64,000 bases of DNA, taken from the IMG/VR virus record IMGVR_UViG_3300030104_007872, positions 1 through 64,000 of that record. The stretch is one strand, 5' to 3'. This DNA comes from a virus. This document shows positions 1-64,000 of this stretch, piece after piece. The notes beneath the pieces were generated by a model. That model was not told where the DNA came from, searched no databases, and saw nothing but the letters and a program-made list of their open reading frames with translations. Position numbers and translations under genes: made by a program. How positions within the stretch are numbered: position 1 is the first letter of the stretch; the number at the start of each line of letters is the position of its first letter.

Positions 1-6
1 ACTCAC

Positions 7-297
7 TCAGTCTGAGTGAGTTAGGTCGGGGACAAGTGATTGAGCTTTCTTTACCTTGAGGTCTTCCCACTCTTGAATTTTCATAAAGCAAGCCTCTCTT
101 GTATCCTCACAATGTATCGGGTTGTTTGAAGCAGGCTCGAAAGAAAACTTTGGCTGATCAATCCACCAGCGATAAGTTGTTCGGGAGTTTTCCCAATCTC
201 CTTTATAAACAAAAAATCTTTCGCCAAAGATGTCTTCTACTAGCCAACCTTCATGCGGTTCGGTGGGCGGTCTGTGTATTCTTTGTGGTGCTTTCAT
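7..297 (-). CDS. hypothetical early protein
   Basis: ORF 7..330; ATG at 297 directly follows the upstream stop (TAAT-ATG), so it is the more likely start. Confidence 0.65.
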   Translation of the reverse strand: MKAPQRIHRPPTEPHEGWLVEDIFGERFFVYKGDWENSRTTYRWWIDQPKFSFEPASNNPIHCEDTREACFMKIQEWEDLKVKKAQSLVPDLTHSD

Positions 298-298
298 A

Positions 299-649
299 TT
301 AACTTTTTTGTCTCTCGTTGAATGCCTCAAACATGTTACTGCCTGTCCTTGCTCTCTGCTCCTCTTGACGCTTGCGCCAGTTTTGGTTATTCTTTACCTT
401 TTCCTTCTGTTGAATCAAGTCAACCATGGCATCAGTGATGGTCGCCACAGTGGTGCGGAAACGATAGATATCTTCTTTGTTTTCTACTGCTTCTTGGCAC
501 AGAGTATAAATGCACTCACGGCTGTGGGAGTCTACGCAGCGAGGTAGTTCCTGAAGTGCCGCCCAGCCTCTTTCAGCCATGCGAGTTTTCTTGAGTGTCT
601 CAACGATGAAATCGTATAAGGTTGTTCTAAGTGAGTTGCTGATTTTCAT
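299..649 (-). CDS. hypothetical early protein (leaderless)
   Basis: ORF 299..685; ATG at 649 is 7 nt after a TTGCAG-N17-TATAGT promoter, and the TTG start at 685 is the -35 box. Confidence 0.7.
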   Translation of the reverse strand: MKISNSLRTTLYDFIVETLKKTRMAERGWAALQELPRCVDSHSRECIYTLCQEAVENKEDIYRFRTTVATITDAMVDLIQQKEKVKNNQNWRKRQEEQRARTGSNMFEAFNERQKS

Positions 650-656
650 ATGAGTA

Positions 657-685
657 ACTATAAACGCTAATACTTCTTTCTGCAA
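657..685 (-). promoter_or_regulatory. sigma70-type early promoter
   Basis: TTGCAG (685-680), 17 nt, TATAGT (662-657). Confidence 0.7.
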
Positions 686-801
686 GCATTTTTATTCTTT
701 TTTTTCTTTCGATCAACGAAAGTTTTGCTACCGCGTAAAAGAAATCCTTCGATCCAGTCGCTCTTGCGCTTGGCGTGTCCGTGTCTTGGTGGTTTTTTCA
801 T
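667..801 (-). CDS. small basic protein, 44 aa (MKKPPRHGHAKRK...KKKKNKNACRKKY)
   Basis: Hand-translated, below the ORF-track cutoff; GTGTAA motif 8 nt upstream. Confidence 0.5.
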   Translation of the reverse strand: MKKPPRHGHAKRKSDWIEGFLLRGSKTFVDRKKKKNKNACRKKY

Positions 802-837
802 GGAGATAATTACACTAGGTTCAAATAGTAGGATGTA

Positions 838-866
838 AATCTAACCCACAAATAGGTAAATAGCAA
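838..866 (-). promoter_or_regulatory. sigma70-type early promoter
   Basis: TTGCTA-N17-TAGATT with A-rich upstream tract. Confidence 0.5.
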
Positions 867-911
867 GGATTATTTTATGTTTTCCCAAGTTTTATTCGCG
901 TGATAGCTTGT

Positions 912-999
912 GTAAGTCGTTGATACTTAACGAGTTACGCGGCGCGGGCTGGCCCCCGCGCCGTAACTCCTTGACGCTTAACGAGTTACGTTGTCAAGT
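912..999. repeat. early-region element copy 1 (27-bp palindrome, 24-bp GC hairpin, 27-bp palindrome, then TGTCAAGT)
   Basis: GTAAGTCGTTGATACTTAACGAGTTAC 912-938, GCGGCGCGGGCTGGCCCCCGCGCC 939-962, GTAACTCCTTGACGCTTAACGAGTTAC 963-989. Confidence 0.95.
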
Positions 1000-1016
1000 G
1001 TTTTTATTTATTTTTT

Positions 1017-1298
1017 TTAGCAGGGCTTAATCTTCTCAGCCCACGCCTTCATCTCAAAGCCACGATCATCAACGAACCGAAGCGCACCCGTGTCCTTGTC
1101 GGCAATGATGCCGAACTTGATCGCACCCATAAGCTGGCGCATAAACTTTGTAGCATAGAACCACTTTAGTTCTCCAGCATTGGCATCAAGTTGCATACCC
1201 CTGTTCTCCGCCCACTCCACGGAGAAGGTAGTGCCAGCCGCGTAAGGGCCGAAGTTTCCAGTGAGGACGAAGGTGGTAGGAAGGTCATTCATATTCAT
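1017..1298 (-). CDS. hypothetical early protein (leaderless)
   Basis: 93-aa ORF; ATG 5 nt after the -10 box. Confidence 0.8.
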   Translation of the reverse strand: MNMNDLPTTFVLTGNFGPYAAGTTFSVEWAENRGMQLDANAGELKWFYATKFMRQLMGAIKFGIIADKDTGALRFVDDRGFEMKAWAEKIKPC

Positions 1299-1303
1299 GC
1301 CTA

Positions 1304-1332
1304 ACTATACCACAGGTTGATTTAAAAGTCAA
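1304..1332 (-). promoter_or_regulatory. sigma70-type early promoter, extended -10
   Basis: TTGACT-N17-TATAGT with TG extension and A-tract upstream. Confidence 0.85.
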
Positions 1333-1379
1333 GTAGTTTTTTTGTGTTTCGGTGATTTTTTTTTCGAGTAACAACTTCT

Positions 1380-1467
1380 GTAAGTCCTTCACTGTCAACG
1401 AGTTACGCAGCGCGGGATGGCCCGCGCCCCGTAAGTCCTTGAGGCTTAACGAGTTGCGGTGTCAAGT
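1380..1467. repeat. early-region element copy 2
   Basis: Boxes 1380-1406 and 1431-1457, GC core 1407-1430. Confidence 0.95.
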
Positions 1468-1473
1468 TTTTTT

Positions 1474-1923
1474 TTATTTTAATTTAAAAAATGCGTGACC
1501 TCCCCAAAAGGCGACGGGCTTATGACCTCGCGCCCACTTGACCTTGCCAGTCTTCCATAGCTTTATAGTCATGTAGTGGTCGGCTTGGTTGATTACTTCG
1601 GTGTTCACCTTGTCCATGTTGCGAGCTAACTGCCAAGCATATTCTGCTTGTGGTAGAGTTAGCAAGAGATCCATTTTTTTACGGTTCGGGTCGTTCTTAT
1701 TCCAGCAACTGAATTGCCACGGTTGCAAGCATACCTGTTTAAAAGAAAGATTTCTTTTTTGCGCTCTGACTTTGATACAGGCCGCGACTGCATACATACC
1801 CGCCCGACCATCCCCGCGAGCTTCCGCGAGAATGGTCTGGGCAAGTATGCGTTGCTCACTACCTTTTGATTGTATTAATTGCGCGATTAGTAAACAGATT
1901 ATTATGAGAGCTTTGGATAACAT
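1474..1923 (-). CDS. SleB/Hydrolase_2-family cell wall hydrolase with N-terminal hydrophobic signal
   Basis: LAQTILAEARGDGRAGMYAVA, QFSCWN and GGHAFF motifs; start MLSKALIIICLLIAQL preferred. Confidence 0.85.
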   Translation of the reverse strand: MLSKALIIICLLIAQLIQSKGSEQRILAQTILAEARGDGRAGMYAVAACIKVRAQKRNLSFKQVCLQPWQFSCWNKNDPNRKKMDLLLTLPQAEYAWQLARNMDKVNTEVINQADHYMTIKLWKTGKVKWARGHKPVAFWGGHAFFKLK

Positions 1924-1996
1924 GGGTATAAGGCTAGGCGTTTTTATTTTTTCGGTTATCAAGATACTGGTGCGGATATTTTTGCTGAACATAACT

Positions 1997-2326
1997 TTAC
2001 CCTACCCACTTAACCACCTCAGCGACAGGCTCGCCGTTGATCTTTTCGATCCTGCCGACACGCATGGTGATATGGCGATTTTCGCCAGTTTCCATTTCCA
2101 CGACATCGACAGAGATGACAGCGTTGCCGTTAGACTCGGCAATCCATGAGGACTCAACGTCATGGATGAGGAACTTGCGAATGACGTCCGTGCCATGGTG
2201 GGAAACGGCACAGCAGTAGTCAACGACTTTATCGTTGAGAGCCTCGCGGAACTTGTCAGTGCGGAAAGCGTGAGAAGCGGGGAACTTGTGGAACAGGTCA
2301 GTAAGAGTTGAGATAGAGAATTGCAT
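1997..2326 (-). CDS. hypothetical early protein
   Basis: 109-aa ORF downstream of promoter 2367-2395. Confidence 0.75.
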   Translation of the reverse strand: MQFSISTLTDLFHKFPASHAFRTDKFREALNDKVVDYCCAVSHHGTDVIRKFLIHDVESSWIAESNGNAVISVDVVEMETGENRHITMRVGRIEKINGEPVAEVVKWVG

Positions 2327-2366
2327 AGGTAGTTTTTAGAGTTAAGTTAATGTTTTATTATAGGTA

Positions 2367-2395
2367 ACTATACCACAGGGTCAGGTATAAGTCAA
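2367..2395 (-). promoter_or_regulatory. sigma70-type early promoter
   Basis: TTGACT-N17-TATAGT. Confidence 0.85.
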
Positions 2396-2408
2396 GGGAA
2401 AAGATCAA

Positions 2409-2549
2409 TTATTTTTCGTTTTTTATTTCGTCGATGATATTGGCTTCATGCCAAACATGCCCGCCAGCATCCTCAAACAGATCCCCGCCAAGGGGCATCA
2501 TGTCGTTATCTTCGATGAACTTATTGATCTGATCCTCTGTGATTTCCAT
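2409..2549 (-). CDS. small acidic protein, 46 aa (MEITEDQINKFIEDNDMMPLGGDLFEDAGGHVWHEANIIDEIKNEK)
   Basis: Hand-translated; ATG 5 nt after the -10 box of promoter 2555-2583. Confidence 0.75.
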   Translation of the reverse strand: MEITEDQINKFIEDNDMMPLGGDLFEDAGGHVWHEANIIDEIKNEK

Positions 2550-2554
2550 GCCTG

Positions 2555-2583
2555 AATATACCACAGCCTCAGCGAATAGTCAA
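2555..2583 (-). promoter_or_regulatory. sigma70-type early promoter
   Basis: TTGACT-N17-TATATT. Confidence 0.85.
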
Positions 2584-2654
2584 ACACTTTTTATTGTTTT
2601 TTTATCTTTTTTTTCTTAACTTTTTACTTGACAAGGTTTTGAGTATTAACTTGT

Positions 2655-2742
2655 GTAAGTCGTTGGTTATCAAGGAGTTACGCGGCGCGGGCAGGCCCCC
2701 GCGCCGTAAGTCGTTGAGTATCAGGCAGTTACGGTGTCAAGT
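2655..2742. repeat. early-region element copy 3
   Basis: Boxes 2655-2681 and 2706-2732, GC core 2682-2705. Confidence 0.95.
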
Positions 2743-2757
2743 ATTTTTTTTACTTTT

Positions 2758-2997
2758 TTAATCCCATTTTTGCCACAGCACCTTGCCACCCTTGGAGAAG
2801 ACGCGCTGGCGGAGGACGGGACAGCCAAGCTCACCCTCGAAACGGCGCGTGACAGCACCCTGAAAGGCCATGGCCTTCTTAGGTGACGGTGAGATGCACA
2901 CGCGGGTGTCCGTCCCGCACTCCCAGTTGCCACCCAAGGAAGGCGGGCATTGCTGGAACTCGATGACGGTGAACTTGAAAAGGTTATTTTGAAACAT
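2758..2997 (-). CDS. hypothetical early protein (leaderless)
   Basis: 79-aa ORF; ATG 5 nt after the -10 box. Confidence 0.75.
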   Translation of the reverse strand: MFQNNLFKFTVIEFQQCPPSLGGNWECGTDTRVCISPSPKKAMAFQGAVTRRFEGELGCPVLRQRVFSKGGKVLWQKWD

Positions 2998-3002
2998 GCT
3001 AT

Positions 3003-3031
3003 ACTATACGACAGGCTAAGGTTAAAGTCAA
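3003..3031 (-). promoter_or_regulatory. sigma70-type early promoter
   Basis: TTGACT-N17-TATAGT. Confidence 0.85.
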
Positions 3032-3057
3032 GAGAAAAAAGGAATTATTTTTTGGGG

Positions 3058-3285
3058 TTAGCAAGCCATCCGATGGATGAACTCGCAAGTCCCGCGAAAG
3101 TCGCGGATGTCATCGCCCGCGTCACGCGCATCGTAGGCGAGGGACAGCACACACTGTATAGTGTGATTATCCACATCAGCCACGCCGTCGAAGGCATCGA
3201 CAAGCATCGCGTAGCGATGTGCCTTAGAAACATTAAGGCGGATGAAACGCAGGGCGGAAACAACAAGGTCATATGATGTAAGCAT
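3058..3285 (-). CDS. hypothetical early protein (leaderless)
   Basis: 75-aa ORF; ATG 5 nt after the -10 box, which selects this frame over 3045..3272. Confidence 0.75.
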   Translation of the reverse strand: MLTSYDLVVSALRFIRLNVSKAHRYAMLVDAFDGVADVDNHTIQCVLSLAYDARDAGDDIRDFRGTCEFIHRMAC

Positions 3286-3290
3286 AGGTA

Positions 3291-3319
3291 ACTATAACAC
3301 AGCCCTAGATTAAAGTCAA
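3291..3319 (-). promoter_or_regulatory. sigma70-type early promoter
   Basis: TTGACT-N17-TATAGT. Confidence 0.85.
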
Positions 3320-3347
3320 GGGAAAAGATGTTTTATTTTTGTTTTTT

Positions 3348-3479
3348 TTAACGGTCGGGGCTACCAAGGTAGACCCCGCGAATCTTATCGCTTGCCCAGC
3401 TAACAAAGCCAAACACAGGCACGGCATAAACACAGACAAGAAACAAGTAAAGGGCGACGGTATGCATTAGGTCATTCAT
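3348..3479 (-). CDS. small single-pass membrane protein, 43 aa
   Basis: Hand-translated MNDLMHTVALYLFLVCVYAVPVFGFVSWASDKIRGVYLGSPDR; ATG 6 nt after the -10 box. Confidence 0.7.
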   Translation of the reverse strand: MNDLMHTVALYLFLVCVYAVPVFGFVSWASDKIRGVYLGSPDR

Positions 3480-3485
3480 GGGGTA

Positions 3486-3514
3486 ACTATACCATGCCCT
3501 GAGCTAACCGTCAA
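3486..3514 (-). promoter_or_regulatory. sigma70-type early promoter
   Basis: TTGACG-N17-TATAGT. Confidence 0.85.
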
Positions 3515-3561
3515 GTCTTTTTTTTATTTTTATTGTATTTTTTTTATGCGTGTTAACTCTT

Positions 3562-3669
3562 GTAAGTCGTTGACTGTCAAGGAGTTACGCTGCGCGGGTA
3601 GGCCCCCGCGTCGTAACTCGTTGATACTCAGGTAGTTATGACTGCTAGTCGTTCAGCATGATGTCAAGT
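3562..3669. repeat. early-region element copy 4
   Basis: Boxes 3562-3588 and 3613-3639, GC core 3589-3612; TGTCAAGT displaced 20 nt further out. Confidence 0.93.
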
Positions 3670-3815
3670 TTTTTTTTCCATTTTTTTCGGGCGAGTGTCT
3701 CATCGTTACCACACGATGCAAGCAGACGCTTGAAGCTCTCCCACGTTGGCCGTGGCTGTGCCATCTCTTCCCATGAGCGCAAGCGTTCCTGTGGTGTCTC
3801 GATGATTCGCTTCAT
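3645..3815 (-). CDS. small protein, 56 aa (MKRIIETPQERLRSWEEMAQ...)
   Basis: Hand-translated; ATGA overlap with the stop of 3812..3931. Confidence 0.6.
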   Translation of the reverse strand: MKRIIETPQERLRSWEEMAQPRPTWESFKRLLASCGNDETLARKKWKKKLDIMLND

Positions 3816-3931
3816 GGCTTGCTGAGTCTGCGCTTGCTGATGCTCTCACGCAGTCGCTCTAGTCGCACAATCTTGCGCTTGCGTTTGCGTTTGAGTTCTT
3901 TGTTGTGTTTCTTTGTGCTGTATGTTTGCAT
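3812..3931 (-). CDS. very basic small protein, 39 aa (MQTYSTKKHNKELKRKRKRKIVRLERLRESISKRRLSKP)
   Basis: Hand-translated; follows 3951..4214 in the same orientation. Confidence 0.55.
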   Translation of the reverse strand: MQTYSTKKHNKELKRKRKRKIVRLERLRESISKRRLSKP

Positions 3932-3950
3932 GACGTTAGTGTGTTAGTGT

Positions 3951-4214
3951 TTAGTACTGTCGCCCAATGCTCAGGTCAACGCGACCATGTGCAACGTCGA
4001 GTAGATCGCCGTGTGCCTTCCATGCTTCTTTCTTGCTAGGAAACTCGACGATGCGAGCAGTTCCCTCTGCTATCTTAGAGAACGGGTTACGGATAAGACG
4101 CTCGCACTTTTCGCGCCTGAAGTTGCCACCAAAGCAGACCTCATCAGAGATGCCTCTGCTAGTTTTCTTTTTAGCGAACAGAACGAAGAACGGAGTAGAG
4201 TCAGGTGTTTTCAT
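3951..4214 (-). CDS. hypothetical early protein (leaderless)
   Basis: 87-aa ORF; ATG 6 nt after the -10 box. Confidence 0.75.
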   Translation of the reverse strand: MKTPDSTPFFVLFAKKKTSRGISDEVCFGGNFRREKCERLIRNPFSKIAEGTARIVEFPSKKEAWKAHGDLLDVAHGRVDLSIGRQY

Positions 4215-4220
4215 ATGGTA

Positions 4221-4249
4221 AGTATACGATAGATTTATATGTAAGTCAA
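4221..4249 (-). promoter_or_regulatory. sigma70-type early promoter
   Basis: TTGACT-N17-TATACT. Confidence 0.85.
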
Positions 4250-4266
4250 GGATTATTTTTATTTGT

Positions 4267-4545
4267 TTAGCACCCGACCTTGCCTGAGTGCTTTATCATG
4301 CAGATCTGCATGATGTTCATAACGTCAGGGTTACGCTCAAGCGCAAGGTTATCCCTGAAGTTAGAATTGCGGGAAGTATCGCAAGCCATGCTTACGACTT
4401 CCTCGACAACATCCGCACGAAACTGCGGGTAATCGCGCACAAGTTGCGCGACAAGAACAGGCACATCATCGTGACGGTAGCGCAAGACGTTAGCGAGAAC
4501 GTCAGCGATGAAGGAAGGGAAGGAAGCGAGCATTGTGTTTTTCAT
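4267..4545 (-). CDS. hypothetical early protein
   Basis: ORF 4267..4614; ATG at 4545 preferred because the upstream part is promoter and leader. Confidence 0.7.
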   Translation of the reverse strand: MKNTMLASFPSFIADVLANVLRYRHDDVPVLVAQLVRDYPQFRADVVEEVVSMACDTSRNSNFRDNLALERNPDVMNIMQICMIKHSGKVGC

Positions 4546-4604
4546 TATTAGGTAGTGAGTTAAGTTAGAATTAAAAGGCTTATTTAATTGCCTATTACTC
4601 TGTA

Positions 4605-4633
4605 AGTATATCACACAATCGAAAGAATTGCAA
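4605..4633 (-). promoter_or_regulatory. sigma70-type early promoter (first of the array)
   Basis: TTGCAA-N17-TATACT. Confidence 0.75.
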
Positions 4634-4867
4634 ACGTTATTTATCTTTTAATTGTTACAATGTTGTAACATAAAAACACTTGACAGGTTTGTAAAACCCC
4701 CCCCATTTCTAAGAAAAAAAAGATTATAATTACTATAAAAGTCGCGGGGGGAGTGTTTTCTCATTCTGTCAATCGGCATACCCCTCCCCATTTCTCCGAA
4801 CGGGTCTTTGGGGGTCATGTTATCTTCTTTGCTGTTTAAAAAAAATTCCCAGCCCATATAATTAGAG

Positions 4868-5029
4868 ATGAACCTTGATCTTGTCACAAAGCTTCTCCCA
4901 GCCATAGCGGGTATTATGTATGCGGTAGTTGGCCTCGCGTATCTCCTTAAGAGTGAGTATGCTTGGAGTCTGATATGGATTTCCTACGCCACGGCCAACT
5001 TCGGCCTTACCGTTGCGGGAAACCAATAA
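4868..5029 (+). CDS. small two-helix membrane protein, 53 aa
   Basis: Hand-translated MNLDLVTKLLPAIAGIMYAVVGLAYLLKSEYAWSLIWISYATANFGLTVAGNQ; TATAAT 5 nt upstream of ATG. Confidence 0.7.
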   Translation: MNLDLVTKLLPAIAGIMYAVVGLAYLLKSEYAWSLIWISYATANFGLTVAGNQ

Positions 5030-5081
5030 AACACAAAAAAGCTCATAGCCCCAAAAACATTAATAAGTGTAATAATCTTGG

Positions 5082-5984
5082 ATGAGTCTTCCATATAGTG
5101 AATTTCCCGTTTACGTTGGACAGCCGAATAGTGATTCGGTAACCAACGAGAAAAGCAATTTCCTTGCAGCTACAGATGTGAACGTTAGTTATGCCGCGAG
5201 CATGACGCCGAAGCGAAGTGTTGTGGGAATAGGCGTAGCAGATCCCGATCCCAACAAAAGCATAGATCAATCCAATGCATTTACTTTTGGCGGTCCACTC
5301 ACAGCGAATATTTCTTTTGGTTTATTCTTGAACAATTCCGTCGGGGTGGGGGAGGATGGTTACTCTTTTTTAACGGGAAGCAACCAAGATAAGTATTTTC
5401 CAATACAAGTGGGAAGCGGTAAATTTGAAAGATGTTATTTAGATAGCTTTTCGGTTGATGTCCAGCCATACCAGCCAGTTAGCCTACAGGTTAATTTTAC
5501 TTCTCTCCGACCAGAGACGGGGGTTGCGATTTCTGGCGATTCAACACCATACAATGACGAGCATCCACCATTTGATTCTGATGAAGTAATTTATGGCCAC
5601 ACCTGTGCAGTGGCAGGAATGTCAACGCTATTTGGTAACGTTCAATCACAAATACAATATTCAAAAACATTTTCCAGAACCCCAGTTCTCACCTTGGGTT
5701 CGCTGGCCGCTGAAACGGCACTGTTGGATGAAGTGCAGCATCAGATGGTGGTGCAGGCAACAGGTCTTAACGAAATGATGCGATATACAGGAATTGGCAT
5801 CGGCACCACTAATCCTCTACCAAATCCCGTAACAGTTAACTTAACCAATGTGGATGGCGACACAAACTTCTATTTAAAAAGTTTAGATATGACTGCGGGT
5901 GCGCGAGTAAATACTCAAAGTTACGCCATGGCGGGAGGAGACACATTGGTAACAACTACAACTTTTACGCAGGCTTTAGTGTAA
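5082..5984 (+). CDS. tail-tube-fold structural protein (paralogue of 19648..20865 and 31958..32752)
   Basis: CYLDSFSVDVQPYQPVSLQVNF and FSRTPVLTLGS resemble motifs in the other tube-like proteins; GTGTAA upstream. Confidence 0.6.
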   Translation: MSLPYSEFPVYVGQPNSDSVTNEKSNFLAATDVNVSYAASMTPKRSVVGIGVADPDPNKSIDQSNAFTFGGPLTANISFGLFLNNSVGVGEDGYSFLTGSNQDKYFPIQVGSGKFERCYLDSFSVDVQPYQPVSLQVNFTSLRPETGVAISGDSTPYNDEHPPFDSDEVIYGHTCAVAGMSTLFGNVQSQIQYSKTFSRTPVLTLGSLAAETALLDEVQHQMVVQATGLNEMMRYTGIGIGTTNPLPNPVTVNLTNVDGDTNFYLKSLDMTAGARVNTQSYAMAGGDTLVTTTTFTQALV

Positions 5985-6008
5985 TTTTAGTGTAACTATA
6001 TATGTTAC

Positions 6009-6728
6009 ATGGCAATTAAAAAACCCTCGAACACCTTAGAGTTAAAACCACATTTTCACCACTCGATCAAGTTCAAAGAGAGGCGGTTCAAATTCACGGC
6101 CAAACAAAAGAAATTCCTAAGTATTCTTTTAGAGCCCGCTAACCAAATATTATTCGTTTCTGGACCAGCAGGTTCCAGCAAAACATATATGTCTCTTTAC
6201 GGTTGTTTGCGTTTAATGGCAGATGATACCGACAGGGAACTACTTTATGTCCGAAGTATAGCAGAAAGCGCAGATAAAGGATTAGGTAGCCTCCCTGGAG
6301 ATATAAGTGAAAAATTCAATCCATTTTTAATGCCGCTTTATGATAAGTTAGATGAAATCATTTTTGAGGGTGATAGGGATTTCCTGAGAAGGCAGGAAAG
6401 AATTTCCGCAGTCCCCATCAACTTTATGCGTGGCGCAAGCTGGAACAATAAACTCGTCATTGCGGATGAAGCTCAAAATTTTACCTTCAAAGAATTAACC
6501 ACGTTGATAACCCGTATCGGAGAGCAAAGTAAACTTATAATTTGCGGGGATTTTATGCAAAGTGATATAAATGGCAAAAGCGGCTTCCAAGAAATGTTTA
6601 ATCTTTTCAAAGACGATATCTCACAAGAAAACGGAATTCTATCATTTGCGTTTAACCAAAATGACATCGTAAGGAGTAAAATACTCAAGTTTATCGTTTC
6701 TAAATTAGAATCTCATAAAAAAGTGTAA
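6009..6728 (+). CDS. phoH: PhoH-family ATPase
   Basis: GPAGSSKT, LGSLPGD, FMRGASW, ADEAQN, GDFMQSD and DIVRS motifs. Confidence 0.95.
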   Translation: MAIKKPSNTLELKPHFHHSIKFKERRFKFTAKQKKFLSILLEPANQILFVSGPAGSSKTYMSLYGCLRLMADDTDRELLYVRSIAESADKGLGSLPGDISEKFNPFLMPLYDKLDEIIFEGDRDFLRRQERISAVPINFMRGASWNNKLVIADEAQNFTFKELTTLITRIGEQSKLIICGDFMQSDINGKSGFQEMFNLFKDDISQENGILSFAFNQNDIVRSKILKFIVSKLESHKKV

Positions 6729-6853
6729 TATAATAGGTATATAACAAGAGCAACGTCAACGCGCAAGCGGCGAACAGCTATATACAAAAGGACACGAGCC
6801 TTGTTTTAAAAATAGAAAAAACACCTTTTTAAATTATAAATATAAAAGAAACC

Positions 6854-7183
6854 ATGAGTCATTTATTTTGTCACAGTTGCGGAACCAAATTAGAATATGC
6901 ACACGCAAAACCAAATTTTTGCGTAAAGTGTGGCACCCCATTGGGTAATAATCTTTCGCAGGCATCGCAGCCCGCTGTCACTGCTCCTACCCCCCAACTC
7001 GAAGAAGACGAAACAAATACGGAACACGTTCCGCATATTGCAAATTTTCAAGTTGAAACCGAAGCGTCCGCTCGTAACACTTTCACAATAGGCTCATTGG
7101 CGGGAGAAAACACTGCTCCCGATTATATACCGAGGCGGGGAAGCCGCTCTCTCGATGATCTTATAGATGAAAGAGGGGGATAA
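6854..7183 (+). CDS. zinc-ribbon protein
   Basis: FCHSCG...PNFCVKCGTPL. Confidence 0.75.
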   Translation: MSHLFCHSCGTKLEYAHAKPNFCVKCGTPLGNNLSQASQPAVTAPTPQLEEDETNTEHVPHIANFQVETEASARNTFTIGSLAGENTAPDYIPRRGSRSLDDLIDERGG

Positions 7184-7865
7184 ATATACTTATGAAGATT
7201 TCTCTGATGTTATTGACCTCGCTATAAAAAAGCAGAGATCGAAATGGAGATTAAATGCGGTTAAATGGTTTGACTTCGACGATGTAGAACAAATCATTAA
7301 AACCCATATTGCAAAAAAATGGCATATGTGGGATCAGGAGCGCCCGCTGGAACCGTGGATTGGCAGGATCATCTCCAATCAGTTACGAAATCTAATCAGA
7401 AACCATTACGGAAATTATGTAAAGCCTTGCACTAATTGTAAATTTGCCCGAGCGGACAATTGCAGTTTAACGTCAAGCGGCAAACAGGATTCTTCCTGCG
7501 ATTTATACGCAAAATGGGAAAAATCCAAAAAATCAGGGCTAGAGTTGAAGATCCCCCTGTCTATGGAGGATTTTACTCATGAAATTGAAAATAGAAAATA
7601 TGTTGATTTTGATTTCGGAGGCTCACTGAAAAAGCTAAATATGTATATGGAGATAAAATTAACCGCAACTCATTACATTGCTTACCGAATGTTATACTTC
7701 GAAGACTGCACCGAAGAAGATGTTGCGCGTTACATGGGTTATAAGATATCGCCACAAAAAAAGAAACTTGGATATAGACAAGTAAAAAATTTAAAAAAGA
7801 AATTCCTTGAGGTCGCCTTGGAAATTCTAAACGAACAAGACATTATAAGTGATGGATCTAACTGA
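7167..7865 (+). CDS. phage sigma-factor-like protein with a Cys4 insertion
   Basis: Region-2-like DFDDVEQ...WDQERPLEPWIGRIISNQLRNLIR; region-4-like HTH TEEDVARYMGY; CTNC...C...C. Confidence 0.7.
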   Translation: MKEGDKYTYEDFSDVIDLAIKKQRSKWRLNAVKWFDFDDVEQIIKTHIAKKWHMWDQERPLEPWIGRIISNQLRNLIRNHYGNYVKPCTNCKFARADNCSLTSSGKQDSSCDLYAKWEKSKKSGLELKIPLSMEDFTHEIENRKYVDFDFGGSLKKLNMYMEIKLTATHYIAYRMLYFEDCTEEDVARYMGYKISPQKKKLGYRQVKNLKKKFLEVALEILNEQDIISDGSN

Positions 7866-8901
7866 ACAGCAAAGTGAGTTCTTGCGTGAAAATGCAGCGC
7901 GGATACCAGATCTAATCAATTTGACTAGGCAATGTTTTGAAAACGACGCTTTAGACGGTAGATCTAAGGAGGGCAGGGCGGTAAGGAAATTTTTGGTTGA
8001 AAATTGTATTGATTTTCGCACCACATCTCGTCAACCAACCGAAAATATTGAGTTTACACGCGAACAGCGTGAATTCATACTCCAACAAGCCGAAAACGGC
8101 CTCTCTTCCCTGGAGATTGCTAGGATAGTTTTCCCCGACCGTAGGGTGTCACCCTTGAGTAATGAGCAAAGGGCAGTATTAGCTGAAATTCGTTCTGTTA
8201 ATCCTGATATTTTACCTTCACAAGATAGTGGCGCCCTCAATTCATACATTTCACCCAAGTCTACATCGAGAATCATTAAAAAAATCAATGACGCTACTGG
8301 TTTAGGCTTAGATGAATCGAAGATTAACAGACAAAAGCAAACTTGCATAGAGAAGCTTGCGGTCAATCTCTCCAACTCTAGATTTTTAAAAATTATAAAT
8401 AATTACCTCAATGTGGAAGACCGACTGCTGTTCGAGCATGAGCTTATCCGCTTAACGTGGGATAAGCCCGACTTAACGGCAGATGAGATTAATTTGTATT
8501 TAAATGTTTGCAAGGAGGTAATTAATTTGGAGGTGATTAGCTCTCACCTTAATAAATTGAATGACATGTTCGATGTAGCCGACGAACAGGCTGAAATGTC
8601 CATCAGGCTCGCGGAGATCATCAAGGCCAAGAGTTCGGAGTATCATCAGTGCGAGACGAGGATAGAAAACCTAACTAAAAAGCTTCAAGGTGATCGGGGT
8701 GAGAGAATGAAGAAGATGCAGAAGGAGAATGCTTCGTTTCTTTCTATTGTTCAATTATTTCAAGAAGAAGAAGAGCGTGAGACGATGATTCGTATTGCTG
8801 AAATGCAAAAAGAGGCCGTGCGGGAAGAAGCCGACAGATTGGAAAACATGTCGGAGTGGAAAGCTCGGGTATTAGGAATATCAAAGGATGATGCAGTTTA
8901 A
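7849..8901 (+). CDS. hypothetical HTH/coiled-coil protein, possible packaging accessory or small terminase
   Basis: 350-aa ORF with GLSSLEIARIVF HTH-like segment, in the operon leading to TerL. Confidence 0.45.
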   Translation: MMDLTEQQSEFLRENAARIPDLINLTRQCFENDALDGRSKEGRAVRKFLVENCIDFRTTSRQPTENIEFTREQREFILQQAENGLSSLEIARIVFPDRRVSPLSNEQRAVLAEIRSVNPDILPSQDSGALNSYISPKSTSRIIKKINDATGLGLDESKINRQKQTCIEKLAVNLSNSRFLKIINNYLNVEDRLLFEHELIRLTWDKPDLTADEINLYLNVCKEVINLEVISSHLNKLNDMFDVADEQAEMSIRLAEIIKAKSSEYHQCETRIENLTKKLQGDRGERMKKMQKENASFLSIVQLFQEEEERETMIRIAEMQKEAVREEADRLENMSEWKARVLGISKDDAV

Positions 8902-9895
8902 ATGCAAAGAGTGTGACCAAGAGTTCAAGTCTCTCAGGAGTCTACATGCACACATTAAAAAACATGATGTGTTATTGGGTGATTATTATGTGAAGCATTT
9001 CCAAAGAAGGGATAAGCTTACTAATGAGTTGCTTCCATTCAAGAAATATGATCAATACTTCAATATGCATTTTCTCAATGTGTCGAACATGAGAGAGTGG
9101 TGCGAAACTGCTCCTAAGGAAGATGTTGAGGATTTTGTGATTAGTTCCATTAAAAACAAGCTAACCTCGAAAGGGATCGAAGCAGGGCCACCTGCACTTT
9201 ACCTTGAAACCGCTGGATTACCTGACATAGAGATGTGCAAGAGCCTCTTTGGGAGTTATACCGAAACTTGCAAGAAGTTTGGCATGTTGCCAATGCTATC
9301 GGGGCAACTGCCAAAGTCATTTGAGAAAGACTTCTCAGACACACCCATAATAGTAGATACAAGAGAAAAGCAGCCACTGCAATTTAAAAATAGTAGGTTT
9401 TTGAAATTGGACGTTGGGGACTATGGCGTGTCGGGAGACTTTTATGATTACACCTTTGTAGACAGGAAATCTTACCAGGATTTTGCAGCAACACTAACAA
9501 CCTGCTACAGGAGATTCGTAAAAGAGATAGAGAGAGCGCGTAACTTAGGATGTTTTTTGTTTATAGTCGTTGAGTGTGGCTTTGACGATATCAATTACAA
9601 AAATAGCTCCATGTATAAAAAATTTAACTTGGGTTACCTCTATCATAACATGAGGGGCATTCAGGCTCAATATTCAGATTGCTGCCAGTTCGTCTTCAGT
9701 GGCTCCCGCGAGAAAAGCGTAGAGCTAATACCAAAGATCCTTGTTTTGGGCTCGAAGCTCTGGAATGTGGATCTGCAATATTTTTGGAACAAACAAATTA
9801 AGAAAGATGGCTTGGGAGACAGGAAAACAGAAGTTACACACGAAGTTCAAAGATATAAACCAGTATATTCTAAGCAAAGAGGGGTTTTTGGATGA
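8888..9895 (+). CDS. C2H2 zinc finger plus ERCC4/XPF-family nuclease
   Basis: CKEC...LHAHIKKH; IIVDTREKQP, LDVGDY, VDRKSYQDF and FIVVE. Confidence 0.8.
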   Translation: MMQFKCKECDQEFKSLRSLHAHIKKHDVLLGDYYVKHFQRRDKLTNELLPFKKYDQYFNMHFLNVSNMREWCETAPKEDVEDFVISSIKNKLTSKGIEAGPPALYLETAGLPDIEMCKSLFGSYTETCKKFGMLPMLSGQLPKSFEKDFSDTPIIVDTREKQPLQFKNSRFLKLDVGDYGVSGDFYDYTFVDRKSYQDFAATLTTCYRRFVKEIERARNLGCFLFIVVECGFDDINYKNSSMYKKFNLGYLYHNMRGIQAQYSDCCQFVFSGSREKSVELIPKILVLGSKLWNVDLQYFWNKQIKKDGLGDRKTEVTHEVQRYKPVYSKQRGVFG

Positions 9896-11672
9896 GACAG
9901 AGGCAAAAATTTTGCTTTATAAGTTTCTCAGGGAAAATCCATCATTTGCATCCGAACTTCTAACTGGGGTAAAATTATTCCCCTTTCAACATATGGCTAT
10001 AAAGGCCATGATGGAGTCGGATTACTTTTTGGGCATCTGGAGCCGTGGAATGTCCAAAAGCTTCTCTACGGCCATTTTCGCGCTCTTAGACGCTATTCTG
10101 AATCAAGGTGTGCAGATAGGTATTCTGTCTAAGTCTTTTAGGCAATCAAAAATGATCTTCAAAAAGATAGAGGAGATATCAAAAAGTCCCAAGGCAACCT
10201 TTTTTGCTCAGTGCATTACCCGAACCTCAAAAATGAATGATGAGTGGGTCATGGAGATAGGCAGGAGCAGTATTCGCGCTTTACCATTGGGAGATGGCGA
10301 AAAATTGAGGGGCTTTAGGTTTCAAAGAATGATTATTGATGAGTTGTTGTTGATGCCCGAAAAGATTTACAATGAAGTGATTATGCCATTCTTGTCTGTT
10401 GTAGACAACCCGACGGAACGTCAAGAAGTTTATGATTTAGAAACCGAACTGATTGAACAGGGAAAAATGAAAGAGGAGGAGAGGCGTAGGTGGCCAAACA
10501 ACAAAATCATAGGTCTTTCCTCAGCTTCTTACAAGTTTGAATATCTTTATAAGCTTTATCAACAGTATGAGCGGTTAATTCTAAACGAGAACACTCAAGA
10601 CGGCGCACATAGAACGATAATGCATTTTAGCTACGACTGTGCGCCTGAACAATTGTATGACCAGAATTTAATTAGCCAAGCTCAAACGAGCATGAGTGAG
10701 TCACAGTTCGATAGGGAATTTGGAGCTTTCTTTACGGATGATAGCTCTGGTTACTTCAAGGTTAGCAAAATGGCCGCTTGCACTCTGGCTGATGGCGAAG
10801 GCCAATCAGTTGAGGTGGTAGGCAACCCAAAAGATGAATACATCTTGGCTTTCGACCCATCTTGGTCGGAAAGTGAAAGCTCAGATGATTTTGCAATATT
10901 ACTTATAAAACTTAATAAAGACCTTAGAAAGGGCACCGTAGTTCACAGTTACGCTTTATCTGGCGCAAATCTAAAAACTCATATCAAATACATGGCGTAT
11001 TTGTTAAATCATTTCAATATAGTTGCTGTCGTGGGGGACTACAATGGGGGGGTGCAATTTATGAATTCCTGCAACGAAAGCGACATCTTCAAAAAAGTTA
11101 ATTTGAGATTAGAGACTCTCGAAGCTGATTTAGATAAAATTCCAGATTATGAAAAAAATCTTAGACGCTTAAAGAATCAATATAATAAATCATCTAGAAA
11201 ATTTGTTTTACTAAGAAAACCCACTTCGTCTTGGATTCGCTCTGCCAATGAAAGCTTGCAGTCAGCCTTTGACCATAAAAAGATATTTTTTGCGGGAGCA
11301 GCCATGGATGATGATTATAGTATTCAGCGCAAGGCGAGGATACCGATCAAAGATTTAAAATTCTTAAAAAATGATTCTAACGAGGCTTCTAGCGCTGGAG
11401 CAAGAATGATTGATTTCGTAGAGCACCAAAAGGACATGATGGATCTGATCAAAGTCCAATGCGCTTTAATTAACATAACCACTTCTGCTCAGGGAACTCA
11501 AAGTTTTGATTTGCCACCCAGCCTGAGAAAACAAAAGGGTTCTGACAAGGCTCGCAAAGACTCTTACTCTGCGTTAGTTTTAGGTAACTGGATGATGAAT
11601 GTTTACTACGATATGCAAAGCCATGAAGGGGTGACTGGACAAGAAACGTTTACCCCAATGTTTATTTCCTAA
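9807..11672 (+). CDS. terL: terminase large subunit
   Basis: LFPFQ, SRGMSKS (Walker A), LRGFR, IIDE (Walker B), LAFDPS and KDSYSAL nuclease motifs; ATG at 9807. Confidence 0.92.
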   Translation: MAWETGKQKLHTKFKDINQYILSKEGFLDETEAKILLYKFLRENPSFASELLTGVKLFPFQHMAIKAMMESDYFLGIWSRGMSKSFSTAIFALLDAILNQGVQIGILSKSFRQSKMIFKKIEEISKSPKATFFAQCITRTSKMNDEWVMEIGRSSIRALPLGDGEKLRGFRFQRMIIDELLLMPEKIYNEVIMPFLSVVDNPTERQEVYDLETELIEQGKMKEEERRRWPNNKIIGLSSASYKFEYLYKLYQQYERLILNENTQDGAHRTIMHFSYDCAPEQLYDQNLISQAQTSMSESQFDREFGAFFTDDSSGYFKVSKMAACTLADGEGQSVEVVGNPKDEYILAFDPSWSESESSDDFAILLIKLNKDLRKGTVVHSYALSGANLKTHIKYMAYLLNHFNIVAVVGDYNGGVQFMNSCNESDIFKKVNLRLETLEADLDKIPDYEKNLRRLKNQYNKSSRKFVLLRKPTSSWIRSANESLQSAFDHKKIFFAGAAMDDDYSIQRKARIPIKDLKFLKNDSNEASSAGARMIDFVEHQKDMMDLIKVQCALINITTSAQGTQSFDLPPSLRKQKGSDKARKDSYSALVLGNWMMNVYYDMQSHEGVTGQETFTPMFIS

Positions 11673-11721
11673 CATTTAAAAGTGGAAAGTTAACTTTGCA
11701 GTGTAATATAATCTGTAAAAT

Positions 11722-13716
11722 ATGGCCAAGAGAAAATATACCAAAAAGTCTGATTATTGGAAAAAGTTTGAGAACGGCGATACTCCGCAGATTTCAAAGG
11801 CGAGCGCAGTTAATGTAGAGCCTGATTTATTGGGTGAAGCTTTTTACACATCTGACGCTTCTTATACTGCTGTCTCTCATGCAAGGGCGGGTTTGGCAGA
11901 AAGCCTAAGAGGGGGAACCAGAACCAATAGGGTGGCTTATCGCAATCCAACCGATAGATTTTCAAGTATTCGGGTGGGTATGCTGCCGTATAATTATGCC
12001 ACGGATGGCGTAAACGTTAGGGATAGTATCGAACTTTGCCAAAAAGCCTACGCCAATGTTGCTGTTTTTCGCAACGCAATCGACATCATGGCGGAATTCA
12101 CAAATACAGACGTTTATCTTGAGGGTGGCACCAAAAAAAGCAGGGAATTTTTTACGGAGTGGTTTAGGAGAATTAATTTAATTAATATTAAGGATCAGTA
12201 TTTTCGCGAGTATTACCGCAGTGGCAACGTGTTCCTGTATAGGGTTGATGGTAAATTTAAGGTCGATGATTATGCAAAATTAATGAATCAGGTGGGTGCG
12301 ATAAATCCTTCGGCAAACAAGATTCCACTAAGGTATATCTTGCTGAACCCCTTTGATATTATAGCTAAGAGGGCGTCTTCTTTTGCCGTGGATGCTTACG
12401 AAAAGGTTTTGTCTGAATATGAGATGGCTAGACTCCAGAACCCTCAAACAGAAGAGGATATGGAGATTTTCCAAAGCCTTGAGCCAGAAGTGCAGAACTT
12501 GATTAAAAAAGGCTCTTACTATACGGACGGTTTAAAAATTAAACTAGACCCCTATAGACTTTCATATTCTTTCTATAAAAAGCAGGATTACGAACCTTTT
12601 GCTATTCCGTTTGGCTTTCCCGTTCTAGAAGATATCAATGCAAAGCTTGAATTAAAGAAAATGGATCAAGCGATTACCCGAACCGTTGAAAACGTGATTT
12701 TGCTTATCACTATGGGCTCTGATCCAGAGAAGGGTGGCATTAACCCTAATAATCTTAAGGCTATGCAGAACTTGTTTAAAAACGAGAGCGTGGGCAGAGT
12801 TTTGGTTTCAGATTATACAACAAAGGCTGAATTCATAATTCCCGAGCTAAACAGAGTGTTGGGGCCTGAAAAATATGAAATCCTTAATGAGGACATTAAA
12901 CAAGGTTTGCAGAACATTGTTATAGGTGAGGAGAAATACAGCGCCACTCAAGTTAAAGCTCAAATATTTATTGATAGGCTCAAAGAAGCCAGACACGGAT
13001 TCGTAAACGAGTTTCTACAGCGCGAGGTTAAGCGTGTGGCCAAAGAGCTTGGATTAAGGTCTTATCCTACGGTAAGGATGAAAGACGTGGACATGCGTGA
13101 TGAAACGCAACTAATGAAGGTGGCCACAAGATTAATGGAATTAGGTATTCTTACTCCCCAACAGGGAATGGAGATGTTCAATAATGGCCGCTTTCCAGAG
13201 GCCGAGAAAATAGCCCCAGCGCAACAGAGCTTTGTCAAGGAAAGGCAAGACGGTTTTTATAATCCTCTTGTAGGTGGCGTTCCGATGGCTACACCAGCGG
13301 GAGCGGCACCCCCTAAGAACACAACCCCCAAGCAGGCGGGCAGACCAGAAGGCACAACGGGAATACCTATTGCAGACGCGACATATTCGAGGGGGAATAT
13401 TCAAACCACAATTTATCAAATAGAGGACTTTATTTCCACAGCCACGGAGCTTGTGGGGAAAAAACTAAAGGTAAAAAAGTTAAATACATCTCAAACCGAA
13501 ATGGTTGATAATTTGTGCGAATCTATCGTTTGCGCCAAAGATAAAGAATATTGGGTAGAAACACTGCAATCTTGTGTAAAGGATTTTAGCGAAATAGAAG
13601 ATCTGGAAACCTTAGATAAGGTTTTGGATGTGTCTAGCGCTCATAACTTAGAGGCTTATCCAGCCGCAATCCTTTATCACAGCAATGAAAGACGATCCGA
13701 AAACGAAGAATGCTGA
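11722..13716 (+). CDS. portal protein
   Basis: Follows TerL; FRNAIDIMAEF, FREYYRSGNVFLY and C-terminal AGRPEG typical of portals. Confidence 0.85.
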   Translation: MAKRKYTKKSDYWKKFENGDTPQISKASAVNVEPDLLGEAFYTSDASYTAVSHARAGLAESLRGGTRTNRVAYRNPTDRFSSIRVGMLPYNYATDGVNVRDSIELCQKAYANVAVFRNAIDIMAEFTNTDVYLEGGTKKSREFFTEWFRRINLINIKDQYFREYYRSGNVFLYRVDGKFKVDDYAKLMNQVGAINPSANKIPLRYILLNPFDIIAKRASSFAVDAYEKVLSEYEMARLQNPQTEEDMEIFQSLEPEVQNLIKKGSYYTDGLKIKLDPYRLSYSFYKKQDYEPFAIPFGFPVLEDINAKLELKKMDQAITRTVENVILLITMGSDPEKGGINPNNLKAMQNLFKNESVGRVLVSDYTTKAEFIIPELNRVLGPEKYEILNEDIKQGLQNIVIGEEKYSATQVKAQIFIDRLKEARHGFVNEFLQREVKRVAKELGLRSYPTVRMKDVDMRDETQLMKVATRLMELGILTPQQGMEMFNNGRFPEAEKIAPAQQSFVKERQDGFYNPLVGGVPMATPAGAAPPKNTTPKQAGRPEGTTGIPIADATYSRGNIQTTIYQIEDFISTATELVGKKLKVKKLNTSQTEMVDNLCESIVCAKDKEYWVETLQSCVKDFSEIEDLETLDKVLDVSSAHNLEAYPAAILYHSNERRSENEEC

Positions 13717-14440
13717 ACTGAATAGTTCTGTTGAATTTTACAATGGGGAGGCGACGATCTCCATTTTCGAAAAAACTAATAAATCTGAGGCTGATTATGG
13801 CAAACCATATGCCAACCTTGACGAAGAAAAAAGAACTATCACTCTAGATCAAGATAAGAGAGATAAACAGCAATTACGCCACGAAACACTGCGCGAAATG
13901 TTGAAGCATCATGAGGATGCTGTAAAAAACGTTAAAGCTGAAATCGCAGCCCTTGAAAAGGATATGCGACAAGATCAGGGTGATATTCGTAGGGAGTCGG
14001 ATGCTAACATGAGCAAGAAGCAATACGACAAAATTGACAAGAAAGAACTCAAGCGTGACACCAAAAAAGAAAAGGTGCAACATGAGAAAGACGCAGTTAA
14101 GGATGACGAGAGCAAAATCAAGAAGCTAGACAAAGGTGCTCCGTCAGAAAAGAAGAGTGCGGAAAAGAAGGCTTTAAAGAGAGACATAAAATTTGATAAG
14201 GAGTCCAAGAAAAAAATGGAGGCCGAAACCTCCCCCAAGCAAAAGGCGGCGCTTGACAAAAACAAAGATGGCAAAATCACCAAGGAGGACTTTGAAATGC
14301 TCCGCAAGGGCAAAAAGAAGGCTGATGGAGGCTATGGCGGTGGCGACATGAAGAAAAAAATGAAGCCTAAAAAAAGCTACGCTCAACTCTTGTTGGATAT
14401 TGCTGCTGAGAGGTTTGGTAAAAAAAAAGAAGTGAACTAA
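13685..14440 (+). CDS. highly charged head protein with an EF-hand
   Basis: K/D/E-rich; canonical loop DKNKDGKITKED; lies between portal and protease. Confidence 0.7.
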   Translation: MKDDPKTKNAELNSSVEFYNGEATISIFEKTNKSEADYGKPYANLDEEKRTITLDQDKRDKQQLRHETLREMLKHHEDAVKNVKAEIAALEKDMRQDQGDIRRESDANMSKKQYDKIDKKELKRDTKKEKVQHEKDAVKDDESKIKKLDKGAPSEKKSAEKKALKRDIKFDKESKKKMEAETSPKQKAALDKNKDGKITKEDFEMLRKGKKKADGGYGGGDMKKKMKPKKSYAQLLLDIAAERFGKKKEVN

Positions 14441-14637
14441 AGGATAGTGATTTCCTTGACCCCAAAAGAAGATCTTTCCCAGTGTTGTCAGCTAGAGATG
14501 TAAAAAACGCTGTTAGTAGCTGGGGTCGATATGAGGGGTCAATGACTTTTGAAGAGTTTAAAAGCAAACTTATACGAAGGGCTAAAAAAATAGGAGCAGA
14601 AAGTGCTCTACCCAAAAGCTGGATGGACAAAAAATAA
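14428..14637 (+). CDS. startless -1-frame extension of 13685..14440 (69 aa, DUF6582-like phage head domain)
   Basis: RSELKDSDFLDPKRRSFPV...KLIRRAKKIGAESALPKSW; frame closed upstream by TAA 14419-14421 and entered through an A9 run; its stop overlaps the next ATG. Confidence 0.75.
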   Translation, partial: RSELKDSDFLDPKRRSFPVLSARDVKNAVSSWGRYEGSMTFEEFKSKLIRRAKKIGAESALPKSWMDKK

Positions 14638-16124
14638 TGGATTACAAATACACCACTACTTTTGAATCGCCTTTGCTGGCCTGTGAAATTAATGAGTCTT
14701 CATTAATATCCAAAGCTTCTTTGCAAAATTTAGCACCGCTTGTTCCCACCGACATTGATTACGATAGCAATATTGATTTGCTCGGCGTGGCCTTTAACGC
14801 TGCTGTAGTAAATAAATTTAATCGCAATGGAGACGGGATGGATACAGAAACCGCATTGCGCCATACGAAAAATTTTGTTCATAAGCCCACAAATATTGAA
14901 CACGATAAACAAAAGGTGGTTGGGCACATAGCTGCCGCTGGATTTAGTGAATTTGGATCTAACGAAATACTATCGGAAGATGCGGTCAAAGACAAAAAGG
15001 GTGCATTCAATATCGCTTTGGGAGCGGTTGTTTATAAGTCAGTCAATAAAAATTTTAGCAACCTTATTGAAAAATCTCTTAACCCTGAGGACCCTTCGTA
15101 TCAGAAGGTTTCGGCAAGCTGGGAAGTGGGCTTCAGCGACTATGTTCTAGCCTTAGGAAGTGATAGTTTAGAGGAGGCAAGAATTGTCTCTGACCCCGAT
15201 GAAATCCAGCAATTACAAGGGTTTTTGCGGAGTTATGGTGGTTCAGGTAAGACTCAAGATGGCGAGAGTATTTATAGATTAATTGTGGGTGACATCTACC
15301 CACTAGGCATCGCTTACACGCTTAATCCCGCCGCCGATGTGAAGGGTTTATATTCGGATAAAGTTGAGAACTCACATCTTTTTATAAATGATAAGCGTGA
15401 TAAAATTTCACAAAATAATGATTTTAATGTAACTAGAAAAAAGAATACTGCTATGGAAATCGAAAAAATTGTCTCAGAGCTTAAGGAACTTCTGACGGAA
15501 AAGAAATTTTCCAACGAAGCTGTCGCTTCAATGACTGACACTTTCTCTAATGCTATTAGGGAAAGGGACGAGCAATATCGTAATGATCTTGCAAGCGCCA
15601 AGTCAGAAAAGGAAGCTGTAGAAAAAGAATTTACCGATCTAAAATCTTCGGTAGCCGAACTGGAGGAGAAGCTAGGAACCGCTAATGAGCGGATTTCTGG
15701 TTTTGAGAACGAAAAGAAGGCTGAAGAAGCTGTTGCTCGATTTAACGAGCGCATGGACGAACTTGATAAAAAGTTCGAACTTGATGATCAAGATCGGGAA
15801 TTTCTTGCCAGAGAACTCAAGGAAGTCGGAGATGAGGAGTCTTACGCCTCTTTTTCTGATAAGTTGACTGTTCTTTGGAAGCATAAAGACAAAGAAACTC
15901 AGGCGGCTTTCAACGCTGAAATTGAAGCTCGCATTGATGAGGAAGTCGCAAAAAGGCTTAGCAACGCCTCCACTGAACCAGTGGAAGTTGAGGAAGCTTT
16001 GGATGCGGCAGAACAAACTGACGCTGAAATCTCCAACGCTAATGAGGCTGTTTCTTCACAGGAACCATCTCTTAGGGATAAGTTTAAAGCGGCTTTCAAG
16101 CGCGAAAACATTTCAATTTCCTAA
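14637..16124 (+). CDS. prohead protease fused to scaffolding domain
   Basis: NRNGD, NIEH...VVGHI, ASWEVGF and TLNPAADV protease motifs; acidic coiled-coil C-terminal half. Confidence 0.85.
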   Translation: MDYKYTTTFESPLLACEINESSLISKASLQNLAPLVPTDIDYDSNIDLLGVAFNAAVVNKFNRNGDGMDTETALRHTKNFVHKPTNIEHDKQKVVGHIAAAGFSEFGSNEILSEDAVKDKKGAFNIALGAVVYKSVNKNFSNLIEKSLNPEDPSYQKVSASWEVGFSDYVLALGSDSLEEARIVSDPDEIQQLQGFLRSYGGSGKTQDGESIYRLIVGDIYPLGIAYTLNPAADVKGLYSDKVENSHLFINDKRDKISQNNDFNVTRKKNTAMEIEKIVSELKELLTEKKFSNEAVASMTDTFSNAIRERDEQYRNDLASAKSEKEAVEKEFTDLKSSVAELEEKLGTANERISGFENEKKAEEAVARFNERMDELDKKFELDDQDREFLARELKEVGDEESYASFSDKLTVLWKHKDKETQAAFNAEIEARIDEEVAKRLSNASTEPVEVEEALDAAEQTDAEISNANEAVSSQEPSLRDKFKAAFKRENISIS

Positions 16125-16157
16125 ACAATCACTTTAATTTAACACAAACATAATATT

Positions 16158-16787
16158 ATGGCTCTTCGAATTTTACCATTCAGACAATATGACGACAATG
16201 ATGTCGTGAACCTCTATGCGATGGAAAACGCTGGGGTGAACGATGCCACTACGGATGCGGGCTCTGGCGATGCTGGAGTTTTCGTAAACATTCTTGACGG
16301 CGACTTCAATAAAGATCCTGTAACATACCAAACGAACTCTTATCTGGGTGACTCCAGCTTTCCGTATCTTGGTTCTACAGAGATGTATCCTGAAGTTAAC
16401 CTCAAAGTTACTCCAGCAGCTTCAGGAACACATCCTCTTGGACTTACCCTGCTTCAGACTGCAAAGAACGACGAAAACGGAGAAAAACTTCTCTATAACC
16501 CAACCAAAGCTACTGAGCTTCAAGCCCTACTTCCAGGGCAAGCAGTTCCAGTTGCCACCAAGGGTATCTTTACTCTTGCAACTGAGGCTTTTGAAGGCGC
16601 AGCTAATCTCTACACCATCGGATCAGGAGTAAGAATTTCTGATCAGGGTGGAGGAAAAATCACTGGCTGTCACCATCACCACCACGGACATATTGGCCAT
16701 GTTCTTGGAACTGGTTCGCGGACCTCTGAGGGGCCAACCACGGATCAATTCGCTGGAGATTATCTAGTTATTGGTTTAAAAATCTAA
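16158..16787 (+). CDS. capsid decoration/cement protein
   Basis: Between scaffold and MCP; GQAVPVATKGIFTL; His-rich loop. Confidence 0.7.
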   Translation: MALRILPFRQYDDNDVVNLYAMENAGVNDATTDAGSGDAGVFVNILDGDFNKDPVTYQTNSYLGDSSFPYLGSTEMYPEVNLKVTPAASGTHPLGLTLLQTAKNDENGEKLLYNPTKATELQALLPGQAVPVATKGIFTLATEAFEGAANLYTIGSGVRISDQGGGKITGCHHHHHGHIGHVLGTGSRTSEGPTTDQFAGDYLVIGLKI

Positions 16788-16819
16788 TTCAACTCTTCCT
16801 TAAGAAAGGCTCAATCAAA

Positions 16820-17959
16820 ATGAAAATTACTTTAAAAAGAACTCCAGAACAAGTCGAGCTTATCAAAGCTATGGCTTCACGCAACCGTAATGTTGCGTAT
16901 GAGGCGCAGGTTGCACTTGCTGAATTTATCGGACCCGTGTTGGCCGAGGTTCTCAATCAAGCTCCAACAGTGAGCAATCTGTTCCAGTCTCTTCAATTCA
17001 ATGCAGACGACAACCCAAGCATTCCGCTGGATCTCTACTACAACATTTCCGATGAGGATTATGTTAACGTATGGAGCCAGAGTCACGCTGGCGGTCTTCC
17101 TCAGAACCAAGTCCTTCCGACTGCTTCTGAGTTGAAGCTTGCTACTTACAGCCTTGACGCTGCGGTAAGCTTTGATCGTCGCTATGCGGCCAAAAGCCGT
17201 ATGGATGTAGTCAGCAAGACATTCACTCGTGTTGCACAAGAGATTCTCCTCAAGCAGGAGAGGACTTCCGCAACATTGCTGATGACTGCTCTCGCTAACG
17301 CTTCAACAACAGTTAATTCTATCGCTCACAAGCACGTTCAACTCTCAAATGTTAACGACCGCTTTGTGTTGGCCGACCTGAATGAATTGCTTACTCTTGC
17401 CAAGAGGATTAACACCTCATGGGTTGGCGGAACGCCAACCGAGCGCAGGAAGGGTATTACCGACCTGATCGTTTCTCCTGAAGTTGTTCAGGAGCTTCGC
17501 GCAATGGCCTACAATCCTATCAACACCGCAGCCGCCCCAATGGCATCTGCTCTTAAGGATAGTATTCCAGCTACCGATGAAATCAGAAATGCCGTTTATA
17601 ATAACGCAGGTCTTCCTGAGTTTTACGGTGTTTCCATCATGGAAATCAACGAGTTGGGAACTGGTCAAAAGTTCAACACGATCTTTGATACTGCCGCTGG
17701 CAGCACTGAGTATTCGGCTGCTGATGGCGCTCGTAAGTCCCAGTTTACTGGAGCTACGAATCAAATCCTCGTGGGTGTGGATCGCACACGCGACTCCCTC
17801 ATCCGTGCAGTAGCAACCGATGCTGAGAATGGCAGTGAGATGAATCTCATCGCTGACGACCAGTATAGTATTCGCCAAAATAAGATTGGCTACTTCGGTT
17901 CCATGGAAGAAGGCCGTGTGGTTCTTGATAACCGCGCCCTTGTTGGTAAGATCGTATAA
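16820..17959 (+). CDS. major capsid protein (HK97 fold)
   Basis: Position, 379-aa size, TDLIVSPE, EFYGVSI and KIGYFGSMEEGRVVLD; strong terminator after it. Confidence 0.9.
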   Translation: MKITLKRTPEQVELIKAMASRNRNVAYEAQVALAEFIGPVLAEVLNQAPTVSNLFQSLQFNADDNPSIPLDLYYNISDEDYVNVWSQSHAGGLPQNQVLPTASELKLATYSLDAAVSFDRRYAAKSRMDVVSKTFTRVAQEILLKQERTSATLLMTALANASTTVNSIAHKHVQLSNVNDRFVLADLNELLTLAKRINTSWVGGTPTERRKGITDLIVSPEVVQELRAMAYNPINTAAAPMASALKDSIPATDEIRNAVYNNAGLPEFYGVSIMEINELGTGQKFNTIFDTAAGSTEYSAADGARKSQFTGATNQILVGVDRTRDSLIRAVATDAENGSEMNLIADDQYSIRQNKIGYFGSMEEGRVVLDNRALVGKIV

Positions 17960-17981
17960 TCAATCTAACCTACCCCACAAG

Positions 17982-18015
17982 AGGGTCGCTCCGAAAGGAG
18001 CGGCCCTTTTTTTTT
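17982..18015 (+). terminator. rho-independent terminator
   Basis: AGGGTCGCTCC-GAAA-GGAGCGGCCCT followed by a T-run. Confidence 0.92.
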
Positions 18016-18047
18016 GTAATTTACTTTTCCTGTGTATATAATAGTAT

Positions 18048-18518
18048 ATGGCAAAGAAAAAGACAGGTAAGAAAAAGACCGCTAAAAGCAAGGGTGAGCT
18101 TCCTTTTGAGGAGGTAACCACGGGCCAAGAACAACCCAAGAAAAAGGGTATCTTGGAAGAAATTGAGGAAATGAAGGCTAGCGGTAACACAAAGAGCGAG
18201 GAATTCAAAAACAAGATAAAGGAGCTAGAGGTTATCTTGGGCGTTGATGAAGTGAATCCGTTTGGCACTAATGAGCTTGACATCTTCGAAGACAACTTGA
18301 GGGAAATGAATGTGACCGACATGATGAGACTTGCTCAAAAAGTTGGCCTCAATCCCCATCAAGAAAGAACTCGACTCAAGAAGAATCTCATTAATGAATT
18401 TAAGGGTTACAACCGCAATAACCGCAGGAATATCGCGCCAAATATGAGCAAGACTATTGAGCTTGACCCAAACAACCCACAACACGCTGAAACTATTAAA
18501 ATTCTACGAGAATTCTAA
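18048..18518 (+). CDS. hypothetical protein
   Basis: 156-aa ORF, GTGTAT motif upstream. Confidence 0.75.
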   Translation: MAKKKTGKKKTAKSKGELPFEEVTTGQEQPKKKGILEEIEEMKASGNTKSEEFKNKIKELEVILGVDEVNPFGTNELDIFEDNLREMNVTDMMRLAQKVGLNPHQERTRLKKNLINEFKGYNRNNRRNIAPNMSKTIELDPNNPQHAETIKILREF

Positions 18519-18538
18519 TAATTGGTGTAATAGTTGGT

Positions 18539-19024
18539 ATGGCGTTAACTGCATTAGGTGAATTAGCTTCGGGAATTCTAAATACTGAATTTGATGATAA
18601 TACTGGAATCGCTACGACAGGAGCGATTAGTGGATGGCTATTCGAAAACCTTGGGCGATTAAATACTTGGATTTATACTGATTTCAGCGGACAGGATGCA
18701 ACTGGCTCTTCAGCAGGAGCATTCAACATTGAGGCGCAGAACATCCATAAAGAATTATATCTTTATCACTACTACAACAAGGAGGCCAGAAACGCCCTCA
18801 GGGGAATCATTCACTCCAATGTGAGTGGAGATAATATTTTATCCTTAAAGGACGGAGAAAGCTCTGTAACGTTCGTTAACAGGAATGAGGTGTCCAAAGT
18901 CTATAAGGGGCTTGCAAGCGATTCTATGGCGAATGTGGAGCGACTAGCGGCACAATACAACATATATCAGGCTGAGCCTAGACAATTAGGTGGCGTTGAC
19001 GGTGACACGGGCTATCTCTACTGA
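18539..19024 (+). CDS. putative head-tail adaptor
   Basis: Position after MCP; SLKDGESSVTF typical of adaptors. Confidence 0.55.
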   Translation: MALTALGELASGILNTEFDDNTGIATTGAISGWLFENLGRLNTWIYTDFSGQDATGSSAGAFNIEAQNIHKELYLYHYYNKEARNALRGIIHSNVSGDNILSLKDGESSVTFVNRNEVSKVYKGLASDSMANVERLAAQYNIYQAEPRQLGGVDGDTGYLY

Positions 19025-19344
19025 GAGGTGGACTTATGACCGTTATACAACTTTTCCATGATTTTCTCCACGTCGAGTTCCAGCATCGAAATTTTTAAAT
19101 TTTGTTTTACGTCGTCTGGGAGGCTTCCACTCCCCCATTTGCCCGCAGGCCAATCGCGTACAAAAATTGCGTGTTTCTCGACATCCTTTCCAATCATTTG
19201 GATTTGGAAATCGTTATGCTGAACTGAGCTTTGCAAGTTCGATGCCCACCAAACAATACCCGCAGCCTGAACGGCTAGACCAATTCCAAGAGAGATGAAG
19301 AACTTGCTGTCTACGGCGCGTTCTTTCCTTGCGTTATGGCTCAT
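19018..19344 (-). CDS. single-pass membrane protein, possibly lysis-related
   Basis: TM segment FFISLGIGLAVQAAGIVWWAS followed by coiled coil. Confidence 0.55.
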   Translation of the reverse strand: MSHNARKERAVDSKFFISLGIGLAVQAAGIVWWASNLQSSVQHNDFQIQMIGKDVEKHAIFVRDWPAGKWGSGSLPDDVKQNLKISMLELDVEKIMEKLYNGHKSTSQ

Positions 19345-19347
19345 GGC

Positions 19348-19572
19348 TTAGCCCTGTATGCCATCAAATAGTCGGGCAGCTTCACTCACAAGTCTCATCT
19401 TGCTTTCGTATGGTAAGCCTAGATCGGAGGCATATTTTTTAGCCTCAGCGTCATTCATAGCGAGTATTTTATACTTGAGACTCTTAGTTCCCTTTATATC
19501 GCCCCAATCTATACCTGTATTAACTTTCTTAGGTTTTTCCTTTTGAACGGGTTTCTTATCTTCGTCATTCAT
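19348..19572 (-). CDS. hypothetical protein
   Basis: ATG at 19572 lies 11 nt after GTGTAA; the longer track start runs through a terminator. Confidence 0.65.
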   Translation of the reverse strand: MNDEDKKPVQKEKPKKVNTGIDWGDIKGTKSLKYKILAMNDAEAKKYASDLGLPYESKMRLVSEAARLFDGIQG

Positions 19573-19590
19573 AACATTTACTATTACACA

Positions 19591-19619
19591 AAAAACCCCG
19601 CTTGTGCAGCGGGGTTTTT
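19591..19619 (-). terminator. rho-independent terminator after the tail tube gene (bidirectional shape)
   Basis: AAAAACCCCGCT-TGTGC-AGCGGGGTTTTT. Confidence 0.88.
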
Positions 19620-19647
19620 CATTTTTTGGTTGATTTAACAAGGACTA

Positions 19648-20865
19648 TTAATCCATTCCGCCAGCATCAGTATCGTAGGTATTGACCGCAAGAGGATATA
19701 TTGGCTGATTGCCTGACAAAACTCCCGTATATACTGTGCAGAAAATACCGTGGTCGGTATCGGCAACACCACCGATTTGAGTTGTAAATGTCAGATCCAC
19801 CGACTTGTTAGCTCCTATGCTTGAAGAGGTGTTCTGACTGTCCATTGTGCAGTTCTTAAGAAGAAACTCATATGCGTTCGTGTCATCCGCCCTGTTTATT
19901 TGCAGCGTTACATCCTTCTCCAAGTTCTTGTCAATGATGTCGGCAAGCACGAAAGCATTTTCGTCGTTTACGAGAGCACTCACGGAAAGTGATGCCACAA
20001 TTGGGAAATCCACAGTTCTTGCATATGCGAACCTGCTCCCAAGTCTGTCGAGAGGCGTTCTGGAAAGTGGAACTGACAGAGAGGCGCTTTGAATGTGCGC
20101 TCCAGTCGCGCCTCCAAGTGCAATGTTGGTTGACTCTTGGGCTCCTTGCAACTCAAGAGTAATATCTCCTGGGCGTAGGGCCAGAGTTTGAGCATCGGTC
20201 ACTTTCCTATCCGCAGCCGAAGGCGCTCCACTTTGGGCGTAAGGAACTTGACACAGCGCATCATATGATGTCCCCTCCTCTTGGTTCACACCTGGACTAT
20301 CTATGCTCATATAACCACCCGTGGCTACTGAGTCTACATTGACATCCGAAATTACGTTAGATCCCTCACAGGTTACAGAAACAGTTGGAATCGAGCCCAC
20401 AGAACAATCAAATGTATAGTCGCTGACATACATGTTGCCAAGACCAAGGAATGTTCCAGTTTTCTTATCGGCGGCATCCTGACCTTCATTAACCGTAAGG
20501 ATAAAGAAGTTAGAGCCTGAAGTTGCTGTTTGGTGACCAGAAGTGAAACTACCACTCATGTTAGCAGTGGAAGCGGAGCCTGCATTATTTTTGCCAGTAA
20601 TGACATAAAAGTTTAAAGCCTTTTCATTAAAACCATCTGTTGGATAATAAGTGAAATCCAAGCTAACGGTGGGCGCGTCAATAACCTCCGTACCGATACG
20701 GGCCAGTTCGCCATATTGGTTAACGTCTGTGCGAGAAAGGTTAAAGCCATAGTTGGCGCTTTGAACCCTCTGTAGTTGAACGTGGTCGCCACTTGTTGTG
20801 GACGCTGCATTAAAACTACAGTAGAGGGCTTCGGACTGGTAAATTACTCTGTTTCTTGATGCCAT
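19648..20865 (-). CDS. major tail tube protein
   Basis: Beta-rich, two repeated tube-like halves (RVQSANYGFNLSRTDVNQYG and HIQSASLSVPLSRTPLDRLG); own terminator; follows neck genes. Confidence 0.75.
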   Translation of the reverse strand: MASRNRVIYQSEALYCSFNAASTTSGDHVQLQRVQSANYGFNLSRTDVNQYGELARIGTEVIDAPTVSLDFTYYPTDGFNEKALNFYVITGKNNAGSASTANMSGSFTSGHQTATSGSNFFILTVNEGQDAADKKTGTFLGLGNMYVSDYTFDCSVGSIPTVSVTCEGSNVISDVNVDSVATGGYMSIDSPGVNQEEGTSYDALCQVPYAQSGAPSAADRKVTDAQTLALRPGDITLELQGAQESTNIALGGATGAHIQSASLSVPLSRTPLDRLGSRFAYARTVDFPIVASLSVSALVNDENAFVLADIIDKNLEKDVTLQINRADDTNAYEFLLKNCTMDSQNTSSSIGANKSVDLTFTTQIGGVADTDHGIFCTVYTGVLSGNQPIYPLAVNTYDTDAGGMD

Positions 20866-20921
20866 AATAAAAAGATCTTTATTTTGTTTACAGTTTAATC
20901 GTTAAAATATGAAATTCAGTA

Positions 20922-21776
20922 TTAGTTTTCAAAGCGATATCTGTGTTGTTGTATGTCGAAATCTATGAAGCCAACATAAAGATCGTTAGCCAAGCTTTTC
21001 CGAACTCTATCGCTTAACTTAGAGGTCTTAGCGCTTTCCACATAAAACATTGTGTTGCCCCCTTGAAATTCGTTTTTTAGCCCCGTATAATTATAGCTGC
21101 CATCTTTTAAATCACCTAATTCTGTTATGGGGTATCCAGTAAACGGGATGTTGCCTATAACCTCATCCACAGAATCCGCAAAAATAGATAGCACCCCATC
21201 TAGTTGGTAGGGGTCTTCAGCAAGAACCACCGCTTTAACCATAACCTCAGTTTGTTGCAGGCCACCAAATGCATAAGGCTTATTTTGAGTGTCCGCTGCG
21301 GCAAGAAAAATAGCGGGAACCACATCATCATAAGGCGCGATGTAATCATAATTTGCTGATGGTAGTCTGGAATTAACCTTATATTTATTTTCTACCACCA
21401 AATCCTCCTCGGTATCATTGGTGAAATAGATGTTAAAATCCTTAACTGCAAAACTACCAGTTACCGCCGCACCTGTGGGCGCCCCAGATGCCAACACTCT
21501 CCCATTATCAAAATCTAATACAACGCCATCGTTTCTACCCGAAAATCCACCATTAATGAAAACGCCAGTGGGAATGTTTGCCCCTGTTATTGAAGAGTCT
21601 GCAACCCATTGTTTATATGGACTTCCAAAAACCGTGTAGGTTGAATCTATTCGGGGGTCGTCGTAGTAAAAAAAATCTCCCGTTTTATCTGAATAAGCCT
21701 CACCTTTGGTGGTGAGAAAATTATCAAACCACAAAAAGAAAGAGGTTGTTAATCTATGTTGGAACTGTTCAATCAT
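20922..21776 (-). CDS. putative tail terminator/completion protein
   Basis: Directly upstream of tube gene; VPAIFL and GFIDFDI. Confidence 0.55.
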   Translation of the reverse strand: MIEQFQHRLTTSFFLWFDNFLTTKGEAYSDKTGDFFYYDDPRIDSTYTVFGSPYKQWVADSSITGANIPTGVFINGGFSGRNDGVVLDFDNGRVLASGAPTGAAVTGSFAVKDFNIYFTNDTEEDLVVENKYKVNSRLPSANYDYIAPYDDVVPAIFLAAADTQNKPYAFGGLQQTEVMVKAVVLAEDPYQLDGVLSIFADSVDEVIGNIPFTGYPITELGDLKDGSYNYTGLKNEFQGGNTMFYVESAKTSKLSDRVRKSLANDLYVGFIDFDIQQHRYRFEN

Positions 21777-22354
21777 TTGAGTTCTTCGAAACGTTGAGTG
21801 TATTTCTTAATAAGCGCGGAAATGTAAGGAGTGTTGCTAAATCTTCCACCCCTTACCTTTACACGGCTTTGAATCGCTGCGCCCGATCTACCTTTATTTT
21901 TTCGCAAAAGGTAGCCCAATCCCGAAATCCCGCGCTCTATTCCTTGAGCCCAACTTCTTCCAAATGCCCAAGGCAACGGCGTAATGGCAAAGATATCTTC
22001 AGCAGTTGGTATACTAACCTGAAAGTTGTTGCCTATTCCTCCTTGTGTAATTGGCGCTATATATCTAATCTCTGTTGCTTCAAGGAGTGAAAGTATCGGC
22101 ATTATGGGTTCGTCGCCACTATCAAAACCAATAAAAGCAAATAAGTTGGTTACCCCATTCAGGGTTCCGCTGATATTTGTTCCACTAGGGCCGCTTTTGA
22201 TTTCTTGCGTCACAGGATGACCTAAGAATTCAGCTATCATCTCCTTTTTAATTCTTTTAAATTTTTCAGAGATCTCTTTTTCAAAGGGTTTTCTTAAAAG
22301 CTTGGGTGTTTGCCGCTTTAGAGCCCTTCTAACGTCTTGTGGTAATGTGGCCAT
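21773..22354 (-). CDS. putative neck/tail completion protein
   Basis: Synteny; SWAQGIERG and NTPYISALI resemble HK97 gp10-like proteins. Confidence 0.5.
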   Translation of the reverse strand: MATLPQDVRRALKRQTPKLLRKPFEKEISEKFKRIKKEMIAEFLGHPVTQEIKSGPSGTNISGTLNGVTNLFAFIGFDSGDEPIMPILSLLEATEIRYIAPITQGGIGNNFQVSIPTAEDIFAITPLPWAFGRSWAQGIERGISGLGYLLRKNKGRSGAAIQSRVKVRGGRFSNTPYISALIKKYTQRFEELK

Positions 22355-22818
22355 TAATCGTCGATGGGGGTAAGCAGGAACGTAAAAAATTGATTATCAA
22401 ACAAACCCGAGGGATTGCCATCGCTTTTTATTGAAAATTTTCGCCCGTCGAATTCGACCCTTCGAGCTTCCCTGATGTAATCATAAGCGCTTTCCTGCAC
22501 TACAATTTTTACAGAACCAGCAGGAAGAATAATCTTGTTTTGTGAACCGCCCTGTTCCCCTGGGTCTGAAATATACTCTTTTTCTAAATCCTGATAATAT
22601 ATTCTAGCGGTAAAACTGCTAGATACCGTTGAGTATTCCACTGAGGTATTTGATCCTGTATTAGTGCGCTTATACAGGGCGTTCCATGATGGTGTTGAAG
22701 CTATTAAGGTTTTTTTAGCATTTTTATAAACTGTAATACTTTGTGCAAACGTGTCGTGTAAAATTGTAGCCAAATCCTTAATTTTGGTTACTTGTTCTGG
22801 TTTTAAAAATCCCGCCAT
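22354..22818 (-). CDS. putative head closure protein
   Basis: Synteny; RVEFDGRKFSI motif. Confidence 0.55.
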   Translation of the reverse strand: MAGFLKPEQVTKIKDLATILHDTFAQSITVYKNAKKTLIASTPSWNALYKRTNTGSNTSVEYSTVSSSFTARIYYQDLEKEYISDPGEQGGSQNKIILPAGSVKIVVQESAYDYIREARRVEFDGRKFSIKSDGNPSGLFDNQFFTFLLTPIDD

Positions 22819-22863
22819 ATTGATTTTTACACTTTTATTTATATAATAAGATAGGATTAAGGC

Positions 22864-23154
22864 ATGGATGCGAAAAAAAAATTAATTAAGGGCTCTGAAA
22901 AAGAAGTCTCTGGACTCTTTAAAATGATGTTAATGATGGTCGAAGACATGAAAAAAGACCACGATTTTCATTATGATAAGCTTTATGAGAATATCCCTAA
23001 GGAACACCACCCAATAATTAATGCGGCTAATCACTTTACCCCCGAAAAGGTAGCTTGGATTCGCAAGAGAATTTTGGATTTTGGAAACGAATCAATTAGA
23101 AATATAGGCTCTGAGTTTGATAATTATAAGGTAAGCTTCATATTTAAAAATTAA
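22864..23154 (+). CDS. hypothetical protein
   Basis: 96-aa ORF after TATAAT. Confidence 0.75.
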   Translation: MDAKKKLIKGSEKEVSGLFKMMLMMVEDMKKDHDFHYDKLYENIPKEHHPIINAANHFTPEKVAWIRKRILDFGNESIRNIGSEFDNYKVSFIFKN

Positions 23155-23166
23155 AGGAATAAGGTT

Positions 23167-23922
23167 ATGGCTTTTAAGGAATTATATTCATTTACTATAG
23201 ATCAGGAAAAAGAGATTGAAAAAACTCACACGCGAACAAATAAAAAAACAGGCGAAGAAACAAAGGTAACCAAAAAGGTTAAGGAGAAGGTTCCAATCAC
23301 TGTTAAGCTGAAAAGGCCGTCGCGAAGAGAGTTGGAAGATGCGGAATTAGAATATTCCGTAGAAATGAGCCGCTGTGTTAAAAGGGGTATTTTAACCAAG
23401 GCGATGCTCTATAAGAAATACAGTGATACGGGAGGCGTGTTCAGCGAGGAAGATGCAAAGGATTATGGAAAACTGTATAAGGATATTTTGAATTTGCAGA
23501 ATGAGTATATCCGCTTGGATTCTGTTGATAAAAAATCTGAAAAACAGAAAAAACGTTTAGAGGAAATAAAGGATGAGCTAGCTGAAACCAAACGGAAAAT
23601 GGTTGAAGTTGAATCTAATATGCAGTCCCTCTTCGATCATACGGCAGACAATAAGGCTCAGAATCGACTTTTGCTTTGGTATACTTTGATGTTAACTCAC
23701 ATTCAAGGAGAGGAGGACGAAAGTGCAATTCCATACTTTAATGGTGACACTTTTGAGGAAAAGATCGAGGACTATTACCTTAAAGAGGATGAAAGTTCAG
23801 AGTTCTATGGGGAAGTAGTTAAAAAGATAACGACTATTTTAGCTTTTTGGTTCTTTAATCAAGCTTCAAGTCCAGAGGAGTTCAATGATCTTATCGAAAA
23901 GATGGAAAAGGGTGAACTTTGA
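23167..23922 (+). CDS. putative tail assembly chaperone
   Basis: Acidic coiled-coil protein upstream of the tape measure. Confidence 0.5.
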   Translation: MAFKELYSFTIDQEKEIEKTHTRTNKKTGEETKVTKKVKEKVPITVKLKRPSRRELEDAELEYSVEMSRCVKRGILTKAMLYKKYSDTGGVFSEEDAKDYGKLYKDILNLQNEYIRLDSVDKKSEKQKKRLEEIKDELAETKRKMVEVESNMQSLFDHTADNKAQNRLLLWYTLMLTHIQGEEDESAIPYFNGDTFEEKIEDYYLKEDESSEFYGEVVKKITTILAFWFFNQASSPEEFNDLIEKMEKGEL

Positions 23923-24902
23923 GTGAAGAGTTTTATATTTCTGTTATTGGTGAGGTATTTGACGGGTGCACAGAAATAAGCATCAGAGGTGTAAGTGCTT
24001 ATTTAAAGCATGTCAGTATCAGGGATCAAAGATATATACACAAATACTACGAAAAATATAGGCAAAGGGCGATTGATAAAGGTGTAGAAACCGAAGCTGA
24101 TCGCTTGACGTATATAGTCGAGGAAGAATTGTGGCTAGCCGAAGACGATACAAAGATAGCATTGCTAGCCGACGAAATTAAAAACTTAGAGAAAACAGTT
24201 AAGAGTTTAAACCTGCCTTCTCAAAAGGAACAGGTGCAGGTTACGCTGCGAGAGAGGCGCGAGGAATGGCTGGGCTTGCACCAGCAAAGAAAAGAGGCGG
24301 TCGGAAAAACCGCTGAAGATTACGCCACAAATAGGGCGTCTGACGAATTGCTGAGATTTGTTTTGTTTAAAGATGAAGATTTAACGGAACATTTTTATAC
24401 AGAAGAAGAATTTGAAAATTTGGAGAGTTGGGAAATCTTAAAAATTGGTAAAAAGCAGGAAGAGGTAGCAAAACGCTTTGATGAGCTAACTTTACAAAAG
24501 GCAGTTTTGCGTCCGTTTTTTAGTATGTACCTATCTTTGTGTGAAGATGTTGGTATTTTTTATAGAAAACCCGTAACTCATTTATCGATTTATCAATTAA
24601 AGGTGGCGCTTTTTGGCAGAATGTTTTTTAACGTTTTTCAATACACTGATGATATTCCCGATCATATCAAAGATGATCCCGAAAAGCTGTTGGCTTATGC
24701 GGACGCACAAAAGAAGGGTGATGCCGACTTGGGAATTGATCAAAATGCGGATGCAAGTGCGGTATTCGGAGCGACCAAGCAAGACATGAAGAGTCTTGGT
24801 TTAGAAAGCCAGTCAAACGTTTCTTTGCGAGATGAAGCTCAAAAACATGGCGGTAGACTAGATATGAAACAAATGATGCGATTAGCTGGGCATGATGTGT
24901 AA
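23919..24902 (+). CDS. putative second tail assembly chaperone
   Basis: Immediately upstream of the tape measure; VTHLSIYQLK. Confidence 0.5.
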   Translation: MSEEFYISVIGEVFDGCTEISIRGVSAYLKHVSIRDQRYIHKYYEKYRQRAIDKGVETEADRLTYIVEEELWLAEDDTKIALLADEIKNLEKTVKSLNLPSQKEQVQVTLRERREEWLGLHQQRKEAVGKTAEDYATNRASDELLRFVLFKDEDLTEHFYTEEEFENLESWEILKIGKKQEEVAKRFDELTLQKAVLRPFFSMYLSLCEDVGIFYRKPVTHLSIYQLKVALFGRMFFNVFQYTDDIPDHIKDDPEKLLAYADAQKKGDADLGIDQNADASAVFGATKQDMKSLGLESQSNVSLRDEAQKHGGRLDMKQMMRLAGHDV

Positions 24903-24935
24903 ATCTTTGTGTAAATAATACAAAGGTTAACGGAA

Positions 24936-27900
24936 ATGCCAGTTAGAATACCAGTAACAGAAACAGGATTAGAGGCCAGTATATTAGAGGCTACCCGTAG
25001 GGCTGGCGCTAAAGCGGGAAAAAATTTAAAAATAAATCTGGGGACTAACCCCAAAAGTATAGAGGCTCTTTCGCAACCACTAGGGCGTATTACTGGAAAA
25101 GCCGACGAATTTACCAAGTCAATGGAGGCGGCTAACGCTCGTGTGTTGGCATTCGGTGCATCCGTTGGGGTTCTGAGTGCGGTAACCAAAGGCTTTAAGG
25201 ATTTAGTTACGGTTACAATTGAAGTTGAAAAGCAATTAACTTCAATTAACACCATTGTTGGGGGCACTGCTGCTGAATTATCTAAGTTCAAAAAAGAAAT
25301 CTTTGATGTTGCTCGGGAGACCGAGCAATCGTTCGATACTGTGGCCGAGGCCGCTCTTGAATTAAGTCGTCAAGGTCTCAGCGCTGAGGATGTCCTTAAG
25401 AGATTGGGTGATTCTATGATCCTAACTCGACTGTCTGGCTTGGGTGCTGGCGAGGCTGTGGCAGGACTAACTGCGGCAATCAACTCTTTTACTAAAGCTG
25501 GGGTTACAAGCGAAGAGGTGTTGAATAAGCTTTCTGCGGCAGCGGTTTCCGCAGCGGTTTCCGAAAGAGATTTGATTGAAGGTATTAAGCGTTCGGGCGC
25601 TGTTGCGGTTCAGGCGGGCGTTAGTCTAGATGAGCTTATTGGTGTAATTTCCGCAGTTCAACAAAGAACAGCGCGGGGTGGTTCAGTTATCGGTAACTCC
25701 TTCAAGACTATTTTTACGAGAATCCAGAGTTTGGATAAGCTGGAGACGATGCAGAATCTTGGGGTGCAGGTTACAGATCTTCAAGGGGATGTTTTACCTG
25801 CTATTCAGCTTATTAAAAATTTAGCAGGAGCTTTAAATGCTTTACCTGAAGCCAAGCAACTTCAAATTGCAGAAAAATTAGTTGGTAAATTTCAAATTGC
25901 ACCTTTTTTGGCTATTTTAGAAGATTATAATTCTGAAGCTCAGATAGCTATAGAGGTTACTAAAGTTGCACAAAACGCTACTACAGAAGCTTATCAACGA
26001 AATGTTGCTCTTAACAAAACTTTGTCAGCAGCAATTAATGAGGCGACAATTAATCTAAAGGAGTTAGCCAACACATTGGGTGAAATTGGTGTAACCGACA
26101 GCCTGAAAAATATTCTTGGCTTTTTTAACACTTTGGTAAGTAAAATCCAAGATGTTATGGAGGGCGAAGGTCTTGGAAGCGATTTTGCAAGAGCGATAGT
26201 CAAGGGCATCAGTAATGTTATTAGCGGACCTGGGTTAGCGATCTTTGGAGCCATCATTGCTAAATTAACAATTGATTTAGCTAAGTTTGGAACGAAGGCT
26301 CTTACTACATTCTTTGGCATGAATAGTGCCGCCAAGCAAATTGCGACTACGCAAGGAGCAATAGCGTCAACTCTTTTAAGTAATCAGGAAATTCAAAAAC
26401 GAATTTTAAGTATAGAAAATTCTACTCTTAGTGTTGAGCAAAAGAGGAAGGCCCAGATGGACTTTTTCACAACGGCCTTAAACGCTCAATATGCTACCAT
26501 GCAAAAAATGCAGACTATTGCGGGTCGCATAGCTCCTGGGGTAGTCAAAGGAACATCTGGCGGTGGTCGAGGTGCAGGAGGATTTGTTCCAAATTTCGAT
26601 GCCGTGAGGGGTTATGGCCCACAACGAGGCATGATTCCAAATTTCGATGCGGTGAGAGGTTACGCTCAAGAGAATGCTGATATTAGTCGCGGCGTAGGTG
26701 GAGCACCCGCTTCGGCTAGACCCGTAGCTATTCCTAATTTTAATTTTGGTCAAGGACAGAGAGGCACAATGATCGCCAACACCAGTGAGGTGATGGTTCC
26801 AAATTATGCTGGCGGGGGATCTGCCATCTTTAATCGCGACATGATAGGGGCGGCAGGGATGCCGCGTGGCGCTCGCTCAATTACAGGTGCTAGCGGATAT
26901 ATACCGAATTTCCAGAGGGGACTTAAAAAAGATCAGGCTGGCTTCGAACATTCTTTTAGAAATGCGAGCATATCCAACTTAGATAAGACTATTGCCAACA
27001 GTAAGAATGCTGCCGCCGTTGCCGCAGCCAAGGCTGTCAAGGACAAGAGACAGGGTAAGAAGGCTGGGGTCATAAGCTTTAATGCCAAAGACTATGGGGT
27101 CGCTGCGATGTTTGCTGGCAAGGGTTCCGCAGTTAGGTCGGTTAACCAACAACTAGACACGCTCATAAAGTCGGGGGGAGAAGCGGCGCTCAGGGCGAGT
27201 CAGCTAAAAAAGATGGGCGCGACAGCTATTAATTATTCTGGCGTTCAAGTGCAAGACTTGGAGTCCATGAAAAACCGCAAGCGCGGGAAAATTAATGAAC
27301 CGAGTAACCGAAGGGCGCTGTCGCGTTTTTTCCTTAAGCCTCTTCAGCGTTATGGTAACTTTATGACCGATACCATATTTGATGGTAACGAATTAGCTCA
27401 AATTCAAAATCAAAACAGAAAATTTGTTAGCGGTCCAGATATTTTTTCGAGTTCAGTAGAGGGTGGTCTTTTCGAGGCTGCAATTAGGCTTGTCACTAAA
27501 GGCGCGAAAGCCAGTAGGGCTTTTAAATCCCATAGCGATTCCCAAGCTGCATTTGATTTTGAGGAGACATCACCTCCACAACAGGGCTTTAAAGACGCTT
27601 TTGGTTTTGGCAGAAATCTTAGGAGGGCTGACGCAAAGAGAACTGCGGACGCAGACTCAGTAAGAACACTTATAAGCAAGACTTTAAGAACTGATGACGG
27701 GTTTCAAGCTATGAAATCCGCCGCAAGGAGACAGGGCTTCAAGGGTGCTGCTTCTGGTTATATTCCAAATTTCGCTTCACCGCTTCAAGATGCCATTGCA
27801 AGAGAAATGTCTGCTGGCATACCAATTAATCAAGTAAGGATCAATCAAGATGGTGGTCTTCGTAATGCTGGAAACCCAATGGGTCTGGCGGTGACTAATA

Positions 27901-30900
27901 TTCGGGATGAGCCTACGGGGGCTATTCCAAGGGGAGCGGGGGGTTTTGTTCCAAATTATAATATTGGTATGGGGCTGCGCCCCCCAGCGGCTGCTGCTGG
28001 TGGTGCTGGCCCTCAGAGTTTGGGGGCAAGAGCCTTAGACAAAAGCCTGAAGGGTTTGTCGGCATCAGTAAGAGCAACAGGTAAGGGCATTGTCGCCTTG
28101 GGTGGCTCGGCGGGACTGGGAATTGAAAAGCTTTTTGCTCTTCAGATTGGCATGACCGCTCTAACAGGCATGACTTCCGAAGCGGAGAGTGGTATGGGTA
28201 AATTTGCTCACGGTTTGAGTAGCGCGTTAAACGCGGTCGTTATGACCAGTTTTGCAATGCAAGGTCTTCAGGGTTTTGCGAAAGAGGGGAGTGCGGCGGC
28301 TGGTGTACTGGGTAAGTTGGGTGTAGCAGCCGTTGGAGCAACTGTAGCGTTTCAGGTTTTTAAGGGCTTAAAGTCTATATTTAATGAGGTCACAGGAGTA
28401 AATAAGTCTGCTAACGTGCAGATAGCATTATTGGCGGATGCCGCCAAAGATGCAAGCTTAAGTCTTGCAGGCTTAACCGCTGTGCAACAAAATGAGCTAA
28501 AGGAGGAGGCTAAGGAAATTTTTGAGGCGAGGGGCGGCGAAGGTAGATTTAAGTTCAGGGGTTTTCAAGGAGACGACGAAGAGATTGAGCAACGATTTGG
28601 AGAAGCTATTGCTTTCGCTCGGCAAGGCGGCACGGGTAGGGCAGAGATAAATAGGCTCATAACAGAAATGTTTGAGATCACATCGGGCACCAGAATAATA
28701 GTGGATGAGTTTGAGGGGATCATAGACGCGAGTACAGTTACCAATGAGGTAATTGAAAGAACTTTAGCTAAAATACTAGACTCAGGAAGGGATACCGCAG
28801 AGCGAATTGACAGAATTCTTAGTGGCGTTGGCGAACGGGAGCGTGGAATTTTAGGCAGGCCACGACCAGATCAATCCACGCCAACAATCTTTGGTTTACC
28901 CGTTCTGTCACCACAACAGATTGGTGGGGAGCTACAAAGAAGGGCTGTACGGGATGAATTGAAAAAGGAGCTAATGCTTAGGGCCAAGATAGATGACGTA
29001 ACCGCAGAGCAGAAAGTTAGGGAATTCGAGATGGCTCAGGTTATTGCTGAAAAAAATAACAATCTGGAAAAGGAAGCTAATGTTAGACGCATGGCCGCGA
29101 ATGAAGCCAAGCAGATCTTGGACATTGAAATTAAAATGGCTCAAATTCAAGTCGAAAACAAAGCGGCCATTAAGGATGTGCAAGACCAAAGAAAAATCAT
29201 CATGGGTCTTTCAGATGCCGAAATCGCGAATATGCGAGAACAAAAGGGGCTGCGTGATATTGAAGTAGCTGCACATAAAAATATTCTCAGCTTAATAAAG
29301 GATGAGGTTGGAAACATAGAAGAATTAACACTTGAGCAAAGAGAACAGCAAATAGTAGCACAAGCACTGGCTGGTCTTGATAGGAAACAGCTTCAAGATA
29401 AGGAGGCAATCAAATCCGTCTTGATTAACACTATTGATCTTCAAGGCAAGGAGGGTGATGCTTTAAGAATAGCAGAAGCATTAGCAAATGGAAAATTAGA
29501 TGCGGTCTTTAGAGAGATGGAGTTAAGAAAGCGTGGTCTTGTCGATTTGGAAAAAGAACGAAGGGAAAACGAACAAATTACCAGAAGTATTAAAGAGCGT
29601 TTGGAGTTCGCTAAACTTGCGGCGGGGGGCCAGAGATTTGAGACTGAACTGGGCACTCGCCAGAGAAGGACTGAGTTAGGTCTCCAACGAGAGAGAATTC
29701 AGGAAAGCACTATGAGGGACGCCCAAAAGAATCGAGCCCTAGCGGAAATAGCCAATGAACTTGCCGAACTTGATTTGACTGATGCCAAGGCTCAAGCCAT
29801 TGAAAAAACCACGACGAGCGTAGAGGAGCTTATTTCAAAAATCCCCAGTCTTGAATCTGCTCTTAGACCCTTGTTGAATATGCTTGCTGACCCCGTTCAA
29901 GGTGGAACTGGAGCGCAGATTTCTGAAGTGGGAGAGGGAGTAAGGAAAGCTGTCGCTGCGAGCGGTGGAGTTGGGGCGCAATTTATGAGTCCCATTGTTC
30001 AGGAAGTCGTCGGGGTTGGGTTGTCTTCTGAAATGAAACTGGCGGCTGCTGCAACTGCTCAAGAAACAGAGGAAACGGGTAAATTGACTCAGGCGAAGGA
30101 GGCCGAGACAAAAGCCACAAATGACCAAAGAACTACATTGGCAGGCGTTAATAAAGCTCTTATTAGTTTAAGAAGAAATTTAATCGGTGCTACTGACGCT
30201 GGCTCCATAGTCTCAGCAATCAGGGACGAACAAAAAGAATTAAGAACTGGCGCAAGAGGAGTAACTGACATTAGCGAATCTGGCATAGAGTTTGATTTCG
30301 CTAAACAGAAAATACTTGATCAACAATTTTTAGCTCAGACACAAGCCGAATCCAATCAACTCGGTAGGCAGTTGGACTTCTTAGATCGAATGAGAGACGT
30401 TAAGGCGGCGATGTTGAGGGGTGACATCAATCGTGAGGAAGCTGCTCGGAAAATTTTACAAATTGAAAAGGAAAGGTTGGCTGTAAACAGCACCCTTGCC
30501 AACAGATGGAAGGATACTTTTGACACTAGTGCTGCCGAAAGACAAAGACAAATAACCAACGCTTGGGTTTCAGGTGCAAAACAATTTGCAGATGCCATTG
30601 GCAACGGTTTGGTGGATGCCATTGCGAAGGGTGAATCGTTAGGCGATTCGCTTCGTAATGCCGCTGCAAGTTTTGCAGATATGATGGCGCGAGCCTACAT
30701 GCAACAGGCGGCAAATCGAATAGTTGGTAATGTTGGTGGCGGCATGATAAGTGGCGGTGGCGGTGGAGGCGGCATTGGCGGCGGCGGCATTTTGAGGGGC
30801 ATTGGTAATTTCATTGGCGGGCTTTTCCAAAGCGGTGGAATGGTTAGGGGTGGCTCTGGAACCAAAGATGATGTGCCTGCCGTCTTGACGGGTGGCGAAT

Positions 30901-31958
30901 TTGTAATGAGGAGAGGTGCCGTTAGCAAATACGGCGCTCCTTTTATGGAGGCTTTAAACGCAGGAGCGGTTACAGGCTTTCAGTATGGCGGAAGAGTTCA
31001 GAGGGGTAATAATTTATTTACTCCAAGTAAGAGCCGTGGATCAATAGTTGGGTCTAGTAATTTACTAAGATTTGCAACTCAGGGCTTCACTAGTGGCGCC
31101 TCAGATGTAATTGTTGGAGGCTCTGGTGTGGCGGGTATTGGCTTGGAAGCTGAAAGTGTCCGCTTAACAAATCGTGGCAGAATGCTTGGTCCTCGTGCTG
31201 AGAGATTAAGGGAATCCAAACAAACCGCTTTTGGTTTAGTTGGTGAGCAGGAGGGCATAATGGCCAATTATAGGGAAAAGCTTTTACAGCAAAAACTTGC
31301 CAAAAAAGAAGAAAAGAAAAGGAAGAAGGAGCAGGAAGCTCAAGAAAAATATCAGAGAGAATTAGAAAAATTTCGAAGAGCAGAACAAAGAAGACAGGAG
31401 AAACGCTCTATGTGGACTAGTCTGGCTATAATTGCGGGCGGCGCTCTTTTAGGTGGAGGATTTGGTGGTTACTCAAGTCAAGTTGGTGCCGCATATGGAG
31501 GAACCGCAAACATGACCGTTGCAGGAAGCATGGCGGATAGAAGCTTCGCTAACACAGGTGGTGGACTTTTTCCCCGTGCCGCAGGGGGATATGTTCCCCG
31601 TGCCGCAGGTGTAGATACGGTTCCATCAATGTTGTCGGGTGGCGAATTTGTGATGAATGCTGGAGCCACACAGCGTTTGGGTTCAGCTAATCTAAATGCT
31701 CTGAATTCAGGCGGGGGCTCTTTAGGAGGCTCTCCAGATATAGTCGCTAAGCTAGATGAACTTATTACCGTAACCAGCGAGGGTCATGGAGACATAAATA
31801 TTGTGGTTAACTCAGATGGAGGTGGGCAAGTGCAAGGGGGAGCCGCTCCAGAAGCTGCGGCCTCAGCCCAGCGCCAATTAGCTGAATCGCTCAAACAAGC
31901 GGTGGTGAAAGAGATTGAAAACCAGAAAAGACTTGGGGGCGCCCTTAGAAGAAGATAA
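24936..31958 (+). CDS. tape measure protein
   Basis: 2340 aa; TP901-like N-terminal core (GSVIGNSFKTIFTRI), A/G-rich helices, C-terminal VPAxLxGGEFVM motifs. Confidence 0.93.
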   Translation: MPVRIPVTETGLEASILEATRRAGAKAGKNLKINLGTNPKSIEALSQPLGRITGKADEFTKSMEAANARVLAFGASVGVLSAVTKGFKDLVTVTIEVEKQLTSINTIVGGTAAELSKFKKEIFDVARETEQSFDTVAEAALELSRQGLSAEDVLKRLGDSMILTRLSGLGAGEAVAGLTAAINSFTKAGVTSEEVLNKLSAAAVSAAVSERDLIEGIKRSGAVAVQAGVSLDELIGVISAVQQRTARGGSVIGNSFKTIFTRIQSLDKLETMQNLGVQVTDLQGDVLPAIQLIKNLAGALNALPEAKQLQIAEKLVGKFQIAPFLAILEDYNSEAQIAIEVTKVAQNATTEAYQRNVALNKTLSAAINEATINLKELANTLGEIGVTDSLKNILGFFNTLVSKIQDVMEGEGLGSDFARAIVKGISNVISGPGLAIFGAIIAKLTIDLAKFGTKALTTFFGMNSAAKQIATTQGAIASTLLSNQEIQKRILSIENSTLSVEQKRKAQMDFFTTALNAQYATMQKMQTIAGRIAPGVVKGTSGGGRGAGGFVPNFDAVRGYGPQRGMIPNFDAVRGYAQENADISRGVGGAPASARPVAIPNFNFGQGQRGTMIANTSEVMVPNYAGGGSAIFNRDMIGAAGMPRGARSITGASGYIPNFQRGLKKDQAGFEHSFRNASISNLDKTIANSKNAAAVAAAKAVKDKRQGKKAGVISFNAKDYGVAAMFAGKGSAVRSVNQQLDTLIKSGGEAALRASQLKKMGATAINYSGVQVQDLESMKNRKRGKINEPSNRRALSRFFLKPLQRYGNFMTDTIFDGNELAQIQNQNRKFVSGPDIFSSSVEGGLFEAAIRLVTKGAKASRAFKSHSDSQAAFDFEETSPPQQGFKDAFGFGRNLRRADAKRTADADSVRTLISKTLRTDDGFQAMKSAARRQGFKGAASGYIPNFASPLQDAIAREMSAGIPINQVRINQDGGLRNAGNPMGLAVTNIRDEPTGAIPRGAGGFVPNYNIGMGLRPPAAAAGGAGPQSLGARALDKSLKGLSASVRATGKGIVALGGSAGLGIEKLFALQIGMTALTGMTSEAESGMGKFAHGLSSALNAVVMTSFAMQGLQGFAKEGSAAAGVLGKLGVAAVGATVAFQVFKGLKSIFNEVTGVNKSANVQIALLADAAKDASLSLAGLTAVQQNELKEEAKEIFEARGGEGRFKFRGFQGDDEEIEQRFGEAIAFARQGGTGRAEINRLITEMFEITSGTRIIVDEFEGIIDASTVTNEVIERTLAKILDSGRDTAERIDRILSGVGERERGILGRPRPDQSTPTIFGLPVLSPQQIGGELQRRAVRDELKKELMLRAKIDDVTAEQKVREFEMAQVIAEKNNNLEKEANVRRMAANEAKQILDIEIKMAQIQVENKAAIKDVQDQRKIIMGLSDAEIANMREQKGLRDIEVAAHKNILSLIKDEVGNIEELTLEQREQQIVAQALAGLDRKQLQDKEAIKSVLINTIDLQGKEGDALRIAEALANGKLDAVFREMELRKRGLVDLEKERRENEQITRSIKERLEFAKLAAGGQRFETELGTRQRRTELGLQRERIQESTMRDAQKNRALAEIANELAELDLTDAKAQAIEKTTTSVEELISKIPSLESALRPLLNMLADPVQGGTGAQISEVGEGVRKAVAASGGVGAQFMSPIVQEVVGVGLSSEMKLAAAATAQETEETGKLTQAKEAETKATNDQRTTLAGVNKALISLRRNLIGATDAGSIVSAIRDEQKELRTGARGVTDISESGIEFDFAKQKILDQQFLAQTQAESNQLGRQLDFLDRMRDVKAAMLRGDINREEAARKILQIEKERLAVNSTLANRWKDTFDTSAAERQRQITNAWVSGAKQFADAIGNGLVDAIAKGESLGDSLRNAAASFADMMARAYMQQAANRIVGNVGGGMISGGGGGGGIGGGGILRGIGNFIGGLFQSGGMVRGGSGTKDDVPAVLTGGEFVMRRGAVSKYGAPFMEALNAGAVTGFQYGGRVQRGNNLFTPSKSRGSIVGSSNLLRFATQGFTSGASDVIVGGSGVAGIGLEAESVRLTNRGRMLGPRAERLRESKQTAFGLVGEQEGIMANYREKLLQQKLAKKEEKKRKKEQEAQEKYQRELEKFRRAEQRRQEKRSMWTSLAIIAGGALLGGGFGGYSSQVGAAYGGTANMTVAGSMADRSFANTGGGLFPRAAGGYVPRAAGVDTVPSMLSGGEFVMNAGATQRLGSANLNALNSGGGSLGGSPDIVAKLDELITVTSEGHGDINIVVNSDGGGQVQGGAAPEAAASAQRQLAESLKQAVVKEIENQKRLGGALRRR

Positions 31959-32752
31959 TGTTTGGAGCGCGTTTAAATTATGAGTCCAGATTTTTTGTCA
32001 CTGGGCAGGAATTGTCTGGCATTGACTCTATTGACATAGGATACGCTAACGCCACGAATATTTTGCAGCCACTTGGCTTTCCGACGGGCTTAACAGTCGT
32101 TGCTGGCCCGACAGAAGAATCTTTGTCGCTCTCTAGGTATCTTGTTTATGACGATCCCATTCTTGCTTTTACGGGTGACTCATGCATGTCGGGTAGTATT
32201 AATTATCAAGGAAAAGCCTATGGTTTTGATAGTGGTTACCTAAATAATTATTCCGTCAATTGCGCCGTGGGCAACATTCCGAGGGTCAATGCTAGTTTTT
32301 TAGTTTATGATGAAATGAGGACTGGGGATGGTGCTGACGCCTCAGGCGCCATAGCCGCGCCAACACTTCACATACCCAATCAAGGTTCCATCACTGTCAC
32401 TTGCGATAATTCAACAACCAACAGAGTTGTTGGTTTTGATTATTCAATTACCTGCAATCGCAAGCCTTATTACACAATAGGTTCTGAAAAGGCGGCTGAT
32501 GTAAAATTGATACCGCCGCTGATCTATAATGCTACGGTTCAATTGGACGTTGATGACGCCTTCATGGAAAGTGGATTTAGTTTCTTGGGAACAGGTAAAG
32601 AGCAAAGAGGCGTTTCATTTACCATCAATGGTCGCGATGGAACTGCTCTGCAATCTCTTACTGTCCCTCAAGCCTGTTTAACATCTGAGCAGTTAAATGC
32701 TTCGGCGGATGGCGCATTAAGATTAACTCTAACTTATATGGGACACTCATGA
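31958..32752 (+). CDS. tail-tube-fold distal tail protein
   Basis: Follows TMP; GYLNNYSVNCAVGNIPRVNASF matches the tube protein motif. Confidence 0.65.
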   Translation: MFGARLNYESRFFVTGQELSGIDSIDIGYANATNILQPLGFPTGLTVVAGPTEESLSLSRYLVYDDPILAFTGDSCMSGSINYQGKAYGFDSGYLNNYSVNCAVGNIPRVNASFLVYDEMRTGDGADASGAIAAPTLHIPNQGSITVTCDNSTTNRVVGFDYSITCNRKPYYTIGSEKAADVKLIPPLIYNATVQLDVDDAFMESGFSFLGTGKEQRGVSFTINGRDGTALQSLTVPQACLTSEQLNASADGALRLTLTYMGHS

Positions 32753-33729
32753 GCGAAGATTTATTTTACAACAGAGACAGAAATATATCAGGTGTTTCTA
32801 CGCCCACTGAATTAACGTCACTAAACCTTACGCCTTCTTATGGCTCACAGGTGCAATTCAGCGCCAATAATGGTGAATACGTTACAGATAATTTTTATAC
32901 CAATAGGATTCCCTTATCTTTAAATAGCTTATCTGCCTCCTTTAGGGTTAGGTATCAAGTTAATGAAGTGAATGGTAGGAGGTTAGCTAATTTCTTTGAA
33001 AGCAAATCTGGAAATCGCAGTTTTGAATTCAACCCCGACAGTTCCAGAATTTATAAAAATGTATCAGGTTTTTGCAATTCATACCTGATCAATTTTACAA
33101 ACAATCAGCATTATGATGTCGCGGCAGAAGTGTCCTGTGATACGGGGCCAACTCTCTTAAAATGGTCGGGTGGGTGTTATGTTAATACGGGTGTTCGTAA
33201 ATGGCATGTAGGAGAACAATATCATAAGTATGATATTATTTATACTGGCATAAACCCACAAAACAAGCTGGATAACTTTTATTATGCGACTGCTACCCAT
33301 ACAGCGTCGAGTCCTGAAGCGGATGGCCCTTCAGGAACTAGCCCTCAATGGACACAAGACTTCTTTTTTAACCCAGATATAGGATTAAGTACGCAAGTGG
33401 ACATAAAAGTGGACAAATTAAATTATGAGAATTCAGTCACAGAAAGACTAAAAACAAGTCAGAATGCCGCATCCATGTCGTTTAGTTATACATTTAAAGA
33501 TTTACCAGAAAGACAGACCAAGGCAATGTTGCACTTTTTAGAAAACAAAGGTGGCTATAGAAGGTTTAAAGTTGGCATAACGGGAACAGCGGGTGTTTTG
33601 CCTATTTATAATAGATCTAAAGTTTGTCATTCTCCTAGCTGGTCTCATACTTGGAAATATTTTGATTCGAATGACCTTCAGGTGACATTAATTGAAGACC
33701 CAATGGGTGTAATTCCAACAGGAACATAA
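32749..33729 (+). CDS. minor tail protein (two lambda gpM-like halves around a small carbohydrate-binding-like insert)
   Basis: LANFFESKSGNRSF and MLHFLENKGGYRRF repeats; WHVGEQYHKYDIIY insert. Confidence 0.6.
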   Translation: MSEDLFYNRDRNISGVSTPTELTSLNLTPSYGSQVQFSANNGEYVTDNFYTNRIPLSLNSLSASFRVRYQVNEVNGRRLANFFESKSGNRSFEFNPDSSRIYKNVSGFCNSYLINFTNNQHYDVAAEVSCDTGPTLLKWSGGCYVNTGVRKWHVGEQYHKYDIIYTGINPQNKLDNFYYATATHTASSPEADGPSGTSPQWTQDFFFNPDIGLSTQVDIKVDKLNYENSVTERLKTSQNAASMSFSYTFKDLPERQTKAMLHFLENKGGYRRFKVGITGTAGVLPIYNRSKVCHSPSWSHTWKYFDSNDLQVTLIEDPMGVIPTGT

Positions 33730-33731
33730 CA

Positions 33732-34823
33732 ATGCCTCGTAACAGGAATATAATAAAAAGCAATAATACTGCTGTGGCCGTGCAAAATGGTGGTGGAAAC
33801 GCCTTTTCGACAATCGATCTGGATTTAAACTTATTCACCACGGTTCAGGATGGCAACTACAACGTATCATTCGAGCGCTCACCCTTGAAACAAGTGGGGA
33901 GTCAGCTTTACACCACTCAAGATCTTGTTAGGCAACCAGATGTAGAGTTGGCGCTTTCATATTACCCTGAGCCCAGCATGTCAAATGAGAACTTTGGTGG
34001 CCTATTAAAGACTTATCCAACGGCTGACTCCATACAGGCACTTTCGGGCGTAACGGATTTTTCCACCAATTTTTTTGTTTTAACTGCACCCTACCAAGGC
34101 GATGATGCTTTAGAAAAGATAGCGTTCGATGAGGCGAGTAATGATCTCAGTGATTGGGATGCAACGGTCTTTGGAAATTGTTATTTAACAAGTTATCAAT
34201 TAACTTATGCTGCGCGACAATTGCCAGTTGCATCGATGGGATTTGTTTGCTCAAATATGCAATTTGAAACCTTAACTGGAACCACAATGGAGTCGCCCGC
34301 AGTCAATCTGGAAAACGGAAACGCTACTGGCGGTAAGTGTTTGTTTCAATTTGATAACGCCATACGAGATCCCGTGATTGTAAACCCTAATTCTACGGGT
34401 AGCAGTGTAACTTTACAAAATTTACAGGTTGGTGGTCAGCGGCTTGTTGACAAACACCTTATTCAATCAGTGGATATGTCGATAACCATGGATAGAGCAT
34501 CCATGTATGGCCTTGGTAATAATTTTGCTTATGATAGAAAGCTGGAGCTTCCAGCAAGGGGAAGCTTTAATGTTTCCTCTCTTGTATCGGGTGTCAGTCA
34601 AACTACTGGCTCTGTCACGGGTTTATTAACAGGGGATTCCTCTTATGACTTCGAATTGGTTTTAGAAGGAAGCGGTAAGAGCATGAGATATTCCATTGAG
34701 GGTGCTAAGCTAAATTCAATTAGTTATGGAATGCCAATCGGCAGCTTCATGACTTATGATGCGAGTTTTAATTTTGAGGTTACCGAATCTTACGGTTTAC
34801 GAGTAAGAGGTACAGCTTATTAG
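33732..34823 (+). CDS. tail tube paralogue
   Basis: Collinear motif similarity to 19648..20865 along its length. Confidence 0.7.
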   Translation: MPRNRNIIKSNNTAVAVQNGGGNAFSTIDLDLNLFTTVQDGNYNVSFERSPLKQVGSQLYTTQDLVRQPDVELALSYYPEPSMSNENFGGLLKTYPTADSIQALSGVTDFSTNFFVLTAPYQGDDALEKIAFDEASNDLSDWDATVFGNCYLTSYQLTYAARQLPVASMGFVCSNMQFETLTGTTMESPAVNLENGNATGGKCLFQFDNAIRDPVIVNPNSTGSSVTLQNLQVGGQRLVDKHLIQSVDMSITMDRASMYGLGNNFAYDRKLELPARGSFNVSSLVSGVSQTTGSVTGLLTGDSSYDFELVLEGSGKSMRYSIEGAKLNSISYGMPIGSFMTYDASFNFEVTESYGLRVRGTAY

Positions 34824-35203
34824 TCATAATCAACCTTTACGTTTTTACTCTCGTAGGTTTTTTTCATCTCAGCCATGTGTTTGGCGCCATTTCGTTTTTC
34901 AGAATAATTTTTGAAGTATTTTTGCTTCACTGGATCTATTCCACCATTGGCAGCAGCCCTCTTTTCGCTGAGTTCACTAGAGTAATCCATCATATCTCCA
35001 TAGGTGCCCTTTTTGTTGTATGTGGAGTCTATAAACTGTTGATTACTAAATGGATCTATATTGGCATCCACTGAGGCATTCGGCGCCAAGAATACTCTGT
35101 CCCACGTTACCCCATCTTTCTCATAAACGTGTTCGTCATTCATACCCTGAAAAACTTCTTCGTATTCTTCTCTCTCTGGGTGCTTGTAAACGTAAATAGG
35201 CAT
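34820..35203 (-). CDS. FmdB-like small protein
   Basis: MPIYVYKHP N-terminus; TATAAT 5 nt before ATG. Confidence 0.65.
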   Translation of the reverse strand: MPIYVYKHPEREEYEEVFQGMNDEHVYEKDGVTWDRVFLAPNASVDANIDPFSNQQFIDSTYNKKGTYGDMMDYSSELSEKRAAANGGIDPVKQKYFKNYSEKRNGAKHMAEMKKTYESKNVKVDYD

Positions 35204-35213
35204 AATGCATTAT

Positions 35214-35247
35214 AAAAAAAAGAGAGGGTATTTCTACCCCCTCTTTC
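35214..35247 (-). terminator. rho-independent terminator after Hsp20
   Basis: Minus strand GAGGGGTA-GAAA-TACCCTCTC followed by a T-run. Confidence 0.8.
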
Positions 35248-35321
35248 AGTATGTCGCCGCAGGATCTCACTACAGGATTAATGGCCGTTATAGAGGATGC
35301 CACCAACCCATTCCTTGAGCG

Positions 35322-35642
35322 TCACTTGATCTGTATTTCCCTACCCTCGGAAACGGTCCTCTTGGGCAGTGTTAATTTTAAAAGCCCGTACTTTAAGTCG
35401 GCTGTGATGTGATCTACAGAAACAAGGTTATTTAAATACAGTTTAAATTCCTTTTCTCGGTCCTTGTTTTTTGCTGTCACCGTCAAAATGTCATCAGTGA
35501 CATTGATTACCATATCTTTCTTGGAAAACCCTGGAAGCTCAATCTCTGAAGTGTAAACATCTCCCGATTCCTTCACGCAAGACCTTTTACTTGGGGTGAT
35601 CCTATGAATGTCGTTAAACAGTGTGTTAATTAGTGTGTTCAT
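35322..35642 (-). CDS. small heat shock protein (Hsp20/alpha-crystallin)
   Basis: IELPGFSKKDMVINVTDDILTV and ADLKYGLLKLTLPK. Confidence 0.92.
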   Translation of the reverse strand: MNTLINTLFNDIHRITPSKRSCVKESGDVYTSEIELPGFSKKDMVINVTDDILTVTAKNKDREKEFKLYLNNLVSVDHITADLKYGLLKLTLPKRTVSEGREIQIK

Positions 35643-35672
35643 ACTTTATTATATGATGTAACGCGATAAGTT

Positions 35673-36752
35673 TCAAGCGGTATTTATTTGTGACAAAAGT
35701 GTATCGACTGTGTTAGAGTATGTAAACTTGTTTCGAAGTTCCAGTCCTTCCGTATTTATTTGGCCAGCCCTACCAGCCCCTTCTTCCATCATCCAAATAA
35801 CTTCTTCTTCCTCCCAAGTGTAAAAAGTGCCCTGATTAAATGGGGTATCCTTATTAAAGAAAACCCCGTCTTCAGCAGGCATTTGTCCTCGTGCAGGAAT
35901 TAAAATAGCATTTTTTTCTGTCGCCCAATCTTTATGGGAGGTCTCATTTAAAACCAAGCTCCATTTACCTAAACAGGTCGCGTTAAAAGCAGGTAAGTTC
36001 CATCCCTCGCCACCTGACAGTCCAGTTAGGTCTACATCAATTGCATTTAGGAATTCATTAACCTCCTTGTTGGTCTTTAAATATGGTAGAAAATTAATGT
36101 TAGTGTAATTTTTACCCTGACAAACCCCACTTAGAATACGATTCATGTCCTCGGGCTTAAAGAACGGGTTATTGATACAACACGACAACTGATACTTATT
36201 ATTGTTCCCGTATTTTTTTAACCAAGCCTTAATAATTCGATCAGTGTGCTTCCTATTTTCGAATTTACCCATCAAACCAAAATGAACAGTGTCCTTTAGG
36301 TAAGTCTTGTTGGTTTGATAAAAATCTTCATCAAAGCCCAGAGGTACAAATTCAGCTTTCGTTGCACCTAGATTTGCGAAATTGTTTTTTGCGTAAGATG
36401 AACTAAAAAAAGTTTTATCTTGAGCTTCACAAATCTTTAATTCGATGTCTGTCGGTTTATTACATTCGTAAAATGTCAGAAGGTATTGGTCTTTATTTTT
36501 TCTATTTTCACTACCATTTAGGTGCCAAATCTTCAAACAGGGTATTTCGGGCTTTAAGAAATCAAACCTTTTATTGATGCCGTTTTCAATATATTTACCC
36601 AAGTCAGGCGCGACAGAATAAGCGGATAAGTCGGTATTCCCCACGGGAAATATACCTAATTCAACGTCTCTCTTAAAGAGTTCTCGGACAATGTTATAGG
36701 TAACATTGCCGAGACTCAATGAGTTGAATGGGGCGTCAATCAGTAATTTCAT
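35673..36752 (-). CDS. GT-B glycosyltransferase (GT4-like)
   Basis: GKFENRK and SGGEGWNLPAFNA. Confidence 0.8.
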   Translation of the reverse strand: MKLLIDAPFNSLSLGNVTYNIVRELFKRDVELGIFPVGNTDLSAYSVAPDLGKYIENGINKRFDFLKPEIPCLKIWHLNGSENRKNKDQYLLTFYECNKPTDIELKICEAQDKTFFSSSYAKNNFANLGATKAEFVPLGFDEDFYQTNKTYLKDTVHFGLMGKFENRKHTDRIIKAWLKKYGNNNKYQLSCCINNPFFKPEDMNRILSGVCQGKNYTNINFLPYLKTNKEVNEFLNAIDVDLTGLSGGEGWNLPAFNATCLGKWSLVLNETSHKDWATEKNAILIPARGQMPAEDGVFFNKDTPFNQGTFYTWEEEEVIWMMEEGAGRAGQINTEGLELRNKFTYSNTVDTLLSQINTA

Positions 36753-37114
36753 TAAAATGGGACTTCTTCCGCTACTGGAGTGTTTGACTCAGAAGAATCG
36801 TCGTCGGATTTTTTCCCACTACCTATGAACTGAAGATCCTTACCCCTGATGTAATATTTCGTAAATGTCTTACCTTCTTTTTCCCACGATGACATGCATA
36901 GTTCGCCTTGCACAATAAATTCGCGACCCTTGGTAAGATACTGTTCTGCAATTTCTGCCGTTTTGTCCCAATACTCGCAATCAAGAAAGCATTTTGTTTT
37001 TGCGTTTGCGGAAGAGATTCCAACTCGAAGGTTGGCAACCTTTTTTCCACTCGGTGTTGTCTTTACTTCTGGATCTTTAACCAAATAAGCTGCTGCGGTG
37101 ATTGAGTTATACAT
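36752..37114 (-). CDS. ssb: single-stranded DNA-binding protein
   Basis: LVKDPEVKTT, AEQYLTKGREFIVQGEL, acidic tail ending VPF. Confidence 0.95.
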   Translation of the reverse strand: MYNSITAAAYLVKDPEVKTTPSGKKVANLRVGISSANAKTKCFLDCEYWDKTAEIAEQYLTKGREFIVQGELCMSSWEKEGKTFTKYYIRGKDLQFIGSGKKSDDDSSESNTPVAEEVPF

Positions 37115-37679
37115 ATTTTTCTTGTGTCTTCAGTTTATTAATGAATCTATTGTGAATATTGATACAACCCTGAATGCTCATTTCTAATTCTTTAGCAATG
37201 ATTCTCCAAGGAGTGAGCTTATTATCCATGCCATTGTAACGCATGTCAATTATTTTTTTCACTCTTAGGTCTTTTTCTCTTTCGAGGCTATTCTCAAGCA
37301 AGGAAAAAGCCTCATCTTTAGTTATATCACCCAAGAAACTCTCGCACGATGGCTCGATGTAGTTTTTTTCATCATTTATCAAAAATTCCTTACTTCTTTT
37401 TTTCTTATTCAAAAGGTTTAGGCATTTCCATTTAGTTTGGTTCGCCAAATGAGTGGAAAATTTTGTTTTCTTAGTCGGATCGTAACTCATGGCTGAGGAA
37501 TATATCGTTGATTCCCTCTCTTCCATTAAAAAGTTCTTATCAAGGACATACTGAGGGCTGGACATAAATTGATTTAGCATGGTGTGGTAAATCCCTGAAT
37601 GCCTGTCTATAAGCTCCAGAAGACTTTCCTCATCATTGTCCTCCTTGATTTTGTAAATAAGTGTTAGATCACTCTGCAT
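37107..37679 (-). CDS. sigma70-family phage sigma factor
   Basis: YDPTKKTKFSTHL (region 2); IIDMRY...WRIIAKELEMSIQG (region 4); ATG at 37679 preferred. Confidence 0.85.
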   Translation of the reverse strand: MQSDLTLIYKIKEDNDEESLLELIDRHSGIYHTMLNQFMSSPQYVLDKNFLMEERESTIYSSAMSYDPTKKTKFSTHLANQTKWKCLNLLNKKKRSKEFLINDEKNYIEPSCESFLGDITKDEAFSLLENSLEREKDLRVKKIIDMRYNGMDNKLTPWRIIAKELEMSIQGCINIHNRFINKLKTQEKYV

Positions 37680-37781
37680 CCATAATATTAGTTTCGGTTC
37701 TAGCTTTTTCAAAAAAATCTCGCTGATTTTTTATTTCCATCTTTTACGCAAAATCGCTTAATTATTATAATATAATTGTAA

Positions 37782-37863
37782 AACGTTTACGGTAAAGACG
37801 AACGTTTACGGTAAAGTAAAACGTTAACTGTAAAGAAACGTTCTTTAACCGTTTCACGGTTAA
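37782..37863. repeat. iteron-like repeats and hairpin, candidate replication origin
   Basis: AACGTTtACgGTAAAG at 37782, 37801 and 37820 (19-bp period), AT-rich flank, hairpin TTAACCGT-TTC-ACGGTTAA. Confidence 0.6.
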
Positions 37864-37890
37864 TTATAACGCCGTGATTCCGTTTGTCAA
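37863..37890 (-). promoter_or_regulatory. consensus sigma70 promoter firing into the repeats
   Basis: TTGACA-N16-TATAAT. Confidence 0.75.
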
Positions 37891-37962
37891 ATTAAATTTT
37901 TGGGAAATTTTTTCTATTGACGAGAGACGTATTTGAGGGCACAAGTGTAATTTCCTTTAGTC

Positions 37963-38934
37963 ATGATTTTTGAAGAACAACTAGCGCGAAAGCCCAACCA
38001 TTATCCATGGGCACAAGATTTTATAGAGGCAATGCACAACGGTTTTTGGACCGACAAAGAATTCAGTTTTAGTAGTGATATTCAGGATTTTAACGTTAAT
38101 TTAAACGGAACCGAAAAAGAGATGATTATCCGCACTCTTTCTGCAATTGGCCAGATTGAGGTGGCGGTAAAAAAATTCTGGAGCAAACTTGGAGACAACC
38201 TTCCCCATCCCAGCTTAACGGACTTGGGTTACGTTATGGCCAATACAGAGGTCATTCACAATAATGCGTACGAGCGCTTATTGACGGTTCTGGGGCTTGA
38301 AGACGTTTTCGAAGAGAACCTTAAGCTAGACTTTATTGAAGGCCGTGTGCGCTATCTGAGGAAGTATAACCATAAATTCTACAAGGACTCGAAGAAGCAA
38401 TATGTCTATGCTCTTATTTTGTTTACCCTCTTCGTGGAAAACGTTTCCTTATTTAGCCAGTTTTATGTTATCAATTGGTTTAATCGCTTTCGCAACGTTC
38501 TTAAAGATACAGGACAACAGGTAAAATATACCCGCAACGAAGAAAATATTCACGCTTTAGCGGGAATCAAAATCATAAACACTATACGAAGCGAGCACCC
38601 TGAGCTTTTTGACGAGGAATTGCAGGAAAGGGTTGCCTCTGAATCTGAAGCGGCACTGATAGCAGAAAGTAACATTGTCGATTGGATGGTTAACGGCTTC
38701 AATGAAAAAGGTTTAAATGCAGATATTTTGAAGGAATTTATTAAAAATAGAATCAACGATTCTTTGGAGAAAATTGGTTTTGCGCCAGTATTTAATGTTG
38801 ACACTTCTTTGCTGGAAGATACAATGTGGTTTGAGGAGGAATTAATGGGCAATAATGCCACTGATTTCTTTCATTCTCGCCCAGTAGAATATTCAAAAAA
38901 TTCACAAACATTTGACGCTGACGACCTCTTTTAA
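37963..38934 (+). CDS. nrdB: ribonucleotide reductase class I beta subunit
   Basis: FWT, EVIHNNAY, VENVSLFSQF, EENIH and DFFHSRPVEY. Confidence 0.95.
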   Translation: MIFEEQLARKPNHYPWAQDFIEAMHNGFWTDKEFSFSSDIQDFNVNLNGTEKEMIIRTLSAIGQIEVAVKKFWSKLGDNLPHPSLTDLGYVMANTEVIHNNAYERLLTVLGLEDVFEENLKLDFIEGRVRYLRKYNHKFYKDSKKQYVYALILFTLFVENVSLFSQFYVINWFNRFRNVLKDTGQQVKYTRNEENIHALAGIKIINTIRSEHPELFDEELQERVASESEAALIAESNIVDWMVNGFNEKGLNADILKEFIKNRINDSLEKIGFAPVFNVDTSLLEDTMWFEEELMGNNATDFFHSRPVEYSKNSQTFDADDLF

Positions 38935-40580
38935 TGAAAAAATATAAATGGCTCAACAAAGACTCTAGGGCATTCCTAAAAAGGGGTTATTTACAAGATG
39001 GAGAATCTGCCGAACAGCGTGTGGCTGATATTGCAAAAGCTGCGGAAAAGCACCTTAAGATAAAAGGTTTTGCTGAAAAATTTGAAGATTACGCTGCGAG
39101 GGGCTTTTATTCTTTAGCTAGTCCAGTTTGGGCAAACTTTGGGCGAAAGCGAGGATTACCTGTATCATGCAATGGTGTTTTCATTGAAGATCGCATGGAT
39201 GCCATTTTAGACAAACAGGCTGAGGTCGGAATGCAGACCAAACATGGCGCGGGAACCTCGGCCTATTTTGGTGATTTAAGAGGGCGCGGCGAACCAATTA
39301 ATTCTGGCGGCACATCCAGCGGCTCTGTGCATTTCATGGAGCTTTTCGATAAAGTATCTTCTGTTGTTTCTCAAAGTAACGTAAGGAGAGGTTCCTTTGC
39401 CGCATATTTGCCAATTGATCATCCCGACATCAAGGAATTCTTAAGGATAAGGGGTGAAGGAAACCCTATTCAAGAGATGTCTTTTGGTGTTTGTATTGAT
39501 GATGAGTGGATGAGATCATTGATGGGCGGTGATCGCCAAAAAAGATCCACATGGGCCGCACTTATACGCAAACGCTTCGAAACAGGATACCCCTATATTT
39601 TCTTTACTGATAGTGCTAATGAAAATGCTCCCAAGGCTTACAAGGATAAAAACCTAAAAATTTCTGCGTCTAATTTGTGTAGCGAAATATCCCTGCACTC
39701 TTCCGAAGAAGAGTCGTTTGTCTGCTGCTTGTCCTCTTTAAATTTGGTTAAATGGGAGGAAATAGTAGAAACAGATGCAGTAGAAACGCTGGTTTATTTT
39801 TTGGATGCAGTAATGGAAGAGTATATCCAGAAGACCGAACACATTCCGTTTATGAAGCCGTCGCATGAGTTTGCAAAACGACAACGCGCCTTAGGCGTTG
39901 GTGTTCTGGGTTGGCATTCCCTGCTTCAGCAGCAGATGATTCCATTTGAAGGAATGAAGGCTCATGCTCTTAATATCGAAATTCATAAAACCATAAGAGA
40001 TAGAGCGGATAAAGCCACGGAGAATCTAAGCGTGTTACTTGGAGAACCTGAGCACCTCAAGGGTTATGGTAGGCGCAATATGACCACAATGGCAATCGCG
40101 CCCACCACATCAAGTTCCTTTATATTAGGTCAGGTATCACCGTCTATTGAGCCTCTTAATAGTAATTATTTCACAAAAGACTTGGCAAAAGGTAAGTTTA
40201 CTTACAAAAACCCTTACCTAGAGACGCTATTGGAAGAAAAAAATAAAAATACCATTAGCACATGGAAGTCAATTCTGTTAAAGGGTGGTTCAGTTCAGCA
40301 TTTAACGTTTTTAACCGATGAAGAGAAGGCTGTATTTAAAACTTTCGGGGAAATCTCACAAAAAGAAATTGTGATTCAGGCATCGCAACGCCAAAGGTTT
40401 ATTGATCAAGGGCAAAGTCTCAACCTTATGATTTCGCCAAAATGTCCACCCAAAGAAGTTAGCGAGTTACTTATTTTTGGCTGGGAACAAGGTATTAAAA
40501 GCTTTTATTATCAGCGCAGTGCAAATCCAAGCCAAGAATTAGCTCGATCAATCCTTTCTTGTGCGGCGTGTGAGGGTTGA
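38934..40580 (+). CDS. nrdA: ribonucleotide reductase class I alpha subunit (no ATP cone)
   Basis: SNLCSEI, AIAPTTSSS, SFYYQRS and C-terminal CAACEG. Confidence 0.95.
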   Translation: MKKYKWLNKDSRAFLKRGYLQDGESAEQRVADIAKAAEKHLKIKGFAEKFEDYAARGFYSLASPVWANFGRKRGLPVSCNGVFIEDRMDAILDKQAEVGMQTKHGAGTSAYFGDLRGRGEPINSGGTSSGSVHFMELFDKVSSVVSQSNVRRGSFAAYLPIDHPDIKEFLRIRGEGNPIQEMSFGVCIDDEWMRSLMGGDRQKRSTWAALIRKRFETGYPYIFFTDSANENAPKAYKDKNLKISASNLCSEISLHSSEEESFVCCLSSLNLVKWEEIVETDAVETLVYFLDAVMEEYIQKTEHIPFMKPSHEFAKRQRALGVGVLGWHSLLQQQMIPFEGMKAHALNIEIHKTIRDRADKATENLSVLLGEPEHLKGYGRRNMTTMAIAPTTSSSFILGQVSPSIEPLNSNYFTKDLAKGKFTYKNPYLETLLEEKNKNTISTWKSILLKGGSVQHLTFLTDEEKAVFKTFGEISQKEIVIQASQRQRFIDQGQSLNLMISPKCPPKEVSELLIFGWEQGIKSFYYQRSANPSQELARSILSCAACEG

Positions 40581-40596
40581 AGTGTAATAAATTTAA

Positions 40597-41010
40597 ATGA
40601 AGCCAAGCTTTTCACAGAAAATATTCAAATGCCTCAAAGAGAAGGTAGAGAAGCATAATGAAAAGCATTCTAAACCTGTATCCCTAGAGCAGGTTATCAG
40701 GGTATATAAACGCGGAGAGAGGCTTACTGAGCATTTTTGGCAACCACGGCTTACAACAGCGCAATTGGCCATGGCTAGGGTTAATCTTTTTTTAAAATTG
40801 GCCGCAGAGCGAATAGTTGATGATTTTTATGCGGCGCAAGATCAGGATATTCTGATAGCCTCACATCGCAGCCATGAACAAGAGATGATGGAGCCATTCT
40901 GTAATTTTAAAGATTTAGATTATGTTTCTGCGAGGTGTGATTTACTCTTGGCGCACATTTCCGATAAAGATGGCAACCAAATATTCAAGGCTCCACCACT
41001 TGAAGAATAG
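40597..41010 (+). CDS. hypothetical phage protein
   Basis: LKEKVEKHNEK...VYKRG...AMARVNLFLK; GTGTAA upstream. Confidence 0.65.
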   Translation: MKPSFSQKIFKCLKEKVEKHNEKHSKPVSLEQVIRVYKRGERLTEHFWQPRLTTAQLAMARVNLFLKLAAERIVDDFYAAQDQDILIASHRSHEQEMMEPFCNFKDLDYVSARCDLLLAHISDKDGNQIFKAPPLEE

Positions 41011-41044
41011 CCCTGTTTTTATATAATCATGCTAAAAGCATGAA

Positions 41045-41902
41045 ATGAGGTTTTTATTCGTATCAGATTTTACATTAGAGCAAAGATCGGGTGGCGCTCA
41101 GGTTAGTAATGACCTGATCATAAAAAGAGGACGCGAGTTGGGCCATGAAATCATTGAGCATGACTACACTTCTTCTCCTGTGGATTTTTTATCTTATTAC
41201 GACTCAATTATTAGCTCTAATCTTGAGGTTATAAGTAGGTCGGCGCCTATCAAACTAGATTTCATAACAAAACATGGAAACCATATACGGCTGGAGCACG
41301 ATTCTTGCTCCTATTTAAACGCAGAAGTTAGGCGGTCACTGTTCGAATCATCCAACCTTAACTTTTTTCTTTCGGATTTCCACATTGGGTTTTTTCGTGA
41401 AAGGTATGGAAATTACTTTGAGAATGTTGAAATCGTTTATGACCCTATTGACACTGGACTCTTTTGCGATGATAGCTCAGAAAAGATTTATGATGTGGTT
41501 TATTGTGGGTATTTGCACGAACTTAAGGGTTTAAAAAACTTACTACATTTCGCCTCCTCAAATCCAAATAGGGAAATATCAGTTTTTGGCTGGTGTGATT
41601 TTAAACCCGAATCAGCTTTTTCTGCTTTGGATAATATCTCCTTCCACGGAGAAAGGACTCACGAAGAAATTGCAAAGATATTTAAGCAAAGTTTAGCTGT
41701 ATATCACAGCCCAATAGTTAATGAACCCTTTTGCCGCATGGTTGGTGAGGCTCTTTTGTGCGGCGTTCGCGAGGTTATAGGCTCAACAGAGAAGATAGGC
41801 TCTTATTTAGAGTTTCAAAAACATGGTATCGAAAAGTTTAGCCAAGACTGTTCAAATGCTCCTGATGTATTTTGGCAAAAAGTACAGGAATCACTCAAAT
41901 GA
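41045..41902 (+). CDS. GT-B glycosyltransferase (GT4-like)
   Basis: GGAQ, GYLHELKG and EPFCRMVGEALLCG. Confidence 0.85.
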   Translation: MRFLFVSDFTLEQRSGGAQVSNDLIIKRGRELGHEIIEHDYTSSPVDFLSYYDSIISSNLEVISRSAPIKLDFITKHGNHIRLEHDSCSYLNAEVRRSLFESSNLNFFLSDFHIGFFRERYGNYFENVEIVYDPIDTGLFCDDSSEKIYDVVYCGYLHELKGLKNLLHFASSNPNREISVFGWCDFKPESAFSALDNISFHGERTHEEIAKIFKQSLAVYHSPIVNEPFCRMVGEALLCGVREVIGSTEKIGSYLEFQKHGIEKFSQDCSNAPDVFWQKVQESLK

Positions 41903-42807
41903 AAATAATTTTAGCGATTAATAAAACACTCAGCCGCAATCAAACCGAGTGTTTAGATGGCGGTTATTATAATTTCTATATTCCTCTTTTGGAGTTGGGC
42001 CACGAAGTTTTATTATACGATACTGTCAGAGGTGCAGAAAAAAGCTTCAATGAGCTTGTGGAAACCTTTAACCCCGATTTAATTTTTTGTTGTATTACTG
42101 GCAATAAAGAGGTCACCCCGTACGAACCATTTGAAGAAATAAAGCATATAACTAAAAACACAAAAATAAAAACATTCAATTGGTTTTGCGATGACACTTG
42201 GAGATTCGACGATTTTAGCAGTAAAGTTTGCAAACACTTCACTCATTGTTCGACGCCCGAAGAAAAATATTTAGATAGATATAAGGACATAGGATATGAA
42301 AATATTTTATTGGGGAATTGGCACTGCAACGCTGATTTGCGATTTCCTTATAATAAATCCGTCGATGTCGGCTTTTGTGGGGGTATCACTCAGGCACGAG
42401 CGAGCGTTTTCAATTCTCTTATAAGCGGTGGGGTCAATTTAAAATGTTTTTATGGACTGTCTTATGAGGATATTTTTAAAGCTTACGCCTCCTCTAGGAT
42501 AGGTATTAACCTTACTGTTAATGATAATGACCCCTCGAAAAAGCAGCAGATGAAGCTGCGTATCTTTGAGATTGTCGCATCGGGAACTTTCCTGCTAACA
42601 GAAAATGTGGAAGGTTTGGAAAAGTATTTTGAAATTGGAAAGGAAATAGAAACCTTTACAACACCCCAAGAGGCGCAGGAAAAAATAACACACTATCTTC
42701 AAAATGAAGAGGCTAGGGAAAAAATAGCTGCCGCTGGCCACAGACGCTTTTTGACAGATCACCGTTCAAGTGTTAGATTAACTGAGGTTTTGGAACAAAT
42801 AAAATAA
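41899..42807 (+). CDS. CgeB-like glycosyltransferase (Glyco_trans_1_2)
   Basis: WFCDD, SRIGIN, KLRIFEIVASGTFLLTE and IAAAGHRR. Confidence 0.85.
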   Translation: MKIILAINKTLSRNQTECLDGGYYNFYIPLLELGHEVLLYDTVRGAEKSFNELVETFNPDLIFCCITGNKEVTPYEPFEEIKHITKNTKIKTFNWFCDDTWRFDDFSSKVCKHFTHCSTPEEKYLDRYKDIGYENILLGNWHCNADLRFPYNKSVDVGFCGGITQARASVFNSLISGGVNLKCFYGLSYEDIFKAYASSRIGINLTVNDNDPSKKQQMKLRIFEIVASGTFLLTENVEGLEKYFEIGKEIETFTTPQEAQEKITHYLQNEEAREKIAAAGHRRFLTDHRSSVRLTEVLEQIK

Positions 42808-43737
42808 ATGACAATATACATACAGAAACATGGAAGCCACGCTGGCTACTGGATATACAGTGGATATGCACACGCATGGATTTATCATGGCTTTCAGGTG
42901 AAATTTTTTGAATCCTTTGAGGAGGTTGACACAAAACAGCCCTATGCCCTGATGATAACCGATTCTTGGCTTAATAACGAGTATGAGGATTACATTAATG
43001 CCTTTGATTATCTTAAAAAGAGCGAATTTTGTATACTTTATGCATCTCCAAAAGGTTTTCCTGACCCCTGGGGCACCCATCCTAATTTTGTATGCCCGCT
43101 CAACGACGAATTTATCAAAAAACTTGACGATATTGATAACTTAGTTAAGTGGAATTTTTCAGAAACTGACAATGAATATTTTTCTCATTGGAAAGACATA
43201 AAAACCATCCCCCTTGCATTCGATAATATAAATTACGAATGTGCAAAAGATGACGAAAAGGAATATTTATATGATGTCTGTTTCATCGGCAGCGTAGCTA
43301 ACAATGGCTTTAATGAAAAAATAGAAATCATAAAAGCTTGCTTAAATGCATTTGCCCACAGCGATTTAAATTGTGGGTTTTCTATCGGCCAAAATATTTC
43401 TCACGAAAAAGAAAACGAGGTTTTAATTAGGTCTAAAGTATGTTTAAATATTCACGATAAATATCAAAGGGTCTTAGGGTTGGATGCCAACGAAAGAACA
43501 TTCAAGTCTTTAGGCGCCAATGGGTTATTGGTTAGCGATTCTACAACTCAAGTAAAAAACCTCTTTCCAGATGTATTTTGTTCTAATGAACCGCAGGAGC
43601 TTGTGGATGAGTGCAGCAGGCTCGTTTCTAAGGATGTGAAGGAATTAAATAAAATTAAAAAACAAAACAGGCAAACCATAGAGGATCAACATTCCTATAT
43701 CAGAAGAGTCGAACAATTATTGACCTATGCGAATTAA
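42808..43737 (+). CDS. CgeB-like glycosyltransferase (Glyco_trans_1_2)
   Basis: YDVCFIG, SKVCLNIH, NERTFK and HSYIRRVEQL. Confidence 0.82.
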   Translation: MTIYIQKHGSHAGYWIYSGYAHAWIYHGFQVKFFESFEEVDTKQPYALMITDSWLNNEYEDYINAFDYLKKSEFCILYASPKGFPDPWGTHPNFVCPLNDEFIKKLDDIDNLVKWNFSETDNEYFSHWKDIKTIPLAFDNINYECAKDDEKEYLYDVCFIGSVANNGFNEKIEIIKACLNAFAHSDLNCGFSIGQNISHEKENEVLIRSKVCLNIHDKYQRVLGLDANERTFKSLGANGLLVSDSTTQVKNLFPDVFCSNEPQELVDECSRLVSKDVKELNKIKKQNRQTIEDQHSYIRRVEQLLTYAN

Positions 43738-44452
43738 TATAATCATTCCAAATTACAACAAGGAACCTTTTGTCATAAAGTGCCTTGAGTCTTGCTTAAA
43801 TCAGACTTATGAAAACTTAGGCGTCATTTTCATCGATAACGATAGTACTGATAATAGCTTGCAACTTGTTAAGGATTTTTCAAAAACGCACGACAGAGAT
43901 TTTATCATAGATGTGGCAGAAAATATCTATCCCCGCTGTTGGGAGGAATGTATAGAAAAGGCTGAACAATATTTAGATGGGGAATATTACACAATTGTTG
44001 GTTCAGATGATTACCTTGATGAGAATTATATCGCTAATTTTTGCGAGTGGATAAAAGAGCAAGAGGAGGAGGTCTTAGCCGTTCATTCAGACTTACTTTG
44101 GGTTGAGGATGGTAAAGATTTCAATTATACAACCTACAAGTATAGCGACATAGACGATTTAAAATTGAAATTAGTTCAAGGGTGCGCCATAAACAGCCCA
44201 ACAGTTTTTTATAGTAGGAAAATCACCGAGGATAAGAGCCTTAAGGCTAAACCAGAGGTATATAGCGGCGCAGCAGATTATGATTTTTATTGCCAATTGG
44301 TTGATAAGGGTATATTTATTCACAATATAGGCGACTGGATAGGCTATCATTACAACGTCAACAAATCTCAGGCAACGTGGGAGATGCATCTTGATCCTAT
44401 TAATTATACAAATGTAATTATTAAAAAGTATAAGGACAAGTGGAAAATTTGA
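43727..44452 (+). CDS. GT2 glycosyltransferase
   Basis: IIIPNYN, CLESCLNQTY, IDNDSTD, GSDD and AADYDF. Confidence 0.92.
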   Translation: MRINIIIPNYNKEPFVIKCLESCLNQTYENLGVIFIDNDSTDNSLQLVKDFSKTHDRDFIIDVAENIYPRCWEECIEKAEQYLDGEYYTIVGSDDYLDENYIANFCEWIKEQEEEVLAVHSDLLWVEDGKDFNYTTYKYSDIDDLKLKLVQGCAINSPTVFYSRKITEDKSLKAKPEVYSGAADYDFYCQLVDKGIFIHNIGDWIGYHYNVNKSQATWEMHLDPINYTNVIIKKYKDKWKI

Positions 44453-45750
44453 CGCAAACATTAGATAGTGTAAGGGATTTTTTACGGAGCAAATCCCCCA
44501 AAAAATGGATAGCTGGCGAAGATTATGTACAATATGCGGGGCCAGTTTTTGACGAAGAAGAGATATTATCCGCTGTAGAAACACTGTTGGACGGCTGGCT
44601 CGTTTTGGGCAAGCGAGGTTTATCTTTCGAGAGGCAGTTTTGCAAGCTGTTGGGTAAGGATTATGGCGTATTGACTAATAGCGGAAGTAGTTCGAACCTA
44701 ATAATGATGGAGGCCCTAAAATCCAAAAGATTATACGGACTCCCAAATGACACAAAAGTTATTACTCCTATAGCGGGATTTCCCACGACGCTAAATCCAA
44801 TATTTCAGGTAGGGTTTAAGCCACTGTTTGTAGATATTGACATCGATACTCTTAATTTAAATTTAGAGCAAGTAGAAGAAAAGGCTAAAAAAGGCGCAAA
44901 AGTAATAACATTTGCACATGTTTTGGGCAATCCACCAAATATGGATCAGCTAATGCAGATAGTGAATGAGTATGATTTGATTTTACTTGAGGATTGTTGT
45001 GATGCGCTAGGTTCCAGCTACAGAGGGAACGATTTGGGTAGTTTTGGAGAATTTTCCACATGTTCTTTTTATCCAGCCCACCATATTACAATGGGAGAGG
45101 GTGGATTTGTCGCTTCAAAAACCTACAACCAGCAAATTGTCGCTAGAAGCTTAAGGGAATGGGGGCGCGGATGTTATTGCGTAGGGGAAAAGGCGGGTTT
45201 GTCTAAAACGGGGTGCTGCGGCAAAAGGTTTAGCAATTGGCTTCCAAGTTTACCAGATGAAGTTTTTGATCACAAATATGTCTATGACGAGATTGGCTAT
45301 AATTTAAAACCTATTGAAATTCAAGCGGCTATCGGTTTGCAGCAACTGAAAAAATTACCTTCAATTATCACACGCAGAAAAGAAAACCATAAAAAACTTT
45401 ATGATATTTTTGCGAAACATGAAGAGTATTTTATTTTGCCAGAGGCAACCGATGGGAGTGACCCTAGTTGGTTTGCTTTCGCCGTAACTCTTCGCGATGG
45501 CTGTAAATTCAAGAGAAATGAAATAGTGGACTTTTTTGAGTCGCATAAAATACAAACGCGCCCTTATTTTGCTGGAAATATCATGTTGCAACCCGCTTAT
45601 CGCGGGATTGTCAACGCCGAGGATGTTGTTAAAAAGTATCCCAATGCTCGCAAAGTAACCACCGACACCATGTTTCTAGGAACCAGCCCAGTAATTACTG
45701 ATGAACAAATTAGATATATTGAAGAAGTTTTATATAATTTCATTGGATGA
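44440..45750 (+). CDS. rfbH: NDP-4-keto-6-deoxyglucose 3-dehydratase (E1, RfbH/DdhC)
   Basis: NSGSSSNL, FAHVLGNP, FYPAHHITMGEGG (His at the PLP-lysine site), Fe-S motif GRGCYC...CCG, FDHKY. Confidence 0.92.
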   Translation: MENLTQTLDSVRDFLRSKSPKKWIAGEDYVQYAGPVFDEEEILSAVETLLDGWLVLGKRGLSFERQFCKLLGKDYGVLTNSGSSSNLIMMEALKSKRLYGLPNDTKVITPIAGFPTTLNPIFQVGFKPLFVDIDIDTLNLNLEQVEEKAKKGAKVITFAHVLGNPPNMDQLMQIVNEYDLILLEDCCDALGSSYRGNDLGSFGEFSTCSFYPAHHITMGEGGFVASKTYNQQIVARSLREWGRGCYCVGEKAGLSKTGCCGKRFSNWLPSLPDEVFDHKYVYDEIGYNLKPIEIQAAIGLQQLKKLPSIITRRKENHKKLYDIFAKHEEYFILPEATDGSDPSWFAFAVTLRDGCKFKRNEIVDFFESHKIQTRPYFAGNIMLQPAYRGIVNAEDVVKKYPNARKVTTDTMFLGTSPVITDEQIRYIEEVLYNFIG

Positions 45751-46694
45751 AGATAGTTTATGTCACAGGGTGCTTGGGTTTTATTGGATCTCACATTACG
45801 CGACACTGCCTGAATAAGGGGTGGTATGTTAAGGGTGTTGATAAGCTTACTTATGCTGCCAACAGGGAGTTTCTAAACGAATTTCAAAAATTCGAAAATT
45901 TTTCATTCCTACAAGAGGATATCAATGATCTAAAGTTTTTATATGAATGTGACTATGTTATTAATACCGCAGCGGAAACTCATGTGGGAAACAGTATCAT
46001 TAGTAGCGCTGATTTCATAAAATCAAACATTGATGGGGTCCATAATTTGCTAGAATTGATTAAGAATTATAGAATAGAAAACCTCAAAAAACCAACACTG
46101 TTACATCTTAGCACTGACGAAGTTTATGGAGATATTGCCAATGGAGATCACGGAGAGGAAGATCTTTTAAGGCCAAGTAACCCATATTCAGCGACTAAAG
46201 CTGCTGCCGACATGCTAATTTTAGCTTGGGCTCGCACTCACTCGATACCTTACCTTATTGTTAGACCCACGAACAACTACGGAATTGGTCAGTATGTAGA
46301 AAAATTAATTCCCAAGGCTTGTAAGTATTTAAAAATCAAGAAAAAAATACCCCTTCATAATGGGGGTGAACCCGTAAGGAATTGGTTACACGCCGATGAT
46401 ACCGCGAGTGCGATCACCACACTGATAGACAGTGGTTGTAAAAACGAAATATATAATATTTCTGGGCCTTTTGAGCAAAGTAATTATGAGACCTGCAAAA
46501 AAATCATTAAACTCTTCGACCCAAGTTTGAAAGTGGACGAGTGTTTAGATTTTTCCTATGATAGGGCAGGTCAAGATGTTCGATACGCTCTTAATGATTC
46601 CAAGCTACAGGGTATTGGCTGGTCCGCGTCAAAAAACTTTGATGAGGAATTACCAGCAATAGTTGACCACTATAAGCATAAATTTATCTGGTAA
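45747..46694 (+). CDS. rfbB: dTDP-glucose 4,6-dehydratase-like
   Basis: DKLTYA, AAETHV, STDEVYG, PYSATKA and NNYG. Confidence 0.9.
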   Translation: MKIVYVTGCLGFIGSHITRHCLNKGWYVKGVDKLTYAANREFLNEFQKFENFSFLQEDINDLKFLYECDYVINTAAETHVGNSIISSADFIKSNIDGVHNLLELIKNYRIENLKKPTLLHLSTDEVYGDIANGDHGEEDLLRPSNPYSATKAAADMLILAWARTHSIPYLIVRPTNNYGIGQYVEKLIPKACKYLKIKKKIPLHNGGEPVRNWLHADDTASAITTLIDSGCKNEIYNISGPFEQSNYETCKKIIKLFDPSLKVDECLDFSYDRAGQDVRYALNDSKLQGIGWSASKNFDEELPAIVDHYKHKFIW

Positions 46695-47704
46695 TGAGAG
46701 CTTGTGATTACATAGCGACAGCATTGAGCAAAAGAGGCGTAAAGTATGTTTACGGCGTAATGGGCGGCGGTGCTGCGGGTTTAAATGATGGCTTCATTAA
46801 AAACAGCAATATACAATACATCGGCTTTCACCATGAGCAGGGGGCAAGTCATGCAGCTATAGGGGAAAGCAAGGTTACAAAAAAAATTGCAGTCGTTAAT
46901 CCGACCACGGGTTGTGGTGGCACTAATTGCGTAACTTCGGTCTTGGATGCGTGGCAAGACAGTATACCAGTGGTATTCATATCGGGCAATGTGCGCTTAA
47001 GTCATACCAGTTCACACATCAATAGAATAAACAATACATCAATTAGAAAATTTGGAATACAGGAACACGATATCGTTTCTACAGTAAAATCAATTACAAA
47101 GTATTCAAAATTTGTAGAGACAGCGGAGGATGTTCCATACGAACTTGAACGTGCTATTCATGAGGCGACAAGCGGAAGAATGGGGCCAGTGTGGCTAGAC
47201 ATTCCCAGTGATGTTCAGCATGGTGACATACCCGAAACCCACAAAACCTTTACTCCTGGAATTGATAACGTTTTAAATAAAGGTTTAGACTATGTAGAGC
47301 AAAGCATTAACAATTATGACAGGCCGTTAGTCCTTGCGGGGTATGGTGTGGTTTTAAGCGATTCTAAAAACGACTTTAAAAAGTTTATCGAACAAAACAA
47401 CGTACCTTTTGTTACTAGTTATTTAGGTATTGATATTCTTGGTTATGAACACCCACTAAACTTGGGAACTATAGGAATCAAGGGCAGTAGGGCGGGTAAT
47501 TTTGCGATTCAAAATTGTGATTGCCTAATAGTGATGGGTTGCTCTCTCAACAGTTCGCATTTAGGCTATGATGAAAATTTGTTTTCTCCGAAGTCCCACA
47601 AAATAATCATTGACATAGATTCAGATGAACACGCAAAAAACAAAGTTAAGATAGACAAATTAATAAAAGCAGATTTGCGCGAATTTTTTAATCATGAAAG
47701 CTGA
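46694..47704 (+). CDS. ThDP-dependent carboligase, N-terminal and middle domains (YerE/acetolactate-synthase-like)
   Basis: HHEQGA, AWQDSIP, GIQE, GPVWLDIP and NFAIQNCD. Confidence 0.88.
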   Translation: MRACDYIATALSKRGVKYVYGVMGGGAAGLNDGFIKNSNIQYIGFHHEQGASHAAIGESKVTKKIAVVNPTTGCGGTNCVTSVLDAWQDSIPVVFISGNVRLSHTSSHINRINNTSIRKFGIQEHDIVSTVKSITKYSKFVETAEDVPYELERAIHEATSGRMGPVWLDIPSDVQHGDIPETHKTFTPGIDNVLNKGLDYVEQSINNYDRPLVLAGYGVVLSDSKNDFKKFIEQNNVPFVTSYLGIDILGYEHPLNLGTIGIKGSRAGNFAIQNCDCLIVMGCSLNSSHLGYDENLFSPKSHKIIIDIDSDEHAKNKVKIDKLIKADLREFFNHES

Positions 47705-48443
47705 GTGGATTGATAGATGCAAGAGGTGGAAAAGTAAGTGGCCAATCTTCAAAGATTCGTTTATTGACGATTCGAACGGCGTTAATCTTTATAATTTTAT
47801 TGAGATTTTAAATTCCGTAATAACAAAAAACGAAACAATAGTCAGTGATGCTGGATCGGCCATATATGTGCCCTGCCAGAATTTAAAATTAAAAGAGGGT
47901 CAAGACTTCATCATATCTGGGGCTCAAGCCGATATGGGTTTTGCATTGCCAGCTTCCATTGGTGTATACTTGGCGGATTCTACGAAAAATGTATTAGTTG
48001 TAACGGGCGACGGAAGCTTCAATACCAATATTCAGGAGTTAGCTGTGATTAGAAGCCTAAACGTACCAATAAAAATCTTTGTCTGGAACAATAATGGTTA
48101 TTTGAGCATTAGAAATACACAAAGCAAGTTTTATGAGGGTCGCGTCTATGGGACAGACAAGGATACTGGGCTCTGGTTTCCAGAATTAGAATCAGTGGCA
48201 AAGACTTATGAATTTGACTTCGTAAAATTATCAACGAACGTGGAAGTGAGAGATAACTTACTTAAAATTATTAATAATAAAAACCCTATGATATGTGAGG
48301 TTATTTGCGACCCCAATCAAGATATTACACCAACCTTAATGCTAAAAGAGGACGAGGCAACGGGTGAAAAAATTCAGTGCGGTTTGGATGACATGTTTCC
48401 ATTTTTGTCACAAGCAGAACTAGATAACGAAAAATACAATTAA
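47694..48443 (+). CDS. ThDP-dependent carboligase, C-terminal ThDP-binding domain
   Basis: MGFALPASIG and GDGS...NNNGY. Confidence 0.88.
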   Translation: MKAEWIDRCKRWKSKWPIFKDSFIDDSNGVNLYNFIEILNSVITKNETIVSDAGSAIYVPCQNLKLKEGQDFIISGAQADMGFALPASIGVYLADSTKNVLVVTGDGSFNTNIQELAVIRSLNVPIKIFVWNNNGYLSIRNTQSKFYEGRVYGTDKDTGLWFPELESVAKTYEFDFVKLSTNVEVRDNLLKIINNKNPMICEVICDPNQDITPTLMLKEDEATGEKIQCGLDDMFPFLSQAELDNEKYN

Positions 48444-48445
48444 TT

Positions 48446-49375
48446 ATGAAAAAAAATATTTTACAATTTAATAAAATGAAAGCCAAGGGGGAGCCAATAA
48501 CGTGGGTAACCGCCTACAGTTATCCGTTTGCTGCTGCCGCAGAGAGGGCTGGAATCGAAATGATATTAGTTGGCGATTCAGGAGGTATGGTCGAGCTTGG
48601 CTACGAAACGACAAATCCTGTCACAATGGATGAAATGATTACATTCGCTAAGGCAGCAAGAAAGGGCGCCCCAAATACTTTTGTCGTTGGCGATATGCCT
48701 CAAAGTTCGTATGAAATTTCTGATGAGGAGGCGATCAAAAATGCGATGAGGTTTGTAAAAGAGGCGGGGGTGGACGCCGTTAAGCTTGAAGGTGGAGATA
48801 GAGTGGTTAGCAGAATAAAAGCTATTGTTGATGCGGGCATATTGGTTATAGGCCACCTTGGCTTAACCCCCCAAAGCACTGTTTCATTTGGCGGCTACAA
48901 GGTTCAGGGTAAGTCTGTCGAAAGCTTTGAAGAAATGGTGGATGATTGTCGCAGTATTAGCGATGCAGGGTGCTGCATGATATTACTAGAGGCTATTCCA
49001 AGTTCTGTCGGCGGTCAAATTTCAAAAGCGTTCGATATCCCAATCATGGGTATTGGAGCGGGAGATCTGGTAGATGGGCAGCTTTTGATCATGCACGATT
49101 TAACAGGGTTCTACACAGATTTTCGACCTTGGTTTGCAAAATGCTACATCCCGCAAGTTATTGAAAAATATGCGAATGAATTAAGCAATTATAAAGACAT
49201 TAAAAAACACGGTATTGACACGAGGATGGACGGGCTGAATGTCCTTGTCGAGTATGCGCTCAGCGACTATCACCACGAGGTAAAGAACAAGGAGTATCCC
49301 CCCTCAGAGTATATTTATCCGATTAAAGATGAAGATTTGGAAAAGCTGAAAAATTCCAGATACTGGGTGGACTAG
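48446..49375 (+). CDS. panB: ketopantoate hydroxymethyltransferase-like protein
   Basis: LVGDS, VVGDMP, AVKLEGG, GHLGLTPQ and GIGAG...DGQ. Confidence 0.9.
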   Translation: MKKNILQFNKMKAKGEPITWVTAYSYPFAAAAERAGIEMILVGDSGGMVELGYETTNPVTMDEMITFAKAARKGAPNTFVVGDMPQSSYEISDEEAIKNAMRFVKEAGVDAVKLEGGDRVVSRIKAIVDAGILVIGHLGLTPQSTVSFGGYKVQGKSVESFEEMVDDCRSISDAGCCMILLEAIPSSVGGQISKAFDIPIMGIGAGDLVDGQLLIMHDLTGFYTDFRPWFAKCYIPQVIEKYANELSNYKDIKKHGIDTRMDGLNVLVEYALSDYHHEVKNKEYPPSEYIYPIKDEDLEKLKNSRYWVD

Positions 49376-49380
49376 ATTTA

Positions 49381-50163
49381 ATGAAGAAGAGTATATTGAT
49401 CACTGGCGCCAATGGCTATGTTGCGCGAGCGCTACAGAAGGGCCTGAGCGCTTATGACCTAACGACGATTCAGCGCACGGATTTTGACCTAACCGACCAA
49501 AAGGCCACCGAAGATTTCTTTAAAAATAAATTTTTCGATGTTGTCATTCATACGGCGATTAGGGGTGGTAGGAGATTACAGCAAGACGACAACGAAGTTT
49601 TTGATGGTAATGTTCAAATGTTTTTAAATTTATTAAAAAACAAAAATAGTTTTGGAAGATTCATAAATTTAGGTTCGGGCGCTGAGGTAAAAGAAACTTC
49701 CACTCCTTATGGATTTAGCAAGAGCGTTATTAGCAACAGGCTGTTAAGTGAACCTAATTTTCATAACGTGCGAATATACGGCATTTTTGACGCTAATGAA
49801 CTGTCCACTAGGTTTATAAAAGCCAACATTACAAATTACCTCAATAAACAGCCAATGAAGGTCCTTCAAAACAAAAAAATGGATTTCTTCTACATGCCCG
49901 ATTTAATTAAACTTATTGATTTTTTAGTGGCTGGTAAAAAGCCCTTGAAAGTAATTGAGTGCTGTTATGACGAAGCCTTTTCTTTATCGTGGATTGCAAA
50001 TTTTATCAATACATTAGGCTCTCACAAGGTAGATATAAAATTAGCTAGCAGTGACACAGACGCCGATTATGTTGGGTCCAATTCTGCTGAAAATTTACCG
50101 ATTGAATTTACAGGCTTAATCAAGGGAATTAGAGAAACTTTTAATATACTTAAAAACGAATGA
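49381..50163 (+). CDS. NAD-dependent sugar reductase/epimerase (extended SDR)
   Basis: ITGANGYV and YGFSK. Confidence 0.82.
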   Translation: MKKSILITGANGYVARALQKGLSAYDLTTIQRTDFDLTDQKATEDFFKNKFFDVVIHTAIRGGRRLQQDDNEVFDGNVQMFLNLLKNKNSFGRFINLGSGAEVKETSTPYGFSKSVISNRLLSEPNFHNVRIYGIFDANELSTRFIKANITNYLNKQPMKVLQNKKMDFFYMPDLIKLIDFLVAGKKPLKVIECCYDEAFSLSWIANFINTLGSHKVDIKLASSDTDADYVGSNSAENLPIEFTGLIKGIRETFNILKNE

Positions 50164-51248
50164 AACTTTCTTATTCAGACATAATAGATTCGCGTAAGGG
50201 TGAGGCGGCAGTGGTTGTTGGTGCGGGGCCATCATTAAATAACAACAAAAAACAAATTATCGATGCTCAAAAAGATGGTTTGATAAAAATTTGCGTTAAC
50301 GAGTGGTTTCGCCTTTTTGAAAACAACTCAAAGCCAGATTATTTAGTTTTGGCTAGTGGGCATCACACAGATTCCATCACCGCTCACGGACCTATCGCAA
50401 ATGAGTTAAAGTTTCCTATTTTTTACGCTAATTCCACAGACGCGACCCCTCAGTCATGGGTGGAAGAGAATATGAAGGCGGATTGGTTCGGCTTTGATCA
50501 GCGGCATTGGCAAGGCAAAAATTGCCGTCATCTTATTGGTGAAATTGCCCACTGGATTGCTGAGGAATATCACAGACTAACGGGCGAATATCCACTACCA
50601 AATTCTATTAAGGAGGGCTCCACGGATGGATATCCCCTCTTTCCTATTGACATGCATTCGCTTAATGCGGTCACTGGGGGTTCCTCCAGCTTCTTCAGAG
50701 GTGCTACTTCGCCCAAGGCTGAGGAATTAAAAGAGATGATACAAAGGGCGCCCGAGGGCTTTTCATTACAGAATTTGAAAATGTATGGCAATAATGGAAT
50801 AATGTGGGATGGGCGCTGGCCATATGGCGGATTATGTGAGGCTGTGCGGTGGGAGTTTGACGCTACCGCAGGATGGAGGGCGGTTCCAAGATTTCCATGC
50901 ACTAAAGTGGGTGATGCTTCAACGTTAACGGTGCAGGAAACCCTGCAAAATACATCAGGATTTGATTGTCATTATAGCACGGGGGATACGGTAATAGTTC
51001 ACGCTCTTGCATTTGCTATTTTGATGGGTTGTAATCCCATCTATGTAACAGGCATGGATTTGGATTATCGTGTGGGCTACGCTAGTTCTCAAGCAGCCCC
51101 ACTCAATAACGATTGGCAAAGGTTTGCTAGGAATTTGATTAATGATTTGAAAATCCTTAATGAGAGCGCTATAATGAGGGGTATCGAAATCATCAATCTT
51201 CAAAAAGATGCTTGGTACGGCCAAATTAAACACGGAGAACTTAAATGA
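50160..51248 (+). CDS. Maf/DUF115 (MAF_flag10)-like nonulosonate transferase with a large insertion
   Basis: AVVVGAGPSL and TVIVHALAFAILMGCNPIYVTGMD; adjacent to neuB. Confidence 0.72.
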   Translation: MKLSYSDIIDSRKGEAAVVVGAGPSLNNNKKQIIDAQKDGLIKICVNEWFRLFENNSKPDYLVLASGHHTDSITAHGPIANELKFPIFYANSTDATPQSWVEENMKADWFGFDQRHWQGKNCRHLIGEIAHWIAEEYHRLTGEYPLPNSIKEGSTDGYPLFPIDMHSLNAVTGGSSSFFRGATSPKAEELKEMIQRAPEGFSLQNLKMYGNNGIMWDGRWPYGGLCEAVRWEFDATAGWRAVPRFPCTKVGDASTLTVQETLQNTSGFDCHYSTGDTVIVHALAFAILMGCNPIYVTGMDLDYRVGYASSQAAPLNNDWQRFARNLINDLKILNESAIMRGIEIINLQKDAWYGQIKHGELK

Positions 51249-52093
51249 ATAAAGAATGTCCCACCCATACATATGTAATCGCAGAAATAGGTATTAACCA
51301 CAACGGTGATGTAGATATAGCGAAAGAACTTATCGAGCAAGCTTGCTCAGCGGGTTGCGATGCCGTTAAATTTCAAAAAAGAACCATTGATCTGGTTTAC
51401 TCACAAGAAGAGTTAGATTCGCCACGGGAATCTCCATTTGGAACCACGACCAGACAGCAAAAAGAGGGTATAGAGTTGCACATTTCCGAATTGCAAACAT
51501 TAGAAGATTACGCCTCAAGCCTTGGTCTTGACTTTATTGTTTCATGTTGGGATGGGAATAGCTTAGATGAGGTAAATAATAATCTTAATGTTCGTTACCA
51601 CAAAATTGCGTCAGCAATGTTGACCGATGTCATGTTTTTGGAGAAAGTAAATAATACAGGCAAGCCTGTTATCCTCTCAGTGGGCATGTCTACTGATGAG
51701 GAAATAGACAAGGCTTTAAATTTACTGGATAACGTCGAATATATATTGGCTTGCACCAGCACTTATCCAACAAAAGCCGAAGAAGTAAACCTTCTTCACG
51801 TTTCTACGTTAAAAAATCAATTTGAAGACTTAGGCGTTGCGGTAAAAGTTGGTTTTTCAAATCATTACAACGGTGCAGATGCGTGTGTGGGCGCTGTCGC
51901 CTTAGGCGCCGAGTGTATTGAGTTTCACATAACACGAGACAGGACGATGTATGGTTCGGATCAACCTGCGTCTATTGAGGATGCCGCGTCTCTTGTTGCG
52001 GGTATTCGAAATATGGAGATGATGATTGGAGATGGAATTAAAAAAGTCTATGATTCCGAAAAACCTATAGCCGCTAAATTAAGGAAAAATTAA
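51245..52093 (+). CDS. neuB: nonulosonate synthase (NeuB family, no C-terminal SAF domain)
   Basis: IAEIGINHNGD, AVKFQKR, KIASA, CTSTYP, GFSNH and IEFHIT. Confidence 0.93.
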   Translation: MNKECPTHTYVIAEIGINHNGDVDIAKELIEQACSAGCDAVKFQKRTIDLVYSQEELDSPRESPFGTTTRQQKEGIELHISELQTLEDYASSLGLDFIVSCWDGNSLDEVNNNLNVRYHKIASAMLTDVMFLEKVNNTGKPVILSVGMSTDEEIDKALNLLDNVEYILACTSTYPTKAEEVNLLHVSTLKNQFEDLGVAVKVGFSNHYNGADACVGAVALGAECIEFHITRDRTMYGSDQPASIEDAASLVAGIRNMEMMIGDGIKKVYDSEKPIAAKLRKN

Positions 52094-52097
52094 AACG

Positions 52098-52535
52098 ATG
52101 AGAGTAACAAATATCGACACCCTTTCCGCGTATTTTGATAGATTAATAACAGAAAACATAAAGTTATTTTTTTTCAAAAAGGACCAAGAACAGGAAAAGG
52201 TTGATCATCAAAAAGAAGTAATTTCTGATATTAAAGGTAAAATCTCCACTCTAATTAAAGAGTGCTTAGATACTGGTAAATACGAATATCTTTCAGAAAA
52301 ACGAACATTTAACGAAAACTCTATAGTAGAAAATTTAGAGGAATTAGTTTTTAATGATATTAATATAGGCGAATCGGATAGAGAAAGATTAAAACAAGTA
52401 CAATCTGAGACTCCAAGCTTAGATAAGTTCATAGTTAATGAAAAGAGACTTCGTAAGGCTAATGAGGGAAGGGCGCGTAATAAAAATGAAATTGACAACC
52501 AATTTCAAAAAATAATCGAAGAGCCTCAGACATGA
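52098..52535 (+). CDS. helical protein, DUF4254-like
   Basis: DTLSAYFDRLITENIK and NEGRARNKNEID. Confidence 0.5.
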   Translation: MRVTNIDTLSAYFDRLITENIKLFFFKKDQEQEKVDHQKEVISDIKGKISTLIKECLDTGKYEYLSEKRTFNENSIVENLEELVFNDINIGESDRERLKQVQSETPSLDKFIVNEKRLRKANEGRARNKNEIDNQFQKIIEEPQT

Positions 52536-53521
52536 AGGTCTTAATAACAGGGGTGGCAGGGCTACTGGGCTCTAATTTTGCTAAATATTTACTATCCAAG
52601 GGTTACACCGTTATAGGAATTGACGACCTGTCAGGTGGTTATAGAGAGTCTGTGCATGATGAGGTGGATTTTCACCAAATAAACCTAAGTGATCATAAAC
52701 GTTTGGAAGAATGTTTCCTTAAAACACAACCCGACTATGTTTATCATTTTGCTGCGTATGCAGCAGAGGGTTTAAGCCCATACATCAGGAGGCACAACTA
52801 CACCAACAATCTGGTTTGCTCCGCTAATGTTATTAATGCTTGTGTTAATTTTAACGTAAAAAAACTCATATTCACGTCATCAATGGCGGTATACGGCAGA
52901 GGCAATCCACCATTTACTGAAGATCAGCGCCCTACACCTGAAGACCCGTATGGTGTTGCTAAATACGCCGTAGAGATGGACTTGAAGATGGCGCATAAGC
53001 AGTTTGGCTTAAATTATTCCATTGTGCGACCCCACAATGTCATAGGTGTGGGTCAAAACATTTGGGATCGCTATCGCAATGTTATTGGAATATGGATTCG
53101 AAAATGCATGAGTGGAGAACCGATTAGCATTTTTGGCGACGGAACTCAAGTTCGCGCTTTTTCTGATATTAAATTTTACATGAAACCCTTTGAAAAATTA
53201 ATGAAAAATTATGAGGGTGAAATTTTTAATATTGGCGCTGATAAAGATTGGACTATAAATGATGCCGCAAATCTAGTGGCAGATGTGGCAAAAGACTGTG
53301 GGTATCAACCTTCGATTACACATTTACCGCCTCGAAACGAGGTTCACACCGCTTACTGCGATCACGCAAAAGCTAAGGAGTTTTTAGGCTTTATTGACGA
53401 AACCAATTTACAACAAACCATCAAAGATATGTTTGCTTGGGCGGCTGCACAAAAAGATCATGCCGTAACATACTTTGATTACGAAATAGAAAAAAATCTT
53501 TATACTTTTTGGAAAAAATGA
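52532..53521 (+). CDS. NAD-dependent nucleotide-sugar epimerase/dehydratase
   Basis: TGVAGLLG, SSMAVYG, YGVAK and GDGTQVRAF. Confidence 0.9.
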   Translation: MKVLITGVAGLLGSNFAKYLLSKGYTVIGIDDLSGGYRESVHDEVDFHQINLSDHKRLEECFLKTQPDYVYHFAAYAAEGLSPYIRRHNYTNNLVCSANVINACVNFNVKKLIFTSSMAVYGRGNPPFTEDQRPTPEDPYGVAKYAVEMDLKMAHKQFGLNYSIVRPHNVIGVGQNIWDRYRNVIGIWIRKCMSGEPISIFGDGTQVRAFSDIKFYMKPFEKLMKNYEGEIFNIGADKDWTINDAANLVADVAKDCGYQPSITHLPPRNEVHTAYCDHAKAKEFLGFIDETNLQQTIKDMFAWAAAQKDHAVTYFDYEIEKNLYTFWKK

Positions 53522-54558
53522 TGAAATTCGGTATTTGGCGACATGAAAATTCCATAGGAAATTCGGTGGAACACACGATGGGTCTAGCGGTTTATTTAAC
53601 AGTCAATAAGATTGATCCCGCCAATGTGGAAGTTTATGTCGAGAACGATTGGCAGAAAGATTTCGTTCTGTGCATACAGGGTATTCAGGAAAAAAATGTA
53701 AAGTTTTTTGAGCGCCCCGTTGAAATGGACACTAAAGATCCGTATTTTGATGACATTCACATGCCAAACGTTTACGGACCAACCGCTTTCCCGCTTAGTT
53801 ACGAGTGCGATTGGAATTATCTAGATAAACATAAAGAGCTTAACGTTTCACTTAAGTTTGACGATAGCGATTACGAAAATAAATTTAATTTACCTAAAGA
53901 TGCAGTTGTTCTCTTTTGTAGGGAACACGGAACGTGGTGGAAACGTGAGGATGGTAGTGAATTTGAGCCCGAGAGATTTGTGGACCCCGAAACCTTCCAT
54001 GATTTAGCTCACTATTACGCTAATAAAGGCTATAAAGTGATTAAGATTGGTGACGCCAAACAAAAAAGGTTGCGGGGAAATTATACACCTTTTGAATTCG
54101 GAGAGAGATACGAACACGAGAACCTGATCGATTTTACCAAATATCTTGACGAAGACGGCAACCCTAGATGGACTCTGAAAGATTATCTGTTTATTCTACA
54201 AAATTGTAAGGTTTTTATCTCCTGTGATGCTGGAATTTGGCCAATGGCCGCAGCAATGAATAAAAATCTTGTTTTTTGCAATGTGATGTGCATACTTTAC
54301 CCTATAACCCTCAAGCCACTTTCGGATGGAGCAAAGCTTTCGGATGATGGTCTGACCATAGAGTTTACGAAGCCCAATATGGTGACGTGGATGCCACGGA
54401 AAACTACTAGGGTCTTACTGAAACATGCAACCATAGACACGGATAAGCTTAAAAGAGTTGAAGAGGATAGCGGAACGTATAAGATTTTCTCCACTGATGT
54501 GATTTTTAGCGATAACACCTTCACGGAAATACTCACAGCAACAGAAACGTTAATTTAG
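53518..54558 (+). CDS. GT9-like/TIGR04372-like glycosyltransferase
   Basis: GYKVIKIGD, IDFT and CKVFISCDAGIWPMA. Confidence 0.7.
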   Translation: MMKFGIWRHENSIGNSVEHTMGLAVYLTVNKIDPANVEVYVENDWQKDFVLCIQGIQEKNVKFFERPVEMDTKDPYFDDIHMPNVYGPTAFPLSYECDWNYLDKHKELNVSLKFDDSDYENKFNLPKDAVVLFCREHGTWWKREDGSEFEPERFVDPETFHDLAHYYANKGYKVIKIGDAKQKRLRGNYTPFEFGERYEHENLIDFTKYLDEDGNPRWTLKDYLFILQNCKVFISCDAGIWPMAAAMNKNLVFCNVMCILYPITLKPLSDGAKLSDDGLTIEFTKPNMVTWMPRKTTRVLLKHATIDTDKLKRVEEDSGTYKIFSTDVIFSDNTFTEILTATETLI

Positions 54559-54559
54559 C

Positions 54560-55237
54560 ATGAATATCGCTGCCTTTATACCTGCGCGAGGTGGTAGCAA
54601 AGCAATTCCGCGCAAAAATATTATAGAATTTGCAGGGCAACCACTATTAAGTTGGTCAATCGAACAGGCTCAAGCTTCCGAATACATAAATAACGTTTAC
54701 GTTTCTTCTGATGATGATGAAATTTTGCGGATTTCTGAAAATTATGGTGCAAAGTCAGTTAAGCGTCCCGATGATATTTCTGGCGACTTAGCTTCAAGTG
54801 AATCCGCTTTACTGCACTTTACAAGTCACCTTAAAAATGTTGATCTCGTAGTCTTCCTTCAGGCCACGTCGCCGCTACGCGAACCCTGTGATCTGGACGG
54901 GGCAATAGAGCACTTTTTAATGCATAATTACGATTCCCTGTTTTCAGCAAATGAATTGGGAGACATGTGCATCTGGAGAAAAAAAAACAATAAGCTTAAA
55001 AGCTATAATTATAATTATAAAAATCGCCAGCGTCGGCAAGATCTTAATCAGGAACAACTGGTGGAAAATGGTTCGTTTTATTTATTTACGCCAAAATGCT
55101 TGCGAAAATATAAAAATCGTTTAGGCGGAAAAATAGGATATTTTTTAATGGAAAATTGGAAAATTCACGAGGTTGACACGCCAGAGGATCTAGTGTTATG
55201 TGAGTTTATGTTTAAGCAGAAGGGATTGAATAAGTGA
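54560..55237 (+). CDS. neuA: CMP-nonulosonate synthetase
   Basis: IPARGGSKAIPRKN, LQATSPLR, ENGSFY and EVDTPED. Confidence 0.95.
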   Translation: MNIAAFIPARGGSKAIPRKNIIEFAGQPLLSWSIEQAQASEYINNVYVSSDDDEILRISENYGAKSVKRPDDISGDLASSESALLHFTSHLKNVDLVVFLQATSPLREPCDLDGAIEHFLMHNYDSLFSANELGDMCIWRKKNNKLKSYNYNYKNRQRRQDLNQEQLVENGSFYLFTPKCLRKYKNRLGGKIGYFLMENWKIHEVDTPEDLVLCEFMFKQKGLNK

Positions 55238-56208
55238 ATGAGTCAGTAGAGAGAGTGGTTTATATGAATGGGGAGTTTATTCCCGAGTCGCAGGCTAAGG
55301 TATCTATATATGATTCTGCCCTCATGTTTGGCGATATGGTTTTTGAAATGACCCGCTCGTTTAATAAGAAGCAATTCAAATTACGGGAACATTTGGAAAG
55401 GTTATACGCATCGATGAAATATATTCACCTCGATTACCCAATGAGTATTGAGGAGATGGAAGATGCAGTTTACAAAACTATCGAAGTTAATGAGCCCGCT
55501 TTCGGAAAGGACGATGAGCACCGTATTATGATTGATGTCACACGGGGACTACTGGGAATATACGAGGGGGTTAACGGATTACGGTCTGGGCCAAATGTAA
55601 TTATAGCGGATTTTCCGCTAAAGTGGACGGTGAGTTCTATGGGCCATTTATTTGATACGGGTATCAATGCGGTAATAACCTCACAAAGAGCTATTCCTGC
55701 TTCTCTTTTAGAGCCCAAAATAAAAAATAGAAGTAGGATACATTACCTTATGGCTAACATAGAGGCGTCAAAGATGAAGGGTCAAGATAACTGGGCTCTT
55801 TTGCTTGATCCCGATGGATTCGTGGCCGAGGGCACGGGGGATAATTTCTTCATAGTTAAAAACGGACAGATAGTTACTCCTGAACCCCGTAATATTTTGC
55901 GCGGCATAAGCAGAGATTATATATTTGAATTGTCGCAGCAGCTTAATATTAAGTGTATTGAAAAAAACATTGAGCCATATGATGTAATGATGGCTGACGA
56001 AGCTTTTATGACGGGCACACCATTTTGCCTCCTTCCTGTGACAAGCTTAAATTCTGTTAAAATTGGTGACGGAGCCATGGGATCACTTACGCGCTTGCTA
56101 TTGGATCGCTGGAGCGCCAATGTAGGCTTAGACATAGAAAGGCAGATTAAAGATTATTCTTGTCCATCCAATTCATCATCTCCGTCTCCATACATTTTTA
56201 AAAAATGA
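55234..56208 (+). CDS. class IV PLP aminotransferase (IlvE/D-amino-acid-transaminase fold)
   Basis: YMNGEF, HLERL, EGTGDNFF, LRGISR and ADEAFMTGT. Confidence 0.9.
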   Translation: MNESVERVVYMNGEFIPESQAKVSIYDSALMFGDMVFEMTRSFNKKQFKLREHLERLYASMKYIHLDYPMSIEEMEDAVYKTIEVNEPAFGKDDEHRIMIDVTRGLLGIYEGVNGLRSGPNVIIADFPLKWTVSSMGHLFDTGINAVITSQRAIPASLLEPKIKNRSRIHYLMANIEASKMKGQDNWALLLDPDGFVAEGTGDNFFIVKNGQIVTPEPRNILRGISRDYIFELSQQLNIKCIEKNIEPYDVMMADEAFMTGTPFCLLPVTSLNSVKIGDGAMGSLTRLLLDRWSANVGLDIERQIKDYSCPSNSSSPSPYIFKK

Positions 56209-56978
56209 AGTTGGGAATAATTCAAGGTAGATTGTCTGAACCAATCGAGGGCTTCCAAGAGTGTCCAGAAAATTGGGCTAGAGAGTTCGAGTTATTGGTA
56301 GGTTTTAAATTGAATCATATAGAATGGATTGTTACAGCGGAGAAATTTAATACCAACCCCCTTTTCGCTGAAAATTTACGGAATTATCCAATTTCTTCTG
56401 TTTGCGCTGATTTTATGGTTAGCGAAAAGTTTTCGGATGGCGATTATTTAAAGCGTTTTTTGCGGCCCACTTGCGAAGCAGTTTTGCGTCATGGGATCAA
56501 ACATTTGACCATCCCCCTCCTAGAGGAAAGTGATGTGAGCAACTCAAAAGCAAGAGAGATATTTGCGAGTAATTTTGCACCTTATGTAGAAGAGTTTAGC
56601 GATATTACTTTTTTAATAGAAGCGGAACTTCATCAAGATAAACTAAAGGATCTTCTTGAGATCAGCCCAACCTTAGGTGTGACTTATGATACGGGCAATA
56701 TTACTTCTTGTGGTTTCAGTCACGAAAACTATATTAAGGAACTTAAAGACAGAATCAAACAAGTTCACATAAAGGATAGGACTATAAATCCAGTGGAAAC
56801 CGTTCCACCCACACGGGGACGCACTGATTTTAATTTAATTTTTAAAAAGCTTAAAGAGATAAATTTTGACGGTCCATATACACTTCAAACGGCCCGCGAA
56901 AAAACGGGAAATGAACTTGAAACAATTCAAAAACACGCAACAATAATACGAAATTTATATTATGAAGAATTTTTTTAA
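56205..56978 (+). CDS. sugar-phosphate isomerase/epimerase (xylose-isomerase-like TIM barrel)
   Basis: LGIIQGRLS, YDTGN, VHIKDR and YTLQTAR. Confidence 0.85.
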   Translation: MKLGIIQGRLSEPIEGFQECPENWAREFELLVGFKLNHIEWIVTAEKFNTNPLFAENLRNYPISSVCADFMVSEKFSDGDYLKRFLRPTCEAVLRHGIKHLTIPLLEESDVSNSKAREIFASNFAPYVEEFSDITFLIEAELHQDKLKDLLEISPTLGVTYDTGNITSCGFSHENYIKELKDRIKQVHIKDRTINPVETVPPTRGRTDFNLIFKKLKEINFDGPYTLQTAREKTGNELETIQKHATIIRNLYYEEFF

Positions 56979-57777
56979 CCTAAAGGGCAAAACCGCCTTA
57001 ATCACAGGCGGGGGTGGGCTTTTAGGGCCAAAACATGCTGAAGCGATTATTGAGCAGGGTGGCCGTGTTATTTTAGCTGATTGGCACCAAGATCGAGCCG
57101 CAAAAAAAGCCGAGCAACTCAACAGAGAACATGGAGAATCCGTTGCTGATTGGCATCACATGGACGTTACCGATAAATTGTCCATCGAAAGGGTTGTCGA
57201 TAAATATAATAAAATAGATATCCTAATAAATAATGCAGCTAAAGATCCAAAAGTTAAAAAAGATGCGGGGCTTACGGTTGAATCGAGGTTTGAAACCATG
57301 ACTGAGAAATATTGGCAAGAGGGGGTAGATGCAGCCTTAAATGGAACGTTTTTGTGCTCACAGGTTGTTGCAAACTTAATGTTGAAGTGTGGCGGTGGAG
57401 TGATTCTTAATATTGCTTCTGATTTAGGTGTTATAGCTCCCGATCAGCGCATTTACGAAAAAGAAGGGTTAGATGAGGATCAACAAAATGTTAAACCAAT
57501 TACTTATTCTGCGGCAAAATGGGCCATTATAGGTATGACTAAATATTTGGCGGTTTATTTCGCTAAGAAAAATATACGAGTCAATTCACTTAGCCCCACA
57601 GCAGTCTACAATAATCATCCAGAAGATTTTGTGGAAAAGTTGACGAATTTAATTCCAATGGGTAGGATGTCAGATATCAATGAATACAAAGGGGCAATTG
57701 CTTTTTTGTGCTCTGACGCAAGCTCTTATATGACAGGAGAAAATTTGGTAATCGATGGTGGTAAGAGCGTATGGTAA
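56962..57777 (+). CDS. classical SDR oxidoreductase (PtmA-like)
   Basis: TGGGGLLG, LINNAA, YSAAK and YMTGENLVIDGG. Confidence 0.88.
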   Translation: MKNFFNLKGKTALITGGGGLLGPKHAEAIIEQGGRVILADWHQDRAAKKAEQLNREHGESVADWHHMDVTDKLSIERVVDKYNKIDILINNAAKDPKVKKDAGLTVESRFETMTEKYWQEGVDAALNGTFLCSQVVANLMLKCGGGVILNIASDLGVIAPDQRIYEKEGLDEDQQNVKPITYSAAKWAIIGMTKYLAVYFAKKNIRVNSLSPTAVYNNHPEDFVEKLTNLIPMGRMSDINEYKGAIAFLCSDASSYMTGENLVIDGGKSVW

Positions 57778-58067
57778 TATATGTAGATATCGACGGGACG
57801 ATTTGTGAGTCAGCGCCAACAGGTGATTATTCAGATGCGCTACCAGTCCAAAGCTCTATAAATAAAATAAACAAATTATATCACGAAGGTAACACCATTA
57901 TCTATTGGACTGCTCGTGGCACTGTAACATATATAGATTGGCTAGAGATGACCAAAGATCAGTTAAATCAGTGGGGCTGTTTATTTCACGATGTTAGAGC
58001 AGGAAAGCCTCAGTATGATTTATGGATTGATGATAAATCTATAAAAATAGAAGAACTTGATGAGTAA
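57771..58067 (+). CDS. minimal HAD phosphatase
   Basis: DIDGTI, WTARG and GKP.YDLWIDDK. Confidence 0.88.
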   Translation: MVIYVDIDGTICESAPTGDYSDALPVQSSINKINKLYHEGNTIIYWTARGTVTYIDWLEMTKDQLNQWGCLFHDVRAGKPQYDLWIDDKSIKIEELDE

Positions 58068-58986
58068 AATATTAGTAACAGGTGGCTCGGGAATGGTGGG
58101 CAAACATTTGCAAAAAATCTTACCGAATGCGGAATATTTTTCAAGTCGTTCTTGTAATCTTAAAAGGGAATCGTTGACTTCTGCGGTCTTTTACAAAATG
58201 CGGCCCGACGTGGTGATTCATCTTGCTGCGAAGGTGGGCGGGATTTTAGACAACATAAGACATCCCGTAGAATTCTTTGAAGATAACATAGCAATAAACA
58301 ATAATGTTATAAAGTCCGCTTATGAAAGTGGCTGTAAAAAAATAATTTCAGTTTTAAGTACCTGCATTTATCCAGATGAGGTTCCAGAGTCAGATTATCC
58401 GATGGTCGAGGCATCTCTGCATTCTGGGCCTCCTACACCAACCAATTTTGCATATGGTTATGCAAAAAGATGTCTGGCGGTTCAGTTAGCAGCCTATAAT
58501 CAACAGCACAATACTCAATACAGCACTTTAATTCCCTGCAATTTATATTCAGAATACGATCACTTTGAGGGTGAAAGGGCTCATTTTTTATCTAGCCTAA
58601 TAAATAAAATTGATACAGCTAAACGCCAAAACGCTAAAAAGATTAACCTCTTGGGCACTGGAGCGCCACTGCGGCAGTTTATGTATGCGGGGGATTTAGC
58701 TGAGGCAATTGTATTAACCTTAGATAAAGATGATGTCTTCAATTATAACATTTGCACACCTGAAAACAAGAGCATTAAAGAGATCTGTGATATTGCGCTA
58801 GAGGCATGTGATGCTACCCATCTAAGTGTCGAGTGGGACGAAACAAAACCCGACGGCCAATATAGGAAGGACGCCTCGTCAAAGAGATTCTTAAAAGATT
58901 TTCCAGATTTCAAATTTACCAAACTTGTAGAAGGAATTAAAAAAACTTATAATATAATCAGTAATGAAAGAGTGGAGACTAAATGA
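58057..58986 (+). CDS. fcl: GDP-fucose/colitose synthase (Fcl/ColC)
   Basis: HLAAKVGGI, STCIYP, YGYAKR, GTGAPLRQF and KPDGQYRK. Confidence 0.9.
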   Translation: MMSKILVTGGSGMVGKHLQKILPNAEYFSSRSCNLKRESLTSAVFYKMRPDVVIHLAAKVGGILDNIRHPVEFFEDNIAINNNVIKSAYESGCKKIISVLSTCIYPDEVPESDYPMVEASLHSGPPTPTNFAYGYAKRCLAVQLAAYNQQHNTQYSTLIPCNLYSEYDHFEGERAHFLSSLINKIDTAKRQNAKKINLLGTGAPLRQFMYAGDLAEAIVLTLDKDDVFNYNICTPENKSIKEICDIALEACDATHLSVEWDETKPDGQYRKDASSKRFLKDFPDFKFTKLVEGIKKTYNIISNERVETK

Positions 58987-60133
58987 ACCAAACGTTACCT
59001 TTTGGGATAGGTTAAAGATTTGCTCATTTTTTCTGAATCCTAAAAATTTCTGGACGATGAACGGTAAAGTCTCTCTCTTTGAGGAGTCTATGGCCGATTA
59101 TGTAGGCTGCAAATACGCGGTTTATGTTTCCAGCGGCTCGACCGCTAATACCTTATTGGCTATGCATCTTCGTGATAATATTGCGAAGAATAATATCGAG
59201 AAAGATACCATAGTTTTTCCATCTACCACTTGGACCACTTCGATTTCTCCTTTTTTAAGGGAGGGGTTCAAGCCGAAATTTATAGACGTAAACCTCAAAG
59301 ACTTCTCTATTGATTTAGATTCTCTTGAGAATTACCTAAAAGACAATCATGAGCAAGTTTGCTGCGTTTTTCTGACTTCTTTGATTGGATTTGTGCCTGA
59401 CATGAAAAGGCTTGAGGCTATCTCTAAACGCTTCAACGTTAAGGTAATGTTGGATAATTGTGAAAATACTTTTGGCACCTACGGCGGTAAAAATGTTTCG
59501 TCTTTTTTCACCTCTACCACCAGCACATATTTTGGACACCAGATTCAGAGTGTCGAGGGCGGCTTTGTATTCACTAATTGTCAAGATGAATACGAATATT
59601 TTTTAATGGCTCGCAATCACGGCTTAACTCGCAGCCTTAAAAATTCTTCACACGTTCGCAATAAAAATGTTGACCCGCAGTTTGATTTTTTTCTACTGGG
59701 TAATAATTTTCGCAATACAGACATCAATGCCTTCATAGGTCTTTTGGACTTTAAAAGGATAGATAAAATAAAGAATAAGAGGGAAAAACTGTATGAGGTT
59801 TTTTTAAATGAATTAAAATGCAACATGGGCCTTTCCTTGCCGAGTGAGTTGCGCGGTCATTCCCCGTTTTGCTTGCCAGTTTTGTGCGATACTGTAAAAC
59901 AGAAATCCCTTTTGTTGAAATATTGTAAAGAAAACAATATTGAGACTAGGCCAATTATCTCAGGAAATTTATTAAAACAAAGCTGTTATTCCGCTTTTGC
60001 TGATCCGCTTTCGTTTCCCAATAGCGAGCGCTTGCACACGCATGGGTTTTATGTCGGGCTACACGCGCACGTTAAAAAGTCTCAGGTTGAAAAATTAACC
60101 TCACACATTAATATCACTTTAAATGAAAAATAA
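58964..60133 (+). CDS. colD: GDP-4-keto-6-deoxymannose 3-dehydratase (ColD-like)
   Basis: DegT fold; STYFGHQIQSVEGG with His at the PLP-lysine site; ETRPIISGN; lies between fcl and gmd. Confidence 0.78.
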   Translation: MKEWRLNEPNVTFWDRLKICSFFLNPKNFWTMNGKVSLFEESMADYVGCKYAVYVSSGSTANTLLAMHLRDNIAKNNIEKDTIVFPSTTWTTSISPFLREGFKPKFIDVNLKDFSIDLDSLENYLKDNHEQVCCVFLTSLIGFVPDMKRLEAISKRFNVKVMLDNCENTFGTYGGKNVSSFFTSTTSTYFGHQIQSVEGGFVFTNCQDEYEYFLMARNHGLTRSLKNSSHVRNKNVDPQFDFFLLGNNFRNTDINAFIGLLDFKRIDKIKNKREKLYEVFLNELKCNMGLSLPSELRGHSPFCLPVLCDTVKQKSLLLKYCKENNIETRPIISGNLLKQSCYSAFADPLSFPNSERLHTHGFYVGLHAHVKKSQVEKLTSHINITLNEK

Positions 60134-61166
60134 AAAAATTATAATTACAGGAGTTACTGGACAGGATGGAAGCCTTATGGCCGATTATCTGTTGAAAAAC
60201 ACGGAGCATACCGTGGTTGGTGGCGTTCGTAGACTGAGCGTCAAAAATCATCAAAACATCCAGCATTTGCTAAAAAATCCTCGGTTTTATCTGATTGATC
60301 TAGACGTAACAGACAGCCAGAATATCGCTAGGGTTATTGAATCCGAAAAGCCTGATTATTTTATTAATTTTGCTGCAAATTCCTTCGTTGGTGTGAGTTG
60401 GGAAATGCCCTTGAACAATATGGAAACCAATTGCATGGCTGTCCTGCATCAGTTGGAGGCAATTCGTTCACATGCGCCAAAATGCCGTTATTACAACGCA
60501 GGAAGCTCAGAGGAGTTTGGCGATGTTGTGGAGACACCGCAGACCGAAGACCACCCCTTGCGCCCCAGAAGCCCATATGGAGCGTCAAAATGCGCCGCTA
60601 GGCATTTAGTTAAGGTCTATAGAGATTCTTACGATATTTATGCTGTTCAGGGTTGGCTCTTTAACCACGAGGGTGTGCGCCGTGGTGAAGAATTCGTAAC
60701 GCGAAAAATAACCAAGAATGTCGCAAGAATAGAGGGTGAGTTTCGCAAGGGCGACGGAATTACACCGCTGCAATTAGGAAATGTGGACGCTAAACGAGAT
60801 TGGAGTGACGCGGAAGATTTTGTAGACGGTGTTTGGAAAATGTTAAATCAAGATAAGCCAAAAGATTACATCTTATCATCCAATGAAACCCACACAATCA
60901 GAGAGTTTGTTGAAGAGGCTTTTAATTACGCAGGCTTTCATCGCAGCATGTGCTCTTGGCGCGGCGAGCATGAGGATGAAAAATATTTTCATGGAGATGA
61001 TTGTTTGGTAGAAATTAATCCTATTTTTTATCGCCCAGCGGAAGTAGATATCTTGTTGGGTGATTCAACCAGAGCACGTCAAGAGCTAGGTTGGTCACCA
61101 AAAACAGATTTCCTAAATCTTGTCAAGAAGATGGTTGACACGGATATCAAGGAGCGCAATACTTAG
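60123..61166 (+). CDS. gmd: GDP-mannose 4,6-dehydratase
   Basis: TGVTGQDGS, PRSPYGASK, LFNHE, FVTRKI and YRPAEV. Confidence 0.95.
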   Translation: MKNKKIIITGVTGQDGSLMADYLLKNTEHTVVGGVRRLSVKNHQNIQHLLKNPRFYLIDLDVTDSQNIARVIESEKPDYFINFAANSFVGVSWEMPLNNMETNCMAVLHQLEAIRSHAPKCRYYNAGSSEEFGDVVETPQTEDHPLRPRSPYGASKCAARHLVKVYRDSYDIYAVQGWLFNHEGVRRGEEFVTRKITKNVARIEGEFRKGDGITPLQLGNVDAKRDWSDAEDFVDGVWKMLNQDKPKDYILSSNETHTIREFVEEAFNYAGFHRSMCSWRGEHEDEKYFHGDDCLVEINPIFYRPAEVDILLGDSTRARQELGWSPKTDFLNLVKKMVDTDIKERNT

Positions 61167-61168
61167 GG

Positions 61169-61516
61169 GTGCCAAAAACAAAAGGTCCAAATAAGAGAGA
61201 TATACTTTTTCGTTTATTAGATGTCCCCGCGAAGGGGCGCCGTCCCTTTTTTGCAAGGGAGATGAAGATGTTAAATGACCTGTGTGAAAGGTATTCTCAG
61301 GACTTCATGTCTATTGTAGATTTCGGCAGGAAATTTGATTCTCTAGCTTATTTGGTTAGCGATAAACTAAAACAACGCTTGGACGAAAAGTTCCGAGCTT
61401 TTAATTTTAGAGTTGATTTATCGAAGTATGAAGTCTATGATATTGGAGAAAAGGTGGGGGATGATAGATTCGTTCGCCCTAAAGCAAAAACAGTAAAAGA
61501 TTTTTTAGATGAGTGA
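61169..61516 (+). CDS. hypothetical protein
   Basis: 115-aa ORF in operon. Confidence 0.7.
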   Translation: MPKTKGPNKRDILFRLLDVPAKGRRPFFAREMKMLNDLCERYSQDFMSIVDFGRKFDSLAYLVSDKLKQRLDEKFRAFNFRVDLSKYEVYDIGEKVGDDRFVRPKAKTVKDFLDE

Positions 61517-62621
61517 CAATATAGGCCCTGCAAACATTCTTGATAACTACTTGAAGGCGAATAAGGATGATCATTACAATTTTGAGGAAACGATTGAGTA
61601 TAAGGTCTCAAGCGGCTCATTACAGTTAGATCTGTATTTGGCGGGCGGGTTTGGTCCTGGGTTACATCGTTTTACAGGTGTTAACGAAGGCGGTAAAACT
61701 TCAGAGTCATTACAGGTAATGAAAAATTTTCTTGGCACCATTGACAAGTCTCGGGGCCTTTATATTAAAGCGGAAGGAAGACTCGGGCCAGAAGTTCAAG
61801 AAAGGTCGGGTGTGAAGTTTGTATTCACCCCAGAGGAGTGGGTGGACGGCACATGCTTTGTTTTTGAAAGCAATATATATGAAACCGCAATGGGGCTGAT
61901 TCGGCAGCTTATTACAAATAACGATGATAAGATTAAATATTGTTTTATATTAGATTCGGTGGACGGTTTAATTCGAAAAGATGATCTTGGAAAGAATTTT
62001 GACGAAAGTAGTAAGGTTGCGGGTGGAGCGGTGATCGCCTCTGATTTCTGCAAAAAAACCAGCACCGCCTTAGGCAAACGTGGACATATGGCAATATTTA
62101 TTAGTCAGGTTCGCGCTGATATTAAACTTGACCCGTATGCTAAATCTCCTGTGCGACAAACTACCGCTACAGGAGGCAATGCGCTTTTGCATTTCGCAAA
62201 CAATATCATGGAATTTGAGCCACGTTTCAAGGGTGATTTAATTTTACAAAATCCTTCCGTAAAAATGGTGGATGCTAAAAAGAACCCAATCATCGGCCAT
62301 CATGCCAAAGTAACAATTAAGAAATCAGCACATGAAAACACCAACACTACAATCTCCTATCCTATTAGATATGGACGCACTGCTGGGACATCTATCTGGG
62401 TTGAAAAAGAAGTTATAGACTTGCTGTATGCTTGGGAATTTGTCGAAAAGAAAGGCGCTTGGATTAAACCTAGCGACGACTTTAAGGAGTTGCTAAATTC
62501 TGAAAATTTACAATTTCCCGATAAAATTCAAGGGGATAATAAACTCTTTAAAACTGTCGAGGAAAACAAGGAGTTGTGCGAGTTCTTAATAAAGTATTTC
62601 AAGGAGCAGATAGCTGTATGA
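61509..62621 (+). CDS. RecA/UvsX-like recombinase
   Basis: SSGSLQLD, GVNEGGKTS, ILDSVDGL, ISQVR and TGGNALLH. Confidence 0.9.
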   Translation: MSDNIGPANILDNYLKANKDDHYNFEETIEYKVSSGSLQLDLYLAGGFGPGLHRFTGVNEGGKTSESLQVMKNFLGTIDKSRGLYIKAEGRLGPEVQERSGVKFVFTPEEWVDGTCFVFESNIYETAMGLIRQLITNNDDKIKYCFILDSVDGLIRKDDLGKNFDESSKVAGGAVIASDFCKKTSTALGKRGHMAIFISQVRADIKLDPYAKSPVRQTTATGGNALLHFANNIMEFEPRFKGDLILQNPSVKMVDAKKNPIIGHHAKVTIKKSAHENTNTTISYPIRYGRTAGTSIWVEKEVIDLLYAWEFVEKKGAWIKPSDDFKELLNSENLQFPDKIQGDNKLFKTVEENKELCEFLIKYFKEQIAV

Positions 62622-63025
62622 AGTTTGTTGACGGGCACGGAAAAACGCGAAATCTCAAAAACGCAAAAAAATATCTCATAGATTGGTGTAAGCCCAGTAG
62701 AAGTAAGTTTCAAACGGCGGTTAAAGAGTTTTTATTTCCATACTGGAAAAACGATATTGTCTTCGAAGAATTCAGGGTTGTTGGCAGCAGGCTGACTTTA
62801 GATTTTTATAATGCTAATAAAAAAATCGCTGTTGAGGTACAGGGGGCACAGCATACAAAATACGTTAAATTTTTCCACAAGAATCGTTTTAGATATTCCG
62901 ATCAATTAAAGAGGGATCAGAAAAAACTTGACTTTTGTAAAGCAAACGATATACAGTTAGCAGAGGTTTATCCGCAGGATGTGGTTACCGCTTCCCTCTT
63001 TGAAGACCAAGAAATTTATTTATGA
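62618..63025 (+). CDS. DUF559/Vsr-like endonuclease
   Basis: LDFY...IAVEVQGAQH...RDQKK. Confidence 0.8.
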   Translation: MKFVDGHGKTRNLKNAKKYLIDWCKPSRSKFQTAVKEFLFPYWKNDIVFEEFRVVGSRLTLDFYNANKKIAVEVQGAQHTKYVKFFHKNRFRYSDQLKRDQKKLDFCKANDIQLAEVYPQDVVTASLFEDQEIYL

Positions 63026-63270
63026 ACTTAGATGATGAATCCGAATCCACAGATTTTCGCGTTCCAACTGAATGGGTAGAAAAGCTTTATGAATTATCTG
63101 GTGGCGCAGATAAATATAAAGGAGTGTTATTGGCACTCTCTTCTGAACAGGGAGATCCACTTATATATTTTAAATACGATTCAGGAATGACCGAAACAGC
63201 GCTAAGAAAGTCAATGTTCGATTACCTTAAAAATTTGGATAACTACACTTCTACCGAAGAACAGACATGA
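63022..63270 (+). CDS. hypothetical protein
   Basis: 82-aa ORF with ATGA overlaps on both sides. Confidence 0.7.
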   Translation: MNLDDESESTDFRVPTEWVEKLYELSGGADKYKGVLLALSSEQGDPLIYFKYDSGMTETALRKSMFDYLKNLDNYTSTEEQT

Positions 63271-64000
63271 TTTACAATTTTGAACTTGAGAAACAATTGC
63301 TTGCGGGTCTAATTAAAGAGCCTGACGCATTGGCTGAGATATCCAATTTCATTGGAACTGGTGATTTTTATTCTGATAATAGTTCCCTTCATTCAACAAT
63401 TTTCCGAATTATACAGCAGGCTATTCAATCGGGTGATGAAGTTGATGAGGTTATAATTGCTCAGCGCGTTAACGATGTCGGCATTTCATTTCAAGATAAT
63501 TTAAATCCCGCTGACTACATTAAGTCCTTGGCTTTACGCAAAGTTCCCAAAGGCAACACAATTAAAACCGCGAAGGAATTAAAAAAATACTCCATTCGTC
63601 GTGAAATTTTAGATTCTTCCGCTGACATTGGGAAGAAGATGAAGAGTATGCCGCCTGAGGCGTGTTATCGAACTATAATTGAAGCTGCTGACACCATATA
63701 CAATTCCAGAATAAACCTTTACGAATTAGGCAACGATATTCCCGAAAACATTTATGAGGAAATGGAAGACCTCATAGAGGATAGGGGAAATAATCCCGTT
63801 ACTGAATTTGGTATGATGGGGCCTCATACAAAGGTAAATGAAATTTACGGTTCGCTATTACGCCCAGGAAATATAACGGTCATAGTGGCAAGATCAGGAG
63901 TTGGAAAGACAAACTTTTGCATGGACTATACAACAAAGGTGAGCCTCCAGTATGATGTTCCCGTCTTACATTTCGATAACGGTGAAATGAGCAAGGAGGA
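63267..64000 (+). CDS. dnaB: DnaB-like replicative helicase (partial, runs off the window)
   Basis: MIYNFELEKQLLAGLI...DFY; Walker A ARSGVGKT; DNGEMS. Confidence 0.9.
   Translation, partial: MIYNFELEKQLLAGLIKEPDALAEISNFIGTGDFYSDNSSLHSTIFRIIQQAIQSGDEVDEVIIAQRVNDVGISFQDNLNPADYIKSLALRKVPKGNTIKTAKELKKYSIRREILDSSADIGKKMKSMPPEACYRTIIEAADTIYNSRINLYELGNDIPENIYEEMEDLIEDRGNNPVTEFGMMGPHTKVNEIYGSLLRPGNITVIVARSGVGKTNFCMDYTTKVSLQYDVPVLHFDNGEMSKE

Follow-up and report, generated by a model that had tools for sequence, protein, structure and literature searches.

A 78-base unit, formed by two conserved 27-base palindromes (boxes) on either side of a GC-rich hairpin core, occurs four times among the early genes of an uncultured marine phage in the window, by which we mean the whole 64,000-nucleotide stretch of the viral record IMGVR_UViG_3300030104_007872 that was analysed. 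It belongs to a large family that is apparently undescribed. The explanation we favour, to which we assign somewhat less than an even chance, is that the unit forms a transcription-unit boundary of the early region, composed of a terminator and putative protein sites, and doubles as homology for shuffling like that of the PeSL cassettes of T4-type phages. The early region itself appears to be of the host-takeover type.

Architecture of the units and their place among the early genes

The search for the pattern GTAASTCSTT-N7-AASGAGTTAC with up to three mismatches detected eight boxes, starting at 912, 963, 1380, 1431, 2655, 2706, 3562 and 3613. This corresponded to 16 strand-matches versus 0.02 expected from shuffles, and no further box was found outside the four units in the whole 78,084-bp record at the same threshold. 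The boxes form the minus-strand units E1 (912..989; box 912-938, GC core 939-962, box 963-989), E2 (1380..1457; box 1380-1406, core 1407-1430, box 1431-1457), E3 (2655..2732; box 2655-2681, core 2682-2705, box 2706-2732) and E4 (3562..3639; box 3562-3588, core 3589-3612, box 3613-3639). The box start-to-start distance was 51 bp in all four pairs, and every box showed the 10-7-10 geometry, with 7-bp centres that differed among the eight. The 24-bp spacers, GCGGCGCGGGCTGGCCCCCGCGCC and close variants, had a GC content of 83-96% versus 41-46% for the boxes. The box pairs, their spacing and the GC core that a preliminary description of this DNA had reported were confirmed. The conserved flanks it had noted were likewise present in all four copies, namely the word TGTCAAGT with a T-tract at 992-999, 1460-1467, 2735-2742 and 3662-3669, displaced in copy 4 by a 21-nt insert, and an AAGTT/AAGCT-type word on the opposite flank.

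A-tracts accompany the units on the sense strand. Beside E1 (992..1016, minus strand), the A-tract and ACTTGACA resemble an UP element and a -35 box without a -10. The distance of the ACTTGACA word was variable in relatives, in some of which it formed the outer arm of a larger palindrome. A promoter composed of the flanking TTGACA and the box was rejected, as no -10 was found at 16-18 bp on either strand, and a plus-strand small-RNA gene at the units was rejected on the same ground. The box was also distinguished from the GTGTAAT motif preceding plus-strand genes by an extra letter and the absence of the final T.

All genes and promoters around the units lie on the minus strand, which was missing from the preliminary description. 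When read on this strand, its statement that each copy sits after a stop codon and before the next promoter held for all four, as the units begin 5-27 nt past a stop codon and end 45-72 nt before the next sigma70-type promoter. The genes upstream of E1 (1017-1298), E2 (1474-1992, cell-wall hydrolase-like), E3 (2758-2997) and E4 (3645-3815), all on the minus strand, have their stop codons 27, 16, 25 and 5 nt before the respective unit. E1 is followed at 45 nt by a probable minus-strand promoter (838..866, TTGCTA-17-TAGATT) under the promoter-scan threshold, and minus-strand early promoters follow E2 (1304..1332, TTGACT-17-TATAGT), E3 (2555..2583, TTGACT-17-TATATT, at 72 nt) and E4 (3486..3514, TTGACG-17-TATAGT, at 48 nt). 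As an ATG lies 5 nt past the -10 of the promoter at 1304..1332, its message is probably leaderless, and the genes of this phage are mostly leaderless. About ten early promoters occur in 4 kb, only four of which have a unit; the array interior holds seven near-consensus promoters, and the cassettes have promoters of their own. The units had been described as dividing the early genes into blocks, and the present results support them as real boundaries.

The unit family and the conservation of its boxes

A search for the element elsewhere, as the preliminary description had proposed, found it absent from the rest of the record and abundant in related IMG/VR stretches. The census comprised 826 boxes and 270 distinct paired units in 148 stretches, both marine and freshwater, with 4 to 12 units per genome. 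Where PhoH occurs, the units are without exception located in the variable early region, on the upstream side of a conserved tail-tube/PhoH/Zn-ribbon/phage-sigma module whose sigma factor gene adjoins the early region. In the 59 PhoH-bearing stretches, every box was more than 1.1 kb upstream of PhoH and the box-bearing DNA coded mainly on the opposite strand (89 kb vs 22 kb). The identity of PhoH among unit-bearing phages was 30-88%. The spacing variants were a 50-53 bp group, including the 51 bp of the window, and a 58-60 bp sublineage, and the modal spacing of the own locus was common to 188 of 202 units. In about half of 157 units, the start was no more than 54 nt away from the preceding stop codon; in several, the TAA of the box was itself the stop codon. 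The unit lay directly behind the gene in 13 of 14 homologues of gene 2758-2997 and in all 12 of gene 3645-3815, and two gene families hold it right behind the stop codon down to 31-39% identity.

Cultured relatives gave no match when the region and one unit were compared by megablast and blastn with 50,697 phage records, nor in tblastn with the sigma factor and the tube protein; TerL had only distant matches (22-26% identity), to Bacillus, Clostridium and Lactococcus phages. The scan of 596 Gb of bacterial genome contigs detected more than 120 box matches across many phyla, mostly single perfect hairpins beside tRNA genes or within unrelated repeats, and by our estimate most are at chance level among the abundant 10-bp-stem hairpins in such an amount of sequence. 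The paired matches (L163, L182, L184, L194, L258 and L270) appear to be phage contigs that were binned into MAGs. As they were mostly chance-type hairpins or binned phage contigs, the bacterial matches were set aside as a guide to the host, and CRISPR-repeat mimicry was rejected because they formed no regular arrays. The two box clusters of the relative G001 were not assembly wrap-around, and a circular concatemer was rejected.

Between loci, the boxes showed 77% identity (chance 26%) and the spacers 50% (chance 41%); across phages the spacers retain only length and GC content. Spacer identity within a genome was 69% family-wide and 84% in the window, so that copy-to-copy homogenisation may explain part of the regularity. 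The box letters T2, A3, A4, T10, A18, A22, T24 and T25 were invariant. No covariation beyond composition was detected at box positions 5/23 and 8/20 (mutual information, 0.02-0.15 bits), and approximately half of the variable box-stem positions were G-G or C-C mismatches. The three-hairpin and long-hairpin structures scored at or below shuffled controls, with 440-500 of 500 shuffles reaching the observed values, and the long-hairpin structure scored below all 500. The units in the window did fold better than shuffles (z of -2.8 to -5.9), which we attribute to the conserved letters and not to covariation; the spacer hairpins were moderate (median z -1.2, 37% below -2), and fold energies were equal on both strands. 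An Rfam search of the unit gave no match at E values up to 1. The single long bulged hairpin proposed earlier thus stands as far as its stability is concerned, and the covariance analysis that had been suggested spoke against selection for a bulged attC-like fold. Because the boxes are conserved but do not covary, and the two strands fold equally well, their palindromes are read as putative double-stranded protein sites rather than selected hairpins, in line with the other earlier proposal of a protein-bound signal.

Enzymes and binding proteins were sought in the record of the window (G000) and three larger relatives (G001, rated 100% complete, G002 and G003). No tyrosine recombinase (PF00589), serine recombinase (PF00239) or Y1 transposase (PF01797) was detected in any of them, extending the earlier statement that the window holds no recombinase gene. 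No HU/IHF gene was found, and Pfam and PHROGs searches of the early proteins and conserved neighbours detected a DNA-binding domain only in the sigma factor and zinc ribbons. The early genes had no family matches, and these searches yielded no candidate box-binding protein. A 349-aa neighbour protein gave no match in a PDB sequence search, and its single-sequence AlphaFold model (pLDDT 50) was too poor for searching. A zinc-finger/ERCC4 structure-specific nuclease gene is located at 8888-9895, with homologues in 40 related stretches.

GC-rich cores and cassette breakpoints

The core of the 58-60 bp sublineage is a canonical hairpin with a U-run on the sense strand of the early genes. This strand mostly reads GACCCC-tetraloop-GGGGTC and then GUUUUGG or similar, the loops are of the UUCG type, and the stem shows a compensatory change from GACCCC/GGGGTC to GGCCCC/GGGGCC. 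The four cores in the window form a stable GC hairpin without a sense-strand U-run, followed by the next box, and the whole 50-53 bp group has no U-run on this strand. Among the approximately ten promoters in 4 kb, no other terminator-like site was found on the minus strand. In RB49, the stem-loop PeSL211/210, whose G-run precedes its C-run, approximately matched rrnB T1 in termination efficiency in vivo (PMC2839356). Termination at the U-run-less cores in the window, like protein binding to the boxes, is predicted from the sequence.

Gene-content breakpoints mapped to the units in relatives and metagenome contigs, as the preliminary description had asked to be checked, and synteny breaks fell equally inside the repeated promoters. 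The locus L123 has the promoter, gene 2758-2997 and unit at another place, and L131 is without 3321-3480. A rearranged sequence of the kind it had proposed to look for was also found: in one metagenome contig, 921 is joined to 1418 via a hybrid unit and the gene at 1017-1298 is missing. Both the equal distribution of breakpoints between units and promoters and the hybrid unit at the 921>1418 joint are as expected of ordinary homologous recombination. Eight unrelated sequence groups were observed downstream of a conserved gene-unit pair. In G001, two segment copies are 96.5% identical, and one unit is present in one copy and absent from the other, which has a different GC-core sequence instead, with no clean empty site and no target duplication. 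The earlier comparison with PeSL elements was apt. Crossovers at the repeated copies lead to the insertion, deletion and replacement of cassettes. Separately, contigs of the two RNA runs break at repeats, for example at 1368 and 3627, and a DNA contig starts at 858.

Possible functions of the unit and its meaning for phage early regions

The conservation pattern of a protein site would also suit an operator pair, whose dyads bind a phage repressor or activator switching the neighbouring early promoters (early-to-middle), with termination being incidental. Every unit in the window is indeed 45-72 nt upstream of a promoter, and the adjoining phage sigma factor indicates that a programmed switch exists. 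We nevertheless consider this unlikely, since six or so of the early promoters here have no unit, neither the distance nor the helical phase relative to the downstream promoter is constant across the family, a strict sigma70-type promoter lies within 250 nt of only 31 of 129 family units, and the unit remains attached to the gene preceding it, whereas its neighbour on the downstream side varies. A purely RNA-level element is distinctly unlikely; the long bulged hairpin or three hairpins would act as a terminator, RNase III-type processing site or 3' stabiliser, comparable to the RNase III sites that separate T7 early genes. Folds that are stable relative to shuffles, the location directly behind stop codons and the sense-strand terminator with UUCG-type loops in the 58-60 bp sublineage all fit, but sequence and not pairing is what is conserved, the mismatched box stems lack covariation, stability shows no strand preference, no Rfam family matched, and transcripts ending at the U-run of the 58-60 bp units would exclude the second box. 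Docking of a host architectural or topology enzyme (IHF or gyrase), relieving the torsional stress of strong promoters, is quite improbable in our view. The commonest box, which contains TATCAACGAsTTA, matches the IHF consensus WATCAR-N4-TTR, found in four of the eight boxes here and in 244 of 540 family boxes (45%), and letters conserved despite the divergence of PhoH fit a conserved host partner; yet 55% of boxes lack the full consensus, the 53-bp-spacing variant has no TCAA core, and the box has more invariant letters than IHF requires. The paired palindromic units behind genes recall the REP/BIME elements of enterobacteria, for which functions in protecting mRNA 3' ends, in attenuation and in binding IHF or gyrase have been proposed. 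REP hairpins are, however, conserved in structure and mobilised by RAYT transposases, whereas pairing is unselected here, RAYT (PF01797) is absent, and the element is confined to the phage early region.

The preliminary description had also proposed recombination sites for cassette exchange. If the unit were an integron-like site, a gene and its 3' unit would be a mobile cassette, with an enzyme acting on the arm-spacer-arm boxes. The 10-7-10 geometry resembles tyrosine-recombinase core sites such as dif and loxP, in which a spacer of 6-8 bp separates two inverted arms. The classic attC description reportedly given by Stokes and colleagues in 1997 is mirrored by the pair of imperfect dyads flanking a variable palindromic centre that is often rich in GC. 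The linkage to the 3' end of genes and the arrays of small function-unknown genes are further features shared with attC sites. Synteny breaks at the unit and its presence or absence between the G001 segment copies point the same way. Other features expected of a dedicated site are missing: partner spacers are not identical, no integrase or other cognate recombinase was found, structural covariation is absent, and the RYYYAAC/GTTRRRY ends of attC are replaced by GTAAsTC... and ...GAsTTAC, in which GTTACGC/G fails the purine run. Moreover, some genes lack a unit, the cassettes are each supplied with a promoter, breakpoints are as frequent inside promoters, and the hybrid joint is as from homologous exchange. 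A site-specific system of this type is therefore highly doubtful, and just as little weight is given to an integron-like phage cassette system moved by a non-classical enzyme, for example the ERCC4 nuclease encoded at 8888-9895. A selfish miniature repeat of the MITE, REP or Correia type, spreading in the early region and merely tolerated, is extremely improbable. Its outer arms could act as terminal inverted repeats, and it is multicopy, always intergenic and variable between the G001 copies; the alternative allele there is a different GC-core sequence rather than an empty site or target duplication, no transposase was found, the units occur strictly in a single region of the genome, and the fact that widely diverged phages have conserved the boxes points to a function.

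According to the boundary explanation that we favour, the GC-rich core would act as a terminator-type hairpin, halting or weakening read-through from the strong early promoters upstream. The two flanking dyads would be sites in double-stranded DNA that a dimeric protein recognises by their sequence. As they lie at a fixed distance, one complex probably spans both, and it might reinforce, gate or insulate the boundary. Being repeated 4 to 12 times per genome, the unit would serve as a homology patch at which ordinary recombination may add, delete or swap cassettes. Points against this explanation are the missing sense-strand U-run in the window and the whole 50-53 bp group, the moderate margin of the spacer hairpins over shuffles, the failure of the protein searches to yield a candidate binding protein, and the fact that protein sites on both sides are no obvious requirement of a terminator.

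A close counterpart is found in the PeSL (promoter-early stem-loop) cassettes of the T4-type phages RB49/phi1, PST/T4 and nt-1/KVP40 (Arbiol et al. 2010, PMC2839356; Comeau et al. 2014, PMC4122927). In both systems, the joints between small orphan early genes combine a terminator, putative in the window, with a promoter; both also have a GC stem-loop in which a C-run follows a G-run, AT-rich tracts with strong sigma70-type promoters, and repeated copies as crossover points. In contrast to PeSLs, the stem-loop here is bracketed by two highly conserved dyads at fixed spacing, it is the dyads rather than the promoter that are conserved, the unit moves together with the 3' end of the gene preceding it, and the phage is not T4-type and has mostly leaderless genes. 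The region also shares with the host-takeover module of the Bacillus phage SPO1 dense small early genes with strong host-type promoters and, putatively here, both terminators that delimit them and a sequence-specific architectural protein acting on the region. The SPO1 module has many strong early promoters and terminators, and the HU-like TF1 binds specific early-region sites. An HU-like gene was not found here, and SPO1 is not known to have a comparable double-dyad unit.

The early regions of lytic phages hold most of the uncharacterised host-takeover and anti-defence genes and turn over fast. The rigid signature of the unit is a marker for such regions in hundreds of uncultured marine phage contigs, and the unit is a testable control element, apparently a terminator with paired protein sites. 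Repeated units and promoters give a physical basis for the gain, loss and swap of cassettes. If an enzyme acted on the boxes, this would be a new cassette-exchange system, and if the integron-like reading were true, marine phages would have a dedicated route for exchanging host-takeover genes. If the boxes bind a specific protein, the unit would represent a novel class of transcriptional boundary or insulator in phages, aided by a protein, as well as a ready-made modular part.

Geometry and setting of the paired boxes

A pattern scan for the box (GTAAsTCsTT-N7-AAsGAGTTAC) matched the window only at 912, 963, 1380, 1431, 2655, 2706, 3562 and 3613, corresponding to 16 strand-matches against 0.02 expected, and no further match was found when the search was extended beyond the window, which covers the first 64 kb, to the whole 78,084-bp record. 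The eight boxes form four units on the minus strand, E1 (912-989), E2 (1380-1457), E3 (2655-2732) and E4 (3562-3639). In all four, the paired boxes (41-46% GC) were spaced exactly 51 bp apart and enclosed a 24-bp core with a GC content of 83-96%. The geometry given in the preliminary description was thus reproduced, as were the conserved flanks it had reported, the TGTCAAGT word with a T-tract and another word on the opposite side, both of which were found at the units.

The minus strand carries every gene from approximately 4900 down to base 1, an orientation that the preliminary description had not stated. Read along this strand, each unit started 5-27 nt past the stop codon of a minus-strand gene (1017-1298, 1474-1992, 2758-2997 and 3645-3815) and left 45-72 nt between its end and the promoter that follows. 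The proposed placement between stop codon and promoter therefore held, and with it the division of the early region into blocks, with gene numbers of about five, three, three, one and three or more. The gene at 1474-1992 (minus) encodes a cell-wall hydrolase/endolysin-like protein (phrog_938) within the early region; it lacks its own promoter and follows the gene at 1997-2326 after a 4-nt gap (1993-1996).

Seven near-consensus TTGACT-17-TATAGT promoters drive the minus-strand early genes. As an ATG lies 5-6 nt past the -10 element at most of these promoters, the early messages are probably leaderless. Six early genes with ATGs at 1298, 2549, 2997, 3285, 3479 and 4214 (minus) start 5-6 nt past the -10 element of a near-consensus sigma70 promoter, most of them within 2549-4249. 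No Shine-Dalgarno sequence was detected on any gene of the window, and translation without a leader is apparently the norm. Many plus-strand genes are preceded by GTGTAAT, containing the -10-like word TGTAAT, located 14-16 nt before the ATG without a -35 element (5060-5081, 5980-6008, 11695-11721, 18025-18047, 18515-18538, 40575-40596 and others). This word probably represents the middle/late promoter, which would be recognised with the phage sigma factor and again gives leaderless messages.

Occurrence in related phages

The search for relatives showed that the units have many kin. In IMG/VR, exact-pattern scans detected the box-core junction in 37 stretches and the box in at least 120. When up to 3 mismatches to the box pattern were allowed, the matches listed comprised at least 826 boxes and at least 270 distinct paired units in at least 148 stretches, and 233 of the 270 units were intergenic by crude ORF calls. 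The start-to-start spacing among the matches listed was 50 bp in 152 units, 53 bp in 31, 52 bp in 25, 58 bp in 24 and 51 bp in 21. The window's phage was present in marine metagenomes of 11 studies, and no cultured relative of it was found. On sequence evidence, the units constitute a large family in an uncultured phage lineage.

The early region adjoins a conserved module encoding a tail-tube-like protein (5082-5984), PhoH (6009-6728), a zinc-ribbon protein (6854-7183, plus), a phage sigma factor of the sigma-70 family (7167-7865, plus), an unknown 349-aa protein (7852-8901), a zinc-finger/ERCC4 nuclease (8888-9895, plus) and TerL (9741-11672). Homologues of the module genes were present in 36-59 related stretches among the matches listed. 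In all 59 of the listed stretches with PhoH, every box was located upstream of PhoH by more than 1.1 kb, in DNA where coding on the opposite strand predominates (89 kb vs 22 kb), and boxes in three larger records were likewise limited to one or two clusters. As judged from these records, this confinement makes the unit a hallmark of a single broad phage lineage without cultured members, and specifically of its variable early region.

The adjoining sigma factor and small zinc-ribbon protein had homologues in 44-57 related stretches among the matches listed, always beside the early region. The protein encoded at 8888-9895 combines an N-terminal C2H2 zinc finger with a nuclease domain of the ERCC4 (XPF/Mus81) type. 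It is a predicted structure-specific nuclease, unusual for a phage, and 40 of the related stretches listed encode a homologue.

Some bacterial contigs also fitted the box pattern. A Bdellovibrionota MAG contig (L184) carried three tandem boxes at 1184, 1229 and 1274, spaced 45 bp apart with GC spacers that are shorter than usual. A dispersed bacterial repeat of another kind, containing a perfect hairpin that abuts a C or G homopolymer of 13-25 nt, accounted for the matches in a Latescibacterota chromosome (L173, L174, L178, L180, L193 and L199) and in L160, L179 and L237, the first two being Treponema MAG contigs.

The core and the boxes

The position of the unit relative to genes was kept over large sequence distances. 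About half of the 157 oriented units among the matches listed began within 54 nt past the upstream stop codon, 18 of the 157 overlapped it, and the next start codon was typically about 100 nt away. Homologues of the gene 2758-2997 were followed by a unit 2 to 48 nt behind in 13 of 14 cases, down to 31% identity, while eight unrelated sequence groups were found past this unit; all 12 homologues of the gene 3645-3815, with identities as low as 39%, had the unit at -9 to +40 nt. These sequence comparisons associate the unit with gene 3' ends.

The core resembles a terminator. In PhoH-linked units with 58-60 bp spacing, read on the sense strand of the early genes, most spacers were GACCCC-(UUCG, GAAG or GUAG)-GGGGUC followed by GUUUUGG or AUUUUGC. 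The stem was maintained by a compensatory change from GACCCC/GGGGTC to GGCCCC/GGGGCC, and no U-run was present on the antisense strand of this class. The window cores are GC stems of 7-8 bp, a G-run followed by a C-run, and since they carry no U-run, we only infer that they terminate transcription. Comparable stem-loops occur in PeSLs, the promoter-early stem-loop cassette joints of T4-type phages, and termination in vivo at one of them, RB49 PeSL211/210, was roughly as efficient as at rrnB T1 (PMC2839356).

The boxes might act as a protein site or as folded RNA. Box identity between loci was 77% (chance, 26%), and spacer identity was 50% (chance, 41%), only the length and 82% GC being kept. 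Among 58 non-redundant units, T2, A3, A4, T10, A18, A22, T24 and T25 were invariant, and variation at positions 5/23 and 8/20 was almost only G versus C. Complementarity at these positions was no commoner than composition predicts, whether pairing inside one box or across the two was considered (Watson-Crick 0.36-0.53 against 0.41-0.52 expected; mutual information 0.02-0.15 bits). The units had good fold energies. On a formal covariation count, the long bulged hairpin suggested earlier was equalled or exceeded in 497-500 of 500 shuffles; for a three-hairpin structure the figure was 440-495 of 500. Fold energies were the same on both strands, which means that neither is singled out as a functional RNA by G-U asymmetry, and the good energies are attributable to the incidental dyad symmetry of the conserved letters. 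The conservation pattern argues for a double-stranded protein site. Although sublineages differ in spacing, it hardly varies inside any one genome (188 of 202 units among the matches listed at the modal value of the locus), which suggests that a single complex spans both boxes. The commonest box includes the IHF consensus WATCAR-N4-TTR, held by only 45% of boxes; the 53-bp-spacing variant lacks the consensus core, and no HU/IHF gene was found in the phage records searched.

Further motifs were observed beside units. Short tandem CTGTTAGA / TCTAACAG words (L083, L098, L127, L070 and G001 142780-142890) may be a second protein site. In L128, L056 and L148, a TTGACA word just upstream of units with 58-bp spacing belongs, as outer arm, to a perfect hairpin distinct from the unit, TTGACAACCCCCGC-GCAA-GCGGGGTTGTCA, with a GNRA loop, and the '-35-like' flank word may accordingly be a stem rather than part of a promoter.

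Cassette exchange at units and promoters

Gene-content breakpoints mapped to units and also to promoters. The relative L123 carried promoter P3031, the gene 2758-2997 and its unit at another place, with one breakpoint in the promoter and one in the unit, and metagenome contigs contained a hybrid E1/E2 unit without the gene 1017-1298 (joint 921>1418). Promoter-to-promoter joints (2415>3344 and 3487>2557) were also found in metagenome contigs, and L131 lacked 3321-3480, both breakpoints being within promoter copies. In the 147.7-kb record G001, a 5.76-kb segment of about 13 small minus-strand genes was present twice with 96.5% identity (17577-23281 and 141906-147652; L274 and L275); the position that a unit occupies in one copy is taken in the other by a 40-nt GC-core sequence unrelated to it. 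Assembly wrap-around was rejected as the origin of this duplicate, because the first 16 kb is unlike the region before the second copy.

The units had been proposed as recombination sites, with no recombinase gene in the window. That absence extends to the whole record and the larger relatives: searches of the window's record, G001 (rated 100% complete), G002 and G003 detected neither a tyrosine or serine recombinase nor a Y1 transposase. The 7-bp box centres vary from copy to copy, and the end consensus of attC, the integron recombination site, is missing from the units. These observations make a dedicated site-specific system at the units very unlikely and leave the recombination idea only as homologous shuffling of the PeSL type. 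Cassette exchange itself is real, and it looks homologous in the joints compared here.

The finding is real and widespread, and no description of it was found in the literature searched. The unit is best classed with the PeSL-type composite joints, as a new and far more elaborate form, differing from PeSLs in that its terminator-type core is flanked by paired putative protein sites.

What the first reader, a model, noticed from the sequence alone, without database searches (positions are those of the whole stretch)
18539..34823. Ser/Thr-Gly enrichment in neck and tail proteins: candidate glycosylation sequon
Hand counts of SG/TG dipeptides: 8 in 161 aa (18539, about 8 of 17 Gly), 11 in the tube (19648), 9 in 284 aa (20922, about 9 of 24 Gly), 10 in 264 aa (31958), 10 in 326 aa (32749, about 10 of 22 Gly), 9 in 363 aa (33732, including VSGVSQTTGSVTGLLTGDS) and 6 in 5082. 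The 379-aa major capsid protein has only 2. Unrelated folds sharing the bias suggests selection for a modification motif. Ser-Gly is the known attachment site for eukaryotic proteoglycan chains. Inference: [S/T]-G is the acceptor motif for the glycan cluster.
Basis: partly seen in the sequence, partly recalled or inferred. Interest (0 to 1): 0.82.

Follow-up and report, generated by a model that had tools for sequence, protein, structure and literature searches.

The report
Ser/Thr-Gly excess in phage tail proteins

Summary
Observation confirmed. All hand counts are exact. In 11 neck/tail proteins [ST]G occurs 71 times against 34 expected (z 7.1). TG and SG are the top two of 400 dipeptides. 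The reversed G[ST] is not enriched, and neither are head, tape-measure or enzyme proteins. Lambda, T5, SPP1, T4 and S-CBS4 tails give O/E 1.03-1.25. The bias is lineage-wide: 125 terminator homologs at 27-55% identity keep O/E about 2.

The link to this window's 20-kb glycan cluster fails. Two complete relatives lack the whole cluster (Maf, NeuB, GTs) and show a stronger bias, with 52-69% of Gly following S/T in outer domains of gpJ-like, gpL-like and fibre proteins and almost none in their buried cores. Those relatives carry different GT cassettes at the same slot and two conserved putative GTs, so a generalised glycosylation reading survives.

The sites sit at ordinary polar-residue+Gly turn corners, which lambda, SPP1 and S-CBS4 fill with Asn/Asp. 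The unusual feature is the Ser/Thr choice.

Best reading: O-glycosylation acceptor corners served by lineage-core transferases (0.4). A modification-free structural idiom is nearly as likely (0.35).

The scan has found the same signature on other DNA in at least 35 genomes.

The parts
18048..18518 (+). small Lys-rich protein after the capsid gene (neck/head-completion by position); [ST]G 3 vs 0.8 expected
   Evidence: z 2.7; no Pfam or PHROG family
18539..19024 (+). 161-aa neck protein, possibly a head-tail adaptor; strongest bias in the window, 8 of 17 Gly follow S/T
   Evidence: 8 vs 2.4, z 4.3; 71 homologs O/E 2.39; the only core protein still enriched after masking conserved sites (1.54); Atlas lead SU10_adaptor 0.88 only; no PDB sequence hit
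19648..20865 (-). major tail tube protein, T5 pb6-type duplicated tube fold; 11 vs 7.0
   Evidence: AF2 pLDDT 75; Foldseek T5/DT57C tube and tip proteins E 1e-10 to 1e-7; S109-G110 and S116-G117 conserved in 95-98% of 42 homologs
20922..21776 (-). tail terminator (gpU / T4 gp15 / T5 p142 fold) with extension; 9 of 24 Gly follow S/T
   Evidence: AF2 pLDDT 87; Foldseek terminators E 2e-4, prob 0.99-1.0; 125 diverse homologs O/E 1.9-2.2, with sites 32, 64, 70 and 106 conserved as [S/T]-G with S/T exchange
21773..22354 (-). neck/tail-completion protein (by position); 6 vs 2.4
   Evidence: z 2.6; 41 homologs O/E 2.30, three invariant Ser-Gly
22354..22818 (-). neck protein (by position); not enriched (2 vs 1.7)
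   Evidence: family O/E 0.73
24936..31958 (+). tape measure protein, 2340 aa; not enriched (37 vs 31.1)
31958..32752 (+). tube-like tail-tip protein; 10 vs 4.7
   Evidence: z 2.8; Pfam Phage_tube_2 1.5e-4; weak hhalign to tube
32749..33729 (+). gpM-like minor tail protein with extension; 10 of 22 Gly follow S/T
   Evidence: z 3.2; Pfam Phage_min_tail 4.9e-8; 7 of the 10 sites lie outside the gpM-like part
33732..34823 (+). full-length paralogue of the tail tube; 9 vs 6.0 (not significant alone)
   Evidence: hhalign 99.3%, E 1.6e-20
16820..17959 (+). major capsid protein; motif under-represented (2 vs 2.8 here; 80 relatives O/E 0.44, no conserved site)
35673..36752 (-). lineage-core putative GT-B glycosyltransferase, in the ssb operon next to the tail module; candidate initiating enzyme (inferred)
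   Evidence: PHROG 2170 glycosyltransferase 1.6e-13; weak Glycos_transf_1 hit in the G001 ortholog; present in 13 of 15 related records; no Pfam or PDB sequence hit
41045..61166 (+). glycan island of this phage (GT1/GT2, DegT, NeuB, CMP-transferase, Maf-like and others) up to the GMD gene; the part 41045-58986 is absent from complete relatives, while GMD (60123-61166) is conserved
   Evidence: Pfam; tblastn; different cassettes at the same slot; no TM segments except one hydrophobic stretch in the Maf-like protein
50160..51248 (+). Maf/MptE-like (DUF115) transferase next to NeuB; the only family in the window known to put sugars on protein Ser/Thr
   Evidence: PF01973 4.2e-15, 56 bits against cut-off 34.6; absent from 15 related records
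5082..5984 (+).

Best explanation
The [S/T]-Gly pairs occupy 'polar residue + Gly' corners of beta-turns and beta-bulges in the beta-rich neck, terminator, tube and tail-tip proteins. Lambda, SPP1 and S-CBS4 fill the same kind of corner with Asn/Asp-Gly. In this phage lineage a hydroxyl residue has been systematically selected at such corners in tail proteins, and most of all in outer tail domains. The capsid protein and the buried hub cores of gpJ-like and gpL-like proteins have fewer [ST]G than composition predicts. The most likely reason, which is inferred and not shown, is that these Ser/Thr are acceptor sites for cytoplasmic O-glycosylation of tail proteins before assembly. The first sugar would be added by a transferase conserved across the lineage. 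Candidates are the 359-aa GT-B-like gene at 35673-36752 and a ~640-aa GT1-like gene seen in relatives. The hypervariable, membrane-free sugar island (here 41-59 kb, with a nonulosonic-acid pathway and a Maf-like enzyme) would supply and diversify the sugars. It is therefore not the sequon 'of' this window's cluster. Shown here: the bias, its direction, its domain restriction, its conservation, and its independence from the island. Inferred: any modification at all, and which enzyme performs it.
For: (1) The excess is S/T-specific and one-directional: [ST]G 71 vs 34 (z 7.1), while [ND]G is 23 vs 27 and G[ST] is flat. (2) It is not needed by the folds. Lambda, SPP1, T4, T5 and S-CBS4 tails give 1.03-1.25. 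Lambda J's distal Ig/FN3 part has 20% of Gly after S/T, against 65-69% in the matching add-on of this lineage. (3) It appears in several unrelated folds of one virion: terminator, tube, gpM-like, two neck proteins, gpL add-on, gpJ add-on, fibre shafts. (4) It is restricted to particular domains within single proteins. gpJ-like: add-on 28/43 Gly vs N-terminal part plus core 4/56 (P 6e-10). gpL-like: add-on 25/45 vs core 0/14. Fibre: shaft 46/66 vs tip 5/37. The add-ons are not internally repetitive. (5) Counts below expectation where a glycan would hurt: MCP family O/E 0.44, g14637 0.49, gpJ cores 0.3-0.6, against 0.99-2.0 in five control MCPs. (6) The gpL add-on keeps 25/25/25 sites in three homologs at about 42% identity, although 10-11 sit at different positions in each comparison with G001. 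(7) The lineage always carries cytoplasmic glycan genes: two core putative GTs, GMD, and a variable island without TM proteins. This window adds a Maf-type enzyme, and that family is known to glycosylate protein Ser/Thr (PMC11339370). (8) No thymidylate-synthase-family gene was found, which argues against hydroxymethyl-pyrimidine DNA glycosylation as the glycans' target.
Against: There is no chemical evidence. In the window's core proteins, S/T before Gly is no better conserved than other S/T (0.59 vs 0.61). Masking the 4-6 conserved sites per protein removes the excess in the tube, terminator, g21773 and g23167, so much of the window's signal is a handful of ancient positions. Those positions behave as turn corners: they sit mostly at strand ends or in loops in the AF2 models, and N/D make up 31% of replacements when Gly is kept, against 17% elsewhere. 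Some sites lie inside strands or helices. T5, which has no GT1/GT2 hit, shows a mild version: TG and SG rank 4 and 5 without its fibre. S-CBS4 has GTs in its structural module and no bias. G002's alternative gpL add-on uses N/D-Gly. The core 'GT' at 35673 has only PHROG-level and weak GT1 support, and it sits in a DNA-metabolism operon. No bacterial O-GT with an S/T-G preference turned up in the literature searches. Surface exposure could not be computed.
Confidence: 0.4

Rival explanations
1. Purely structural idiom. Ser/Thr-Gly is this lineage's inherited way of building polar-Gly beta-turn corners in tube, terminator, Ig/FN3-like and fibre-shaft domains. It spread by descent and domain shuffling, and no modification is involved.
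For: The combined [NDST]G excess is ordinary for siphophage tails (this phage 1.54, lambda 1.39, SPP1 1.28, T5 1.26). Sites are mostly at strand ends or in loops. N/D are the favoured substitutes when Gly is kept. The excess in core proteins is carried by a few deeply conserved sites, one of them shared between tube paralogues. It is independent of which glycan genes are present. T5 has no GT1/GT2 hit and shows a mild version. Fibre shafts are built from repeats that carry the motif.
Against: It does not explain why S/T is preferred over N/D by about 3:1 to 14:1 in many unrelated folds of one lineage. It does not explain why the same proteins' buried cores and the capsid fall below expectation, or why non-repetitive add-ons reach 52-69% of all Gly. 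It does not explain why the same fold class in lambda lacks it.
Confidence: 0.35
2. Chemical-stability selection. Exposed Asn-Gly and Asp-Gly corners deamidate or isomerise quickly. Long-lived aquatic virions replace them with chemically inert Ser/Thr-Gly in flexible outer domains, while rigid buried cores can keep N/D-Gly.
For: [ND]G is at or below expectation exactly where [ST]G is high: tail pool 0.85, gpJ add-on 1-2 vs about 5 in G001, G003 and G004. Cores keep [ND]G (gpL core 5 vs 2.1). NG is strongly depleted in the tape measure (2 vs 12.3) and in the enzymes (20 vs 31). The fast deamidation of Asn-Gly is established protein chemistry (own knowledge).
Against: It does not predict the shortfall of [ST]G in the capsid and hub cores. 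G002's gpL add-on and S-CBS4, another aquatic phage, are rich in N/D-Gly. Head proteins of this phage have normal [ND]G (1.09).
Confidence: 0.12
3. [S/T]-G is the acceptor motif of the window's own 20-kb cluster, for example nonulosonic acid put on by the Maf-like enzyme.
For: The Maf-like gene lies beside NeuB and a CMP-sugar synthetase. Maf enzymes O-glycosylate Ser/Thr of flagellins (PMC11339370). The island has no membrane proteins.
Against: Fifteen related records have no Maf. Two complete genomes lack the whole cluster yet keep or exceed the bias. The motif is conserved in terminator homologs down to 27% identity, so it is far older than this island. Maf enzymes have no known sequon and reject non-cognate substrates (PMC11339370).
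Confidence: 0.05
4. Composition artefact or chance.
For: Three of the seven proteins named are not individually significant.
Against: Pooled z is 7.1 after within-protein shuffling. TG and SG are ranks 1 and 2 of 400. The top six of 68 ORFs are all neck/tail proteins (P 4e-6). The result is replicated in hundreds of homologs.
Confidence: 0.01

Closest known systems
Virion O-glycosylation of mycobacteriophages by phage-encoded glycosyltransferases (Freeman et al. 2023, as described in PMC12619734)
   Same: Phage-encoded cytoplasmic GTs would decorate virion proteins before assembly. GT genes lie near structural genes.
   Different: In mycobacteriophages the glycans sit on the C-termini of the capsid and tail-tube subunits. 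Here the capsid protein has fewer [ST]G than expected, and the candidate sites are internal turn corners of neck, tail and tail-tip proteins. No glycan has been shown here.
Maf flagellin nonulosonic-acid glycosyltransferases (PMC11339370)
   Same: The window encodes a PF01973 (MptE/Maf-like) protein beside NeuB and a CMP-sugar synthetase. Maf enzymes modify surface-exposed Ser/Thr held in local loop conformations on a structural filament protein.
   Different: No sequon is known for Maf, only a preference for apolar neighbours. Maf enzymes reject non-cognate substrates. Maf is absent from all 15 relatives searched, which nevertheless share the S/T-G bias.
Bacterial autotransporter heptosyltransferases TibC/AAH (PMC4358343)
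   Same: A cytoplasmic GT-B enzyme modifies many serines at strand-loop-strand corners of a beta-rich surface protein before export. This is the nearest mechanistic analogy for a corner-directed O-GT.
   Different: No GT9/heptosyltransferase domain or iron-finger was detected in the candidate GTs. The sugar is ADP-heptose and the substrate a beta-helix passenger. No S/T-G rule is stated in that paper.
Generic 'polar residue + Gly' beta-turn / G1-bulge corners of beta-rich proteins (textbook structural knowledge)
   Same: Position at strand ends. Gly is often exchangeable with Asn. S/T is exchangeable with N/D. The combined [NDST]G excess is similar to other siphophage tails.
   Different: Elsewhere Asn/Asp dominate or share these corners. 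Here Ser/Thr take nearly all of them, and only in tail-surface proteins and domains.
Eukaryotic proteoglycan Ser-Gly xylosylation
   Same: Ser-Gly dipeptide as an O-glycan attachment point.
   Different: Thr is used as often as Ser here. There is no marked acidic flank and no GT14-type xylosyltransferase in the window. An exostosin-like GT47 domain occurs only in relative G002.

Membership tests
Phage virion glycosylation system (mycobacteriophage type) | Phage-encoded glycosyltransferases present | tested here: met
   GT1/GT2/Glyco_trans_1_2 genes in the island; core putative GTs in the lineage
Phage virion glycosylation system (mycobacteriophage type) | Glycans demonstrated on virion proteins | not testable with these tools
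   Needs mass spectrometry or glycan staining of virions
Phage virion glycosylation system (mycobacteriophage type) | Acceptor sites at the C-termini of capsid and tail-tube subunits | tested here: not met
   MCP has 2 [ST]G, neither near its C-terminus (281, 310 of 379), and family O/E is 0.44. Only tube sites 380 and 384 of 405 lie near its C-terminus, and they are not conserved (5% each)
Maf-type protein O-nonulosonylation | MptE/DUF115 (PF01973) domain above the curated cut-off | tested here: met
   50160-51248: 56.4 bits against cut-off 34.6
Maf-type protein O-nonulosonylation | Adjacent nonulosonic-acid synthase and CMP-activating enzyme | tested here: met
   NeuB at 51245-52093, CTP_transf_3 at 54560-55237
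Maf-type protein O-nonulosonylation | Enzyme co-occurs with the proposed acceptor motif across relatives | tested here: not met
   0 of 15 related records have PF01973, although all that contain the tail genes share the bias
Glycosylation sequon (short linear acceptor motif) | Motif over-represented after composition correction, and directional | tested here: met
   71 vs 34, z 7.1; G[ST] flat
Glycosylation sequon (short linear acceptor motif) | Motif enriched in exposed parts and below expectation in buried or lattice-forming parts | tested here: inconclusive
   Outer add-ons 52-69% of Gly vs cores 0-9%; MCP O/E 0.44. 'Outer' rests on domain architecture, because solvent exposure could not be computed from the models
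Glycosylation sequon (short linear acceptor motif) | Motif absent from relatives that lack the transferase | tested here: inconclusive
   No GT-free relative exists among the records held. Relatives lacking this window's island keep the motif
Glycosylation sequon (short linear acceptor motif) | Acceptor residue more conserved than the same residue elsewhere | tested here: not met
   S/T before Gly 0.59 vs other S/T 0.61 in the window's protein families
Autotransporter heptosyltransferase (BAHT) system | GT9-type heptosyltransferase catalytic domain in the candidate enzyme | tested here: not met
   No Pfam family at E<=0.01 for 35673-36752. The 640-aa core GT hits only Glycos_transf_1 and DUF4214
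Proteoglycan Ser-Gly xylosylation | Acidic residues flanking Ser-Gly; Ser only | tested here: not met
   T (36) is as frequent as S (35). The flank shows at most a 1.6-fold excess of D at -4 and +1 relative to the dipeptide

The most novel reading that the evidence does not exclude
[S/T]-Gly at beta-turn corners is a genuine O-glycosylation sequon. It is read by a conserved cytoplasmic phage transferase that coats the outer tail, tail-tip and fibre-shaft domains of an abundant lineage of aquatic T5-like siphophages. A hypervariable sugar island (nonulosonic acids here, mannosyl/exostosin-type cassettes in relatives) diversifies the coat like a serotype locus. Capsid and hub cores have evolved to avoid the motif.
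Probability: 0.3. Interest if true: 0.85.

Novelty: new variant of a known kind. Interest (0 to 1): 0.6.

Why it matters
Phage virion glycosylation is so far documented for mycobacteriophages, at subunit C-termini. If the S/T-Gly corners are real acceptor sites, three things follow. They would be the first sequence-readable sequon for phage protein O-glycosylation. Glycosylated virion surfaces could then be predicted from metagenomes. The large, variable, membrane-free sugar islands of abundant aquatic phages would be explained as a variable tail coat, for example for shielding from host or grazer recognition or from proteases. If the sites are not modified, the result still matters. A whole phage lineage would have replaced Asn/Asp-Gly with Ser/Thr-Gly at exposed turn corners, which calls for a physical explanation such as resistance to deamidation. 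It would also warn against reading dipeptide biases as modification motifs.

Tried and rejected
(1) DNA-level motif: rejected, because 28 different codon pairs occur at the 71 sites.

(2) Extended consensus around the sites: none found, only weak apolar or small residues at -1.

(3) Generic property of tail folds: rejected against lambda, T5, SPP1, T4 and S-CBS4. T5 is mildly positive.

(4) Continual regeneration of the motif in the window's core proteins: not supported. Masking conserved columns removes the excess except in 18539.

(5) Mapping conserved sites onto solved T5 pb6 and p142: hhalign finds no alignment.

(6) Finding distant sub-lineages in IMG/VR to test for GT-free members: the profile was too diverse for the tool, and two distant representatives gave no loci.

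(7) Cultured relatives: MCP, tube and the 35673 protein have no usable hits in 50,697 phage records.

(8) Identity of 18539: no Pfam, PHROG or PDB match, and only a weak adaptor lead.

(9) DNA hypermodification as the target of the glycan genes: no thymidylate-synthase-family gene. This is weakened but not excluded.

(10) Freeman et al. 2023 could not be opened. It is cited only through PMC12619734.

Only DSSP strings were used.

Full report
WHAT THE WINDOW IS. The window is the first 64 kb of a 78-kb IMG/VR viral record. It encodes a terminase (9741), a probable portal (11722), a capsid protein (16820) and an inverted neck-tube block on the minus strand (19018-22818). A 2340-aa tape measure (24936) and three tail-tip genes (31958-34823) follow, then an ssb operon on the minus strand. 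After ribonucleotide reductase comes a 20-kb block of sugar-pathway and transferase genes, then RecA-like and DnaB-like genes. AF2 models plus Foldseek identify 19648-20865 as a T5 pb6-type duplicated tail-tube protein (E 1e-10). They identify 20922-21776 as a tail terminator of the gpU / T4 gp15 / T5 p142 fold. 33732-34823 is a full-length paralogue of the tube (hhalign 99.3%). 31958 is tube-like and 32749 is gpM-like. No cultured phage shares the capsid or tube at the sequence level. The capsid protein has at least 595 relatives in viral metagenome contigs at 70-78% identity.

THE OBSERVATION. All hand counts are exact. With residues shuffled within each protein, [ST]G is significantly over-represented in six proteins:
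- 18539: 8 vs 2.4
- 20922: 9 vs 3.2
- 32749: 10 vs 4.3
- 31958: 10 vs 4.7

The tube, its paralogue and the 5082 protein are not individually significant. Pooled over 11 neck/tail proteins, TG (36 vs 15.2) and SG (35 vs 18.3) are the two most over-represented of all 400 dipeptides. No other residue before Gly is enriched, and GS and GT are not. Head proteins, the tape measure and 30 enzymes show nothing. In an unbiased ranking of 68 ORFs the top six are all neck/tail proteins (P 4e-6). Codons at the sites vary freely and there is no wider consensus.

IT IS A LINEAGE TRAIT AND NOT GENERIC. Homologs from 80 related contigs keep the bias: O/E is 2.39, 2.12, 2.30 and 2.25 for the 18539, 20922, 21773 and 23167 families. 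The capsid family (0.44) and the 14637 family (0.49) fall below expectation. A whole-library profile search found 622 terminator homologs. 125 full-length representatives at 27-55% identity keep O/E at 1.9-2.2. Four positions are conserved as [S/T]-Gly with free Ser/Thr exchange. Annotated tail proteins of lambda, T5, SPP1 and T4 give 1.03-1.25. T5 shares the tail architecture and gave no GT1/GT2 hit. It shows a mild version when its L-shaped fibre is left out (TG rank 4, SG rank 5, O/E about 1.5).

THE LINK TO THIS WINDOW'S GLYCAN CLUSTER FAILS. Two related records are complete genomes (G001 133.8 kb with terminal repeats, G002 140 kb). Both are syntenic with the window from terminase to DnaB. 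Both have no homolog of any gene from 41045 to 58986, and none of 15 related records has a Maf-type domain. Yet their bias is stronger. Genome-wide [ST]G O/E is 1.28-1.44 against 0.95-1.00 for G[ST], and single proteins reach 36 vs 11.2 (z 9.1) and 51 vs 24.2 (z 6.7).

These relatives are not GT-free. Between RNR and the conserved GDP-mannose dehydratase, G001 has a CAP59-like transferase, a HAD hydrolase, a nucleotidyltransferase and an FkbM methyltransferase. G002 has a GT15 mannosyltransferase, an exostosin-like GT47 protein and a GT2. The slot is therefore a hypervariable glycan island. Two further putative transferases are core to the lineage. One is the 359-aa protein at 35673-36752 (13 of 15 records; PHROG 'glycosyltransferase'; weak GT1 hit). 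The other is a ~640-aa GT1-like protein, present in the eight relatives at or above 65% completeness or otherwise holding that region. The island proteins of the window have no transmembrane segments, so their product is made and presumably used in the cytoplasm.

WHERE THE MOTIF SITS. In the relatives the most biased proteins are tail-tip proteins: gpL-like (Phage_tail_L plus DUF7402), gpJ-like (Phage-tail_3) and BppL_N-type fibres. Within them the bias is restricted to particular domains.
- gpJ-like: 4 of 56 Gly follow S/T in the first 935 residues, against 28 of 43 in the C-terminal 425 residues (P 6e-10).
- gpL-like: 0 of 14 in the conserved core, against 25 of 45 in the add-on.
- Fibre: 46 of 66 in the shaft, against 5 of 37 in the C-terminal globular part.

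The same holds in orthologs at 42-50% identity (65-69% of Gly). The gpJ and gpL add-ons are not internally repetitive. The fibre shafts are built of about 31-residue repeats with four or five S/T-Gly each. An Atlas lead places the gpJ add-on with the Ig-like/FN3 domains of lambda-type J proteins. Lambda J's own distal part has only 20% of Gly after S/T and is rich in Asn/Asp-Gly. Three gpL add-ons at about 42% identity each carry exactly 25 sites, although 10-11 sit at different positions in each comparison with G001. G002 has a non-homologous add-on that uses Asn/Asp-Gly instead (18 vs 8.6). The tail-tip genes are not in this window's 78-kb record. Its remaining 14 kb holds unbiased replication-type genes.

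WHAT KIND OF POSITION IT IS. In the two AF2 models the sites lie mostly at strand ends and in loops, with a few inside strands or helices. When a homolog has lost the Ser/Thr but kept the Gly, Asn and Asp make up 31% of the replacements, against 17% at other Ser/Thr. The combined excess of [N,D,S,T]-Gly is ordinary for siphophage tails: 1.54 here, 1.39 lambda, 1.28 SPP1, 1.26 T5. Lambda, SPP1 and S-CBS4 fill these corners with Asn/Asp ([ND]G 1.88, 1.47, 1.37; [ST]G about 1.05). This lineage uses Ser/Thr ([ST]G 2.08, [ND]G 0.85). So the positions are structural turn corners, and the unusual thing is the systematic choice of a hydroxyl residue. In the window's own core proteins the excess rests on 4-6 ancient conserved sites per protein. 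Masking them leaves O/E at 0.5-1.0, except in 18539 (1.54). Ser/Thr before Gly is no better conserved than other Ser/Thr.

WEIGHING THE EXPLANATIONS. A purely structural idiom explains the positions, the deep conservation, the independence from the island and the mild T5 signal. It does not explain the following:
- why unrelated folds of one virion all prefer Ser/Thr over Asn/Asp;
- why the preference stops at domain borders inside single proteins;
- why the capsid and hub cores fall below expectation, when five control capsid proteins lie at O/E 0.99-2.0;
- why the same fold class in lambda lacks it.

A hydroxyl-directed modification of tail surfaces explains those points. It also fits the constant presence of cytoplasmic sugar genes and, in this window, a Maf-type enzyme. 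That family is known only for O-glycosylating Ser/Thr of a filament protein (PMC11339370), though with no sequon and strict substrate choice. Against it: there is no chemistry, there is no known O-GT with this preference, the core 'GT' annotation is weak, and S-CBS4 has GTs inside its structural module without any bias. Avoidance of deamidation-prone Asn-Gly in exposed loops is a third possibility. It fits the reciprocal N/D against S/T pattern but not the shortfall in the capsid. DNA glycosylation as the island's purpose is weakened by the absence of a thymidylate-synthase-family gene but is not excluded.

RELATION TO EARLIER SCAN NOTES. The scan has flagged the same signature in at least 35 other genomes. 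Follow-up agents there reached similar 'confirmed / partly supported' verdicts. Those notes supplied three leads: the autotransporter-heptosyltransferase comparison, the idea of looking at outer lineage-specific domains, and the point that a GT follows ssb. I tested each here. They are not counted as evidence.

NOVELTY AND VERDICT. The signal is real, strong and unexplained by published work that I could find. The nearest known system, mycobacteriophage virion glycosylation, differs in site type and target proteins. As a candidate sequon it would be a new variant of a known kind. As it stands it is a well-characterised statistical signature with two nearly balanced explanations, and its proposed tie to this window's cluster is not supported.

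Noticed in passing
window 41045-58986; G001 115236-118570 (L091:15236-18570); G002 63260-67734 (L096:3260-7734): The slot between ribonucleotide reductase and the conserved GDP-mannose dehydratase is a hypervariable glycan island. This phage has a 19-kb nonulosonic-acid/deoxysugar/Maf set. G001 has a CAP59-like transferase, HAD, nucleotidyltransferase and FkbM methyltransferase. G002 has GT15, an exostosin-like GT47 (with RXYLT1_C) and GT2. Several of these are families better known from eukaryotes.
   Followed up: partly
window 16820-17959 and 14637-16124; L001-L080: The capsid protein family and the 495-aa head protein family are depleted in [ST]G (O/E 0.44 and 0.49, no conserved site), while G[ST] in the capsid family is 1.5. 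Capsid proteins of lambda, T5, SPP1, T4 and S-CBS4 lie at 0.99-2.0.
   Followed up: partly
window 24936-31958: The tape measure has a strong Gly-Gly excess (53 vs 30.5, z 4.7) and marked depletion of Asn-Gly (2 vs 12.3) and Asp-Gly (4 vs 10.9).
   Followed up: no
window 19018-22818 (minus strand), 31958-34823: T5-like tail architecture. The duplicated pb6-type tube has one full-length paralogue (33732) and one tube-like protein (31958) at the tip. The neck-terminator-tube block is inverted relative to the head and tape-measure genes.
   Followed up: partly
L086:4639-7533 (G001), L094:8323-9498 (G002): Fibre-like proteins are built of repeats of about 31 residues of the type RPSE-TG-AFYAASNP-SG-FI-TG-VDLSAYV-TG, with four or five S/T-Gly per repeat. 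Only weak BppL_N hits were found, and no Pfam repeat family.
   Followed up: partly
L108 (G002 33089-36100 region): G002's gpL-like protein carries an add-on domain unrelated to that of G001/G003/G004 (18% identity). It is rich in Asn/Asp-Gly (18 vs 8.6) and not in Ser/Thr-Gly, which suggests a recently swapped domain inside a lineage that otherwise uses S/T-Gly.
   Followed up: no
window 19018-19344 (minus strand): A 108-aa protein at the end of the neck-tube block has one transmembrane-like segment (residues 15-34). It is found in only 2 of 80 related loci.
   Followed up: no
window 9741-17959 (head protein pool): The His-His dipeptide occurs 5 times against 0.5 expected (z 6.6) in the pooled head proteins. 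The sites were not located.
   Followed up: no
whole record (G000): CheckV rates the 78-kb record as 29% complete, but complete syntenic relatives are 134-140 kb. The record is therefore probably about half a genome, and the missing part should hold the tail-tip/fibre genes and the second core GT.
   Followed up: partly

What the first reader, a model, noticed from the sequence alone, without database searches (positions are those of the whole stretch)
41045..61166. 20-kb cytoplasmic glycan cluster that looks like a phage virion O-glycosylation system
Seen: 22 tightly packed same-strand genes encode three sugar pathways and six transferases, with a seventh at 35673. None looks like a flippase, polymerase, undecaprenyl transferase or other membrane protein. 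One transferase (50160) carries Maf/DUF115 motifs next to neuB. Established: Maf proteins are linked to transfer of nonulosonates from CMP donors to Ser/Thr of flagellin in the cytoplasm. Inference: the acceptor is soluble and phage-made, most likely virion protein rather than host LPS, giving a glycan coat of colitose, a branched deoxysugar and a nonulosonate. DNA modification is the alternative, but no base-hydroxymethylase is visible in this window.
Basis: partly seen in the sequence, partly recalled or inferred. Interest (0 to 1): 0.85.

Follow-up and report, generated by a model that had tools for sequence, protein, structure and literature searches.

The report
Hypervariable sugar-coat gene island in marine phage
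An abundant, uncultured marine phage carries a 20-kb block of soluble enzymes that make three rare sugars and link them into a glycan; related phages swap this block wholesale, like a bacterial serotype locus, and it most likely decorates the virus particle, though the target is unproven.

Summary
Window 41045-61166 holds 23 co-directional ORFs separated by at most 5 nt. They encode three pathways:
- a GDP-colitose-type pathway;
- an acyl-branched 3,6-dideoxyhexose pathway (E1 dehydrase, split YerE-like ThDP enzyme, PanB);
- a non-canonical CMP-nonulosonate pathway.

There are six transferases, and a seventh, lineage-core GT lies at 35673.

New findings:
1. The block fills a fixed slot between RNR and UvsX. 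Flanks are 67-85% identical across relatives. Seven islands (4-19 kb) share almost no genes except the Gmd gene that closes the slot.
2. The Maf-like protein is only the catalytic core of Maf. Its family is almost wholly viral or metagenomic.
3. The Maf/NeuB module also occurs in unrelated T4-like phages.
4. A 94%-complete relative has no multi-pass membrane protein, initiating phosphoglycosyl transferase, flagellin, thymidylate-synthase homologue or C5-methyltransferase.

DNA glycosylation is therefore unlikely. A self-contained cytoplasmic glycosylation system is well supported. Virion protein is the favoured acceptor (about 45%) but is not shown. Remodelling of host envelope glycans through host export machinery remains a serious rival (about 30%). 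The step from Maf to Ser/Thr O-linkage is weak, because the acceptor-recognition parts of true Maf systems are missing.

The parts
35673..36752 (-). Lineage-core GT-B glycosyltransferase, next to the tail genes and outside the island
   Evidence: PHROG 2170. AF2 model pLDDT 91. Best solved match is the chlorovirus NY2A GT 3oy2, E = 6e-16. 65% identical in relative G001. More than 2000 homologue clusters; the 120 best listed are 59-69% identical apart from its own cluster.
40597..41010 (+). Conserved 137-aa ORF that marks the left border of the island slot
   Evidence: 35-51% identical homologue directly after RNR in G001, L068, L071, L088, L095 and L096. No family match.
41045..41902 (+). GT1-type glycosyltransferase, first gene of the island
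   Evidence: PF00534, 26.5 bits, at the cut-off. 48-58% homologues at the same edge in L059 and L088.
41872..42807 (+). Glyco_trans_1_2 (CgeB-like) glycosyltransferase
   Evidence: PF13524, E = 6e-28. 43-45% homologues in module contigs L106 and L107.
42808..43737 (+). Second Glyco_trans_1_2 glycosyltransferase
   Evidence: PF13524, E = 1e-13. Homologues in L003, L004, L106 and L107.
43727..44452 (+). GT2 glycosyltransferase
   Evidence: PF00535, E = 2e-18. Syntenic 35-39% homologues in many module loci.
44440..45750 (+). E1-type NDP-4-keto-6-deoxyhexose 3-dehydrase (RfbH/DdhC)
   Evidence: NCBIfam RfbH, 456 bits, above the 423 cut-off. E = 1e-100 to solved E1 3bcx. His at the PLP-Lys position and the Fe-S cysteines are conserved.
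45747..46694 (+). NDP-hexose 4,6-dehydratase (dTDP-glucose type)
   Evidence: TIGR01181, 291 bits, below the equivalog cut-off of 365. 60-61% homologues sit next to RfbH in seven listed module loci (L003, L010, L013, L016, L106, L107) and in L004, L011, L012 and L014.
46694..47704 (+). YerE-like ThDP enzyme, N-terminal and middle domains (first half of the split enzyme)
   Evidence: PF02776 and PF00205. Best solved matches are JanthE 8rph (E = 3e-52) and 5ahk. 8rph is a YerE-like enzyme (PMC12188165). The same split occurs in L013.
47694..48443 (+). YerE-like ThDP enzyme, C-terminal ThDP-binding domain (second half)
   Evidence: PF02775, E = 3e-28. 44% homologue as a separate ORF in L011-L014.
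48446..49375 (+). PanB (3-methyl-2-oxobutanoate hydroxymethyltransferase). Proposed to make the gamma-hydroxy alpha-keto-acid donor for the ThDP enzyme.
   Evidence: TIGR00222, 264 bits, above the 208 cut-off. Syntenic with the ThDP enzyme in L011-L014. The role is an inference from the scheme in PMC9306805.
49381..50163 (+). Short SDR, a candidate YerF-like side-chain or 4-keto reductase
   Evidence: PF01370, E = 1e-16. Syntenic with RfbH and the 4,6-dehydratase in L003, L010, L013, L106 and L107.
50160..51248 (+). Minimal Maf/MptE-like CMP-nonulosonate transferase (catalytic core only, with a 70-100 aa low-confidence insert)
   Evidence: PF01973, E = 4e-15. Z = 15.0 to the Maf 5mu5 central domain, 13.3 to MptE, 10.7 to Cst-I. 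Family data.
51245..52093 (+). NeuB-type nonulosonate (or nonulosonate-9-phosphate) synthase without a SAF domain
   Evidence: PF03102, E = 4e-60. TIGR03569, 228 bits, below cut-off. Best solved match is the 290-aa 6ncs.
52098..52535 (+). 145-aa protein of unknown function
   Evidence: No Pfam or NCBIfam match. Atlas neighbours are viral hypothetical clusters; weak DUF4254 lead. Not conserved in other module loci.
52532..53521 (+). GalE-like NDP-sugar epimerase/dehydratase
   Evidence: PF01370, E = 6e-52; TIGR01179, 140 bits, below cut-off.
53509..54558 (+). Tentative GT9/TIGR04372-like glycosyltransferase
   Evidence: TIGR04372, 36 bits (cut-off 45), and weak heptosyltransferase matches. No Pfam match.
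54560..55237 (+). CMP-nonulosonate synthetase (cytidylyltransferase)
   Evidence: PF02348, E = 1e-23; PseF-like, 130 bits. Syntenic with NeuB and the Maf-like gene in nearly all module loci.
55234..56208 (+). Class IV (IlvE-type) aminotransferase. Proposed to supply 2-oxoisovalerate, or to act as a sugar aminotransferase.
   Evidence: PF01063, E = 7e-50; branched-chain aminotransferase models, 196-223 bits, below cut-off.
56205..56978 (+). Xylose-isomerase-like TIM-barrel enzyme (sugar or sugar-phosphate isomerase/epimerase)
   Evidence: PF01261, E = 8e-13. 44-61% homologues near NeuB in L016, L018 and L106.
56962..57777 (+). Classical SDR oxidoreductase paired with the TIM-barrel enzyme
   Evidence: PF13561, E = 1e-43. 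59-80% homologues in L016, L018 and L106.
57771..58067 (+). Small HAD phosphatase (capsule-biosynthesis phosphatase type), a candidate nonulosonate-9-P phosphatase
   Evidence: TIGR01689, E = 4e-7. 48-58% homologues in L003-L007 and L015, and 44% next to NeuB in cyanophage AG-345-L05.
58057..58986 (+). Fcl/ColC-like GDP-4-keto-6-deoxyhexose epimerase-reductase
   Evidence: NF047922 GDP-L-fucose synthase, 193 bits, below cut-off. PF01370.
58964..60133 (+). ColD-like GDP-4-keto-6-deoxymannose 3-dehydratase
   Evidence: Best solved match is E. coli ColD/WbdK 2gms, E = 4e-42. His at the PLP-Lys position.
60123..61166 (+). GDP-mannose 4,6-dehydratase (Gmd), the conserved right-hand anchor of the island
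   Evidence: PF16363, E = 7e-106. 65-83% identical and always directly before UvsX in about 40 relatives.

Best explanation
This is a self-contained cytoplasmic glycan-assembly island of an abundant, uncultured marine tailed-phage lineage.

Shown by homology: it draws on host GDP-mannose, an NDP-glucose, PEP and CTP, and makes three activated sugars.
1. A GDP-colitose-type 3,6-dideoxyhexose (Gmd, ColD-like, Fcl/ColC-like).
2. An NDP-3,6-dideoxy-4-keto-hexose, made by a 4,6-dehydratase and an E1 dehydrase. A split YerE-like ThDP enzyme then acylates it at C-4.
3. A non-canonical CMP-nonulosonate (NeuB, small HAD phosphatase, cytidylyltransferase; the precursor is shaped by a TIM-barrel isomerase, SDRs and a GalE-like enzyme).

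Inferred:
- The acyl donor for pathway 2 is ketopantoate, made by the IlvE-type transaminase and PanB. The short SDR then reduces the branch.
- Five soluble GTs and a minimal Maf/sialyltransferase-like enzyme assemble these sugars into an oligosaccharide. It is probably built on a primer laid down by the lineage-core GT at 35673.
- The acceptor is reachable from the cytoplasm. The most likely acceptor is one or more virion structural proteins.
- The result would be a strain-variable glycan coat. Its composition turns over by wholesale replacement of the island between the conserved RNR and Gmd/UvsX flanks.
For: Enzyme assignments:
- The catalytic His replaces the PLP-Lys in both dehydrases, and the E1 Fe-S cysteines are kept.
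- The ThDP enzyme's best solved relatives are 8rph and 5ahk. 8rph is the YerE-like enzyme JanthE.
- In bacteria, YerE-like enzymes sit beside the enzymes that make their alpha-keto-acid donors. Gamma-hydroxy alpha-keto acids are accepted donors (PMC9306805). ThDP-PanB synteny recurs in L011-L014.

Maf-like enzyme:
- Z = 15 to the Maf catalytic domain.
- It is adjacent to NeuB or the cytidylyltransferase in nearly all of the 16 viral loci found.

No export or lipid-carrier machinery.

No DNA-hydroxymethylation entry enzymes.

Evolutionary pattern:
- The island slot is present in every relative examined, always closed by Gmd.
- The seven fully spanned islands measure 4.0-19.1 kb, with flanks 67-85% identical and 0-2 shared ORFs per pair.
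- All the islands are made of glycan genes: GT2, GT6, GT11, LicD, sulfo- and methyltransferases, and NeuB plus a cytidylyltransferase in G001.
- The core GT lies beside the tail genes and is strongly conserved.

Precedents: mycobacteriophage virion glycosylation (as cited in PMC12619734) and clade-specific glycan clusters of giant viruses (PMC10117803, listed).
Against: - No acceptor was identified.
- No virion protein has an obvious Ser/Thr-rich tail.
- The Maf-like enzyme lacks the acceptor-recognition domains, and no GlfM-type partner of true flagellin Maf systems was recognised. It may act on a sugar rather than on a protein.
- The same module occurs in T4-like phages with unrelated virion proteins. 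The module itself is therefore not tailored to one protein acceptor.
- The island lies in one co-directional block with nucleotide-metabolism and replication genes, not with late structural genes.
- Soluble GTs also act on lipid-linked intermediates in ordinary LPS pathways.
- This contig is incomplete.
- The ketopantoate-donor idea is inference only.
Confidence: 0.45

Rival explanations
1. Host-envelope remodelling. The phage GTs work at the inner face of the host membrane on host lipid A-core or on undecaprenyl-linked O-units, or on host S-layer, pilin or flagellin subunits before export. Host MsbA, Wzx or ligase, or the secretion apparatus, then carries the altered glycan to the cell surface. 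This would block superinfection or stop progeny from adsorbing to debris.
For: - GTs of bacterial LPS pathways are likewise soluble or peripheral. The absence of membrane proteins therefore does not exclude this.
- The Maf-like fold is also close to the LOS sialyltransferase Cst-I (Z 10.7; sequence hits).
- One tentative GT is heptosyltransferase-like.
- Colitose and acyl-branched dideoxyhexoses are classic LPS sugars (PMC9306805).
- The module is portable between phages with unrelated virions.
- A module-only contig is binned with a Planctomycetales MAG.
Against: - The slot is filled in every relative examined, and a core GT is 59-69% conserved among the best 120 of more than 2000 clusters. 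That looks like a core function of the virus rather than a sporadic accessory gene.
- No integrase or lysogeny genes were seen.
- No initiating transferase is present.
- Host flippases and polymerases are usually specific for their own units. Complete turnover of island content among close relatives would need a very permissive host export system.
Confidence: 0.3
2. DNA hypermodification. The GTs build a glycan on a modified base of the phage genome to evade restriction, as in T-even phages and the glycosylated 5hmC/5hoC systems.
For: - The island sits between the RNR genes and the recombination/replication genes, in one co-directional block.
- Hypervariability fits an arms race with restriction systems.
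- Phage DNA GTs are related to LPS enzymes and can add mono- to trisaccharides (bioRxiv 10.1101/2023.12.21.572611).
Against: - Known routes need a thymidylate-synthase homologue, or a C5-methyltransferase plus a TET/JBP dioxygenase.
- PF00303 and PF00145 are absent from this contig and from the 94%- and 82%-complete relatives, with positive controls.
- PF12851 is also absent, but its control did not ring.
- The papers read here report only hexose, HexNAc, heptose or arabinose on DNA.
- Seven GTs and three rare-sugar pathways far exceed known DNA glycans.
Confidence: 0.06
3. Another soluble acceptor or product. The enzymes glycosylate a non-structural phage or host cytoplasmic protein, or make a free oligosaccharide or small glycoconjugate with a role in takeover or signalling.
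For: Nothing ties the GTs to a particular acceptor. All the enzymes are cytoplasmic. Unknown ORFs lie in and beside the island.
Against: I know of no precedent for such a large, hypervariable pathway serving an intracellular target. Wholesale turnover of gene content is typical of exposed surface structures.
Confidence: 0.12
4. Artefact. The island is bacterial DNA mis-assembled into a viral contig, or the contig is a bacterial flagellin or LPS glycosylation island mis-called as viral.
For: Three module-only contigs are binned in bacterial MAGs. CheckV rates this contig as only 29% complete.
Against: - The island is flanked on both sides by phage genes. These flanks are collinear with a 94%-complete 104-kb viral genome and with dozens of independent contigs that carry an island in the same slot.
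- GC content matches the flanks.
- Pieces covering both the flank and the island at 99% identity or more occur in marine samples from several studies.
- The MAG contigs are only 9-13 kb and hold nothing but the module.
Confidence: 0.02

Closest known systems
Maf (motility accessory factor) flagellin nonulosonate O-glycosyltransferases of Campylobacter, Helicobacter, Aeromonas, Shewanella, Clostridium and Magnetospirillum (PDB 5mu5)
   Same: - PF01973 catalytic domain.
- Best structural match: Z 15, 201 residues aligned.
- The gene sits beside NeuB and a CMP-nonulosonate synthetase.
- The enzyme acts in the cytoplasm.
   Different: - Only the central domain is present. Typical family members are 220-320 aa, against 632 residues in the 5mu5 chain.
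- There is no N-terminal Rossmann-like domain, no C-terminal helical or TPR domain, and no recognisable GlfM partner. These parts confer flagellin recognition.
- There is no flagellin or flagellar gene in the phage genomes.
- The family is essentially viral or metagenomic.
GT42 bacterial sialyltransferases Cst-I and Cst-II, which sialylate lipooligosaccharide glycans
   Same: Similar size. Shared GxGPS and (T/S)xG...G(I/M)D motifs in profile alignments. Fold match with Z 10.7. CMP-nonulosonate donor.
   Different: Sequence similarity is marginal (E = 0.08-0.25). The structural score is lower than for Maf or MptE. The acceptor is unknown.
Mycobacteriophage virion O-glycosylation (Freeman et al. 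2023, Cell Host Microbe, as cited in PMC12619734)
   Same: Phage-encoded soluble GTs, in that case shown to glycosylate capsid and tail-tube subunits in the cytoplasm.
   Different: As I recall, those phages encode GTs but not sugar-nucleotide pathways. Here there are three complete rare-sugar pathways, seven GTs, a nonulosonate, and island-level hypervariability. No biochemical evidence exists here.
Autonomous glycosylation clusters of giant viruses: Megavirinae fibril glycans (PMC10117803) and chlorovirus capsid glycans (PMC7826918, PMC9614988)
   Same: Virus-encoded pathways for rare bacterial-type sugars plus GTs, varying by clade. The core GT here is structurally closest to a chlorovirus GT (3oy2), and many BFVD hits are giant-virus GTs.
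   Different: This is a roughly 105-kb tailed phage of bacteria. The sugars differ (colitose type, acyl-branched dideoxyhexose, nonulosonate). Gene content turns over completely among relatives whose flanks are 67-85% identical.
Bacterial O-antigen and capsule loci (Wzx/Wzy- or ABC-dependent)
   Same: Hypervariable glycan gene content between conserved flanking genes. Typical O-antigen sugars: colitose, and 3,6-dideoxyhexoses of the yersiniose/erwiniose type made by E1 plus a YerE-like enzyme.
   Different: There is no initiating phosphoglycosyl transferase, flippase, polymerase, chain-length regulator or ABC transporter. The locus lies in a viral genome.
Phage DNA glycosylation systems: T-even glucosyl-5hmC, arabinosyl-5hoC in RB69/DLP3 (PMC13326640), and MT/5mYOX/GT clusters (bioRxiv 10.1101/2023.12.21.572611)
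   Same: Phage-encoded GTs, sometimes with sugar-nucleotide synthesis genes, located among nucleotide-metabolism and replication genes. Variable between relatives.
   Different: The base-hydroxylation or hydroxymethylation entry enzymes are absent. The sugar chemistry is far more complex than in any DNA glycan reported in the papers read.

Membership tests
Maf flagellin nonulosonate glycosyltransferase | MptE-like/Maf_flag10 catalytic domain (PF01973) | tested here: met
   PF01973, E = 4e-15, 56 bits against a cut-off of 34.6. Z = 15.0 over 201 residues to 5mu5.
Maf flagellin nonulosonate glycosyltransferase | Three-domain architecture, or a TPR domain or GlfM partner, providing flagellin recognition | tested here: not met
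   The model aligns only to 5mu5 residues 260-509 of a 632-residue chain. The family is typically 220-320 aa. The domain roles come from PMC11339370 and bioRxiv 10.1101/2023.12.03.569772. Whether the 145-aa ORF at 52098 is a GlfM analogue could not be tested.
Maf flagellin nonulosonate glycosyltransferase | Genomic linkage to CMP-nonulosonate biosynthesis genes | tested here: met
   NeuB is directly downstream and the cytidylyltransferase lies 3.3 kb downstream. The same linkage holds in nearly all of the 16 viral loci.
Maf flagellin nonulosonate glycosyltransferase | Linkage to flagellin or flagellar genes, with flagellin as acceptor | tested here: not met
   No Flagellin_N match in G000, G001 (94% complete) or G002, with positive controls. 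Activity on host flagellin cannot be tested here.
GT42 sialyltransferase (Cst-I/Cst-II) | Sequence and fold membership | tested here: inconclusive
   Profile E-values of 0.08-0.25. Z = 10.7, rmsd 3.9, 184 aligned residues to 2p56. Foldseek probability 0.97 and TM about 0.47 to Cst-II.
GDP-L-colitose pathway (Gmd, ColD, ColC) | GDP-mannose 4,6-dehydratase | tested here: met
   PF16363, E = 7e-106. TIGR01472, 337 bits, which is below the strict equivalog cut-off of 415.
GDP-L-colitose pathway (Gmd, ColD, ColC) | ColD-type PMP-dependent 3-dehydratase with His in place of the PLP lysine | tested here: met
   Best solved match is ColD/WbdK 2gms, E = 4e-42. His lies six residues before the EGG motif.
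GDP-L-colitose pathway (Gmd, ColD, ColC) | ColC epimerase-reductase, as distinct from GDP-fucose synthase | tested here: inconclusive
   Fcl model, 193 bits against a cut-off of 500. No ColC-specific model was available.
Yersiniose/erwiniose-type acyl-branched 3,6-dideoxyhexose pathway | NDP-hexose 4,6-dehydratase plus an E1 3-dehydrase with a [2Fe-2S] motif | tested here: met
   RfbH model, 456 bits, above the 423 cut-off. E = 1e-100 to 3bcx, with the His and Cys residues conserved. The dehydratase is of the dTDP-glucose type rather than the CDP-glucose type.
Yersiniose/erwiniose-type acyl-branched 3,6-dideoxyhexose pathway | Dedicated E3 (DdhD) reductase | tested here: not met
   No such domain was found among the cluster ORFs scanned. 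A host reductase would be needed.
Yersiniose/erwiniose-type acyl-branched 3,6-dideoxyhexose pathway | YerE-like ketone-accepting ThDP carboligase | tested here: met
   The best solved relatives are 8rph (E = 3e-52) and 5ahk (E = 5e-48). 8rph is the YerE-like enzyme JanthE. The enzyme is split into two ORFs, here and in L013.
Yersiniose/erwiniose-type acyl-branched 3,6-dideoxyhexose pathway | Adjacent enzyme that makes the alpha-keto-acid donor, plus a YerF-like reductase | tested here: inconclusive
   PanB (above cut-off) and a short SDR are adjacent and syntenic in L011-L014. Their roles are inferred from PMC9306805 and were not assayed.
Wzx/Wzy- or ABC-dependent surface polysaccharide locus | Initiating phosphoglycosyl transferase, flippase, polymerase or transporter | tested here: not met
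   No PF02397. No ORF with three or more hydrophobic segments in G000 or G001. In 1.24 Mb of related loci the only such ORF lies in the unrelated cyanophage locus L019.
Phage DNA glycosylation system | Thymidylate-synthase-family hydroxymethylase/hydroxylase, or a C5-methyltransferase plus a TET/JBP dioxygenase | tested here: not met
   PF00303 and PF00145 are absent, with positive controls. PF12851 is absent, but its control was silent, so that part is inconclusive.
Phage virion protein glycosylation (mycobacteriophage type) | Glycan covalently attached to capsid or tail subunits | not testable with these tools
   This needs mass spectrometry of virions. The composition scan found no distinctive Ser/Thr-rich tails.

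The most novel reading that the evidence does not exclude
Abundant marine phages carry a serotype-like glycan coat on the virion. It is built entirely by viral cytoplasmic enzymes and includes a nonulosonate added by a virus-specific minimal Maf/sialyltransferase, and a previously undescribed ketopantoate-derived C5-branched dideoxyhexose. The coat is diversified by wholesale exchange of a glycan island, much as bacteria exchange O-antigen loci. This implies strong, so far unrecognised selection on phage surface glycans in the ocean.
Probability: 0.35. Interest if true: 0.88.

Novelty: new variant of a known kind. Interest (0 to 1): 0.7.

Why it matters
Virus-encoded glycosylation has been shown for giant viruses, a few mycobacteriophages and phage DNA. 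It has not been described as a hypervariable, core genomic island in an abundant marine phage lineage.

If the glycan is on the virion, phage particles would have 'serotypes'. That would open testable questions about what selects them: host recognition, defence, grazing, or stickiness to particles.

The locus also yields three items that can be tested at the bench:
- A virus-specific family of minimal Maf/sialyltransferase-like enzymes (157 representative clusters).
- A predicted new acyl-branched sugar pathway in which PanB supplies the ThDP enzyme's donor.
- A set of soluble GTs, in the relatives' islands, with unusual donor specificities.

If the target is instead the host envelope, this would be an unusually elaborate case of surface remodelling by a lytic phage.

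Tried and rejected
- DNA and protein searches of INPHARED isolates. Megablast with the island found nothing. The Maf-like protein had no hit. The terminase is at most 26% identical to any isolate. There is no cultured relative to lean on.
- Ser/Thr-rich tails in virion proteins as a glycosylation cue. Nothing distinctive was found, so this is not evidence either way.
- The 145-aa ORF at 52098 as a GlfM-like adaptor. The atlas gives only viral hypothetical clusters and a weak DUF4254 lead. The ORF is not conserved in other module loci. This remains an untested lead.
- Promoter and terminator scan of 37.5-57.4 kb. Counts are at chance level, so no internal transcription units can be claimed.
- RNA evidence. 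No RNA holder was listed.
- Read laying. Only short, low-depth Logan contigs were available. They show that this island variant exists in several marine samples. Depth cannot be used to show a 'metagenomic island' dip. The higher depth over RNR in one run is not interpretable.
- TET/JBP search. It is negative, but the control genomes were silent too, so it is inconclusive.
- Terminase search in Maf-bearing contigs. It is negative, but those contigs are fragments. The gp23 search gave the usable answer.
Pfam-annotated neighbourhoods of the metagenomic Maf-like homologues could not be obtained.
- Foldseek on the Maf-like model gave no match at E <= 0.001. VIA-align was needed.
- A canonical Pse, Leg or Neu5Ac pathway was considered and rejected. 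No PseB/C/H/G, LegB/C/H/G or NeuC equivalents were recognised.
- A 6-deoxy nonulosonate made from the E1 product was rejected on chemical grounds, because there would be no C-6 hydroxyl for the pyranose ring. This is my own inference.

Full report
**What the sequence is.** The window is the first 64 kb of a 78,084-bp IMG/VR viral contig.
- Upstream of the finding lie PhoH, an ERCC4/zinc-finger nuclease, the large terminase, divergent head genes, a 2340-aa tape-measure-like protein, minor tail proteins and ribonucleotide reductase.
- Downstream lie a UvsX/RecA-like protein, DnaB, primase, a PD-(D/E)XK nuclease, PHP and exonuclease proteins, PolIII-alpha, a ClpB-like ATPase and a PSCyt2/PSD1 protein.
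- The contig is a tailed phage. CheckV calls it 29% complete, but it is collinear with a 104,265-bp relative (G001) rated 94% complete. The lineage genome is therefore about 105 kb.
- There is no cultured relative. The terminase is at most 26% identical to any isolate's.
- The lineage is abundant and diverse in marine metagenomes. A search with its UvsX returned 150 related stretches, of which the 80 kept are 67-92% identical. One core gene has more than 2000 homologue clusters, including Tara sequences. All sequencing runs that hold the stretch are marine.

Between 41045 and 61166 there are 23 co-directional ORFs that overlap or lie at most 5 nt apart. Pfam, NCBIfam and PDB comparisons give three pathways.

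*(i) A GDP-colitose-type pathway.*
- Gmd is at 60123.
- A ColD-like dehydratase is at 58964. Its best solved relative is E. coli ColD, E = 4e-42, and it has His at the position of the PLP lysine.
- An Fcl/ColC-like epimerase-reductase is at 58057.

*(ii) A branched 3,6-dideoxyhexose pathway.*
- A dTDP-glucose-type 4,6-dehydratase is at 45747.
- An E1 3-dehydrase is at 44440. It scores 456 bits on the RfbH model, above the cut-off, and E = 1e-100 to solved E1. The catalytic His and the Fe-S cysteines are conserved.
- A ThDP enzyme is split into two ORFs (46694, 47694). Its best solved relatives are 8rph and 5ahk. 8rph is JanthE, a YerE-like ketone-accepting carboligase.
- A bona fide PanB is at 48446, above the equivalog cut-off.
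- A short SDR is at 49381.

*(iii) A non-canonical CMP-nonulosonate pathway.*
- A 282-aa NeuB without a SAF domain is at 51245.
- A 98-aa HAD phosphatase is at 57771.
- A PseF-like cytidylyltransferase is at 54560.
- A GalE-like enzyme, a xylose-isomerase-type TIM barrel, an SDR and a class IV aminotransferase complete the set.
- No PseB/C/H/G, LegB/C/H/G or NeuC equivalents are present. The NeuB-HAD pairing suggests a Kdn-like route through a 9-phosphate intermediate; this is an inference.

*Transferases.* These are at 41045 (GT1, borderline), 41872 and 42808 (Glyco_trans_1_2), 43727 (GT2), 50160 (MptE/Maf-like) and 53509 (tentative GT9/TIGR04372-like). A GT-B enzyme at 35673 lies on the other strand.

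*Precursors.* No NDP-hexose pyrophosphorylase and no E3 reductase are encoded in the cluster. The precursors and that reductase must come from the host.

**A proposal for PanB.** In bacterial LPS clusters, YerE-like enzymes sit next to the enzymes that make their alpha-keto-acid donors and next to a YerF-like reductase. ErwE prefers gamma-hydroxy alpha-keto acids, and transamination of amino acids is an alternative route to such donors (PMC9306805). Ketopantoate is a gamma-hydroxy alpha-keto acid made by PanB from 2-oxoisovalerate, which an IlvE-type transaminase makes from valine.

I therefore propose this route: IlvE (55234) to PanB (48446) to the split ThDP enzyme, acting on the E1 product, followed by reduction by the SDR at 49381. 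The product would be a 3,6-dideoxyhexose with a C5 hydroxy-dimethyl branch. The arrangement ThDP-ThDP-PanB-SDR-E1-dehydratase recurs at 34-61% identity in L011-L014, which supports a functional link. The chemistry itself is inference.

**The Maf-like enzyme.**
- PF01973 matches at E = 4e-15.
- An AlphaFold model (pLDDT 71.5, high outside a 100-residue insert) aligns best to the central catalytic domain of Magnetospirillum Maf: Z 15.0, 201 residues, chain residues 260-509 of 632.
- The next matches are archaeal MptE (Z 13.3), the LOS sialyltransferase Cst-I (Z 10.7) and mammalian sialyltransferases (Z 7.5-8.4). Sequence profiles touch Cst-I, Cst-II and Maf only weakly.
- It is very likely a CMP-nonulosonate transferase, but it is only the catalytic core.
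- In real flagellin systems, the acceptor is recognised by a C-terminal TPR domain (Maf-1) or by the cis-encoded four-helix protein GlfM (Maf-2). The Magnetospirillum enzyme has additional N- and C-terminal domains. None of these is present here.
- The family has 157 representative clusters at E <= 1e-30, mostly 220-320 aa.
- It is found in 16 other IMG/VR loci and in no isolated phage.
- Among 185,579 species genomes it occurs in only three short MAG contigs, and these consist of nothing but the same module.

**The module is mobile among phages.**
- The order GT1_2 - GT2 - SDR - E1 - dehydratase - Maf-like - NeuB - cytidylyltransferase recurs in those viral loci. Some add ThDP/PanB, TIM-barrel/SDR, or HAD/Fcl-like/Gmd blocks.
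- Two of the long host contigs encode a T4-type gp23 capsid protein. This lineage's near-complete genome does not.
- A Kyanoviridae single-virus genome has the SDR - NeuB - HAD part without the Maf-like gene.

**The island is a hypervariable slot.**
- In roughly 40 relatives with enough flank, UvsX is always preceded by Gmd (65-83% identical), but the genes upstream of Gmd differ.
- Seven genomes span the whole slot. Their flanking RNR, Gmd and UvsX genes are 67-85% identical.
- Their islands measure 4.0, 4.3, 6.5, 7.3, 7.9, 11.6 and 19.1 kb. Any two share 0-2 ORFs at 40% identity or more.
- All are glycan islands. G001 has NeuB, a cytidylyltransferase, a class III aminotransferase, a methyltransferase, a formyltransferase, a PIG-L deacetylase and a PhyH dioxygenase.
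- The other five hold GT2, GT6, GT11, Anp1-like and LicD proteins, sulfotransferases, O- and C-methyltransferases, epimerases and a pyrophosphorylase.
- The GT at 35673, beside the tail genes, is by contrast conserved: 65% in G001, and 59-69% among the 120 best of more than 2000 clusters, apart from its own. It has a GT-B fold, and its best solved match is a chlorovirus GT.

**What the acceptor is not.**
- No real gene in the 78-kb contig has two or more hydrophobic segments.
- G001 has no ORF with three or more.
- In 1.24 Mb of related loci, the only such ORF is one in the cyanophage locus L019.
- Bac_transf is absent, as is flagellin.
- The papers read state what DNA glycosylation needs: a thymidylate-synthase homologue, or a C5-methyltransferase with a TET/JBP dioxygenase. 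These are absent from G000, G001 and G002. The TET control was silent, so that test is inconclusive.

**Weighing the readings.** A slot that is always filled, conserved anchors, a conserved GT next to the structural genes, and complete turnover of the variable part all resemble a serotype locus for an exposed structure that the virus always needs. For a virus, that structure is most simply the particle. Mycobacteriophages and giant viruses provide precedents. I put this reading at about 45%.

The host-envelope reading is at about 30%, for these reasons:
- LPS-type GTs are soluble anyway.
- The Maf-like fold is also sialyltransferase-like.
- The sugars are classic LPS sugars.
- The module moves between phages with unrelated virions.

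Its portability also suggests that the Maf-like enzyme acts on a sugar primer rather than on a specific protein. DNA modification is at about 6%, another soluble target at about 12%, and assembly artefact at about 2%. Nothing computed here identifies the acceptor.

**Novelty.** My searches of the held literature found no description of a phage-encoded Maf-like transferase, of nonulosonate pathways in phages, or of a hypervariable glycan island in phage genomes. The kind of system, virus-encoded glycosylation, is known. This is a new variant, with a new enzyme subfamily and a predicted new sugar.

Noticed in passing
G000 contig 75891-77624 (L002:15891-17624), beyond the window's end: A phage-encoded PSCyt2/PSD1 (DUF1549/DUF1553) protein, a family typical of Planctomycetes and Verrucomicrobia. 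One of the three MAG contigs that carry the Maf module is binned as Planctomycetales. Together these hint at a PVC-group host.
   Followed up: partly
window 46694-48443, and L013:4146-5897: The YerE-like ThDP enzyme is split into two ORFs (N-terminal plus middle domains, and the C-terminal ThDP-binding domain). The split is the same here and in an unrelated T4-like contig, so it is a genuine two-subunit form and not a frameshift.
   Followed up: partly
window 50160-51248, residues about 146-246: This copy of the Maf-like protein has a 70-100 aa insert that most family members lack. Only P0002 and P0003 share it. It is modelled with pLDDT below 50 and could be an acceptor-binding addition.
   Followed up: no
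window 37713-37962: The intergenic region is divergent. It lies between the minus-strand cluster that ends with GT 35673 and the long plus-strand block that begins with RNR. It holds a perfect TTGACA-16-TATAAT match on the minus strand (37890-37863) and a 10/12 match on the plus strand. Overall counts in the region are at chance level.
   Followed up: no
L068, L071, L088, L095 and L096 islands: The relatives' islands include a GT11 (alpha-1,2-fucosyltransferase type), a GT6 (blood-group A/B transferase type), sulfotransferases and LicD-family proteins. With the conserved Gmd, this suggests that some relatives make fucosylated, histo-blood-group-like, sulfated or phosphocholine-bearing glycans.
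   Followed up: no
G000 whole contig compared with G001: CheckV rates this 78-kb contig as 29% complete. A collinear 104-kb relative is rated 94%. The 29% figure is probably an underestimate.
   Followed up: partly
window 8888-9895, and G000 70789-73215: There is an ERCC4-type nuclease fused to a C2H2 zinc finger just before the terminase. A full-length ClpB-like double AAA+ chaperone follows PolIII-alpha. Both are conserved in G001.
   Followed up: no
MH319754.1 (L019:17358-21106): The Kyanoviridae single-virus genome AG-345-L05 carries an SDR, a NeuB (56% identical) and a small HAD phosphatase in a row, without a Maf-like gene. Nonulosonate-type synthesis genes therefore also occur in cyanomyoviruses.
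   Followed up: partly
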